Position numbers and translations under genes: made by a program. A stretch of 64,000 nucleotides of DNA from Fimbriosthenelais zetlandica (taxonomy: Eukaryota), in assembly GCA_977030845.1 (NCBI GenBank), contig OZ365110.1:20026001-20090000 (forward strand), given 5' to 3'. Below the pieces are notes generated by a model. That model was not told the origin of the DNA. It searched no databases and worked only from the letters and a program-made list of their open reading frames with translations. The number at the start of each line of letters is the position of its first letter. Position 1 is the first letter of the stretch. Below, piece after piece: positions 1-64,000 of the stretch.

Positions 1-129
1 TGAATGGGCATGATTTCATTTGTGTTTAGGAAAAAAAGGGTAGATTATCTAATACATTAATGTCTCCTTTTACTGCTATGAGTTTTAATATTACGGTTGT
101 TCATCATAAAAGGAAGGGAATCATGTACA

Positions 130-260
130 GTGTGGGTCTGTTGGTGCTCTCAGATGGACATGCCTGACATTCTCCTCTGTCAGGCAAACAATGGTTTTAC
201 CAGGGCGTCCACAGCAATCCGATCACACTGCCTGTTGCCATGGTAACACTGCTTTTGCAT
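130..260 (-). mobile_element. Degenerate Tc1/mariner-like transposase N-terminal fragment
   Basis: The minus strand reads ATGSV, then after a frameshift DCCGRPGKTIVCLTEENVRHVHLRAPTDP. This resembles the mariner TGSV.D..RSGRP....EENV..V....DP region after the first HTH. Confidence 0.45.
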
Positions 261-1358
261 ATAAAGACGCGCCAAGTCCCTGCTATCATTTATAAAAGGC
301 TTGATTTTGGTCATTTGCATTGCAAATTACCCGTCCCAGGCTGGTATATTGCCTCTCGGTATACTGGGGGGAAGCAGATGCTGATAATCATGGAAGTGTC
401 ACAAAACAAACAGTCACTCTTGTTCAAGCTCAATATATGTCAGGTACAATATTTCCTCACTGGAAATAAACACCTGCTCTAGGGTCTTGGTAGGCATGTC
501 CTCCCCATCGCCCTCATCATTCTTGTACCCATCTCCATCCTCTTTGCATCCCTCCCCTTCTCCTTCAACCATCCCACACTGTTCAAAGTTCTAGACCCCA
601 GAATCTACCCCAAGATGAATGTTTCTTTCCCCGTTTCTTCCTTCTTTGTACTCTTATTTTCTCCTCTTTTAAAACATTTTTTTACCCAGGGTCTGAGCTA
701 TGAATTTTCCAACTTTCCTTTCCCATGCACACTTTATATGTCCTGTTGCATGCCATCACCACCCTAAACCCCCTTCTTGCTCTGTCAGACTGTTGAAAAC
801 AGATTTATCCGGCTTTCCGAATGCCATTAGGACATGACAGTTCCATTTCTGTTATTTTCCCAGAGAATAACAGAAGATATGACTGATATATTACATTGAA
901 AGCGGGATCCCAGATTTTGGGACATTTATCAATTAAGTGTAAGTGCACCCATCCAAGAAATGTCAGAAGGAAAATGCATTTCATTAGGGCAGATCCCATT
1001 CAATTGATCAAGCGTTTCCTTGTTAGCAGAAATACCCATATTCCACTCAGCAACAACGAAATAAAAACATCCCCAGTTCAGATTCTGGTCTGTCTTCCTC
1101 TTGTAGTGTTTTCACTAGCAATGCAGGAATGCAATGAATCATTGCTCGTGAGTGAATTAATTCAATGTGGATAATTTATCTGACTTTTTCTCATACCATT
1201 GATTCCTTAAGAAAGATTCATTTTACAGTTAGATCGTAAGGATGTCTTGTGTACGTTTGACTTATTTGTATTATCTGACATGCCCTCACCCACCATAATT
1301 GTTCTTGTGGTAATGTTTGGTGTTCTGTAGCTGGTATTGCGTCTCACATAAACGAATG

Positions 1359-1444
1359 TATAACGAATTGCTTTCATTTTTTCCAGGTAAGTTGCGTTAA
1401 TTCTTGGCAGAATGGAAAAACGTTTGCATGAAGAAGGGGTAAGA
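1359..1444 (+). promoter_or_regulatory. Putative recursive splice site 1 (3'SS/5'SS junction at 1386/1387) with 52-nt cryptic RS-exon 1387-1438
   Basis: TATAAC branch-like motif at 1359-1364, AG-free zone 1331-1384, ctttcattttttcCAG|GTAAGT, and a downstream donor GGG|GTAAGA at 1439. The cryptic exon has stops in all three frames. Confidence 0.72.
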
Positions 1445-3010
1445 AGATGATCGCTTTTTATAATATTGTCAATATTATCACACACCACTGGTCCTAACTG
1501 TAATTTATCAGTCATGGTAATTCACCCTCTGTCTTCCCTAAATTACAACAAAGTGCAAATGTCTAGGCATCCACAATAAGTTGTCTCCTCCATTTTAAAA
1601 TCTTCCAAACTCTTTTTGTGTAATGCTCCCTTCTTATGTTAATAAAAATGTATTCCTCCCTGAACCAGAAGCAGAGCTCATTCTGCAGTACTGGCTCCAT
1701 GAGAATACCATAAAATAGTTTATGAATATTGACAACATGATGATGCGACCGCTGCACTTTTAATTTTGACAATTCTGAAACAAACTTCATCTAATATTTC
1801 ATAAATATTTATGCCAATGATGTGAAAATATTTCTCATTTGGAAAGTACAATGCAAAGAAAAGGATGGGTTCATTAAAGTTCAATGTTGAATTTCGTCGC
1901 AAGAACAAGATGCCATTTTCTTCTCGCCATTTTTTCTTGAGAAGAAAATGGCATAAGTAATGAATGAATGAATGGTGATTTAACGCCATGCCAGCTGCTA
2001 AGGCATAAGTAGCTATCAGTTTTCACAGTAAGAAAGTAACTGGTGAAGGATGAATTTCTGTGTTTAATGCTTCCCCTGCTTGCCACCAGTTGTACACTTG
2101 TACCATTGAACAACACAAGATGACGCCCCGCATGGAGTTGCTCACGGAGCAACACATCCAGCGCTCTCCATCTTCTCGCTAGGTGGAGGCACGTTTCCTA
2201 CAGTTGACCCTGCCTCTCTATATTATACTCCCTGCTAACTACTCACAATAGAGGTCTCATAAAGCAGTGCTTTATTTATTGTTTTAGAGAAGCACTAAAT
2301 CTTCAGTGTGATATTCAACAACCTTAAACATTTTTGCCACTTCTGATAGGGACCTTATTTCATGAAAGACCTATAATTATTCAAACATCATTCAGGATAT
2401 TTATCTCGAATTTACACTTCTATACATTCTCACGCACCTCTTTTGGTTCGGGGTAGGCTATATAGTGACTGACTTATAATAAATATAAGGTCCACAAGGC
2501 CTTTTCCATTTCTAGATTAACAAACCCCAGGCCTCGAGACGATCAATGAATACTTATCAGTACTAGATTTTGTTCTTTGCTATCTCTATTTACTTTGATC
2601 ATTCAATGCATTTACTGCTAGTTGATCAAATACAGACCCTCCTTCAAGTGGTAAAACAGAACTGTCTCAGAAATCTCTGAAAAAAATGTAATATTGATTT
2701 GAATGTTTGCCTTTGAAAAAGAATTTGGCATTTTAAAAGGCAGTACTAAATGGACTGGCTTTGGTTGAGTAGACGACACATTAGTAGTTGCGGTTGAAGT
2801 AACTCTAGCTAAAAGTGTGGTTTCGCCCCTGTCTTGTTCGTAATGGCAGGCCATTGAAGAGCTGCTCGCTGCCCCTAGTGCTGTTGGTTTGTGCTTTTCT
2901 CACCCCGAAAAGTTGTCGTAATTGCTCGCTTTTTGCTCCATCCAAGATCTGGTGAGCTCCATCCGTTCCTGCTCTTCCGCTCGTTTTCTCCCATTTCTCC
3001 TCTCCCCTCA

Positions 3011-3067
3011 CTGTCTGTCTGTCTGTCTGTCTCTTTCGCTCTCTCTCTGTCTGTCTGTCTCTCTCTC
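3011..3067. repeat. (CTGT)n/(CT)n compound microsatellite
   Basis: Directly visible: ctgtctgtctgtctgtctgtctctttcgctctctctctgtctgtctgtctctctctc. Confidence 0.95.
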
Positions 3068-3329
3068 GGCACAAAGATCAGGGAGCTTTAAACAAGAACG
3101 TGCCTCTATCGATTGAGTGAGAAAAGCCCCTCATTTAAGCCTACTTCAGCCATTCAGCTTGGATTCAGTATCTTATTTTACCAGTGCTGACTGTCCATTA
3201 TTGAGCACAGCTACATCACAAAGACACTCTGACGCAAGTGTGCATTGTCCTAGAACAACATTCAATGCCTTTTGTTTCAGCCATGCTGCGTTCTCCAAGC
3301 TCGCTGAATAAAGTTATTGTAAGGATTAC

Positions 3330-3575
3330 AAAATATAAAATAAGACGCCGATTGATGCATTCCCACCACTCATCTGCTCTCCGTTAGATTGATTTTCCAT
3401 TGTTAAATAATTATGAGGATTAACTGATTAACCAGAAATGAATTTAGAGATCAATTTGAGCCTTGCATAAGGATTTATTTTCATTCGTTTCTAAACTGTG
3501 CAAACAAAAATTGACTTTCTACAGTAAAGTCAACATGAAATATCTCCTATAGCTTCTCATTGATTGATTTCATTT
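3330..3575. promoter_or_regulatory. Candidate cis-regulatory island (PBX/HOX-like motif cluster)
   Basis: TGATTGAT at 3561-3568 plus nearby GATTGAT, TGATTAA and GATTTAT variants in sequence with no recognisable repeat. Motif evidence only. Confidence 0.3.
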
Positions 3576-6500
3576 CTTGCCCTCAAGTAACCTGTCGCCT
3601 ATGATAATATCGCTGTGGACTCCTATTACATATATGCACACGCTCCAAAGGCAAACAGTCCAATTCCAGCAGAGCGCCAACCCTGACCTCAGAACCATCC
3701 CATTCATATCGCTTGGTTAAAAGGCATTGTCTTATTAGAGTGCTTTCTCTAATACTCTCCACAGATGAAAGGTATTAACTTCCTCTCTTCATCTATTGGA
3801 ACTCTCAAGGGACAATTCCAGGTCCTAATTGCTTTTAAATGTGCAATTATATCTAATTCACCTAACAGATAACTGACTCTGCTTTTAGTTCTATAGCTTT
3901 GCCTTGGTATAATACAGCTATATTGTTCCTACATTCACCAAAGTAAAGCAAAGGATCTGCTTTGCTTTAGATGCTGCAAAGAGCCCTGTCATTGTGACAT
4001 CCTGGCCTGACGTGCGCCTCTGACGATAGGTGTCGCAGGGTCAAAGATCAAACCACTTCCGTCCTCCACTGGACAAATCAATGACGAGTGATTTATGACA
4101 CGAAAAGAAAACGGAATTGAATTGCAATCTGGAAAGCATTGCTGATGGGAGTCGTGGCAATTTCTCAATCTGAAAATGAACTGCATTCTCGTTTTGACCA
4201 TTTTAATTTCTTTTATCACTATAGAGAATATTGAGGAATTTGTAATTGACCATTTCATGATTGAAAAATGTTCCCCTATTGCCCGCACTTATATGTAAAT
4301 TTATATATATATATATGGCATACTTATCGATGCAGGTCTGTATTGCATTAGTTGACCATTTTCTATAGAAATTCTGTCTGGAGACGACATTCGTTTAGCA
4401 TCATATTTTACTTAATGCATGTTTCCTATATAAAAGGCATTAATAAGAAAACAATCTAATAAAGCAGAGTGGGAGAGGGAAGAGTGAAATATTGATGTTG
4501 TGACTATTAGTACGACAGGCCTGCTTGATGCTAGTGTTTCCAGGCTGGTTAGGCCTCATTCACCCAATACTGTCCCCCGGGCTTTTAGCCATGAAACATA
4601 CATATATACTCACGCATTGGTCACTGGCGGTATAAACGCTTGATGGTCAGACACACTGCTACAATATTTCACATGTCATCCCAGCTATGCAAACAGGTGG
4701 CCCCATGATGAAATTGTTTTCCAAATGTGGTCAGTGTTTTAGGTCAGCCATAGCCATGAAGGTTATGAGAGCAAAATTTGATTCGGTCTCGTAACATAAC
4801 AGGATGGTGTCCTCAGCCCATGAATAAATTACTCTTCTATCATGGAATTATTTTTGTTAGGAAATTTGTGAGTCGATTTCAATTAATCTTGATTGTAATT
4901 AGGGCATGCACGTGTGACAATGCAGTGCCATATGTTCCCTTTTAGCATTTGTTCTGTAGTTTCCGTCAATAAACATTGAATAAAAGGATCATTAACGGTT
5001 TTAAGCGCAAGGAATTTTCTATTAGCTTTTTCTTGTGCTGGCTAATGCATCTAGATGCCGGCTAAAATATCCCTAATCTTGATATGCTAAAATCAAATTT
5101 ATTGATGATTGAGGGCAATATCCTGGCAGCATACAATGAAGAACCAAGGATGACCATGATTCGTGACTATATTAAAGAAAAAGCTTTAGGCGTTGACTGC
5201 TTGAAAGGTTGACAAATAAAACAATGTTTACCATGCACTCAACTTGTTGGGACAGGATCTGGGTTGTGCAATGGGCGTCAAATAGCATTTAGCAGAAATA
5301 AATCAGGGCCATCATGAATAAGATGCCTTGTCTTTTCCCATTAACTCTAGAAGTCAATGACCTGATAAGATTACCATTAATGAGATGGCACATCCATTCA
5401 GGTCTGATGCCTCCCTCCTCAAGATTGATCATGTCAAGGCTGATCTATAATATTCCCCCATGCAGGTCATTGGAATATATTTGCCCATGGTGAATTGAAT
5501 TCAATATTCAATATTCCTCGTTTTGTCCTTGCAATCTGCTGCTCCAGTTTCTTGCTTGTAATGCCAAAAGGCATGACCTCCTTGTGAAAATTGGGTTTGC
5601 ATTGTGAATAATCCCGTGGCTGATTTGGTGTTCTACGTCAAATAGCATTTCAGTGACATAAAGCAGTTGTCTCGTTTGCAAAACCCTGAAGGTGGCATGT
5701 ATTGCAGATGCCCTTTTATTATCTATAGATATATTATGCTTTTATAGGAGTTGCATGATGCATCTGAAGATCAATTCAAAGACCCATATGGTTTACATAT
5801 TATGGTAATGCTCTCGATATATGAAGTGAATATTAATATTTTTAAAGCTATATAACATTAGGATTATAACCATTTGCCACATCCTGTCTACCTTTATGCT
5901 AATACGGTATCAATCGATCGTCGAAAAGGCCCCAGAAGATCAGATTCCAGGACCGTTTGTGCTGTACAAATGAGGCCTCACCGTTGGGTATAATACAAGT
6001 CGGGAAGAGGACAGTGAGTTTCTCACACTGAGCGTCTCCCATGGTCTAGATCAACATGATCTGACACGGGGAAGGTGGGCTTCAACCTCTAGGGGGATAT
6101 TGTCTTACTTACACCTTCATCTCCCGCCAGGCAAACTGTCATGTTTGCACAAGGATGTCCTGGAGAAAAAAATATATACTGATTTTCTCTGTCAACTCCT
6201 GCATCTTGTTCTTCCCCCAAAAGATACAAGCTGCAATTGACAGGAGTTCTGACAAAAAATGTTAGATAGGATTAGATAGAATGGAGATTCTGAGGATTTA
6301 TTTGATTCCCTAAACCTCTTTGTGTATTCATGGAATATGATATTTTCCTAATCTGTACCTCAGAGATGGATGGTAAGATGAGAATTGGATTTTCACTCCG
6401 GGATTCTCAAGATAATTAATATTGTATGTTGTATGAGGCAAATAATGAGACTCATCTCTCCTACATTCTTTTGACCAATTTGGACTATATAACATGGGTT

Positions 6501-8025
6501 AATGGCTAAATGCCATTTATCCAGGTTATTTTTTCATTTGTATATCATAATGTAATGTATCTATTTAACCTTTTGCCAAGGTCCAATCAACATGCAACTA
6601 TATAACTGGAATGGATCATATTACATTATGCCCTTTTGCCAAATGTCACTGCTAGAAATATGTTGCTCTCAACTGTGCTCTTATGGGGCCTTTAGGAAAC
6701 CCCGCCAGTGCAAGTAGCAAGTCAAGGTGGGTACTCAATTATACTAATGGCTTGCTTCAATACCTGCCTTCTTGCAAGATTTCCTTCTGCCTGGTTGCTG
6801 GTAAATCTAATGCATGAGAGACGCATGGTCAAATCTCAACACGGCCCCAGCAAAAGCCTTATGATGTCAGTCTTGCCTCAGAGGCCTCAGGTGATTTTGT
6901 GAATCTCGGAAGCAATTGCTCATTTGGCATTCCGAGTCTTTCCCCCCAGGAGGTATTGGGATTTCAGTCCAATAACAGATCTTTCATTGGCCATAATATG
7001 TTCCCATTGCCTGGGACTGAAGGGCTTCCATAATGCTCCATCCATATAAAACCCATTTTGCCCTTGGTTGAATTGTTATCAATAGTCTTATCAAAGAGTT
7101 AAAGCCAATATGCCATATGATAAGGGGTTGCTAGTAATATCCAAATGATTGCATTAGAGATCTACGATTGCTTACCAAAGCCTGCATCAGCCCCTATTCC
7201 CATGCATGGTAAATTGAAACAGGTTGAAATAACTGATAGTTGCTCTCCAGTAACCTTTCTGAAATGAATGTCAAAAACTACACCAAAGATATTATGTACA
7301 AATCAAAAACTAGGCGAGTTGAATTTGAAAATGCATCAAGAGAGCATTAAACAGTCTGAGACTCCTGATCTTCCTACTCATAGATACATTATAAGCCCCG
7401 AGATGGAGGCATCCAATCTTCTGAAAGGGTACTTTATCAAGATGCCCTTTTGGCTGAGGAACAGGACTTTGGACTGTATGATTAGGCTGTGAAGATAATC
7501 AGCGCCACCATTAGCTAATGGTAAAGTTCCCACTCATCTATTCAATCCTTACTTAAAACCTCTATATATTATATTTTGGCCTACTTGTTTTGATTTATTC
7601 TATATGATATGGGCCCAAAAACTGAACCAAAGTATTGAAATATTGTACTTGACCAGGATTCACATTTGTGCATAGATTCTGATATGTGGTTCCATCCTGG
7701 TACATATAATTCCCTCGAGCCAAAGTGTGGCCAGGTAGCTATTACATACAGGAGGTGGTATCAATTACATGCATCAAATAGGTACAGTATGAAAGCTCTG
7801 CATGCTCTTGCATCAGAGAATCCTAATTGCTACTATTACCTCTAAGCCATGTTAGTCTCTCTTACCATCTCTCCCCTTTCGTATTCCTCGCCTGGCAAGA
7901 AGCTAGCAGGAATAGCATACTGATATCGAATACACCGAATAATTCTCATTTAGTTTCCCATCCTGCCCATTGCACATGCCTTGTCACCAAGACAACCTGA
8001 CCTGTAGTGTATCCGTCAGGGATTG

Positions 8026-8053
8026 CCCCCCTCACCCCCCCCCCCCCACCCCC
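8026..8053. repeat. C-rich homopolymer tract (G-run on the minus strand)
   Basis: Directly visible interrupted poly-C: ccccccctcacccccccccccccaccccc. Confidence 0.9.
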
Positions 8054-8149
8054 ATATCGTGAGGTGTATGAGAGTTGCATTCATGAGTCGACGCTTGGAG
8101 ACCTGGCAAAAGGGCCCCACCTATTGGCCTGGCATCCTTTCAATTCACT

Positions 8150-8250
8150 GCATGTAAGACCAATCTACCAGAGCGTGTTTGCTGCGGAAGCAATTTTCCC
8201 ACCTGTGTTAGACAGTTAGACCTTGTTTGTATCTGTGCCAAGACTCAGCC
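8150..8250 (+). mobile_element. Highly degenerate CR1/L2-type endonuclease fragment
   Basis: Reads FPTCVRQLDLVC, similar to the EEP endonuclease PTR...LDLV motif. Short match. Confidence 0.3.
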
Positions 8251-9379
8251 AGGCAGGTATTTTTTCCCTGTCTGCGTTTCTGGCAAAATAGGGATAGCGC
8301 AAAGCATTGGCTTTTAATGCATGGAAGTGGTTGATACTCATCATTCATTTTGAGGTGTCTTTTGGGAGGAATACTAAAATATTGAGAACGATTTGTGCCA
8401 GGTTTTCTGGCTGTGTAGGCCATATTGCCCAAGACAGATGAGTGGTAAAATACCCCCAAATGTCTCCCCTCAATTTATATTTTTTCTGACCTCGTGATTT
8501 TCTAGATTGTGACATTGCTCTCCGGGGCCCGGTTATCTGTGGACAATTATTGAAAAATTGAACCAGATTTCCACCAAAGGTGATGGAGATTGCCTTTTAA
8601 ATTCAATTCCACACTGCCTCATTCCAATGGCAGTCGTTTTTTCGTCATCGCTCTAACGCATTGGTTCAGCTCTCATTCCACAATTAAATCCTTTCTTTAA
8701 AGTAAACCTCCAACCTCATGGCGAAGTAAATCAAAATATCACGTGGAAGAAAAAGCCATTTTCAATTTGCTTCAAATAATTAACAGTAGCGAGTGGAGTA
8801 ATGGAAATTGTGTTCATCCCATCGCCCAGCCTGTCCTTCCACGCACACATGACTGCCCTAAGCAGCTAAGCCTGTGAAAAGTACAATTACTGCCAATCTG
8901 GCCCGGAATCCAGGTCCTAACTCTCAGCCCCCAACATTTCTTGCAGCTCTCATGATGAATGTGATATCATTTTTTCCCTTCCATGCAGCATCCATCAATT
9001 ATAATCTAACATATCCCATAATTTTGCTATTAAAAGCAAATTAAGGCGCTCCTTCCCATACTAAAATGAATACAAACAAAGGAATGTCAATTTTTCGTTT
9101 TGCTTCTGTTTTGGGACATTAGTTTAGTTAACCGATCATGAAAACTTGTCGGTAGAAGGCTGAAGCTTGATTAAAAATAAAACCTTTCGTGCCAAGGTCC
9201 AATGATGTAAATCATTCAGTGGCACTTTTACACTTGGGACAGCTCGTAAGAGTTAATGTGAAGTCTAAGAAGAAGCCAAATGTTTCCCTTTAGCCCTTTA
9301 GTGGAGCACCTGCTACACTCGGTTTATGATGGCCATGATGTATTTGTCTCATATTCTTTTACATTATGAGAGAGATGCT

Positions 9380-9830
9380 GGAGAGGAGACACACATCTGG
9401 TAGTTTTCCTATATCCATCGTGGTATATAAGCTTAGGGCCTTTCACAATAAAAGGACACACAATATGAGGGAAATGGTGCATGGCAAGCCACTGCAATTA
9501 TTAGCTCTGGGAGGAATGGCCATTCACCCACATGCAAGCAACTTAAAGCCAGTGGAAATAATCCCCCGTCCACTTCCCCTAAAATATTAACCATCACTTG
9601 GCCACATCTATTGAGCCGAGCACGAGCCAAAACTATATCCCTCTGCCCACCCATGCAACCCATTGCCATCATTTCGCTCCCCTCCTTCCTTTCCATCCAG
9701 TGCTGAGCCATGGTATATTCAAATGCAGGGCCATGGAGATGTGCAGTTGATGGAGGGGACCCCCCTAACAGCATTCTCTGGACAGGTTTGCACCACTGCC
9801 TTAGATAGTAGGTTTCCATGGTAACGCTGG
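9380..9830 (-). mobile_element. Degenerate DIRS-like (Ngaro-type) retrotransposon RT/RNase H remnant
   Basis: Across frames: WQWVAWVGRGI*F, then SIDVAK*WLIF*GKW, then PELIIAVACHAPFPSYCVSFYCERP. This resembles WW..FL..WNG.S.F / TDAS..G.GA.F.G.W / LELYPIVVA..WG...I.FHCDN. Confidence 0.42.
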
Positions 9831-11999
9831 CTGTACGACCACCTCTTCTGTCCCCCTATTGGATCAGGGATATTTCCTAAGCTAAATTCCTCCACGCTTG
9901 CCAGGCCTATAGGTATTGTCATATTGTCACGCAGGGGGACACTTTAAAGCCCACTGCCCGTCCTACCTGACTTCCAACACAGCTTCTGGAGATTATTATC
10001 CTGAATAATGGGGTCATATTGCTACCTCAGGTGTTTTATTCCCCAGTGGTTGAGATGAGACAAAGGGATAGATCTGGGCTGCAAGGCACCTTCAATGCAA
10101 CCATCTTTTATTGATGGGGAACATCAATTGCTATTGCTTGTCCACCAATCACACTTTCACTATATATATGTAATTAACACATTGCGGAAATTAAAATTAG
10201 TGTTTAAGTCTGAAAATTGTAGGCTTATAAAGCACACTCATGTAGAACCACTTGAATGTACATTCAATGAGATGTGCTTTCGATTACCAATGTTCAGATC
10301 CTTGAGTAATGCAATAGGGTCTGTCTGAAATTCCTTTATCCTCCAATTTAAAACAGGGAAACCAATATTCGCGAAATCCTTTAATGGATGGGAACAGAGT
10401 GGAAACTGGTTAGTCCCATTTACCTCTGGGAAAGTACGCATATTTTTTCCTGGAAAATCCGATGAAATTGAAATTGGGAGAATATAGATGAAGGGGAGAG
10501 CTGTAATGGGATTTTAGTAAAAATTGAATCTAAAACTTTTTAAAAGCTTTGTTCTGTGTTTCAGCGTTCAGATCTCCACCTTCTCTATCTAATGAGGGTT
10601 CAGTATATTTTAGCCGGGCCTCCGGTTGACAGGTTCAGAGATTAGCAAACATTTGCATGCAATCGGTCTACAAAATGACTAAAGTGCCCTTGGAAGTGGA
10701 TGTTTTTTATTCGAGACCTGACTAAGGACAGATTCAATCATTTGCGACAGAAGAATATATGAGGAAATTCTTTATTCTTTGGCTGTAAATGATGGAGAAG
10801 ATCTCTGCACCTTTTGAAGTTTCCTGAAGTTACCTTTGACATCATTGGTGAGTTAATTAACATGCCCAATTTTCACAAAAACTTGTCAGGCCAAGATGCT
10901 CCCAGCCCATAGCATTATTATTATTGGTTAATTTTATTTTGAGTCATACATGGGCCCCAGATTATAATTTTTTGATGACTGTTCATGAGAGTTGACCATC
11001 TCTAGATACATTATCTGTTAGTTTCAGAGTTAGACAACATGATCTAGTTTCCACCCACCCACACGTCCAATCTTCATGTAGGACATGTGTTTAGTATTAT
11101 ATTATAGTGTATAACAGAATGTAGCAGATGGTCAGAGCTGAAATAGCATCCATGCATAGATCCATCCTATTGTACAATGTAATATATATTAGAGCAGCTG
11201 CAAAACTGTTTTATTTCAACGGGAGGGAGATAAATTTCCGAAGAGGAATATCATTAGTTATATTGGTCATGATTTATTCCACAATTGAAGCATCTGTACC
11301 ACTCCATACCATCACCAGCCATACGGGCGAAAATCTTATCTATTATTTCTGATCTGAGTTATGCATAATGAATCTTATTGACATCGCCACATATCGATGG
11401 CCTATTTTGCCTGGTTAAATTGCCTCATTCGTTCACAAAGGCATGAATTCTGCTTTTCAGGGGTTTGTGAATACATCGTGCCTTTGCTTAACAAACAGTT
11501 ATTCCAGTACAGGTGCAAAGCCAGATGCAGTTTAGTCACACTCCTCTTTATTTGAAGGGGGACGTGACAGAAATATAATCTCGTATTTTGTACGTGTTTG
11601 ATAGTTTTCATGTACAGAACGCTTGTGCATTATTCTGCTGTAAAAAAGTACACTTATGTCCAGATGATATATATAAGCTGGTCTCTGCATGCTGGCTTTA
11701 AACATGGCTGATGGTCCAATGTTGTCATTGCGATTATCCATCCATCCATCAGTTAATACACGACCATCTATATCATAGAGTCCTCAGCACTCTGGACGTT
11801 CGTCGTGGAGAGGTGGGGCGTTGAGGTGGCCTCCACACAGCTCCTGTCAACAACACAGGAGGCGGCGGCAGGGACGGGTGTGTTGGAGAGGAGGAGTGTG
11901 GCAGAGACACAGTGAGCTGCTGGAGGAGTAGTAGAAGGAGGAGGAGTAGGAGGAGAGCAGGGGACTCCAGACAGGGAAGCAAGAAACACGCTGCACACT

Positions 12000-13460
12000 G
12001 GAGCAGCCCTCCTATATTGCAGCAGGCAACCATTGCTTACTAGGGAAAAGCCAGCAAGGTGTAGCAAGAAGACATTAGCAATATATCAGGACAGCCTCAC
12101 TAAATCATCACCCAGGGTGGTCATTTTTTCACACTGGAGCAAGTGGACATTGGTACTCCTCTTGAGCTGAGTTACAAACTAGCTGCCGCATGTCGACAAG
12201 CGATATATTTATAACTCTGCCCTGTGCCCTCGGCCTTGGATGGTCTGCTGAACATTGTCATACCTCATGGAAAAACCTTCCCGTGTCTCATCTGAAAATA
12301 ATAATGATTGCTTGAGGAAACGTTGGGGAAGAAGACAAGCAGGAAGCCATCCTTCATAGTATATCCACTACCGCTACCTCGTCCATCATTTGCGCACTAG
12401 AGAAATCGCTGTCTTCAGTTTTGAATGTCGTGGGTGGCGTTGGTGCGAGTTGCTATCTTCAAAGTGAGAGACATGATTTGTCGCTGGAGGTGGATAAGCC
12501 ACCCACAAGAGGCCTGTCATTGTTACTGGGGGCATCCTCACCAAGACCACTCACTCAACTGGTGGTCAGGCGTGATAAAAAGCTGCTGTATTCTTCACTG
12601 CCCCGGTGTTATCATTGATATACATTCAAATTAGCTGACAAATCTCCATCCAGATCACATGGGGTAAAGCAACTCCCAAGATTCCATACGTCGCAGTGTA
12701 TTCAGTTGCTTTTTGTTTGGTCATATGCTGCTGGATGTGTAGCCTATCATTTGGGGAAAATTGTGCTGTTAGTTTTTACGTACCAGCTGCCCATAGGTCG
12801 TGTCAAAGACTGGCAATTCAAAAGCCATTATATGACGAGGAGAGAAAAAACGGGGCCACTAATGCTTCAGTAACGTGCCATTTGCTTGGAATATTTCCCA
12901 CCGTTATTGATCACCGTTTTATATGAGTTAAGGAGACAGGTGCAGCCGAGGAAGGCTCCTTCCCACAGTTGGATCATCTCCCACATCGATATCAATGTGC
13001 TCTACCAATTGATTTTCAGCATAAAACTTGAGGTGGGCGTAAGTGGTTTGAACATTGGGAAGTTTTACAGAATTACCCATGCTAGGCCCCAAGCCTTGCC
13101 TATCAGTGTTTGAATATCTACTGGTCCAACAGACCATACAGCCCCAAGGATATTTGGATGGTTTGCTCTCTGCTTGCTCGCATGCTCAAGGGAAAATGCC
13201 CTGTAAATACAAGAATAGTGTTTAGTTGATGGAAACGCTGAATCGCTGCTGGTGGAGCAGTGCTCCAACATTACAATTAACTCACCAGGGTCTGTGTTGG
13301 TGTGATTGATATTCTGATAGCACCAACTGTGGGTGAACGTGTCCAAACTGCAAGGTAAATTGGCCATCATTCTGCACACACCAAACCTATTGGTCATGCC
13401 TATATTAATATCATTATCTCCATTGACTTGTGGCTCAGAAAACAAGGTTTTAGAACTGCT
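12000..13460 (-). mobile_element. Degenerate L2/CR1-clade LINE (endonuclease to N-terminal RT)
   Basis: The minus strand gives, in order, NGDNDINI (GDFNI-like), VAVVDIL*RMASCLSSSPTFP, DTGRFF, DMRQLVCN (NYRPIS-like), HPG**FSEAVL and FLLHLAGFSLVSNGCLL (LLDLSAAFDTVDH.ILL-like). Motifs are collinear but heavily decayed. Confidence 0.5.
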
Positions 13461-13699
13461 CACTTGCTCCTGGTCATGCTAAAGCCTTGAGTTGATGCCA
13501 GTGAACAGTTGCAGTGCCTATTACACCTGTAAAGGCAAACCTCTACCTGAGGTTCCTCATATAATACAAAATCTACAACTCGACATCTTACCCGAAAGTG
13601 CTGCTTGATAAAAACATTGGCCACACCTGTGGAATTAAGGAACTAGGCTACACCCTCAAGGCAAATGCATAGAAATAGATTGTACGGATTAAGGTACTA

Positions 13700-13830
13700 C
13701 TTCAGGCTGATCAAATGGGACTTATTCAGGATAAGGTACTTCGCAAGCCAAGCATAGGTGATTATATTATGCTAAACAGCGACTTTAATTGCATGTCCAC
13801 CAATTTCAAGTATCATTACACCAGCTCTAT
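13700..13830 (+). mobile_element. LINE apurinic endonuclease fragment
   Basis: GDYIMLNSDFNCM resembles the IILGGDFNC motif. Isolated motif. Confidence 0.3.
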
Positions 13831-16800
13831 CAAGGGCGACATCTCTTGATCGCTGAAAGAATCCCAACCTATTACAAAAAAGTCCTATCAACCAAAAGAT
13901 CAAAACATTACTGCTTCTGAATATTTAATGAACCTAATTGGGCCCGCAGACACAGGCACCCTTTCTTCTAGAAATAGGAAGCATTAATTTTTCCAAGCTT
14001 AAGAAGGAAAGTTTAAGTCCCTTAGAAGTCAGTACAGTTCATTAAACACGAGCTCATTATTTTAATGGATTGATTTTGAAATCCATGTCAGCAAATTAGG
14101 CTCTTTCTCTTCATTCCACTACCACCCACACAAGGTCTTCGTGATAAGACCTTCACTGTTTGATTCATTTCCACAGCACTGATTACATATTGCCCATGAC
14201 ATGAAAGAACACGATAAGGGAACCAATCTGACCTCAGGCATGATCTATTCTGGGTAGCCAATATTAGTGTTGTACACCATTTCTTGGGGTTTTGACTCCA
14301 AAAAGACATCCGAGCAATAAGGAAGCAGTTGTACTAATAAACTCGAAATCCACTCACTAAGCAATAAATGATTGAATGCATGATCAAACATACAAAATAC
14401 ACTGTATAGATCTTCACCTTATAGATCGTAGCCAAGCAATAGATCTCTGTATGCCGCACTCTATCTAGAAATTCATTTGCAAAGCACCTTCTATCTTATT
14501 CGTTTTTACACTCAATCTATGCTTGCACATTCCTAGGTGCCATACAGTTGCAGGTGATCTATTTCAGAGCAAAATCGATTTAAAAAATCACTTTCTCAAA
14601 AAGTAAATCAAATATGATGGACGCCTGAACGTGGGAAATCCAACTGATAAGAAGGAACCACGGCAACCGTGGATTATACGGAAAAAATCTGGCACCCAGA
14701 GCTAGGGGTTTTAAGTGATGCTGGAACGAGATGGTATCATTAGGTCTTTGGGGTGGAATAGAGTGCCAGTTTCCTGAACTGGTGATAGAGGGGCTGTAGC
14801 TAATCCTGCAGGCTGGATAAAGCCACTTCCACCCCCCAGTCCCCACTGTATCAGTGACTACTACCACCACTGAACCACTCCATGTGTTGTATAGACCTGA
14901 GAAGCCACACTCCTAGCTTCTTCCTTCCCCAGAAACACCATTTTTATCCACACAAACATAGTTTCTGTGGCCTGATGGCTTTTTACTGAGCGCTGCTTGT
15001 TTTATAAACAGAGATGTAGCAATGCTGGCAGCTTGCCTCGTGCGTACGAGTGTGCGTGGTGGAGGTGTTCTGGCATCAACGAGAATCGGTGTCGTTAGTA
15101 CACTCACTCAGCTGCCCGGGTCAGCCACAATGTTCTGACATTTCAAATTACATTTCCAAGGCCTTAAAATAGGCCGGTTTATTTGACACCCGGATTCAAC
15201 AGGCATACACTGCAGTGCTTCATTTTCTCAACAACATGATTGTGACCTGTGTTGACACCACATTTCAGTAATCTAGGGCTGATGGAGACTCTTCTGAGAC
15301 AGGGAAATCTGAAAGAAACTTCAAAGATTATGGGTTCATAGGAGCACATCTCCTGACCTTCTCTCAATGTCTGAAGTGACATTAATGAGCGGCTCTATGT
15401 GAACTAACAGCTCACCTGTTTGCTGCTTGGAATTACTCCCTCCACAGCTTCTTCTCCGTTTTGTCACTTGTAGATTGGCGACGTTGTCACATCATTGGAG
15501 AACTAGCAGTGCTGCTTAGTACAACCTTCCATCAACAGATGCCAAGCATCTACGAATTTATAATTTCCGATTTACTCTTGGACAGGAAATTGCTGATTAA
15601 TATGACAGGATTACATTTAACATACTCTTTTGATTCACAAACTATATGTGAGATTGGTCACTCCACAGTATGAATCATTTCCAATTAATTTATTCACCTA
15701 TCACAAACTTGCACTGTTTCTGATTGCAACATTCTCCTGCTGAACAGTGCAGCAATGATTCTAACTTGTTTGTAAATGTATGTGCGAAGGAAATCACCAC
15801 TTTTACACAGGATTATACCACTGTGAAGGCCAAGACTGCTAAGCTGTCAAGACTCCTTCAATATGGGTTTCATCCAGAGCAAGTTCCTACCACCTATTGC
15901 ACCCGGTAATATGAACTGTCCATCTGTTTTCTAATGGCCCATGCTTTGAAACCATATCCTTTCATAGTGCTTATAAACCATTTACTGTTCACTTTGTACA
16001 TTATTTTCTGCACGTTGATTCTTTCTCCAGTTGTTGTTTATGGCCAAACCACATACCATGGCATGACTATTGTGAATGACAGAGTGTTATTTTAGGAGCT
16101 TGTCATTGTTGCTGGGACAATTATGGGAGGGAGATTCTCAATGTTTCAATGCTCCATATTCTCCAATAATCAACTTTGTTTATATCCACGTTGTGAGTGA
16201 TCTTCATTGTCCATCAGTTTTTATACTTTACTGAAATGAATGGAACTGAGTGTGTAATAGATGTGGACTGTCAGAAATAACCATTCAGGAGTAGATGGCT
16301 TTAGCTACACGCCTCATTCGAACATTACATTACCATAACATTACATTATAGTGCCCTTACAGATTCGGTATATTCGGCAACAGTTTCAATGTCAAAATAT
16401 GATTATTTTCTTCTCTATGTCGCCCATTTATTAGTAACAAAGGTCAGATGAAATATTAGAAGAAATAACTAAATTCACCACCCCATGAAATATGATTTTG
16501 GTCTACGAATGTGGAGGTAGTATGTTTCCTTAATTCCCTGCCATCTCTCTGCTACAAAAGGCTTAAACCAAAAAATATATTTGCCTACGATGCCCATGAG
16601 ATATCACTTTTGTGAGCCGACTTTGCCACCCAAGATTAACCACTGAGTTGAAAGTGCAATTTATGGAGATTAAAATTTAAGAAAATGCAATGGGTGCTTT
16701 AATAAAAGCCAGCCCCTTGCAACCTAACTAATGAGACTGTCATCATATAAGATAATATAGGTGCTTTAATCAAATATGAACATGTTCCAATATTAAGCTG

Positions 16801-17859
16801 GCCCTTTGGGGGTAAAATACAATGATCAGTCTGCTGCTGGTGAGAAAGGCAAAGCTCCTATCTCACATTTCTCTATTTCTCTGGAGCCGTCTGTCTTTTC
16901 TTAACAGTTCCAGAGAGCCTGGAGTCTTCGCAAACTGTCATAATAACTAAGGAATCGCTACTTTGCGAGCCATAATCAATCGCCAGGGCTGTAAAAGGTG
17001 GCTGTCTTTCCAGTATCGCCAGCCTTCTCAAGTTAATAAGCAATGCTTTGGCCAATAGCTTTATTACACTCTGGCGTCTCTGTTTGGATTAAGGTCTTAT
17101 ATTATATGGCGAGTCACCTCAATGTATTAACATTATTAAGTTGCCTACTTATAGTGCTCAACAAGTACTCCCCATTGCTATCCCACTAAATGTGCTTCTA
17201 AGTTTTAGATCCCGGCCTGAGCCTAGGCTTTTCTCTCTTGATAGCTATACATTAGCTTGTGTTGCCTTGGCCCTTTGGTATATCAATAAGTCCAAGTATA
17301 AAATGTTTCAATGGATCGCCAAATCCCCTGAGTATTTCATAGAAAAGAGAGAGTACCTGTCAAAGTCAAAAAGGTCCATGACATAGAATATCATGAAGTT
17401 GGACTACTCTGGCTTTTTGCCTTGACTTGCAATGTTCAAAAGAGAATATTTTTCCTTTTAATTTCCCTTTAATGAAAGTTGTTATCATCATATTATGTTG
17501 GACTATGTTGATTCATGAATATTTTTATTAATCATTCCTGAGATGAGATTATTTCTATTTCGCTATTTAACATCTGTATGAAGCATATTACACTGTTTGG
17601 TATTGTACTGCTATTGAAAGCGAGGTCCCGAATCCATGCTTATCATTGATATAGAAAGCAAGTTACAAAGGTTTTCGTGGTACCATGCACCATAATTGGT
17701 CCTCTGTAAAATTGATGTTCTGTCATTGTGTATAGTAAATGTGTGTGGGCGAGATATTGAATTGTGGAATACGGGTAAACTCTTCATGAGTCGGGGGCGT
17801 GAAGCATGTGTGTCATAAATCCAACCATGTATAAAGCCGCTCCACAGAAATATTCTATC

Positions 17860-18250
17860 TAATTAAGGCCTGGATTCGGTATTGGATAACATGGTGTTTT
17901 TACTCGGACTATCAAATATCCATATTCCATGATTTCCCATTTCAATGAGGCCTCCCCAGAAGCATTCAGTACATATGAATGAAAAGCTATATGATGGATT
18001 CATTAGTGCTAAGCTCGACTGATAATGGATAGTTTTCAAACGCTTCCAAAATGAGATGAAAACTTCAAATGAAGCGTCAGTTTGAATGATATGATGATTA
18101 AGGATGATTGATATGATGGGCTCGTTTAGACACTGATGTGTACATATCGTTCTGAAGTAAATGAAGCAGTTTGGAGAACACTCCATCGCGTGCAACCATT
18201 GGAGAACATAGAAGGATGTATCTTTCTTATTAGAGCAATTACAACTCTCG
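17860..18250 (-). mobile_element. Degenerate DIRS retrotransposon RNase H remnant
   Basis: Minus ORF 17863-18195 contains CLNEPIISIILNHHIIQTDASF (TDAS at 18070-18081) and, downstream, GLIEMGNHG. This resembles DIRS NG.PI....P...I.TDAS..GWG ... YINKMGGT.S. Confidence 0.5.
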
Positions 18251-18809
18251 CAGCTTGCCCTGCAACTTTGCCTTCATCAATTTTAAGCAAAAGCACGCTA
18301 GCTTATCCCTTCAGCTAATTCTCTTTAAAGACAATCTTTCAGTAAATTATAATGAAGACATGTCTGTTATGAGCTGATATAAGGATATATCCTTCATATA
18401 TGAGGGAAGCCAGTCTGTCATAATTAGTCTTTGTCTTGTCCTTTTCCTATCGAATGAAATTAGTTTACAAAAATCATGGGGATAATCTTGGTTAGTTCAC
18501 ATGTTCAGTAAGAGCTGTAGTGATATGGGACAAGAGAAAGCCATTATGAAGCCAATAAGATTAACTATGGATGAGCGAATCCGAATGACAATCGGAGAGT
18601 ATATATCCTAGTTGAAAAGCAATTGTCAAATGCTTTGAGTGGTATGGTAGTGACTCTTGGAAGAGCCAGTCTGGGAGTAGGCCTGGTCTGAAAGGAACCT
18701 TCCTTCAGGGACACATCAAGCAATTAAGCCTTAATCAGCTACATCACTGACGATGGATGGCTTCTCTTGGCAGAGGAGGAGGAGAAGGAGAAGGCGGGGA
18801 AGTATTGGG

Positions 18810-18995
18810 CCTTCTGCCCCGTCACTCTATCAATTAATGATGTGAACTGACGGAGGCACGGCCGGGAAGATCCTGAAGAAACGCTGGCCCAGGTAATAAG
18901 CAACATAACCGGTTGATGTTACAAATAATCACATTGCAAACCTGCAGGAACTAATCCATAATGCCCCCGAACAATGGGAGGGTCAGGCAATTGGG
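18810..18995. promoter_or_regulatory. Candidate cis-regulatory island (homeodomain TAATTG/TAATCC and Sox AACAATGG motifs)
   Basis: atcaattaatgat, ctaatccataat and gaacaatggg are clustered within about 180 bp with no recognisable repeat. Motif evidence only. Confidence 0.3.
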
Positions 18996-21900
18996 GCTTC
19001 TTTACCATGTTTTGCATCCTAACTCATTATTTGGCGTTCTCGTATTCCATCACTCCCCGGGGAAGATAAAATGAACAAGAAAACAATAAGAGAGTGACAC
19101 ACTTTGAAAAAATGCTAATCACACTGATTGAAAAGCCATCAGAAATTATTATGCTTTTCCTTGCACTTCTTGACTGAAAGTAGCTTGCACTTCTTAAGTG
19201 AATGGATGTCACTTCATTCTGCTCATATTCACCCGTGATTCAAAGTGCCTGCATTAGTTTTTGATCTCTGAAAACTTCTCTGAAAACTCTTCAGAACTTA
19301 TAGATGATACAATCATATATACCGATAATCCAACTTCATTATTCCACCCCCTGTATGAGCATCTTTTAACATAGGAAAGTGCTCGGTCTCTTGACAGTTT
19401 TACTAGAATACAACATAACTTATAAATACATGTACCATCCTGTTATGACATCTTTGAGAATATTGAGGTGATTTTGTCCAAAATGAATTGAAATGAGAGT
19501 ATGGCGTGGGAAAGTAAAGATAGTTGAAGTTATGATGTGTTTTACGGGGTGCGAGTTAGTGCTGGAGGGAGAGTGATAGTAAAGTCCTCATGTCGGGAGA
19601 TATGTAATCAGAAAAGGTGACATGGATCACAGTCTGCTGGGTGAGTCGAGGCAGGAAGTATGACAGCCACAGATCACTTACAGGCTGTGTGTCTGCTGGA
19701 AAATGACGTCTTTAACTTCTTATATTACCGCTACGACCTCTTGGTTACTAAACAGCGAAAATTGCGGGAATGTCCATAACTCTAAAACTAAACCTGTGGG
19801 AACTGGGTTCCCCTTGATATTAGACTGTATTTTTTTGTTTTTTTGATATATTTTTATTTATATGGCAGAATATGGCAAAAGGTGAGGAAAATAATACCCC
19901 AAATGTAAAAGACGTTTTAATAGTACTTCAGCCGGATTTCTATCAGTTCTATGTATACACAAGATTGTACATGCATACCAAGATCGAGGCCACACTAAAA
20001 TGGAAATTTAACTCTTGCATTAAAGTATCGCCAGACCTCGAGCACGCTGAATAATCGAGCGGCTTCCCTAGAGTATCTATATGGAAAGCCGGCAGTGAAA
20101 CCATTAATGAAATATTAACACTCTCTCCCTGCTTTAGCGTCAAGGATACTTTGACCAGGCGACATCTAATGAGTCTCTAATGGTGATGATCCGTTTCAAT
20201 TGACAAACAGCAGTCTTCTTTTTTTCTGCCTGGTAATTGCCTACCAACACAAATTGACATTATGTGTGAAGAGAAGCAGCTATTGCCATAGCCTTGTTAG
20301 TGCTACTTGCACCTGATCTTAGCTTCATTATGGACGGCCTTCAATAGATAAGAGACTGCTTCATTTCGCTTGGCTTGATCGACCTCTTGGTAATGACCAT
20401 CGAGTCTCTTTCATTGGCAGATTATAGGGAATACATGTTTAAGCAGGGTAATAATGATAAAATTAGGGTAATAATGATAGTCTGGATTTAATCAGGGGAA
20501 TATCCATTTAATCAGGAGAATGACTTTGGACAATTCTACTTGTGATAGATGTAGACATAATGGCGTTTTCTGTTGAATTCCTGTATTGTTTTAACAATAA
20601 ATGGTAGTTTACTGCTTCGGTGCCATCAGCAATAGTCTATTCTATTGCTAAATAAACTGACCAAAAAAGCTGTGTGGCTTCCATATAGAAAACTCTCCTC
20701 CAAAAAGTAACAGAGCTGTTTTTCCTTACGAAAATAAACCTCCTCTCTGAGACAAAACCTCACCTTGAGTGCCTGTTTGGCAAATCCACTTTCATCTCGC
20801 TTCTAAAAGCTTAGATACAGTATGAGTAATTGAATATCCAAGCTGCAGAAATTACTCGCTTTTTTAAAATTCATTTCTATTTAAAATGCTATGAGAATTA
20901 TCTATAATTCAATGCACCATGCTCTTATGAAAAGTGCCTGTCGCTCTACCAGTCATTTTACTCTTTACTGATGTCTATCATTATTAATATTTAAGTGCAT
21001 CTTTATTGTCGTCCCAGGCAACACAAAACATGATCATACTAAAGAGTGTCCAGGACCATTTTATCAAAAATAAGTAATGTGGAAAGTGGAGACGCGTGTT
21101 GCATATGCATTTCTGTTAATAATCATATTCAACAATATCAGTAACATGAAATGAATATATGCCAGTTATTAAGATGTTAATCTTGAGAATGAAAGAAATA
21201 TTTTTTATGATACTGGGATATAATTAATTGGTCTCTTGATGTGAGCTTTTTCACGTATGGGAATTATCCTTTCCTCCCACGATTATGAAAGTGCTTCAAG
21301 ATTTTCAAACTTCCACGACATATGATGATTTAATATGACATATAGACTTTCCAAGTTTTTAGATTGGATATATAACACCCGAACATGATGAGAATAATAT
21401 GTATCTGGATTCATCTTACTATGCTGGGTAAGATTTCAGTAGCTGTGTTCAGTGCAAAAATGCGGGGATGCATAACATTTCAATTACCCACTGTGAAAAA
21501 ACAGTGTTTATGAGGTACTTTGTAATATTCTGGACAACAATATCCCATCCATGAATTTCCTTTTATTTTTCTGGCGTGTTTTTCAGTCCGTAAAACAGTT
21601 GTTCATATGGGAAACAATCTTATCCTATGTTGTTTTGTTTTTAAATGTTTTTCTTGACCTCCAATGACCAGGTATATTGGAAGACTTCCTGATAAGCATT
21701 ATCCAGTGTCTAATCGATAAATCAATTTCTATCATCATAATAGTTTCGTCTCTTGGGGCCTATAAGACCCTCAAGTCCAATCCCTGAATGTCATTTTGTC
21801 TACGCTTCTTTTCCATATTCAAGTTATTTTCTGAGATCATAGTTACATTTGTCCATCAAAACATCCCATTGTGAACATCTTTTCAATTCCATTCTGCAGC

Positions 21901-22249
21901 ATTCCCCATGTATATGATCGTACATCCTGCCGTCATGTCTGTTTTTAAAATGTCTTTGGTCCTTGGATCCTTGGATTCTCGATCCATTATTGACATTTAG
22001 AAAGGAAGGTAACGTTACATTGAAACCTTGGAATTTCTTTCAACATCAAAAGGTTTAGAGGCCAAGGTCATGCCCACGAAATGAGTCCCTTTCATTTGGT
22101 TTTCAGTTCATGGTCCTAGATTCTTTTGTGCATACAACTAGGGTTTCTCTACCCTAATAGGTTGATATATGTACATTAGCTTTCTACCGTGTGATATGGC
22201 TATCTGACTTCAAAGGGGTAAACCGTCTCTCTTTCCTTGGCTTTTGCCT

Positions 22250-22760
22250 TTAAAAAAGCCAGGATAAGGCATTGACCTGAGTGGCGAAGGTTGGAAGAGG
22301 ACTTGCCCCTGACCTACTTCGTATTGAAGCTTTGCAGAGCACTCGTAAACAAGTTCTACTGCTTCAATGGACAGAGTGATGACTTGCTGATAGAGAGGCC
22401 ATTGCTTAATTCCAGTACCTACACCACTGCAAAGCTTTTCTCCCACGTGCAAAGCTTTCATTCAACCTTACCTTGTGAGCGAAATAGGGCCAAACCAGGG
22501 ACTGAAGCAATTTTAGAATTAACTCAAGCCTTCAGCTGCTGCAAGGCATCACTAAAAAGCCCAGGGGAATCTAATGAAAATGTTTCAATACTGGCACAAA
22601 TGTTGAGATAAAGTTTCACCGATTGCACCGAAGAGATTGGAGTTGGTTTTCCCAATGAATATGCAGATGACTGGTTGTCTTTATGCAAATGACCTACGCC
22701 ACTTGGAAATTACTTGCCACGGCACTACTTCATTTTCTAATCGTGTCTTGCTTCAATAGA
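22250..22760 (+). mobile_element. Degenerate non-LTR retrotransposon reverse transcriptase fragment
   Basis: TAT GCA GAT GAC (YADD) at 22660-22671, preceded by RPLLNSSTYTTAKLF (RPISLL...K-like), KPGTEAILEL and a PQG-like cccagggg. Confidence 0.5.
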
Positions 22761-23890
22761 GCCGAGGCAAGGAATCCTTGGTTGCAATCAAGAGTTAGCA
22801 AGTTGTCCGTTGCTGGGATGTGCTAATAACCAAGTTGTACTGATATATAGACAGTGTGTGCCTGATAACGGATAAAACATCAGGCTGTATCTCCTACCAT
22901 AAATCAGATGATGCCCTACACTATATGTAGATCCCATGCCAATAGAAATCGATATTAATACTACATGCACATGTATATATATCTTCAGCAACCAACAATT
23001 TACGCAGGCACGAATATGAGACATAGACCACATGATGTTATGACATTTAGCTGTGGATAGATTGCCTCTATATGATATTGCCTAGAATGAATTGGGCCCA
23101 TGGTCCAAGCACACTCGCTTTCCAGCTGGGGCCATTCGAGTGGACTGAGATAAATTAGGATTAATGTGGAGTAACTGGAAGATGCATCATACTTTCCTGG
23201 GCCCATTTATACCTGTTTCAATCGCAGGCAATGCCAAATCGCGATAGGACCTGCCAACACATTGCCACCAGGCCCATGTTTGTCAAGAACCTAAAAGAAG
23301 TCATTCTCTCCATAGCGGCAACGTGACAATCTGAGTTGACACCTAGATTAGGATTACTCAAGAGGATCTATATCAAGTACACGACATTTCATGAGTCCAA
23401 CGTCAACTCATATTGTCTAATATAACATAACATTTCAACCTCTAACATCGTGAATGTGGATTGTGATAATAGCATTCTTTACATATTTTTAGATTCCTGG
23501 GGAAATTTCAGACAGGCGCTTTTCCAAAATCAGTCGCAGTGATTCTATTAGGATGAATTGTGTCCCAGGTCTTATCACTTACTATGACTCTCCCAATTAC
23601 CTTCTCCCTCTGATTGAACCGTCAATTGGTAAAGACTTAGAGGGCTTGGAGCTTCATTGCTATAAGAGCGGAAGTGACAAATGAGCTTGGAAGCCATGAT
23701 GAAATTGACATTCCATGAAATCGTTGTTAATTAATCCAGGCTTCTCATGGTGAAGGCTTAGCAAATTGTCAAGAATGCAGTACTTGAGCCCTGCTGAGAA
23801 AGCAAGATGGAAATGTTTACAGTGCATGTTACATTACACATATTGTAGGCATATAACTGTGACTTAGAAATTGAACACTCTGAGTACATG

Positions 23891-23969
23891 TCTAATTTTA
23901 TTTCATTAATTAATTTCAGGTGAGTACTACAGTGTGACGTTGCTGTGATGTATGGAGAGATAAGTATGC
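23891..23969 (+). promoter_or_regulatory. Putative recursive splice site 2 (junction at 23919/23920) with 44-nt cryptic RS-exon 23920-23963
   Basis: TCTAAT branch-like motif at 23891-23896, AG-free zone 23885-23917, T-rich tract ...taatttCAG|GTGAGT, and a weaker downstream donor TAA|GTATGC at 23964. Stops in all three frames. Confidence 0.68.
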
Positions 23970-25559
23970 TAATTGGAAGCTGAAATTCCAAAGGCTTTCG
24001 AAATAGATTAACAATCTGATACTTAAGTAGAAACAAGATGTTATTGTAACTACCATTTGGAAGAGCTCAGTCATTTATGGTACGTTGTCCACAAAACGTA
24101 TATTTAAAGGCTTTGGCTGATTTTATTTTTACTATCGTATGTGGATGTCCTTGCTGATGCTGTGTTCAATGTCTTTTTCCCTGGAACTAACAGTATCCAT
24201 GTGGGTGCCATTCGATAGAGTAGTCTTTGCAGGGAGGGAACATGTGTGTTATTGGATAGTCGCCCATATGCCCTCCTCAGCAAAACAAACTGAAGCCCAC
24301 ACGCTGAGTCGTGGAAAAGCAAACCCGAGCTCTCCAGCCCTCCAAAACAGCCTGAAAAGCACCATATGTCTGCAAAGATCAATCCAATGTTTTTGCTCTC
24401 TGCTAATATAATGGCCTCTCCATGATCGATTAGAAATGGATTTGTACCGGAATATTGCAGTCATATATTTAGAAAGTGAATTTGCACATATCATCTGACA
24501 AAAAACTTGCATTTTATTGGATATTTTTCTTTAGAATTCTGACATACTGTGAAATTCTCTACGGGGCCTATCGCTTGATATATGCTTCCACATCCTTTTG
24601 ATATAATTATTTTTATAGACTGTCATTTTTGTGTATAAGAATATCTTGAAAAGTCTAGAGATATAGACTAATATATCTATTACGATTATACTCGATTAAA
24701 GAACATTTCATTTTAGATTTATCACTAATCTTGTTCAGTCTGACACCTTAGGAAGTGTCAGTAGACTAGTGTCTTGTCATGGAAAGATTGATCTAACACT
24801 CTAATTCACAACCCCCGCAGGTCTGGATCTTTGATTTTTAGGTGATTCCCCGGAGTAGATGTTGGTCCCTGATCTCTACCATCCACCTTTAATCATGCTA
24901 ATGGAACCATCTCACACATCTAGCTATCACTATGCAAAATGAACATTCGAAATGTTCCTAATATTTTATCCAAACTTCGTTCCGAAACTGTAATATGGAC
25001 TTTTTATTACATTGAGTACATAATACAATTCAGATAGAATATTTAGCCTATGCTGCCTTGGTGTGTCACATATACTATATATGATTGTATATAGTGCAAC
25101 TCCTATGGGAGTGCATGAGAGCCTCAGTTTTCCTGTATCTTATGCCAAGCACATGGCACATATAGTTCCCCCGACTATGCGCTGGAGATGCCATATGGTT
25201 AGCACAATAAAGCCCTGTTTGTATGAACATGAATAATTTATGTTGCCAGCCTTTAGCAATCATTCAGTGCGCTGATTTGAATTGTGATAGGAATTGATGC
25301 TGTTGGTCCAATGCGTCCAGTGATAATACAAAAGTATACACGTACATGTATCCGACAAGTCGGACTACAGCTACGGTATACCTCATCTGTTTAAAGGTTG
25401 TTTTTCTGGGTGTTATTAGTTATCACATCTCGCGGACTTGGCAATTTGTTAACTTAAATACCCAGTAAGGGACCTTGGGAGGTCCCATTGATGGCAATGG
25501 TGGGAGTGAACGGGCAGTGAGAAGTAGACTGTGAGAAGCCCATGAGGCTCATTATACAC

Positions 25560-25820
25560 CATTATTGTGTTAATGCCAGTATGCTTCCTGGCATACACAA
25601 TCAATTATTCTTCATTCTGGCTATACTCACAAACTTCCCTCCTGAAGGAATGTTAACAGTTCGAGGCAGATTTGCCAAATCCCCGGTACCCAGGCAACTG
25701 TTACACAGCAAAGTAACTTCCTTCAAGCATATCCCGAATTCATCACTAGCTCCAGCCTCTGGGGGACTTAGCCAGCACTATCTGCCACACACTGCCAACC
25801 ATACTTTCTTGAAAATTGGC
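25560..25820 (+). mobile_element. Possible L1/Tx1-clade post-RT fragment
   Basis: MLPGIHNQLFFILAIL...RFAKSP...SSLAPASGGLSQHYLP resembles LPK.LYLF.....FIW.GK.PRI....L..PK..GGL.LP. Weak match. Confidence 0.33.
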
Positions 25821-27539
25821 TTGGGGAAGGTTCAGGTCTTAACAATGGCCTGCCTACCAAAATGGCATGTTTGTGCCAGGGAAATCTTGTCATATTGTAC
25901 AGTATGATCATGCGCGATGGGAATCTGGATTGGGGTGCATTGGAGACCTAGTCTTTTGGTCTTTATATCATAAATGTATCTCACTACTTTCTTTGTCTCA
26001 TCTCATATTGTCATATCTGATTCATAATTTGCCATGACCAACTCGTTTTTGAGATTAGGTTAGGATCATAATAATGAATGTTATGAATTCTTATATAATG
26101 CATATTAGGCTTTAATAAATCAATTAGTTTATCCATTTGCCTTGAGAGGGGTTTATTTTCTTAGTGGAGACTGCACGTCTGGCCTTAGATCTCCCATCAC
26201 ATCAGGTCGGTCTACCAATTTCCCCTTCTTTCCACCTACTTCATCTTTGAGAAGATTTTGGGTGGATGCAGCTGCCATGATTTGCAGCAATCTGACATCT
26301 TGACCTTCAGGCTAGATTACTTATTTACTTTCTTGTAAGGGATGTACAAAGGGATATTCTTCGATATGCCTGGCAGCTGAACTTATAGTTCACTTCTCCC
26401 CTAGAACTCTTCCATTAATACAGACAAAAAAAGCACCAGTTCTTTAATGTTGCAAATTGACAGATTTCTGGAAATTTTGAAACTGCTGTCTCATTTGCCC
26501 TCTGCAGCGCTACAACGTTATTTACATTTTCAAGGCCATGACATGAGCCTGACTTGAAGCTGTTTCCTAAAAGGCAACTCCTTGAGTGTGATCAATGCCC
26601 TGTGTCATATCATTGGCCCCCAGGTGGCGGGTAATCTGTTGGGAATTCCCGCCCCATTGCTGCCTATATGAAGCATCTTTGAATGATGGATTCTTACCCC
26701 CTAGATAGTGTCTACTTATTCCATATGCTGCTTGTGAAGTAATGGATTAGTGTGAAAGCCAGTCCATCTTTGCCGGCAGCCATTGCCTTTGCATGGAGTG
26801 TGGAAAAACTCGTTGAATTACAGCCACTATTGATATTGGGGAAGTCATGCCTCTTATAATCAGTTATTGTTATGAAAGTGGTAGACAGTACTTGGTTTCC
26901 ACTCGATCCATCATCAGGACAAGACATTGTAGGAAACATCATTGAGTTAGAATAAAAATGTACTACGCTGTTATTTCTGACAGATTTATAATGAATGGTC
27001 TCTCTTCATCTTGTGTTCAGCAGGAGAATATAAACAAACCAAGGCCGAATCCCCTCTCATATAATTCATGAAAAGGATATAAATCAGTTGACTTGCTATA
27101 GATGGTTGCCTTACTTGACAGGTAATAATTCTTTGCATGCCTCTAGCTCAAAGTTTAACTTGATTCGCCCAGCTCACCTGCTCCTATCGAGGGGTTGTTT
27201 CATAATAAAAGATATGGCTGTTCTTGAAACTGTCCCCATAAATTTGTCAATGCTATTTTACTGACCCCTCAGTTACAGTAACTGTGAAACGTTCCCCCAG
27301 TTGGGAAGTCTTTCATCACATTCACCTCAATGCTGTACCTGATTTCCTCACCTGAACCTTTGAAATATGATAACGTGTATTTTATATCCGACCTCGTAAA
27401 CTTGGTAGCTTGTTTTTAATGAAGCAAAGGTTCACAGATTGGTTAAGGATTCGTGGAGGCTTGCATGTAGAAATGACAGGTATATAGCCCTCCCTTGCGC
27501 CGCATGAAAGTCCTGCTTTCAAGCCCAGTCACGCAACTT

Positions 27540-28030
27540 GCTTCTTTCAAATGCTAGGAAATGGCCTTGTTAGCCCAATTGCATGTGTACAACCTCCCAC
27601 ACATTCCCTCTCTTTCACTCTCTCTGTACCCAAATTACATTCGAGCCAACCCACTTTTTTCATCTGCTTCCCATGTTAGCATTCGCCATCGTGGCATTTC
27701 TTCAATCATCTATCCTAACTCTCTTATCTTGGTCCTTCATTCTTATTTGCATTCATTAGAATGCGGCAGTAGGTCTATATGATGCATCTGAGCATCTCAT
27801 TGACTATGGCTCTTTGAGCAACATAGCTTCCTCAATTATCTATCCACACATGGTTCTTTGGTTCCTCAGCATTTTCCAGCCTAGATTGCCTGACAAACAA
27901 CCTTCCGCTATATTATTTTCAGCCCATGGTGAATACACAATGTAGCCTTCATACGCCAAAGCCTACCAATTGCACATGCCATCCCATAGCGATTATTTGC
28001 TCAAGCAGTTCCAATGAACTCCATTACTAC
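27540..28030 (-). mobile_element. Degenerate RTE-clade LINE 3' region
   Basis: Collinear motifs: NRYGMACAIGRL...LKII*RKVV..AI*AGKC* (RIGMA..AFG.L...YG.ETW-like), NEMLRCII (E..LRRI-like), and IEEMPRWRMLTW...ARM*FG...GR....W...HLK (RRLRW.GH..R...GRP..W-like). Confidence 0.6.
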
Positions 28031-31000
28031 AATGTGGGTCTCGGTTGAAGCTGAATGAGCTGCTCATAAAATGTTGTCCTGTCCCATTTAGAAACCTGCA
28101 GGCTAGTCCTGAGGGACTGTAAAGTCCACCTTATTCGGTAGAGTAGTGCCAGGTTAGCGCCTGGGGGCAAATGGAAAACTACACTTGTAATGCCATGTTC
28201 TAATGGGACAACTGAACAAAACCTGTATACATGCGTTAGCCTGTTGAATATGAAAGGGCAAGATTCACTGTGTGACAATGTAGTGTTTCCTTCTGTTTTA
28301 CATGTTATATTTTAATATACAATCAATAATGTTGCCTTCGGGAAGTATTCGATATTAGTGTGGAATTCCATACACAATGTAATAATTTGTACACAATTTA
28401 AGAATATAGCTCATCATTCTCAGCAAGATCAGGAATGTGGACACTAGCCAAAGGCAATAAATTTATGATCGCTAGCTTTGATCATATTATTGAACATTAC
28501 ACGGTTGTATTACAATTTCTCACATTTCGGCCATCATACCTGTTCACGCTTCCTGCCCGCTGGCATGGAAAGTTTCCGGAGACTTCTGGCCTACTTCTAT
28601 AAGAATCCCTTTCTGGTTGCTATAGAAACGCTGCATGGTGAATCCTGCCTATTATACATCATGCTATCAGCTGTTATTCCTTCCCAATACAAAGCAAATG
28701 TATTCCTCCTGAGGTGCAAATCCCACACCCTGCCATGCAACGTTGATTGTTTATGGCGACTTCGTGTGGATGATTGTTATGGGAAATTGCCCGTGTGACA
28801 CAGCCAAACAATGGCCATCAATATTTCTTATATAGCTGTACAGAGAGTTTTTTCTCGGCTGGCAAGCATAACAAGTGTTAAAGATGGTTATTGGAGGCCG
28901 CGCTGGTATACATCATAGTTGTGAAGTCAGCCTTGTCATGGCCTGGTGGATGGCTTCCCCGCAGCACTGCTTCTGGGTTTTTGACGTCTATCGATGGGAT
29001 TTATGATGGAATTGTAAATGTCTTAGTGTTGATAAATTACTAGTTGGATCAAATTTATCGACTTACACCTTGATACAATCACTGAATTTCTAATATTTGA
29101 TTTCCAGTTTTTAGGATTTTATACAGATGCTTGGTGAACTACTTTATATCTAATATCTAAATGTACTTCTTTAACGAATATGCGCACCCCCTACTTTAAA
29201 CTTTCCCGTCACCTAAAGTTTCCTCAAAAGCAACATATCATCATGTTATAACTATCCACATCAAGTGGAATAATGACAAGTCTTACATAGAGAGAGATAT
29301 ATGGTGTACTTCAAGTATAAAAGTAAATCCCGAGGCAATCCATTAGGTACCTTTATGTGGCATTTATGTTCCTGCTGCAGAAAAGGTTCAGAATAATAAT
29401 GCAGACCAGGATTTATGTATCTGGTGGATCCTCTATGCATGACAATGTCCTCTAAATATCCATTAGAGAAGGATAAATTCCACTTGATCTATTGCGTACT
29501 TGCCGCTTCCATATCTTGGACTGTTCTAAATTTAATTAAGTCATATAAATACAAAGCACCCGAGTCTATAAAAACTTGGCACTGAACATATTGTATATCT
29601 GCTGATGACATTTGAAGCATTATGTTCTGCTAATCTATCAACCGTGCTTTATTATATTAATGCATATCATTAGCAGTCAGATAATTATAGTTCCTTTTAT
29701 TTCATTATGGAACTTTTAGTTCCATTATAGAACCATTTGATCCGGGGCCTTATTCCCTCCAGATAGGGGGGATTCATATATATTCATGGGGCAATGGAAA
29801 TAGTAGTTCCCCATAGATGAGAACATATGGACCAGCCAGAGATGTCACTGTTTGATTGAACGCTTATGTATCTGTCTGTGTGCGATACATATTGATTGTT
29901 ATAAGGTGGGGGTCTTCCAATAAGGGTGTGGTCCGTGGACTTCCCTGTATGCCAACCACTGCTCCAGTGATGCCCAATTCCGCCTATGACTACTCCCACC
30001 CTGTGGGAAATAATGACAGGCAAAGTTAATCAATTCTTTTCGGATTCAGCAAAGTTGGTCTTGTCGTCACTTGGATTGCACACTCGGGTCTTTACAAGTG
30101 AGCGTATTTCCCAACGGCATGTGTGAGGGCTGGGTTTGGCATTGATTATTTGTGAGTTGAGAAAAAGATGGATGGGTGGACGAGTGGGAGGGCTGGATGG
30201 AAGACGCTTATAAAATATTCGCCAGATTTGAGGAACACTCTGGAGTGTATTTTGTCTTTTGGGCGTTTGCCTTCTCACGCCTCTCTATCCTAGGGGGCAG
30301 AACAAATAGTGGCTCGCACTTGAGCTGAAGGGAAATAGCTCATAGGGAAGAGAGCTGCTCAGAGGTGGGATAAAAGTCAGAGGAATGAGACTGGCGGATA
30401 TTAAGCCTCAGAGTAACGTATTGACCGTCAATACTTTCCTCATCTCTCATGAGAACATTGACCGTTAAGTATTATTCTTTGAGCATCTAACTCTGAAAAT
30501 TAAAGGAATAAAGTATTAGCTGTTCTCATGAATTACACAATCGTGTGGAGTTCATAACCAAATGGATCGGTTTGGACTTGGTTTAAGGTCAGAGCGAGAT
30601 TTTGCGAGATTGAGCTCCTACTTCGCGAATGTCGTGTGGTATGTCCCAAACATGATTAATTCAAGCCAATTAAGACTTAAAACATGGAGAGTGGCCATGT
30701 CTGCAGCCCTTCCACTGCACGCCATGTAAAGATTGATGAATTACTTCTGGATTCTGATGGAACATGACCTGCATTTTGGCAAAAAAACTCCTTTTAGAAT
30801 AAACACTTCGATCGTGATTGATGAATCGTGTATAAGACAATTAATTTACATCAGATTGGAAGGCCTTAAATACGTTGGGCCGTATTCTATATGAACGTTA
30901 TTTTATCTGTCAGCTCATCAATTGCTTATGAGAAGTTGACAGACAAACCTGATGGACATCAAGAAATGGCCCATGGACAAGAAGCTGTTTAGCGATCTTC

Positions 31001-32539
31001 AGTGCTGCCCCTTTCATGAATATGCATGCTTGATGGACTATTTTCCGGTAGAACTGGCATGAATTATTCATCTAAAGATCCTGACAAATACTGAATAGGA
31101 ATGAAGGAACTTTTAGCCACTATTGAAGAAGAAATTAGGTAACTGGTTAAATTCATCCATCAGGCTTTTTCCATGATGCAGAGACCTTTCTTTTTATGCA
31201 AGCAGGTTGTAATGCAAGTATGATAACCATTTCTTGCCACGGTTTATACGGCCTCCGTGTATAATTTATAACTCACATATCTCCATTTACCTGTCAGTTG
31301 TGGGGAAAATAACCACCCAGGAGTATTATAAACTCTCTTCCTCTTTCTCCTGCCCACCCATCCATCTTCCACATATCGCCTTTTCAAAATGTCAGTTTGT
31401 AGTAAACAAGGCATATCACTCGCCATTCATTCCAGCCACAGACTGATTAATAAGCCAGGGCCTAGGTTAGGTGGGATTTGATGGGAAATTGGGCTCTTCT
31501 TGAGGGTGATTGACTCATAAAGAAGGACGACACCAGAAGATATTCATTGAATCTTTCCTCCTGAGACTTTTCTTTCGATCCCGGTATTCATCTCAGGGAT
31601 TGGGGATGGGATTTCATGAGAGATACTTGACAATATGTAATCCCGTTCAGCTGCACCTTTCAGATCCGGTCTTATTGCTTTGCTAAACTGGGTGTTAAAC
31701 ATCTGGACCGTCCCGATCCCAAAATCCATAATGTTTGAAAACACTTCTCATCCTATAATTGTCAATACTTAACAACATTCTTGATCTAGCTTTTATAAAA
31801 ATTTTACAAAGATGTTATTGGATATTCATAGCTAATGATCCAATATAGATCAGTCTCTAAAAATAATGATGGTCTATAAAACATGTAATAGTAGAGTCTT
31901 CCTGACAAGGCAGTCTCAAGACTGAACATGAAGGATTGGCTTGAAGCCTCTGGTCATTGAATCAGGTCTAGGCTTGTTCTTTCTTTACACCTTGCCCTGA
32001 GTTGACCTCTTCTGAACATGCTGAGACAAGACCCGAGGACCTTGATGTCCTAGCAGGTTGGCATGGTAACGAGATTATTCCAACATCTTGGCCCATTGGT
32101 CATTTTCCTCCTCTGAAGTGTTCCTTGGTGGCTTTTACTACTGTAGCAATATTATCATAGTGTCTCATGTCTTCTCATGAGTTACCATACACATTCTCCC
32201 ATGTGTGGATCCTATAATTTAGTTTATGGGATTAGGCATTGTTTTATTGTGACATTAACTCGTTACTGACCTTTCCAATTGCATAAAGCAGTCCTCAATC
32301 GAAACAGCAAACCTTCTTCGAAATAGACTAGCACCAAATGTCTCTGTCCGAACTATACATCATACAAAGTGTTCATTATAACAGGGAAGACTAATCCGGA
32401 AAAAATGTCACTTGTATTACTACATTTCTCTCTCTCGATATTGCTTGAGTTTATTAACGTTATCTCTCTACCGCTACCATTCTGTAACATAGAGATAAGA
32501 CTACATTTAATACAGACAGTGGAGGGATGAGTAGTAGAG

Positions 32540-33300
32540 GCTAGCAGGAAATGCCATGCTCCCTTCTGAAAGGCTGGCTTGATAGGAAGGGTTAGAGGTG
32601 ACTGATTTTGCCTGTCAAGGAGGCCAGGCGTTCAGAGTGGCAAAAGGGACATTACACATCCTCAAAGTGCTTCTCTAGCTCAGGGCCTTCTGTCAGATAG
32701 CTTAGGCAGAGATCCACTGTGCTTGTCTCAGGCCTTGATAAAAAGGCCTTCAACTTCTTTCACAGGCACTTTGATAGTAAATTCACTCTGGAAGCTTGTG
32801 GATGTTAAAATATGCAAAGGGAAGCATTACTAGGTCAAGGCAAGTTGGAAACCCCTGTTAATTATGGCCTCTTCAGCCTCGACCCCGATTTGTTTGGGGA
32901 TTTGTATGATTTACATGTCGATTATTGACGGGTTTCTGAATGATGGTTTAAGGGTGAGCTTGAACAAGCTGAAATCACACAGTGGAACAAGGGGATGTCG
33001 GTTCACTTTACCCGGAACCTGTCCCCCTGAAGCTCTTACATCCATGTTAGGGTTTGAACTCAGTCGACCCACTGGCTCCACCTACCGACTCCTGTCTCGG
33101 GGCTTGGCAGTAGTAAAGGCATTGCACCCCATCAGATCAATATCTTTGATCTCACTACAGACATAGCAGCTGCCAAATGGACACCGTGAAGTATTTTTAA
33201 CGGGTCTGGCTTTATTTGATCGTTCATCCAAATGGAATTGATCGCCAGGGTTTTCTTTTTCAACCCTCGGGGAAATTGGCCATAAGTGAGTGAGAATAAT
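32540..33300 (-). mobile_element. Degenerate DIRS1-type retrotransposon RNase H and downstream domain
   Basis: Collinear motifs: PEG* (GWG-like), WMNDQIKPDPLKILHGVHLA (W....HIN.LEL.AV.LA-like), VRASGGQVPGKVN (A.HIPG..N-like), NPSIIDM (P.IDLFA-like), CFPLHIL (YAFPP-like) and PGLLDRQ....KGAWHF (DLL.Q..HP..L.AW-like). Confidence 0.62.
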
Positions 33301-36300
33301 TAGTGATCAGGACCATTGTTTCAACAAGCACATCAAACATTCGCGACACATACCCTGATGAATGTGTCATGGATCAAATATGGTAAACAAAAACAGATTG
33401 GATTTCCATAATAGTCCTGACATAAATAGAGCAGATGCTAAATATACAGATTCGACCATTGTTTTTTGAATTGTCTTTTTATTCTTGTGATGTAATCTAT
33501 AATTTTATGATCAAACGCAATTTTTTGACATGTTTGTTGCTGTTCTGGATATGATTCCAATGGTTGATCATTGGAACCTCGCAGTATTCGGGTTTGGAAA
33601 GTCCTTTGGAAAGTAGCAATATTGCTTGGGTGTACCATGCAATGCTGGACCATGTATATAAATTCACGCTTCACCAAAGTCAGGCTTGTTGCTGGTGTAT
33701 TTGAGGGAAGCTGGGTGGTATTGGGGACTATGGGGAGGGGCAGAACACACAAACATTACACCCAGGCAAACTGATCACCAGCTAAAGGATGATGTATGAG
33801 TCCCTCTAGTGCTTCCGACCGCGTAATAGAGACGTTTCTAGTTGGGGTCAGGCTGGTTAGGCTAACATGACGAAGGTTGACAAGAGAGCAACGCCAACTG
33901 GAAGTGCTCAGGGGGCACTCCAAGCCAAGCTGGTCTCATATAGGCTATTACCCATTCAAGGCTCATTACTGACCTCTGTCCAGAGGAGCCCTCATTAGTA
34001 TCAGTTCATTTTCAATAAGGGGTCACTTGATTGTGGCCTTGTCAGGCGTTTCCTATAGGCAGTGGTCTATGACTATCAATAGAAGGTGCCCTATACTATA
34101 GCCGATATATTTATCATGGCCCCAAGTTGGGCATGCTGAAATTGATTAACTTACATCTTTTCCAATTCCCCTCTCCCATTTTTCCATTCACATTCATGGA
34201 AATGGTTCTGAATAAAACCACCGCACCAGCGAAAATAGCCTTGAGACAAACTTAGGAGACAAAATTTATCACTTCCTTTCAATTTCAATCTGTCGGATTT
34301 CCTCCGAAGAGTCTATATCTGAAGTTAATTGCCAACAGGGTGTTTAGTGTTTAGTCTAGTTGACCTCAGTAATGCTATCAGTCCTCTTCCCATTATAAAG
34401 AATGTCTCATCTTTTAATAAGCTACTGAAGACAGTAGAATTCCATTTCACTCCAACGTGTTTTGATGGAAAAAAATACCGTTGAGACCCTTTTTTCTGAT
34501 TTGCTGTGATAAGCATGAAATTCAATGTCACTAAAAGTGCCCTTAAGCTCCATTTTCTCTGGTCGCCTTGAAATGCTTGCTGAAGTGTTCAGTTCTAATG
34601 GACGCTGCCCCTCAATGCCCCGCCAATCCCCTGGGTGGGGCCGGCTGTGCAAAGGTGGATAACATTGTCAGCTCCCATCAACATTGCCTTCTGAAGTCCA
34701 AAAAGTGGGTCATCAGACCCAAAATATCATGTTCTTTTCTGGTGCATTTGTTCAGTCAAAATGGATTGGGAAGCCTATTGTCCACACCTGATACCAAGAT
34801 CTGTTTTGGATGCATAGACGAAATTCCATAAAAAGTACCTTTTTTCATATTGTTTGTAAAAACATCTTGACATCTTTGGGAGAATCCGGTTGGCTTGGAC
34901 CCAAATTGCTTTGCCAAATGCATTTTCTCCATCATCCCCTTTCACATCCGGCTATTTTTATATACTGCTCACTTTGAGTCCCAAGAACTAGGTGGTCAGG
35001 TGGGAGGTGTCCGTTTCCTCGGAGAAGGTTACAGCCTTTTAGGGATGAAGGCACTCTGATACTGTACACATAATTCCAGTACAGGTTTTCTATATAAACG
35101 AGCTCTGAACTAGCGGTCATTGGCCAGGATTGGCAAGTGAGGTATAAGTGTGTAGATCACATGACCTGGCTTAAAACTCTCCAGCCAATGATAAGAGGGG
35201 GCTTTTCAACTGCCAGCGCCACTTGAAAAGATAAGCCTTCACCCTGAACTAACTGAAAGCCATAACCTTTTGATTGCTTCCTCTCTTCAAGGGGTGCACC
35301 AAACACTGATGGTTATCCGGTGAGAGGAGGGCAATACCTGATGACAGATGATAACATTGTGTCATACTGATAGGGAAGCCAAGGCTATCTGGCTGGTGAT
35401 AAGCTTTCACTCTTGGCTATCGAGCCATGTGCATCTGCCCACATAGTTATAGGCACAATCCATTCTGCTTATTATGGTTCCACAAATATGATTAGCTCTG
35501 ATTTGCCGGTTGATTTGCAATGATGGAATGCCCAATAATTGATTGAAAGGAGAGGAGGTATAGGCTGCAAGGCAGGCATCGATGTGTGCCTAGAGGATTC
35601 CCACAAGAATGATCTTAATTACTTATCTCTAGATATAGCAAATGGACGAATAACACTGATTCCTGTACATAAAATAGTTCGATGGCTCAGGATTACATTT
35701 TTTTGGTATACCTTATAGCTCTTGCACAAAACTTGTACTTAAAAACAAGCTCCTTATATGGTGTTATTGATGGAATTGAGCATGCTGACAGTGCAAAAAG
35801 AAATAACACACTGCAACCAATTAAATATATCCTGTTGGTAACAAGGATATTTTATTTTAGATTAAAAAAACTTTAAATATAGATGCTGCAGTTATGGAGT
35901 GATAAACTACTTTATTTTATGTTTGTGTTGATGTGCTGCAAAATGAATTGCCCATTCATGGAATATAATATTGGAAATTTTTTTGAAAGGTTCTCATACT
36001 GTCATGCCACTGTAGATTTACTCTCAAAACATCATCCATTTTCATCCTGTGTCAGGCTTGGTGAGCCCTGCCCATCAAATATCATGAACAGACAAACTGC
36101 CTGTTAAGCTCTTCCTATCAACTGTTAGACTGGAGCAATGCCATCTTCTTTCCATGAAGGCAATGACCATTACCCTATGAAAAATAAAATATATTTATAG
36201 GAAATGAGCGATTTGATCGGGGGAGGGGGTGTAAAGCTGGCTTGCCGAAGGTCACATTTTACTTATTCTGCAGTCCTGATCATTGTGTGAGCATAATTGG

Positions 36301-37262
36301 ACTTACAGAAGCGTGGTTTCGCTACCTTTCCTGAACCCAAGTCAGAAATGCCCATATTGTCTTGCAGTTGTCGAATGGTAGTTCCTCTGCTTTCCTTTTC
36401 TATGCATAACCCATGCATTGTATGAAACCTTGGGGAATGATTTTTTAAATTGAAAATGGACCTGTCCTCAGTCGATCTGACAGTAGTCTATTCGAACTAT
36501 GCTGAGTGAACAGAAAATGAGCCCAAGTGAAATACGAGTTTAAAATTGAGAGTCCATGTTCCACGTTGCACAAATTAGATTCCTTTCCACGTGGAAGGAT
36601 ATATCATTTCCAGTAAGGAGACCTGCAGGAAACCTTTTGTTATATCATTATCCTGTCAAGGTGTACATATAATTGTCCTGCCACACAGAGGTGGACATAA
36701 TCCTGCAGTATGTAACCATCATATTTAATCTGTTCACAGCCGGGAGCTAGTTAGGCACCAGATCTTACCCGTCATATATATGTACCTTCATTCTCTAACC
36801 ACTCCATTGAGGGGGGCTCTTTCTCAAGGGGAGGAGTGGATTCAGCATCCACGACAGCTGAAGGGAAAGCCAGAGCAGCAGCAGCTAGCAGGGCCATGAT
36901 GATAAGGGGGTGCAGGCTGTAAATGTGGATTTGGACTCTTAGAGCTGGTGGTAATTACATCCGATCAGGCCCGTCCAATTACTGACTGCTTCTTAGCCCA
37001 CATCTCCTCTCTCCTAGCTCTATCTCTCTTCTCGTTCTATATTTCTCTCTATCCCTCTCCACCTCTCTCTGTGTCCCTCCCATCTCCATCTCTTTCCAGC
37101 TCGAGGCCTATATGCCACTTAGACTATTTTTCTTCTTGATATGGCCTACTAATGTAGCCTATGTGGATAATTCATAATTTTTATGTTTTTTTTAACAGCG
37201 CAATTGGCATATATAATAGTGTTGACATGTTCTCAATCACTGTCTCATTGAATTCTACCCTC

Positions 37263-37266
<4 letters not shown>

Positions 37267-37318
<52 letters not shown>
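37267..37318. repeat. (CT)26 microsatellite within a long polypyrimidine region (about 36995-37425)
   Basis: Directly visible perfect CT run flanked by pyrimidine-rich sequence. Confidence 0.97.
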
Positions 37319-37326
<8 letters not shown>

Positions 37327-40300
37327 TTATTTCCCTTTCACTCCTCTTCCCTTTCTTTCCCTCTCTTCCGTCTCCCTCCTCCTCTCCTTCCGCGTCCTCT
37401 CGATCACCCCCCTTCGCCTCTTCTCATCGAGGTGGCTGGTGTGAGGAGCGGTGGGCGTGCTGCATTGTGCACAGGTCATTAGTGACATATGGGCAAGTCT
37501 GAGAGGAGATGGGAAGCTGAGCTTGAACTGCTTTCTTAAAGGAAACCTCACGCTCAACCATCATGTAGCCCGGGGATAATACGGGCCACGACCTTGGCAT
37601 ATTGGTTTGACAGGCCTCATTAGAAGTGGCAGTAGCTGAGTAATCAACCTGCATAACCTTAGTTAGATGTCCTAGGATTTCTCTCATGGAAACACTTCAA
37701 CTATGTCACATTCAGCAGCATCAAATGTCTGCCAATAGTAAAATATTTAATTATTTTATATATAAATTGATTTATCATTATATATCACGGGTGACGGCCC
37801 CTGGATGCGTCGGATTGAATTGTAATCCCTCGGCATTTAAACGTTTTTGACTGTCTTGTCTGTGCATTTAATTCTAATTCTAAATTACCCTAGAATAGAC
37901 CACCTTCTACGCATAAGAATCGAGACATTTCATTTCCTCGCAGTCTGTATTGAAAAAAAGGACTCATGTCTGTATTGTTGGCTCACAGACTTCATTGTAT
38001 ACCATAAGCCTTCCTGATGCTGGGACATGTGGAAGGACCTACAGGATGGAACATCCGAGTAGCAAAACTAGATTGCTTCTGACAGTCTGAACACAAATAG
38101 GCCGTTTCTCTTACATATGTATAGATGTTGCACCTCCACCTGAAGGAAAGCTCGGATGAGGCAGCGACAAACCTGTTAGGTCCTACGTCCACTGCTTCAT
38201 CCTCTTGCATTCCAATGGAGATTGAACTGCGATTAGTTATCGCTGAAAAGCGTTTCCTGGACTGAATGGCATTTCTTTGCCTCCTTCCGACCCTATCATT
38301 TCTTGAAGGAAATTAATTAATCATTATTTAGCCTCATTGTGAATGTCTATCTTATAATGATTATTGCAGAGGGATCAAGCTCAGAGCTCACCCATCTAAT
38401 TCTTCTAGTTTGTTCTTGTTTCCCCAATTTTGCTTGGAAATCTCGTTAAAGAGTGTTTCAAGGGAAAGTTTAACGATTAATCAGTAGTACTTGGGTAGTT
38501 GAACTATCTATTTGGGCATTCTCATTGTAAGGTATCTCTATGAGAAGTGACTATATGCCTTAAGTGCTGAATCTCTTGGACTATCGATACCAGCGCCGAC
38601 TTGATTCATTGCTGATTCATGAGAATATGACATGTTGAAATTGCCACCAAATGGAAGGAGCCATGAAAGCCTGTGGGAATTTGATGAAAAATGTATAACG
38701 ATTCAGTCATTTTCAATGAATTATAGCTGATAGTGCTAGGCTGCTAGTTGTTTTTCCTTCGAATATGAGAAGCCAATCGATCATCAATCGCCATTCATAC
38801 TATCCTTGCGATTTGGAATGAACAGTTTTTTTACAAAATGAACAGATTCGGATCATACTAATGCAGTCTCGGGACTAATTTCTGTCTTTTGTTCAATTGG
38901 ATATTTCGAACAACTTTGAAAATCCTTTGGTCTTTGCTTATCATTATGTATGGCAGTTTGTGTGCTCTTAACAGTAAAAGCTTTACTGTTTCTGACTTGG
39001 AAAAAATTGTGACAAAACAAGACTGACACACATACTCATAGGTCGGATGCTGACAGGTAAATAAGCTTCAATGACACCGAAGATACACTATCTGTAATGG
39101 TTGAAATACCATCTTGTCATCATGGCATCCTATCTGCCCAAAGTTTTTCATCAACCTAGATGATAGGCACACAAGTGATACCATCTCCTTTTCACCTCTA
39201 GCAAGCAAGTGCCTCACTTGTCCCAGGCAGACCATTATTTGTCATATTAGGTGTGTATCGATTGACAATATTCCTGCTTTACCTTCACAATAGCTGCGTC
39301 CTTGCAAGCAACCCGAAGCTACAGAAGTGCTGAGTGGCAACTGCCAATAATGGAAAGATATATGAATGTCATGGCCCATCTGCCATTGCTCCTGATGTAG
39401 ATGTATCACCACTTAAGTTAAGTTGGAATATTTCCACGTGTACATCATAATTACAGGCTCTTAATAACATTGTGTTATTCCATGGGGTAGCATTCCAGAA
39501 AGTGCTTCAGATCGCAAACATTATTGTTTTGCTAGCCGCCGGTCTAATAGTCCATATACATTGCCTGAAGATAGCTATCAGTCAGTGAGCATGTACCGAT
39601 TCGCCATTGTTTCAGGCTTCCATTTTGGTTTCCAAGTTGAATACTCCAGTGTGGCTTCCAACATGGTTTTTTACCTTTCTGCGTTACTTACTAATCCATT
39701 ACCAAGCTGGGGAAGAATCACGCTTGTGTCAATAATTTACATCGCCTGACATGTTATTTTCGGGGAAATCCATCTTCAGCAGGAAGTGGCCTTTCACATC
39801 CCATATGTACATGTCTAGCACGATGGTCTCAAATAATTATGGCCTTGAGTCCACTAGCTTTAACTAGTGTACACCTATCTATGGGATATAGAATAAATAT
39901 GTTGGATTCAAGACGAAGAATCTTACTTTCAAGCACAATTTCTGTTTTGATACATCTAAATCGAAGCTCGCCACCAATGCTCGTTGGGAAAACTTCCTTG
40001 ATTAGAATGATTATGAAAGTTGGCCAAGTGAAAGTTTAACCAGGCTGACAGCTCTATAAAACTCTTCCTATAGGGCAGACATAAAAGCATGTCCAGTTTT
40101 TTTTAGTGGTGGCTGATGGTAAAATGTGCTGAATAAAGACTTGTAGCAGTCATTACCCAGCCTCTCTGCTAACAATGTAGCTAGCCGGGACACTGTGTCA
40201 GCAAAATGCCTCAATTTCCTGCCCGGGTTAGAGTTTCCTAGTCGTATTTCCTGCACTGCCTATAGCTCAGAAAGGTTTCTTGCCTTGTATACCTCCTTCG

Positions 40301-41169
40301 TTCACATTGAGCACAATTTGGTTTTAACCTGTTCAACATTTTTCAACATTTTGATCCTGAAAACCAGTCACTCTGATTCATTAAATATGAAGATATAGAA
40401 AATATTCAGCCCTTAGAGCAGGCTCATATTCTTGCAGAAATATTCCCTGATTATTTAAGGTTATCGTATATGACGGAAACCCCCGATGTCTGATAAGGAC
40501 ACGAGGACGGTGTTGCTTTTATGGATAAAAGCCTCAACCATAATATTACCTCTCTAGAGATATATACAATACTATTCTTGTTTCAGCTATCATTAATCAC
40601 GATATCTCATCATCCAGCCTTCATTCTCCCTGCCATGAAATCTTGTCTTTCTATTTCTGTATTTTATCATCAGATCTCTATGAAACATCATTACGTTCAA
40701 GGTATCCATGCATGTACATATAGCTTTATTTGACAACTTCAACATTAAAAGATCGAAATGAGGGAATCACAATATATCATGCAAATGCTGCAGTTAACTT
40801 AGATAGGACTTTTATGTCCTGAAGGCAAGTCGTTTGTTTAGTGTTGGTTTACAATAGAAGTGTGTAATGTTTAAATTCTTTGGATGCTTGAGTGACTGAA
40901 GAACCTTGAAGTGGCTATATAATGGAGCTGCCTCCTCATTTACAGTATGCATGGAGAGGAGGGGATAAAAATGTCAACCCCTCCAAGTGGAAGATGTGTG
41001 TTAATAGTATATAACGTATGGCACTTGAACCTTGAAGGGACTCCCTGACAGACAGAGCTAGTACTATGAGAGTCTTGAAAGTAGGCCCCTACTTTGGACT
41101 TTCTTCTAAACTTTACTGAGTAGATTTTACGGATAAGTGGTGTGTCTGGACATACAATAGAGTATAGAA

Positions 41170-41340
41170 CTTAATGAGGAGGCTTTAGAGCAGATTAACT
41201 CTTGTATGAGTATGTATCTTGACCGATGGAGTGGAAGGACCAGAGTCTAACGTTTACAGAGTCTGTCAGATCAATATTGGGATGGCTGTACAGTATGTAC
41301 TTGCCAAGGGGCACAGTCAAAGCCTTGGAAATGCGATGGT
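41170..41340 (+). mobile_element. Possible L1/Tx1-clade LINE fragment
   Basis: NEEALEQINSCMSMYLDRWSGR, then in a shifted frame SLTFTESVRSILGWLYSMYLP. This resembles NW....KI...L..W..R.LS..G....S.L.Y....LP. Weak match. Confidence 0.3.
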
Positions 41341-44300
41341 TCTTGGAGCGTAAGATTGGACCGTAGCCTGCAAGCTTTTAAGCTGCCGATTTGTGAGAGG
41401 CAATGGAAATAATGGCATTGTTCAGTAGCCCATAGTATTCTGCATATATGTATAACGGCAATATACTTTAAGTAAACTTTGTCCTGAAAACTTGCAGTGA
41501 CTTGGAAGACATGAATTATTTGAAGTAATAAATCATGACACGGACTTTAGCGTACATACATGCTCAATTCTAAGCTCTAGAGATTTTGAAGGGGGATATT
41601 CACTGTGGGCATGAGATCACACTAAAAACTTGATGGCATTTTGTTAAAAGAAAACATGGAAGAGGCCTTTATGGCGATTTTAAATAATTTATAAATTAAT
41701 GTAGTCAGGAATTTGTTGTGCCGGAAAATGATGGATCAATTTCCCTAAACGATGAGCGAGAGGGATACGCGTAGTCCTTTTATCTCATTGTGAAAATCAT
41801 TACCTTTTAAAGGGACACTTTAGCAGGGTTGACCCCCAACTGGCTACAGGGCCTTTCATCGAAACGAAGCACTTTACATATTTCTGATCTCCTGGGAACG
41901 GCCTAGAACCTCCGGGTGTCACTCTGAAAAAAGTCAACTACTGTAATCTGCTCTTACACTAATGCATCATAAAATAATCCTCCAATATCCAACGACACTT
42001 AGCTGGTATAGTGCTCATTGGGAAATGACACTTTACAAGCGTTCGCTTGGGCCTATAATGGTTACTGCGGAAATATATTGACACTTTTTAGGAGCATAGC
42101 ATTGATGGATTTCAAAGTAAAAAGGTTGGAGGAATTCATGCCAGTATGATATGGGAGACTGATTCCCTGTGAGGAACGGAAGCTAAAGTGCTCTAGCCTA
42201 GCCAAGTATCCAGGGGATTACTTTTTTTAAGTTTTCGTTACTAAGAGATGACTGTTTTCCGTTTAATTGCTAGGATAGAACTAACAGTACGTCGTATTTG
42301 TATGTCACTTATATATATCAGGCATTGACACTAATAGAAAAGGGACATGGATAACAAAGGTGGTGGCTTAAAACGGACTGTGTTGCCATGGAAATACTAA
42401 CACCTGTTTCATCTGAGTATAGACCCGTTATAACCTAACGCCATGCTGTATTTGAAGTATTGATGGTATTTCAGCGCTCAAAACCCTCTTTGTGTCTTGC
42501 GAGTCCAAGGATTCATCAGCTATACAATAAGAAAAATATCATTGTCTACTTCTAACCTGAAGCCTTTCATATTCATACTGCTGAGGTACAGACCGGGATT
42601 TCTTCGAGGATACCCCTTTTTCTGTGAAGAATCCACCTCATCACCTTTTTTGAGACAAAGAACAATGACAAAAGCACTTTTTTCCTTTCATGCCTCTACA
42701 CCATCCCCGGGGAATAATCCAACCCCAGCCACAGCTTGAGAACTGCTTATGGCGTGTGTTAAGGCATTATATGGGTGATGCCTTTATCTGAACATTATTG
42801 AGGCCATATCATTTACTCTGAGCTTGATACTCCAAGAACCGTAACTGAGTACCATAAACACTATGAAGGCTCTGAATACTTGACAATAGCTGTTCGCTTT
42901 CATGAATTCCCAGATGGGCCTAAATGTTATTCACTCGTTTATGGCATTGCCAACTTAATGCCTTAACCTCAGGCTGGTCTGATAAGTAATAGTCTAGAAG
43001 AACAGGGACAATCACCAAACCCTGAAGGCTAATTGAACCTCTATGAAGCTATGGAAGGGGGAAGAAGTCTCTTTTTAAGGTAAAATAGTCTCTGTTTTAG
43101 AGCAAATAGAGCTTTGTCGACGATATGGCATCCTTTGCTCGAGGTAATGAAGTAACACAAACTGCAAGACATGCATGCCTTGCAATATTTCATTGGAGGA
43201 CAAACCAGGTTAAATAATGTGGTTCGATTAAAGATTAAATCTATGTCCACCCACCGATATGATACAATATTTTAAGATTCATTTGATCATAATTGATAAG
43301 CACTGATACCCCTAGTTTTAATATTCCCATTATGCAGCAGCTTATGGGTTCTTTATACGGTAGATCAGAATGTGATTCATTCTGAAGGTGATTGCATTTT
43401 TTCTTTACATAATTATTTCTTCTGGTACCACAGGCTTGTCTAAATATAATGAGATACCAAGATGAAGCACAAGCTATGAAAATTGAAGTAGACAGTGAGA
43501 GACACAAGTAGATAGAATGAGAGATTTGCTTCAGGCATCAGGCAGCTTTTTCTATATCGTAGCAGGTGGTTTTGCCATCGTAAAATCCTTCTAGACATAG
43601 TGAAAAAGCTTCCTACTGGGCTTAATGAATGTCTTGGCACCTGGAGACAAGAGAGAACAAGATGATGTAAATTTAGAATGGAAGATAGTGGCTCATCTCT
43701 TCTATCCTTCCAATGTCCTGAAGACTTCGAACCAATCTAACGGACAGCTTTCATTTCTGATGTCTTTATCACACGTAATATCACAAACTTTTGTAGTCAG
43801 CTCAGTTTAGAATTCATAGCATGCTAATAAAGTCTGGTTTGATGCGCGTTTATACCTGGAAATCCCCCTTTTATGAGTGATGTGCTGGCTGCTCCAGACG
43901 GTCGTTTATCATTTTAGTTTTAATTGAATTTGTACCGGCATTTTAATTGGTCTCTGCACTTTGAGACCACACCTTAAAAACAGCCGGAAACAGATAATGA
44001 AAAACCATTGAAATATCACTTTCCATTCGGCAAAAATCAATACTGAGAGACCAGCCCATTCATTCATTCAACATGGTCATTTTGTCTGAAAATAAAATAA
44101 AAGAAATACAAGTAGTCCAATTATTGGGTTTTTCTAACATGTGGAGGCAATACCAAGTGAGGCAGTTAGAACTAGGATCTGAGTTTGACTGCATGCAAGT
44201 CAGGTTCTAGGATAGATAGGCGATTAAGTTTGCTCAGGCCAGAAGCTTTAGATGGGTGTATTGTAACAGATGACAGGTTAGCTATTTTGCCAATGAAAGC

Positions 44301-45096
44301 CTTTACTTTACTTTGCTTTGAAGTCAGGATTGATGTGCAAAATTCGTGTTCCATCGACTTAAATCCGCTGAGACCACAAGATCAATGAGATCCATGAATC
44401 ATTAAGAGGAGGATGACCGGGAAAAACGGGATTCCCTGGACAACTTTCATAGTTTGAAACTTGTCCTTTAAATTTTGACAATGGCAGATCCTGCCAAATA
44501 AAAAAGAAACACTGCTCGCAGTTGGGACTTAATAGGATGCTCTGTTGAGCCAGTAAAATACTGGCATTACTGAATACCTAATAACCCCAAATACGTTTAG
44601 TTCTGGGGTCATGCTTGCTAAGTCAGAAGGTGATCAATGGTTTCTGCCGCAGGCTAAAATTACTACACATCCATCACTTTGACTGGTTTGCGTGCAGCCA
44701 TATCAAAACTCCTATTATTTCAAAGCCAGGTATGCCAATGGATGCCCCTGCCAAATGGAAATAAAGAACCATAACAGCAGGGTTGGTTGGTTGTGTCACC
44801 TTGTGGGGGTTCCCCTGCCTAGCAACCAGCTTAGCTAGTGCCCCACACATCCAGGTGATGGCAGCACGGATCCGTGGTCTTTTGCAGTCATGCCTCATGG
44901 TAGAAATCTACCCATGCAGCTGGTGTTGCTACATACCATGCAATCTTGCTCCATTCCATGGCAGAACGTTCCTACCCTCCTAGAGGCGGCAGCACTGTTT
45001 GCAACTCCACTTGTCTTCCAAGTTGGTGCTGTAACTAACTAAAGGTGGCAGCAGTTCTCTCTTCAATAGTTGATTTCTCTTTGTGTTCTTTGTAAA

Positions 45097-45850
45097 GTGT
45101 GATCACAATTCACAAGAATTGCTGACCAATCTTTGTGCAGTATGACCACAATACACAAGCAGTCCCGACCAATTTATGTGCACTATGACCACAATGCACA
45201 AACAATCCCGACCAATTTTTGTGCAGTATGACCATAATACACAAGCAGTCCCGACCAATTTTTGTGCACTATGACCACAATGCACAAGCAGTCGTGACCA
45301 ATCTTTGTGCAGTATGACCACAATGCACAAGCAGTCGTGACCAATCTTTGTACAGTATGACCACATTGCACAAGCAGTCGTGACCAATCTTTGTGCAGTA
45401 TGACCACAATGCACAAGCAGTCGTGACCAATCTTTGTGCAGTATGACCACAATGCACAAGCAGTCGTGACCAATCTTTGTGCACTATGACCACAATGCAC
45501 AATCAGTCGTGACCAATCTTTGTGCAGTATGACCACAATGCACAAGCAGTCGTGACCAATCTTTGTGCAGTATGACCACAATGCACAAGCAGTCGTGACC
45601 AATCTTTGTACAGTATGACCACAATGCACAAGCAGTCGTGACCAATCTGTGTGCACTATGACCACAATGCACAAGCAGTCGTGACCAATCTTTGTGCAGT
45701 ATGACCACAATGCACAAGCAATCCCGACCAATCTTTGTGCAGTAGGTTACAACCCACAAGCAGTACAGGTCAATTTATGTGCAGTATGACGACAATGCAC
45801 ATGCAGTCCCGACCAATCTTTGTGTAGTATGATCACAATCCACAAGTAGC
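45097..45850. repeat. 43-bp minisatellite (VNTR), about 17 copies
   Basis: Consensus GCAGTATGACCACAATGCACAAGCAGTCGTGACCAATCTTTGT. The centre is homogeneous, the edges are degenerate, and one unit near 45740 is 42 bp. Confidence 0.97.
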
Positions 45851-46509
45851 TCTCCCAAAAATCTGGCCGAACCTTTCTCATCTCCATAGCTAGGGCCAAT
45901 GAAAAACAGCTGTCAGGTGGCTATAGATAATAGTGTAAATCGACACCCAATATATTCTTTGAGGAAGGTGCACAAGTTGAAGTCGGTAATTAGTCTGGTC
46001 CTCAAATCTATCAAGAGAAGACTGGACTAAAAGAGACCACATGTTTGTTTGAAGAAAATAAACGAGGGGGATACGGACGGAGAGATAGGTATGAGCTCAC
46101 CGCTGACACTTGTTTATGTTAGAGGAGATATTTTTCACCTGAGTTATCAATTGTGAAGACATTATGAAGTACATCAGTGTTATGTTGGTCGTTTTATGAT
46201 TGATGCTCAGATAGAGGAACTCCCTGAAACATGTGTACTCATGAATGGTCCTGATTTCATACAGGTGTTGATTTTCTGTAGATCACAATATTGCACTATA
46301 AATAATCTAGGAATGATCTTGAAATGTTAGTCAAGATTTTTAATGAATAGTTTTCTTGGCATCTGAAATGTTATCCAACTAATGTGATAATCCAAGCTCT
46401 TATGCTTCATTTAATATTAGAGTACAGCGAACTTGTACATACTGAGAAATCTGGTATACACTCTAAATTTGAATTTGTTTTTTAGCAAAAGATTGTATAA
46501 TGATTTCAA

Positions 46510-46850
46510 TTCTATTATTCAAGATTTGAAATCTGTCATTTTACCCGGATTCAATGTAATACCACACACCTTCTGACATTCCAACAACATTACATATTGT
46601 CATTTCTTCATCACAAATAATAAGAAAGAAATGAGTTCACTATAAATTCTAGACTAAGTTTTTATTTACCTTCCAGCAACTTCTGACTCCTGTTTGCAAT
46701 AATGCTCTCTTCAAATGTCATATATATCTCGTTACACTCCTTTTTCCGACCATGATCTAACTTCTACCATTTCAATGCGGCAACTACATCCTGTACTTAA
46801 ACTTGTACTCTTTTTGAACATCGTATTGTGCAAAATGGATATTTTGCCTA
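46510..46850 (+). mobile_element. Degenerate L1/Tx1-type endonuclease fragment
   Basis: SVILPGFNV (GDFN-like), EFTINSRLSFYLPSS (SRLD.F..S-like), TPFSDHDL (SDH) and FLNIVL (LN.SLL-like), in the expected order. Confidence 0.42.
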
Positions 46851-48126
46851 CTTTGTTTTTTTGAGAACTACAAGTGACCATTATTGTTGTTCCTTCCTCA
46901 ATTCCTCCTCTTCTTCCTTCTTTTCTTCTTCGATGTTTTCTCCCCTTTACATTTCTACATTAGTGATTATCTTGTTTTGGTCTCTTCCTCTACATCTCTT
47001 CTAGTCTTATAATGACAAACTATAGGCCACATTTGGATCCAGACCTTTCCTATGATGTAGTAGGTATTAGGAATAAATGGCCTGGATTGTTTTGCCAGTC
47101 ACGGAGGGTCTAGAACACATTATTATTTCCTGACACTGAAACAAAACACTCCCTCCCCTGGCCCTCCAAGCAACAACCCATGATTGCATTTATGGCTGCT
47201 TAGCATGCAAAGAGAACAATGAGAGCTGAGTTAATTGATTCCTACTGTCAGCCCTCCCGAGTTCATTGGGAAGAGCAGGACAAAAGATGGACATTTTAAT
47301 CAGTTACATACATGCAAAACTTCTATTACTGAGAATTATGTATCTGTTTATCTTGCCATTGACTCTTGTCTATTACGTAAGACTTTTAAGATGCCATTTC
47401 TTCTTACTCAACTGCATATTTTATAAATCAGAAAATGTGAGGAAAGGGGGATCCGAATAGAATTACAGTAGATAATATAAGAATTGATTATTTAGTTCTT
47501 AGCAAGATATAATATCCCGGAAGATATGCACACATGTTTGCTTGGAGCAGTACAGTATTGCTTGGGAAAATATTGAATTGGTTAGGTTATAAGTCTATAT
47601 GTCAGGGGAAACACTTTTCATACAAACTGTCGGTATATTTCCACCTCATGCATGTTTTATGGGAATAAGATGACATCATAACTTAACCTATAAGTAATCA
47701 TCCGTTACTGAGAGGTGGCATTTTCTGAATCTACTTCCCTAACCTTCATGGGGTGCCATACTGCTATATTCACTTCGGTTCCCTTTATATTATCCCCTCT
47801 CTCTACCCGTCCCACATTTACTGACCAAAACTCTAGTTCTTTTTCCCTCTCCTTTCCCATCATGACGTGGTAGATGGCTAAGTGTATGGATGTCCTGTTG
47901 CCCCAAGGGAAATGGGACTTAAGTGACCACCATTATTCCCATGATGGATATTGCATGCAGTCCCAGTGTTACCATTGTTCCGGTATTATGATTGCATGGA
48001 ACATTATGACATTGTTCAAAAGGATTTTTTTTGTGTAATTTAAGCAGATTATTAAAATCATTACTGCAGCCTTTGTCACAGTAGCATTTTCGACTTGCAC
48101 AGATTTCTTGATTTGTAAAATAATGA

Positions 48127-48202
48127 CTTAATGATATTTTCTTTTCTTTGTAGGTAAGTTTCAATGCGACGGAGATCGTTTAACGTAGGAGAGATGGTGA
48201 GG
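48127..48202 (+). promoter_or_regulatory. Putative recursive splice site 3 (junction at 48153/48154) with 43-nt cryptic RS-exon 48154-48196
   Basis: CTTAAT branch-like motif at 48127-48132, AG-free zone 48103-48151, ttttcttttctttgTAG|GTAAGT, and a downstream donor ATG|GTGAGG at 48197. Stops in all three frames. Confidence 0.75.
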
Positions 48203-49299
48203 CAATGCTTTCCCATATGAATATAGGTGTCAAGAAAATTATAAACACTAGCTGCAGCTGCAGTCACTACCATTACGATTCCATTATAAAAGCCACTAGT
48301 CCTATATACTGACATGAGGCTGAAACTGTAGAACCCAATGGTAACATATTGGGACAGCATATTTATTTTGTGGCATGTGCATCGCATACCTATATGGTCC
48401 ATGGTTGGAGTGTGTATAATAGATAAACATTCACATATTATTATCATATTTCTATTATGATCGATCGATCCATAGTTCCTGAGCTCAGTGAACTTCGCAT
48501 CCAGCACCTGCCATTAAACATTCCTTTATATTATACTCTGTGTCACTTTGTGTTCAGATTAGAGCTCCACAGGGAAGACTAATGGACGCCTTTTGATGCG
48601 CTGTCTTGCGTCCAGGTTGGCATAGAGTATCCTTGGTTCCTCTAATGAATTCAAGCTCATCCCCGCCTGGCTGGCCTGGATATGGGGATTGCCTTATCAT
48701 TGCTTACTGTGGGTGTTTACATGCTTGTAATTTCCCCCTTGCTTCCATTGAGGGCAGCTGAGCCGAGCCGGCTGGGGAGTCGGATACATACTGACCAATA
48801 TATCCCTACTTCGCTGGTATATAGGCTATACTCCCTATAAGAGGTTTGGGTTTATAAGACTAGCATGTGCAGATCCAGGAAGCCACGCCATGCCTGTCTG
48901 GATGGAGGACATGCAAAGAAAGGAGACAATGTATTGATGAGACAGAAGAGATTAGAGGGAACATGCTCAAAGGAGAATGCATGAGATTAGGAAGCCAGAC
49001 GAGTGATGGGTAGAAAGTTGTAAAAGTTTCGGGAATATGCTTCTATCATTGGAAACACCTAAAGGATCTGTTGATCCAACCGAGAGTCTTTATGACATGT
49101 CACCAATGCATGTTATTATCTATAACGAAATTTAATGTTGGTCTGGATACATAACTAAAATTGTTTCCTTTTTCACCCTGCTCAGGTCATTTCCACATGG
49201 GCGGGGGATATGAAAACCATACCGTCTGGGGTATTGATGAGCGGATCATTGCTGGGGCTTGGCCTCCAGAGGACCCATTGGAAGGTGAACATAGTGCCA

Positions 49300-49520
49300 T
49301 GGCAGTTAGAAGCATACAGAAAGCTACTTTTTGCCTCGCTGGCTATAGACTTGCCAGCCCATGTAGCCCAGGGATGCACTGAATGTCCTCTGTAATTCAG
49401 GATTCGGCGCTTTCAGTCTGCGCCCTTGTAGTCTGATGATACTATCAGAGCTTCGATGACATTCACCTGAGAGCCGGTGTATAATTTGCCATAGAATCAG
49501 TGTCCGGTTGATTCCAGGGC
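49300..49520 (-). mobile_element. Degenerate Ty3/gypsy aspartic protease fragment
   Basis: FYGKLYTGSQVNVIEALI...KRRILNYRGHSVHP resembles the retropepsin KLDTGAQVNVI....L..Y.G..I, with the catalytic D changed to Y at about 49480. Confidence 0.55.
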
Positions 49521-50599
49521 ATGATGAAATGAGCCCAGTTTTGAAAGGTGCCTTTGATTAAAGGGCCTTTCAGGGATAAATGAGAAGCCAGAAGGATCAT
49601 CCAAAAGGCAGTGCGTGGAAAAGGTCTTTGATCACCATTTCAATGTTTGAATAAGGGAGTTCTACTTGCTTCCAGAAGTGGTGGAAAATTGGATAATGTA
49701 ATTATAATATTTAGCAATCAGATTGTCTCTTCACGGGCTTTTGATACGAAAGACGTTGGTGACACACGTTGGTGACTGAATGTTTAATTCATATAAGTCC
49801 AAAATAATATACTAATATGGGCTTGAATTTAAAAATGTACTAATTGAACAAGGTAATATACATTTTCTCCCCTTTTCCATTACCCTCATAACTTGTATTA
49901 TGTATCGGATACGCATGTCAAACATAGCCTGATTTGTCGATTTACATGTTGCTTGCTTCACCAAACAAAAGCTATATTACCAAAGAGTCCATAGGCAATA
50001 GAGACCTGGGGACATGTTGAATGAGGCCTGAGGGACCATAAAACCACTAATGATATGACAGAGGTAAGAGGCTTACAAGCCCCTCCGGTCTAATTCACTC
50101 TAATCCCTCTGTTGCTGTCCCATGATGTTATCTATAGATTCGGAACGACTGTAAAACTCAGGGATTACTGACAGTTATGGCTGAAAATTCCAGCTGCCAG
50201 CCTCTCCAGTATGACTAATATTTTGGCAGGGATTAAATGGCGGATCACAAATGTAATAATCCAGATGGATTATGCTTAATTGAAAGCTTGGAACGCCTGC
50301 ATGATTGATCGCATGGGAATGTTCACTGGAACAAATCTGGAAATTAGTTGTGGGCCTGCCTATATTGGTGGATTTATAGTAACTGTGTGGAATCATAAAA
50401 TAAAATTTTGATATTCTATGGAACTGGCCTGATGCTAATTATTGCAAAATATAATATTAAAATAAATGCAAAACCTAATAAAAATGGGCTTGTGCAGTCA
50501 TTGCCTTAATATAGCACAGATCGAATGAAGACAAGAAGAGCAGGAATCTTCCATGGTAGCCTATTCAATACCAAGGCAGCGCTTTAAGGTCTGAACATA

Positions 50600-50960
50600 T
50601 ATCATATATAAGAGATTGACAAAAGCTCTTCACTTGATGCAGTAAGAATGGATCTGTTCTTTGATGGACTCCACTTCCTCCGGTTTATCTTTGAAGAGCC
50701 GCTCTCCCTGACACCAGCCATGACTTGTAGCCAGGCTGAGTTTACCCAGTACGCTACTTCAAATAGATACATTACCCTATTTAGTCTTCCACTTTGTCAG
50801 CCTACCCTGCTTTCTTGAATAACAGGAATGGATGAGCTACCATGGCTTATAGAATGTCACTTCATAACCAGTTATTGCTTCAATGTCCATACACTTTCAT
50901 ATACATATCCATTATACCCGACTCAAAGCTTTTCATCTTAGCCATTGAAGACTCGGTGTA
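50600..50960 (-). mobile_element. Possible RTE-like LINE 3' fragment
   Basis: YVYESVWTLK resembles LYG.ETWTL. Downstream similarity is weak. Confidence 0.28.
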
Positions 50961-51789
50961 GGAAATTGGCTCCAAGCTAAATGCTCATATAATGATTGTG
51001 TATGTTGATGAATAAGTGATATAACACTGGAAGGATGAAATGGTGTTAGATTTTATGGGACTTTTGTTAGTAAATTGCCCTATTCCCCTGAAGTACATCG
51101 TTGTGTACCTCATCAATTCCAAGGAGTATTTAGAATATATACAGCTTCATTTATTCTTAATATTACATGCCTTACTTCGCAAAAACGAATTGCAGTTAGA
51201 TATAGGAAATTCTATTATTGTTTTAACCAACCGTTCTATTTTTGTCTGCGGTGTTCCTTTATATCTTTAATAATGATTCTTTTACTCTTATCTACTCGTT
51301 CTGCTTCACGTTGCCTACAAGTTCAGTGATTTTCAATAGGGTAGAATTGAAGTCCGGAGCTCCGTGGCTGGCTGGCTGGCAGGTGGAGGGGGAATATAGG
51401 AGAAGGTGCAGGAGGAAGTGCAGCAGGGAGGAAAAAGTGAGGCCAGCTCCAGTCCCTCTCCCGCGTGCCTTGAGGGAAGAAGGGCACTAGTGTACAAATG
51501 ATGAGAACTGAATCTCTTCCCTGGCAAAAAGCAATTTTAACACAGTGGAGGACAGCGAAGACCTCGTTTATCTCATAAGGTAACTGTGGACATGATCCAG
51601 GAAGGATACCTGGTATGTACCAGAGGTAATTCAGAAAAAACACCAGCGGTTTATCCTCAAGGGAATGCAGGGCGATGGAAGTTTTTCCACTCAGTATGTT
51701 CCAGCTCAAGAAATACAGGAAAGTAATATGAAGTATGATTTTGATTCCTAGGCTCCTTCATTGATGTTGTCACATATCAGAATTGATGG

Positions 51790-52190
51790 ATCCACCCTTG
51801 GATATAATATGCTTTTGGGACCTATGGAGTTTTCACCAGAGTCCGTGCAAATAGTGTCTACGGGAACTTGAAGTGCATTTCATTCACAAGTGACGTGGAA
51901 ATTATTAGAAAGCCTGGAAGATCTGATAACAAGAAAGTTAATATTCCAGATGTCCTCTATCATTGTTCTGCCTTCTTGATCTTAAAATAGACATAGGGGC
52001 CTACTAATTACGGCATTTCACACGTGTCGTTCTATCGAATCTTTTTGTCCATAGAAGTAAGGACTTCAGAGGAAGCAATAGCTGGCTGTATGCATATAAG
52101 GTTGCCAAATCATTATGCCAATGCTTCCAGGTTATGACAGCTATCTACATCAAAGCCTGTCTGGGTGGGGAAAGAAGAGGGAAGCCATAG
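51790..52190 (+). mobile_element. Degenerate RTE-clade LINE 3' region
   Basis: FIHK*RGNY*KAWKI**QES*YSR (FH..CLRRI..W...TNEEVY.R-like), IAGCMHIRLPNH (AGH..RLP-like) and GGERRGKP (GKR.RGRP-like). Confidence 0.48.
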
Positions 52191-53045
52191 TCTCTTGTCA
52201 ATGGTCTTGCTCAGTCCCTCCCCTGTACCTAGCCTGATAAAGACCGCAAGCAAAGCACAGAAGAGGGCCTGCCTCAAGGAATATATCCACTATAGTGAGG
52301 AAAACCCACACAAAATATCTCTCAGATACACATAGGAGCACATCACAGGAGGAGCGGCAGGAAGACGGAGAGGTGTTGGAGGGAGGTGCAAAAAGAGGGA
52401 GGGTAAAAGTGAGAACACCTACACAGGTATGGTGTGTAATTCTTAGAGATGGAGGAGGGTGGTGCTGCTGCTTTCACCCTACACACATACAGGTAGGTAC
52501 CAGTGAGAGGTACTCTGCTGCTGACAGGTATCTATCCACCACCCTGGAGGAACTGTGATTATAAACCCTTGACTATCTGGATACCAATGTACTTATAGTC
52601 ATACCTGAACACCTGGAAGTCTGTAGTGTCCCTTGCCCCTCTGGGGCTTCCTACTCATTCTGCTCTCCAAAATACCAAGCAATGGAGCCGCATTTAAACT
52701 GGCTGAATCGATATTTTTCTTGGGTATATCACCTAAATGTATAGTATACATACAGGTAACTAGTACGTGGACACATTCATTGTGAAAGCAGTGTGTTGTC
52801 TTTGCTATAGGCAATATGGAAAGTTAAATCAGTCATGGGGATATATACAAATTTGTAGTATATCAGTTTCTTGCTGTGGTACATGAATAATGCCTTGAAT
52901 TTGAAACAACACATCAGCTTAGCATAGAAACGTGTATGTTTGAGGAACAGCTGGGCATGCTCATTTAGAACATCCTCGCATGCTGGGAATTCATTAAACA
53001 GATCTGTTTGTTTGTTCTGGAACATTCCTGGCTCTCTCTCCCTCT

Positions 53046-53062
53046 CCCCCCCCCCCCCCCCC
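53046..53062. repeat. Poly-C homopolymer (17 nt)
   Basis: Directly visible. Confidence 0.95.
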
Positions 53063-56000
53063 ACCACCAGCCAGCGCAAATTCATTGTAAACATAACTGG
53101 ACGTCAGAAGCAATGCTTCGCTGTAATACATCAATTGCCTAGAGCTTTGTTCAGGGCTGTTTCCAATATGGTGAGAGTTTTGGCCAATATTCCCTCTTGA
53201 CAACACTTCGGGAGACAAAACCGCTTGAGAGAATTGATCTTGTTGTTTGAATCTGATTTCCATCCCGCCCAGAGAGTCGATGTTCATATCTAATTGATAG
53301 CGATATTTAAAGACGATCATCCATGTACTTCACGCATGTCATGGCAAAGACCCATTAATAATCCATGACTGGCTTCAATATGGCCACCAAAGAGAACAGA
53401 GAACCCCCCAGAGACAGTTCCTTCACAACAACATAAAAACATCCCCACTCCATGTTATATTCAAATTTGCTGCAGAATTCTGTTTCTCACATTGCTTCAA
53501 CATGCGATGCATTAAACAGGATGTTTCCTCTGAAGAAGTCAGACTCCAGAATTATTCCTTCGTTAGTTAGGAAAACAGGCATTGTTCATCTATTGGAATG
53601 CTCTAGTTAATTACAGGTCTCTGGGATCAATAAGCCTTGCTTTCTTGGGCAGGACTGGTCCTGATTTAAGAACTCATGCTCTGACTGATTTTAATTTTAC
53701 ACCACCCAAATTGCATTGGTAGCATCAAGTCAATTTTCAAAATGCAGAACTGATTATTGGGTGCTGGAACGATCATTGTCATCAAAATAGATTGGCGCTA
53801 ATATTGTAAAGCCAGGATTCCTCTGAAAAGACCAAAATGTGCCGACTTGCATTTTAACCATTAATAATATCCACGAAATGATGACGATTTACTTCTAAAC
53901 TTCTAACACTGCACTGAAACAGGACAAAGCGTATCATCAATGTGTATCGATTTGAATGACAAATATTAACAGCAGGACGTGCAAGCCCACCTACCATTTT
54001 CCTGTCCCTGAATGTTTGCCAATGTGAACACCGTGCGTTAATTTTAACAAGTGTTCCCTGAGTACACAGGCATGCGAAAGTAGCTCAGTAGCAGATAGCA
54101 TCGTGGTCTTGTATTTCACATTGCTTCCTCCCAGTCTTTGTTTTCTTTATCAGAAGTATTGAGCAAGACATTGGGCCCACATCAATCAACAATCTCTGAG
54201 GCTCTGGAATTCTATGCTGAACGATAACAGTCCATGGAATAAAGCGATTGGAAAGACTCGTTACATATACATAGTAAAGTGGGACTCTTCAATGTATCTC
54301 TTATTTCAATAAGGGTGGATAGAGATCTGAGCTTTGCTTTGTTTTGCACAAAGACCTTAGGGAATTGGCCGAATCTGGAAGCCCTTTGAACTGGACAGTT
54401 TGCTCTTTCCTAAGGTAATGGCTTCACCGCTGGGAATACCTTGGAATTGAGCCAGATTTGTAACTTTGGAAATTAAATATCCACCCCAGTCAGCTGCTAC
54501 TCCATCTACTATACGATGTCTGGAGTAAGCTCATAGCTGGCTATGTAGCTCCCCGACCCCTATCGCAATATTATAATGGTTCCATCGCGTGAGGGAGCCA
54601 GAAAAGGCAATAATATCAGAGGTCTATATCAGATAACGATATTTTGATGTGCACTACACGACAGTGTCTGGTAAATCTACTATTTTCCTACACATCAGTC
54701 CGGACTGATCGACATCATTATACAAAAATCATAAAAGAGTAATATTCAATGATTGTTAATGCAGAAGTGATATACACTTAAGGAACCAAACACGCTAGCA
54801 CTATCTATAGAGATCATGTGTAGGATTTATAAGTTACATTTTGACATTAAACTCTAGAATGTCTGCAAGTTCAACAATATCATACTTTCCAGAACATTGC
54901 CTACATGTTTAGATATTTGATATCTTGTTCAGGATATCTGTTTGCTGTTTGCTGATACGCAATATCTAATTGGATGATAAATCAAATTTTTGACTTTAAC
55001 TAGTAGTTATTGAACCGTTGGGAATATTTATAGGCACAGGCAAAGGAATATTGACATTGTAAAACCCAACCTAAGCGGCCTCAAATCTAGATGGTCAATA
55101 TGGTCCTTGTTTGGAAGACAAACTGACACTTGGATGATTTACTAATATCTTCATACTAGATGGAATACTAAGAAACTCTTTCTTCCAACTGGTATAAAAG
55201 AAACAATAACAATGGGAATGGTTGTATCACTTGGGAACACTGGAGGTCCAGGTAAATATCATCTACAAGTATCTCTGGAAATTAGGAAAATCGAGAATTT
55301 ATTTGTTATTTTGTTAACTTTGCTTGTATGTGTGATTATTTTCAAAGGTTCCTTCCGAGGTGTTGTGTAATACTCCTTTCTCTACTTTTGTATGTCGCCA
55401 CTGAATTATAATGATAGATGAAATCCGTACCAGACTAAGTGTATGGACATTTTTGGTTGAAGGCTTAAGCAATTGGATGATCGTTATTGTACTTTTAAGG
55501 GGGATAAATAATTTATCTCAGTTCTTTGTTCGCATGCTAAGTGAACATGAATCAAAGGTAAAACAAATTATGATCACTGGGCCTACTTGATGGTGCTTTA
55601 GCAATAATGGCCCATCCACGTTGCCTCATAAGTGGTTTTCTATGGATTTGATTAAATTATGTCTTCGTGGTTTCCCCCTCAGACCATGGTAGGTACAAAG
55701 CTTCATGGCATTTATTGAACTTGAGTGATTTTGTCTTAATATAACTGAAGTGACTCTTCAATCCAATGTGAAAGAGTATATTGTCAGCCCCAGAATTTAG
55801 GTGGATAAGAGTCTGTTATGATACTTTCAATGTAAAGTTGGTTTACTAATTAATTATAATAACCTGAGTAATTGATGCTGTAATCGAAGCAAAGCCAGGC
55901 AATGTATACAATAACCCATCTGATATTGAGATTTAGCAAAGTCATCTAGCATCTGCCCTAACTGATATATAACACTGTTCTGAGCGAACCAAAATCAATG

Positions 56001-59000
56001 TAACCATGCAATGGTTGATTTCAATATAACCTGTTGTTGATCATTTGGTTATGTACCAGAATACCAGTAAACCCTGAGGGAAATGATGGTCATTCAAGAG
56101 TACTTGGGGGTACTCGAGTAGTGATGGATATGCTACCTATGTGTCATTTCCTGCTCAGGTTCAGGTATGTCCTGTGTCTAAAAAAGGACATAGCTATTAT
56201 GGAACATTTGCACATTTTCAGTGGGGTTTTGCGTACGTGTAGATGCATCAAAATTACTGCTTAAGACAGATTATTCTCCTAGATGTATATACACAGATCT
56301 AAGTATATGTTTAATCTCGGAGTTCGTACATATTACATATCAACCTGACCAGTTTTTCCAGATAGACTATCCATATTCAAGAACCTCTTTTATGTAACTG
56401 ATTGTACCTCATAGATTGTCCTAATTGGCATACTAATAATGAAGAGAGATTGATGTTACTCATTGTCTGCCTGCATCTATTAGAGTTGAATAAGTTCTCC
56501 TGACGTTTCACCATGCAGTAGAGAGGATGGATCGAGTCTTGCTCACTAAGAGCCACTCTGTAACCGGTGCAAATATTGAGCTGCTCTCACCAGCTGAGTG
56601 TCTGGTGAGGGGGTGGTCTTGTTCAAGCAGTAGGCCCTATTTTAACTCTGTTTTACCAATGGGCGTCCTATATTTTTCTAGCAAAAGATCTGAACATTTT
56701 TTCAGTTTATACATGCTGAGTTAATGATTGGCTAGCGCCGTCTACCCTCTAGTTAATTAAATCCCTCTTCGTCATTTTAAAAAAGAAATACGGGTCAGGT
56801 GGTTTAAGAACACAAGAGTACAACAAACAAATATTTTTTTCCTTTATCCCGCACCCTAATACACTCCTATGTGATTGACTTAAATGAGACAATCTAATAG
56901 ATATCCGAGTGCATCTTCTGCTGTGATGTGAGGACTTGCTAATTCATATTGACAATTAAGTCGAGGGAGATGTGGCTTATTTCCCTGTAATACTGACATC
57001 AAAAAGCTTATCAGCATGAAATAACTTTGAAGTCCCCACTCATGCGTTCAGTGCTATATGGCGTTATGAGATATATGATAAAGGGTTGGCATACCTTGAG
57101 CTGGGATAGACCTGTACTTAAAGGATCCATCATTGTGCTATCATCAGCTAATTCCCATCACGTTCCGCCAGGGGTCCAGGCGGCTCGTCAATCCTTGATT
57201 CTGGGAATTGACATATGGTGCCTACTCACCTCTGGGCATCGATGGTGCTATGGATCCCTCCCATAGAGTTCTACCCCTAAAATAACCGGGCCGTGTGAAG
57301 GCTGATAAAATACAAGCTGGCTCATTGTATAGGGAAGCCAGTTTGTTATTCAGACAAGGAGGCTTATAGTACTTGGCCATGTGTGCGGTGTTCGCTGGAG
57401 ATTATGAGTGAGGATGGAACATGGAAATGAAGCCGACCAATCCATCAAAAGATATAAATCTGCCAAACCTGCAAAATTAATGGGCTGGCTTTGGGAAGGC
57501 CCATAGGCCTAGCCTACAATCTAAAAACTCGGGTCTCTATGTAAGTGAAATGGATATATATGTGTTTGATAAAAAATAAATTATTTCCATTATCTTATCT
57601 TATTATGAATTACAAATTGAATCAAAAGGCCAGAAGGTTCTTAGATTTAAGGTCAAATTAAGGACTCGATTCTATGAGATATTTGATAAGCGCAGTATTT
57701 CCAGAGGCTCTAATAAATCCCCAAAGGGCTGAACACTCAAGGGAAGGAAAGTATAAAGCCTTCCCCCGCTTGGCTTTCATCCTAGTAAACAGGAAGCAGT
57801 CTGGACATACACGTTGATACGTCGATCATAAAATGAACATAATGATACATCTTGTTCTTCTAAAGGAAATCCCTATTATGAAACCCTTAAATGAGACTCT
57901 TATCTGTTGTCCAATCATTTGACATTTCAAAATTTGCTGTTGGCTATGTCAGGTAAAAAAAAAGAGAACAATATCCCTTAAGAACGTATGACCTTTTTTC
58001 CTCCTAGTAATGATATAGTCTACTTATTTGATTGTACTTGTTTTGTACCATTCTGTAATTTGATAAATGTCTTAAATTATTGAAAACCTAGCAAATATTG
58101 AAACGCCTAGCGACTGATCGATTGTGGAATCATCAAAAGTCCCCAGTTGATTATAAGTACCTCACACATCACTACAGATGGCGCCTTATATCAGTTGTCA
58201 CCCTTGAAAAAAACAGTTAGCTGTGAGTTAAAAGACTGGCAAAGGTTAAGTTCAAAAGGAGAATTAATTGATTGTACTGAGCTTGAAGACTAGCTTGAGT
58301 TGGTCTCTCTGAAGGTGGTTGTCACTGTAAGGAGGTTCACCACCATCACCTTGGCTGTGATGCCTTAGATCACTTGTGAAGAGTCCATAGATCTGAAAGA
58401 TCTACTTAGTTGTGTAGTTAAGGTTCAGATCAACTGTACATATACTATATAGAATTATGTCCATGTGTACACGGGACTGTCTTGTTGATCATGATTTTTA
58501 AAACAGTTGAATAGATTGTTTAACCAAGGTCTGATCTACCAGTGGAGCTGCTGCCATTGGGCATTGTCCTAGCTAGTTAGTAAAAGATGTCAGTTATTCC
58601 AAGGTTGCATGGCATCTTGGCTCAATAATAAATCATCATTGATCCTCTTTTGTAACTGGCTATTCATGTAAATGATCAATATTGTTTTTCTCTGGGAATT
58701 AGATTGCAAAGTAGAGCCAGACTCTGGCTAATCATTAATTAGCGAAAGAGGAGTTGTGAAGACATTAGCTATTGACCCCTTGATCGATGTTTCCATGACA
58801 CACAGTCCTAACCTGCAGGTTCTTCTATACTTCCATCTACGACCACATCTCCATTACACGGTACAGAAGGTTGCTTGACAACATTTCAAAGTGGCTAAGC
58901 TTTTGCCAATGGAAAGTGTTTCTCATTGGAAGCCCACTGTTTTTGGTGTGTGGTTTACCCACCTCCCGCAGCGCCACACGAATGTAGGAAGCCAATTTCA

Positions 59001-61689
59001 CATGAGGTGGAGCCACCCTGTCCTGGCTTCCCCTTACAATGGCGTGTTTGCCCTATAGACGTCTCTGGTTAGCCGCAGTCCTATAATAGGCATAGAAGCT
59101 AGGAAGATTCAGGAATGGTGACCAACGCAAATTATTTAAGCCTTTTTAAAAACTTAGTCAGGTGACACAAGTATATTTCTACGAGGGACTGATTTTTGCA
59201 ATTTTGTGCCGAATGCTGGATAATCATTGTCCAACAAATTTCTAAAGGGGAAATTCTTAGTCCATTGACCTTATGAAGTATAGTTAGTAATTAGTCAAGG
59301 AAGTGTTATCAGCAAGGCACATTACTGGTCTAAGCTAATTTTTTGCTTAACCGCCCATGACCCATATTCAATTGATTGCCTGGCCTATTGATTGTCTCAT
59401 CACGTTGGACTCATCATCTCTACCCTGATGACTGGGGGGCACAGAGAGATCAACTGAAGCTACTTATATTTTGTATATTTTTCGGATTGCTACTAGATCC
59501 TCCTGCTGACGTCACCCTTCCATACTAAATCATTATTATTAGGGATAGTGGAGTGGATAAATTGGTATACTGAGGGACTTAGGATGGTTAATGTCCCATT
59601 TCATGGTCCATAGATCGTGTTTCTTCTAGCAAATGACCTCTTACTCTACAGTCAGAGTAATATCAGTAATGCAACTACTATTCTTAAAGCGTGGACCAGG
59701 AAAAAATGTGTTAGACTGAGAATATCTTGAACCTTAAGTTTTACAGTTTGTAAAGAAACCTGAATTTGTCCTTCGATTAAAATTCTTAGATCTGATATTA
59801 ACCACACATGAAATTTATCCACAAATATAAAAACAAATATATTATTATGTTCAATCCCCGGTTACCATGGAAATATATAAATGCTTGCACTTGCCACCTA
59901 TTGCATCATTGGCAACTATATATGGCTATATATTTGATACTTGACCAGAGAAAGAGCGGGCAAGATACCTCTTTGCCACGGTCTCTGCCCGAGGAAATAC
60001 CTCTCCAGCAATGCAATGAGCACCAAGTGGAAGACAAACCACTTGATTGATCTATGCAAATATTTCAGCAATAAGGCAGTATATGTGCTGGACGTGCGGT
60101 GAGGACAGATGATCCATTAACATTGTTTGGGAATAGAATCATGGACATTTTAATGGTTTCAGTCAGCTCTCAACTGGACATTTTAATGCATTCCAAAAAA
60201 TCCTTTAAAAAGCTGACTGCACACGGTTTCATGTCGTCTATGTTTCAGTTGTTGACGAGATAAATATTTTTCTTCGATCATTTGCAAGTCCTATATTGAA
60301 CGAGAGATTGGCATCCATTTATAAGATCGTATAATAGCAATTAAAATAAGATAATAGAGTATATACATTAGTAAAACCGAAGCAGAATGCTTTTACAAAA
60401 CTTCATTGAACAATTCATCGCTGAACTCCATTCACTGAAAAAACTCCTCATTTCTGCTTAAAATCAGCCCATTTGCAACTTAGCAGCGAATGGATATGAT
60501 ATTGGATATTGTCCCATTGATGAAGCATAACGGTTGATTTAGCATGGTATATATCAGTCCCATTTTTAGAGCTGCTCCTTGGTGAATTGAACCTTGACCC
60601 TGTGCACATTCTCGGTATATAGCTCAAGTTATTTGCTCTCACTCTGTATTGAGAAACGGCTGCTTGGATGTTGAACCCTCCATAGTGGATGATGGCCAAC
60701 GTATATTGAATCCTTAAGTCCCCCATCTATCAGGCAATGCACGACTGGCAGTAGGCTGAGGTACATATCTGTATATTTCCACACGCTGTCAAAGAGAAAG
60801 CCCGGGGAAAAATCAATGAGGATGGCACGGCAATGAAGCCTACCACCCCTTCCGAGAAGTGGGTTTGGGAAGCCCGTGATATGGACTTATTATCTATCTG
60901 CTGTGTTGCTTGTCTGTAAATGTACCCAGCGTCTTGCGTGTATTTAAAGGCAACTGAAAGAAGGCCCGGATTGCTGGCACTTTGTTGCGCAATCTGACAC
61001 AGTCAGATGAGGACGATAATTGATGCGCTTTGCATAATTTAAATAGCCTATTGTATGGCCGCGGGTGTTCTGCTGAGTGATGAGGGACGGATGGAAGACG
61101 ATATCTAAACATGATGTTCTCTACTGCTGCTTCCTCTACTTATTCCTTCCTCCTTCTCTCTACCCTCCCTGCACGTCCCGCCTTTTGTTTTCTTGGTTTC
61201 TCTTACTCACTTTCTTTCTTCATCCTTCCTTCCCATGCTCTGAATATGGATGGCGTTTTAAGTTCATGGCCTACCCTTTCAACTTCTCTTTCCACAAGAG
61301 CGCCATATGCATGCCAGGTGCAGTTACATTGCAATGTTTTCAGTTTTTAATCAATTGTATTGTTTGCGCTTAAAGTTTCCTCGGAAGCACACATCCCAGA
61401 TTGTTCTCCAAACTTTATTTCTAATGATTGGCCAGGGCTCAGATTACAGACAATGGAACTGAGGCCAGATAAAGGCTGATTTAAGCACTTAAAATGTTTA
61501 AACTCAAGACGGAAATTTGAGTGTTTCTACTGTTTTTGTACAGTTTCCTAAGATGCACGGGTGTCCTTTCTCCTTTTCAAATTTCCATACCCCCATACAG
61601 CTGCATGAAAGACCATTTTTACAAAAAGCAAAAATTGGCTAATAATTTATTCGATGCGAATGCGGATTGTTCCTTTCTTGCATTTTAAA

Positions 61690-61900
61690 CGTGGAGTTTG
61701 TATTATAATGGACCCTGGCTTTTGTATTCCCCTGGCTCTGACCAGGCCTTTCAAGTAGCTTCCCTGTGAGAAGGCTGCTATATAGCATCGTTGAAGCTTT
61801 GTCAGGACGGATCTTGCCTGGGCATTAGAACCTTCTTCCTGAAAACCTACCCCCTTGGAGAGGGAGAGATCAGGTTTTGTAAGATAGGATCGACAAGCCA
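61690..61900 (-). mobile_element. Degenerate L2/CR1-type RT fragment
   Basis: CRSYLTKPDLSLSKG....GSNAQARSVLTKLQRCYI resembles WF.SYL..R.Q.V...GVPQGSVLGPLLF.IY. Confidence 0.38.
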
Positions 61901-62685
61901 ACAAGATCGATGATGAAAGATGTGGTCACTGTGAAGTGCAGAACAGAAATTCGCCCCTCCAGCCTCTAACCTCTAGCTAAGTTATTCAAACATTTTGGCG
62001 GACATTTCCAATATATATGTCCAGATAAGCTGTGTGCGGTTTCTTAAGTAGAATGATTTGACTGGTTAGCCTCAACTAGTGGCATTTGCCCTTCTTTTCT
62101 CTGGCTTTTCATATTATGGCACAGAATATGAGAGCTAAGGATGATGAACAGCTTGGTGATGCATTGCCACACTGGTGAATGACTCTTTGGATTTCCTGAG
62201 CTTTTCGTCCTGAATACTCTACTCCAATGCCAAAGTCTATACTGCCAATACTGATGTATAGGTAATTCATGTTTTGAGGTTTTTTAATTCACATTTTCTA
62301 TTTTTCTTGGTAAAATTATATGGACCCCTACGTGTATAGTGTTGTATATAGATGGGTCCGCAATAGATCATTCATTCATTTATACAAATTCATAAAAATT
62401 AATAATGAAGGGGTACATATATTTAGAGAAAATCACTTCCTTTTCACAGCCTTCCAAGTTGGCATCCGCCGTACCACACTATCCAATTAGGGATACATGG
62501 TGGACTGAATAGTAGTCTAGCAGCCATCCGTCTGAAGATTGTTTTCTTCGACTTGTTCCAAAGCCAGTGCAATCTTTCTACCTTTGGCTTTAAGATAACT
62601 GATTACTCATTGCCATTGAAGGGACTGGGATGTTAGCACAGTATGATGACTGCCAGATTTCCTATAGTTCCTCTTCAGCTTCAAA

Positions 62686-62760
62686 GGGAGAGAGAGAGAG
62701 AGGAGGGAGAGAGAGAGGAGGGAGAGAATGTGTGGGTGGGGGAGGGAGAGAGATGTGGGA
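62686..62760. repeat. GA-rich compound microsatellite / G-rich tract
   Basis: gggagagagagagagaggagggagagagagaggagggagag...gggtgggggggaggg is directly visible. Confidence 0.9.
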
Positions 62761-64000
62761 GTTGAGAGCTGATCTCGGTTTCACTGATCTCATTGTCAGA
62801 TGCCCTGAATGGATGGCTCCCACAACACACCTGCTAATAACTAGGCTTGATTAATCGGATCTAGCTGGGGTCGAATCTATACTTCCATATTTTAGAGTTC
62901 CACTAAGCAAAGGTCAGCCTTTTAGGATTGATTGAATCTTTGGAATTTTTCCTTTGTAATCTCACAAATCCAGTGTCTAAATCCGTGTGACAACACAGGA
63001 TTTAGTCGACTTTACCTTATTGTACAAGGATGGATGAACTGTTGATAAACCTTTGCATGTCAGTAGGAAAATGGCTTCACAAAATATGATATTACTTGTT
63101 TTTCATAGATAATGGATACAATCACGCATACCATTTTCATAATAAAAAGGTCTATTTTGACCCCATTTATTGACCAATTTCGAATGATTATAAGGAATCG
63201 TTTCTTGATTTCAACATATATTAATGGACCTTCTGCACATGGCTGTCTGTTACCTCATTTCCCATGTCTGCAACATTATCAGTAATGAACCCGATCGCTC
63301 CTGATTTTATCCAATTTTCTCCATGATCCCTTTATATGGCCAGGTAACTCCAGCGAGAAAGCGGGAAATTCCTTTTTATTTGTCCATACATATTTCATTT
63401 TACAGTCTTGGTGCCGCCCCTGTGTTGTGGTCCATGCATATAAACCAACGCTTGTTTCGGCGAGAATATATACCCTGGATGAATTTCCTGCACTGAACGA
63501 TGTAAAATACGGCCTCTGGGTACCATGAAACTGACCTTTCACTGTATAGCACACCCCTAAAGCCCAGGGCTTAAAACCTGGAAATGACCTTCCCTGGGAT
63601 TAAGCCAATGTCACCACTCGAGTATATCACGCCAATAACGAAATATCCTCTATGCTGACTCAATAATGTATGACCTCTCTTTGCAGGTCAATATGCCTTG
63701 ATTGCAGGACTTTGATCTATAAGCATAATTATTGCCCCCATGTGTATGCAAAAGTTTTGCCCTTTTACAGTAAATTCCCATGCTCTCCATTCAGAGCCAT
63801 TAACTGCAGCATGGGTGTTATATATACCTTCCTGCTCCGACCATTTAAAGGAGAAACCCCCTTTGGAGTTAGGCAAGCAATCAACTTGCCTGCCCACCAA
63901 GGGAGTATGCCATGTCGCAACATCTGTACTTTGATTGGGAAAATAAACCAAGAAGATTAGGAATTTTGATATACAATCCCCTGAAAGTTGCTTCCTGTTA

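What the first reader, a model, noticed from the sequence alone, without database searches (positions are those of the whole stretch)
1359..48202. Three evenly spaced recursive splice sites (ratchet points) marking stepwise removal of a giant + strand intron
Seen: in my manual scan of the + strand, AGGTRAGT occurs three times (junctions 1386/1387, 23919/23920, 48153/48154). All three have a YAG, an AG-free zone of 33-54 nt, a pyrimidine/T-rich tract, and a branch-like YTAAY/TATAAC whose A lies 22-24 nt upstream of the AG. Spacing is 22,533 and 24,234 bp. The only minus-strand AGGTRAGT I found (about 57225) has GAG and no tract, which acts as an internal control. Established: juxtaposed 3'SS/5'SS sites that subdivide long introns are the recursive-splicing ratchet points described in Drosophila and in a few long vertebrate genes. 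Inference: this gene's intron is spliced recursively in about 23-kb steps. The DIRS/Ngaro/L2/RTE/Tx1 content does not look Drosophila-like, so this may extend regularly spaced ratchet points to a lineage where they have not been described.
Basis: partly seen in the sequence, partly recalled or inferred. Interest (0 to 1): 0.88.

Follow-up and report, generated by a model that had tools for sequence, protein, structure and literature searches.

The report
Candidate recursive splice sites, unproven intron
Two, possibly three, spots on one strand of a 64-kb gene-free stretch look like the "ratchet points" fruit flies use to remove very long introns in steps; this is a good but RNA-unverified example of a known mechanism.

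Summary
AGGTRAGT occurs at 1385, 23918 and 48152 on + and once on -, with the stated spacing, AG-free zones and branch-like motifs.

The bare 8-mer count (4) equals chance (3.2 expected). The full architecture does not. I took a rule from 36 validated fly sites: TT at -6/-5, YAG|GTRAGT, and at most 4 purines in -20..-5. It hits 1386/1387 and 48153/48154 on + and nothing on -, against 0.004-0.011 expected per strand.

Those two sites also carry a short stop-filled "cryptic RS-exon" (52 and 43 nt) ending in a second donor, as in flies.

Site 23919/23920 is weaker. Its tract is interrupted by A (6 purines) and it has no good downstream donor. It has a perfect donor, TT, CAG and a near-midpoint position (about 0.03 such sites expected by chance).

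Not shown: that the window is an intron of a + strand gene (I found no exon on either strand), any RNA evidence, conservation, or the lineage. The "even 23-kb steps" rest on two intervals and on the weak site.

The scan has flagged similar arrays in other windows of this genome. Verdict: partly supported, a new member of a known kind.

The parts
1362..1392 (+). Site 1 composite: branch-like TATAAC, T-rich tract, TT at -6/-5, CAG|GTAAGT (junction 1386/1387)
   Evidence: composite score 12.3, the best of 449 AGGT sites on both strands; 3 purines in -20..-5; passes the fly-derived rule.
1387..1438 (+). Putative cryptic RS-exon 1, 52 nt, with stops in all three frames and a purine-rich 3' end
1436..1444 (+). 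Downstream donor of RS-exon 1, GGG|GTAAGA. It has one fewer U1-complementary position than the ratchet donor GTAAGT.
   Evidence: score 4.2; a donor this good within 25-100 nt is expected 4.2% of the time.
23892..23925 (+). Site 2 composite: CTAAT branch-like motif, T/A-rich tract, TT at -6/-5, CAG|GTGAGT (junction 23919/23920). This is the weaker candidate.
   Evidence: composite 5.9, rank 4; best full donor score on the + strand, 8.9; 6 purines; passes only the relaxed rule, 0.025-0.03 expected per strand; no good downstream donor.
48128..48159 (+). Site 3 composite: TTAAT branch-like motif, pyrimidine tract, TT at -6/-5, TAG|GTAAGT (junction 48153/48154)
   Evidence: composite 11.8, second best; 2 purines.
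48154..48196 (+). Putative cryptic RS-exon 3, 43 nt, with stops in all three frames
48194..48202 (+). Downstream donor of RS-exon 3, ATG|GTGAGG
   Evidence: score 5.6.

Best explanation
Sites 1386/1387 and 48153/48154, and less surely 23919/23920, are recursive splice sites of the fly 'ratchet point' type on a + strand pre-mRNA that runs through the whole window. Inferred mechanism: the upstream exon is first spliced to the strong acceptor (branch point about 23 nt upstream, T-rich tract, YAG). Recognition of that acceptor is helped by exon definition across a short non-coding RS-exon of 52 or 43 nt that ends in a second donor. Ligation places the exon next to GTAAGT, which regenerates a consensus donor. 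That donor outcompetes the downstream one, so the RS-exon is discarded with the next intron segment. The intron would thus leave in pieces of about 23 kb, or one 47-kb piece if site 2 is inactive. Shown here: the sequence architecture, its strand specificity and its excess over chance.
For: (1) A composite acceptor+donor score puts sites 1 and 3 at 12.3 and 11.8; the next best of 449 AGGT sites on both strands is 6.4. (2) I took a rule from 36 RNA-validated fly sites: all have TT at -6/-5, and 0-4 purines in -20..-5 by my tally. It gives 2 hits on + and 0 on -. Markov simulations expect 0.004-0.011 per strand. Allowing 6 purines gives 3 hits against 0.025-0.03 expected. (3) Internal test: of 80 fly-like acceptors on +, 3 are followed by GTRAGT against 0.019 expected (Poisson P = 1e-6); on - it is 0 of 56. 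(4) Among the 12 best + strand acceptors, only sites 1 and 3 have any donor scoring at least 4 within 300 nt. Each has both the 0-nt donor and a second donor, at +52 and +43. The chance of such a second donor is 4.2% per site. Both putative RS-exons have stops in all frames and lengths that are not multiples of 3. This matches the roughly 50-nt, non-conserved, out-of-frame cryptic RS-exons of flies (PMC8605326). (5) TT at -6/-5 at all three sites, as in 99.5% of fly ratchet points (10.1101/006163). (6) The flanks of the three sites share no similarity with each other or with the rest of the window, so this is not a repeat-borne motif. (7) The segment sizes fall within the fly range of 2.6-63.6 kb, and fly sites tend to split introns into equal chunks (PMC6110457). 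(8) T exceeds A on + in 26 of 32 2-kb bins, weakly consistent with + being the sense strand.
Against: I found no exon, promoter-like CpG island or coding signal on either strand, so 'intron of a + strand gene' is unproven. There is no RNA data and no orthologous sequence. The 8-mer count itself is at chance. Site 2's composite score of 5.9 is what one expects about once per strand, its tract lies outside the range of the fly sites I tallied, and it lacks a proper RS-exon donor. Acceptor-donor pairs scoring as high as the two RS-exons also occur on the minus strand. G/C skew does not support + strand transcription. My thresholds were set after seeing the data, and the scan looked at many windows. 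In vertebrates most motif matches are not detectably used (review PMC13149111).
Confidence: 0.58

Rival explanations
1. The sites are functional splice elements but not zero-nucleotide ratchets. They would be ordinary alternative, poison or non-coding cassette exons (1387-1438, 48154-48196) of a + strand transcript, or exons of an unannotated long non-coding RNA. Site 1 could also be the plain donor of a 280-nt non-coding exon 1107-1386.
For: Both short exons have good acceptors and donors. An acceptor at 1106/1107 (score 5.2) pairs with the site 1 donor. Flies and mammals also have expressed RS-exons (PMC8605326).
Against: Two independent exons that both begin with GTAAGT would be a coincidence of about 1e-3 each at best. 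All three frames are closed in both. The 0-nt donors match U1 fully at +1 to +6, whereas the downstream donors have one or two mismatches, which favours skipping under the fly competition model.
Confidence: 0.2
2. Chance. Splice-like motifs arise at random in 64 kb of T-rich, CpG-depleted non-coding DNA and were picked out by a reader who scanned many windows.
For: 4 AGGTRAGT found against 3.24 expected. Composite scores of 5.9 or more are expected about once per strand. Thresholds were chosen after the fact. Branch-like yUnAy motifs are common.
Against: Two rule-passing sites on one strand have probability of about 1e-5 to 6e-5. Both also have a second donor, a further factor of about 0.002. 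The acceptor-donor association on + has P = 1e-6, with none on -. For site 2 alone, chance remains a live option (about 0.03 per strand).
Confidence: 0.1
3. The composite motif is carried by a dispersed repeat family, so its recurrence in this window and in other windows of the genome reflects copies of one element rather than selection for splicing.
For: The scan has flagged similar sites in several other windows of this genome.
Against: BLAST of +/-400 nt around each site finds no similarity between the sites or elsewhere in the window. Beyond the core, the flanks differ.
Confidence: 0.03

Closest known systems
Drosophila intronic ratchet points (zero-nucleotide recursive splice sites; Hatton 1998, Burnette 2005, Duff 2015, Pai 2018, Joseph 2018/2021)
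   Same: Juxtaposed strong acceptor and consensus donor at AG|GT. TT at -6/-5. Branch point 22-24 nt upstream (fly range -36 to -21). A cryptic, non-coding RS-exon of about 50 nt with a second donor at sites 1 and 3. Segment sizes within the fly range. Several sites on one strand.
   Different: There is no RNA, lariat or conservation evidence here. The host intron is not demonstrated. The -4 base is C, T or G rather than the predominant G of flies. Site 2 has a poorer tract than any of the 36 fly sites I tallied and no proper RS-exon donor. The genome is CpG-depleted and not fly-like, and its lineage is unidentified.
Vertebrate recursive splicing through RS-exons (Sibley 2015; Blazquez 2018)
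   Same: The acceptor is recognised by exon definition across an RS-exon, whose inclusion would introduce stop codons. The sites lie in long, probably neuronal genes.
   Different: In vertebrates only a handful of fully suppressed intronic sites are established, usually one per intron. An array of two or three in under 50 kb is fly-like rather than vertebrate-like.
Predicted recursive site in the locust NPF1 230-kb intron (PMC8892266)
   Same: A motif-based prediction in a large-genome, non-Drosophila animal, made with fly-derived matrices.
   Different: That site had U2AF65 pull-down support. Here nothing experimental is available.

Membership tests
Fly-type intronic ratchet point | [quoted passage not shown] | tested here: met
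   Sites 1 and 3 have 3 and 2 purines in -20..-5, YAG|GTAAGT, and the top two composite scores of 449 AGGT sites. Site 2 meets it only under a relaxed rule, with 6 purines.
Fly-type intronic ratchet point | TT at positions -5 and -6 (99.5% of fly sites) | tested here: met
   All three sites have it; the criterion comes from 10.1101/006163.
Fly-type intronic ratchet point | Cryptic RS-exon of about 50 nt ending in a second donor weaker than the ratchet donor | tested here: met
   Site 1: 52 nt, GGG|GTAAGA. Site 3: 43 nt, ATG|GTGAGG. Not met at site 2, which has only GAT|GTATGG (score 0.3) at +30 and a GT-less GAG|ATAAGT at +40. The criterion comes from PMC8605326.
Fly-type intronic ratchet point | Lies on the sense strand inside a very long intron (over 11 kb, mostly over 40 kb) | tested here: inconclusive
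   There is no exon or coding signal on either strand in 64 kb and no CpG island. T exceeds A on + in 26 of 32 bins. An earlier, unchecked note places KChIP last exons about 18 kb downstream; its strand is unknown to me.
Fly-type intronic ratchet point | Sequence conservation of the AG|GT core above that of the flanking intron | not testable with these tools
   No related sequence could be retrieved: exact ORF look-ups and one homology search across site 3 found nothing.
Fly-type intronic ratchet point | Exon-to-site junction reads, saw-tooth nascent RNA profile and segment lariats | not testable with these tools
   No RNA data are available.
Fly-type intronic ratchet point | Segments of intermediate size, with sites placed so as to split the intron evenly | tested here: inconclusive
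   The intervals are 22.5 and 24.2 kb. Site 2 lies at 48.2% of the way between sites 1 and 3, a 3.6% chance for a random point. There are only two intervals, the intron ends are unknown, and the result depends on the weak site.
Vertebrate RS-exon recursive site | RS-exon whose inclusion is suppressed by the reconstituted 5' splice site and would be a poison exon if included | tested here: inconclusive
   Both putative RS-exons have stops in all frames and lengths that are not multiples of 3. Suppression itself cannot be tested.

The most novel reading that the evidence does not exclude
Fly-type zero-nucleotide ratchet points, complete with cryptic RS-exons and placed at near-equal steps of about 20 kb, are a genome-wide feature of a large-genome animal that is neither an insect nor a vertebrate. 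Stepwise intron removal would then be an ancestral or repeatedly evolved bilaterian answer to giant introns, not a fly speciality. This window would be one of several arrays the scan has flagged in the same genome.
Probability: 0.3. Interest if true: 0.6.

Novelty: new member of a known kind. Interest (0 to 1): 0.4.

Why it matters
A 2026 review (PMC13149111) describes recursive splicing as documented in Drosophila, mouse and human. Abundant intronic ratchet points are known only from flies. A genome in which strong, strand-specific ratchet-like sites recur in gene-free stretches tens of kb long would offer a second system for asking why and how long introns are cut in pieces. One total-RNA data set would test it directly. 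On its own this window adds two good candidates and one doubtful one. It proves neither usage nor lineage.

Tried and rejected
- Rfam and tRNA scans of the window, in the hope of an intronic RNA gene that would give the host strand, found nothing.
- Regex searches of all six frames for EF-hand and KChIP/NCS core motifs gave no credible exon.
- Pfam on the ten longest ORFs gave only artefacts on the tandem-repeat ORF.
- An acceptor/donor/open-frame scan for exons gave similar numbers on both strands and no convincing coding exon.
- To reach other copies or related species I tried one exact look-up of the ORF across site 3, ten ATG ORFs and one homology search with the ORF spanning site 3. All were empty, so conservation could not be tested and the organism could not be named.
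- U1 snRNA antisense pseudogene as the source of CCAGGTAAGT at site 1: rejected, because the upstream sequence does not continue the U1 complement and Rfam finds no U1.
- A first independence estimate gave 0.003 composite sites per strand. I replaced it with Markov simulations, which give higher and more honest expectations: 0.02-0.03 for the summed score and 0.004-0.011 for the rule.
- I did not paste the fly motif table into a script, to avoid typing much sequence. The purine tally of the 36 sites was done by hand.
Full report
**What is there**

The window is 64 kb of 40% G+C, CpG-depleted (observed/expected 0.43) DNA without N runs.
- It has no Rfam family and no tRNA.
- It has no CpG-island-like bin.
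- Only one start-to-stop ORF exceeds 150 aa, and that one is the translation of a 43-bp tandem repeat.
- None of the 122 stop-free frames of 75 aa or more looks like a protein, and the ten longest ORFs give no meaningful Pfam hit.
- Searches for EF-hand or KChIP-type motifs and a simple acceptor/donor/open-frame scan find no convincing coding exon on either strand.

So the window is non-coding throughout. Whether it is intron or intergenic cannot be read from it. T exceeds A on the + strand in 26 of 32 2-kb bins. This fits + being a sense strand only weakly, because G/C skew does not agree.

**The observation**

- AGGTRAGT lies at 1385, 23918 and 48152 on + and at 57224 on -.
- All three + sites are YAG.
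- The AG-free zones are 54, 33 and 49 nt.
- The branch-like motifs have their A 22-24 nt upstream of the AG.
- The spacings are 22,533 and 24,234 bp.
- The minus-strand match sits behind a purine-rich stretch with GAG.

The count of the 8-mer is not remarkable: 4 found, 3.24 expected, and 44 of 100 shuffles reach 4.

**Is the full architecture more than chance?**

I scored every AGGT on both strands with a generic acceptor matrix plus a donor matrix. Sites 1 and 3 score 12.3 and 11.8. The next best of 449 sites is 6.4, on the minus strand, and site 2 is fourth at 5.9. Third- and fifth-order Markov simulations of the + strand expect 0.018-0.03 sites at 11.8 or more per strand. They expect about one site at 5.9 or more. 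On this score, sites 1 and 3 are outliers and site 2 is not.

To avoid my own matrix, I took a rule from experimental data. The first 36 high-confidence recursive sites in S1 Table of Pai et al. 2018 all have TT at -6/-5. By my hand tally they have 0-4 purines in -20..-5, with a mean of 1.7.

| Rule (TT at -6/-5, Y at -3, AG|GTRAGT) | + strand hits | - strand hits | Expected per strand |
|---|---|---|---|
| At most 4 purines in -20..-5 | 2 (1386, 48153) | 0 | 0.004-0.011 |
| At most 6 purines in -20..-5 | 3 (adds 23919) | 0 | 0.025-0.03 |

An internal version of the same test needs no simulation. The + strand has 80 fly-like acceptors, and 3 of them are followed by GTRAGT where 0.019 are expected (P = 1e-6). 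The minus strand has 56 such acceptors and none is followed by GTRAGT.

A further and independent feature concerns the second donor. Of the twelve best + strand acceptors, only sites 1 and 3 have any donor scoring at least 4 within 300 nt. Each has two: the 0-nt donor, and a second one at +52 (GGG|GTAAGA) or +43 (ATG|GTGAGG). A donor that good within 25-100 nt is expected 4.2% of the time.

The thresholds were chosen after seeing the data, and the scan has read many windows.

The flanks of the three sites show no similarity to each other or to anything else in the window. A repeat-borne motif is therefore excluded here.

**Site 2**

Points in its favour:
- It has the best full donor score on the + strand.
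- It has TT at -6/-5, CAG, a 33-nt AG-free zone and a CTAAT branch-like motif.
- It lies at 48.2% of the way from site 1 to site 3, a 3.6% chance for a random point.

Points against it:
- Its tract is interrupted by six A residues.
- It has no proper downstream donor, only GAT|GTATGG at +30 with score 0.3.

Two curiosities may bear on this. It shares the 8-mer GGAGAGAT at exactly +35 with site 3; the 8-mer occurs four times on the + strand of the window. The 8-mer is followed by ATAAGT, which resembles a consensus donor but lacks the GT. I rate site 2 as possible. It could be active, decaying or fortuitous.

**How it most likely works**

The anatomy of sites 1 and 3 matches the current fly model (PMC8605326; 10.1101/006163):
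1. The acceptor is recognised by exon definition across a short, non-conserved, out-of-frame cryptic exon.
2. The upstream exon is ligated to it, which re-creates a consensus donor (GTAAGT).
3. That donor outcompetes the cryptic exon's own weaker donor.
4. The cryptic exon leaves with the next intron segment.

Both putative RS-exons have stops in all three frames and lengths that are not multiples of three. The intervals of 22.5 and 24.2 kb, or 46.8 kb if site 2 is inactive, lie inside the fly range of 2.6-63.6 kb. Fly sites tend to split introns into equal pieces (PMC6110457).

All of this is inference from sequence. Transcription, the host gene and use of the sites are not shown. An earlier, unchecked note of this scan places the last exons of a KChIP gene about 18 kb beyond the window's end, followed by a CYP26 gene. 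If KChIP is on +, the window would be its large upstream intron. I could not check this.

**Rivals**
- The sites could be ordinary alternative or poison exons, or exons of a non-coding RNA. Site 1 could be the donor of a 280-nt non-coding exon starting at 1107. I give this 0.2.
- Pure chance for all three sites: about 0.1. Chance for site 2 alone is much more likely.
- A repeat-borne motif: about 0.03.

**Comparison and novelty**

This is the known kind of element described in Drosophila. The closest alternative is the vertebrate RS-exon type, of which only a handful of fully suppressed sites are established.

A 2026 review lists Drosophila, mouse and human as the organisms with documented recursive splicing. 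A locust site has been predicted with partial support. My literature searches surfaced nothing for other invertebrate phyla, but they were not exhaustive.

The scan has already flagged similar arrays in other windows of the same genome. These are leads I did not test. They make a genome-wide phenomenon plausible, and they make this window an additional member rather than a first.

**Verdict**

There are two strong candidates and one weak candidate for recursive splice sites on the + strand. This is a new member of a known kind. The decisive evidence (RNA, conservation, host gene) is missing.

Noticed in passing
window 23954-23965 and 48188-48199 (+): The 8-mer GGAGAGAT starts at exactly +35 after the junction at both site 2 and site 3; it occurs only four times on the + strand of the window. 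At site 3 it runs into the RS-exon donor (G|GTGAGG). At site 2 it is followed by ATAAGT, which resembles a consensus donor but has A where the G of GT should be. This could be a shared purine-rich enhancer at a fixed distance, or a lost donor at site 2.
   Followed up: partly
window 45087-45846: A 43-bp tandem repeat of 17.7 copies with 89% matches. Read on the minus strand it yields the window's longest ORFs (182-187 aa). Their weak Pfam hits (zf-C2H2_10, RecD_N) are repeat artefacts.
   Followed up: partly
window 37267-37326: A (CT)30 microsatellite. It inflates the + strand count of long pyrimidine runs.
   Followed up: no
whole window: There is a persistent T-over-A excess on the + strand (19,865 T against 18,359 A; 26 of 32 2-kb bins) without a matching G-over-C excess. 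CpG observed/expected is 0.43 and no CpG-island-like bin exists.
   Followed up: partly
No open frame of 75 aa or more looks like a reverse transcriptase, endonuclease or recombinase. Self-comparison finds no dispersed repeat apart from the tandem array.
   Followed up: partly
window 43973-44085 (-): This is the best acceptor-donor pair on the minus strand (acceptor score 9.1, donor 4.6, 113 nt), with no open frame. It shows that exon-like pairs of this quality arise on the presumed antisense strand too.
   Followed up: no
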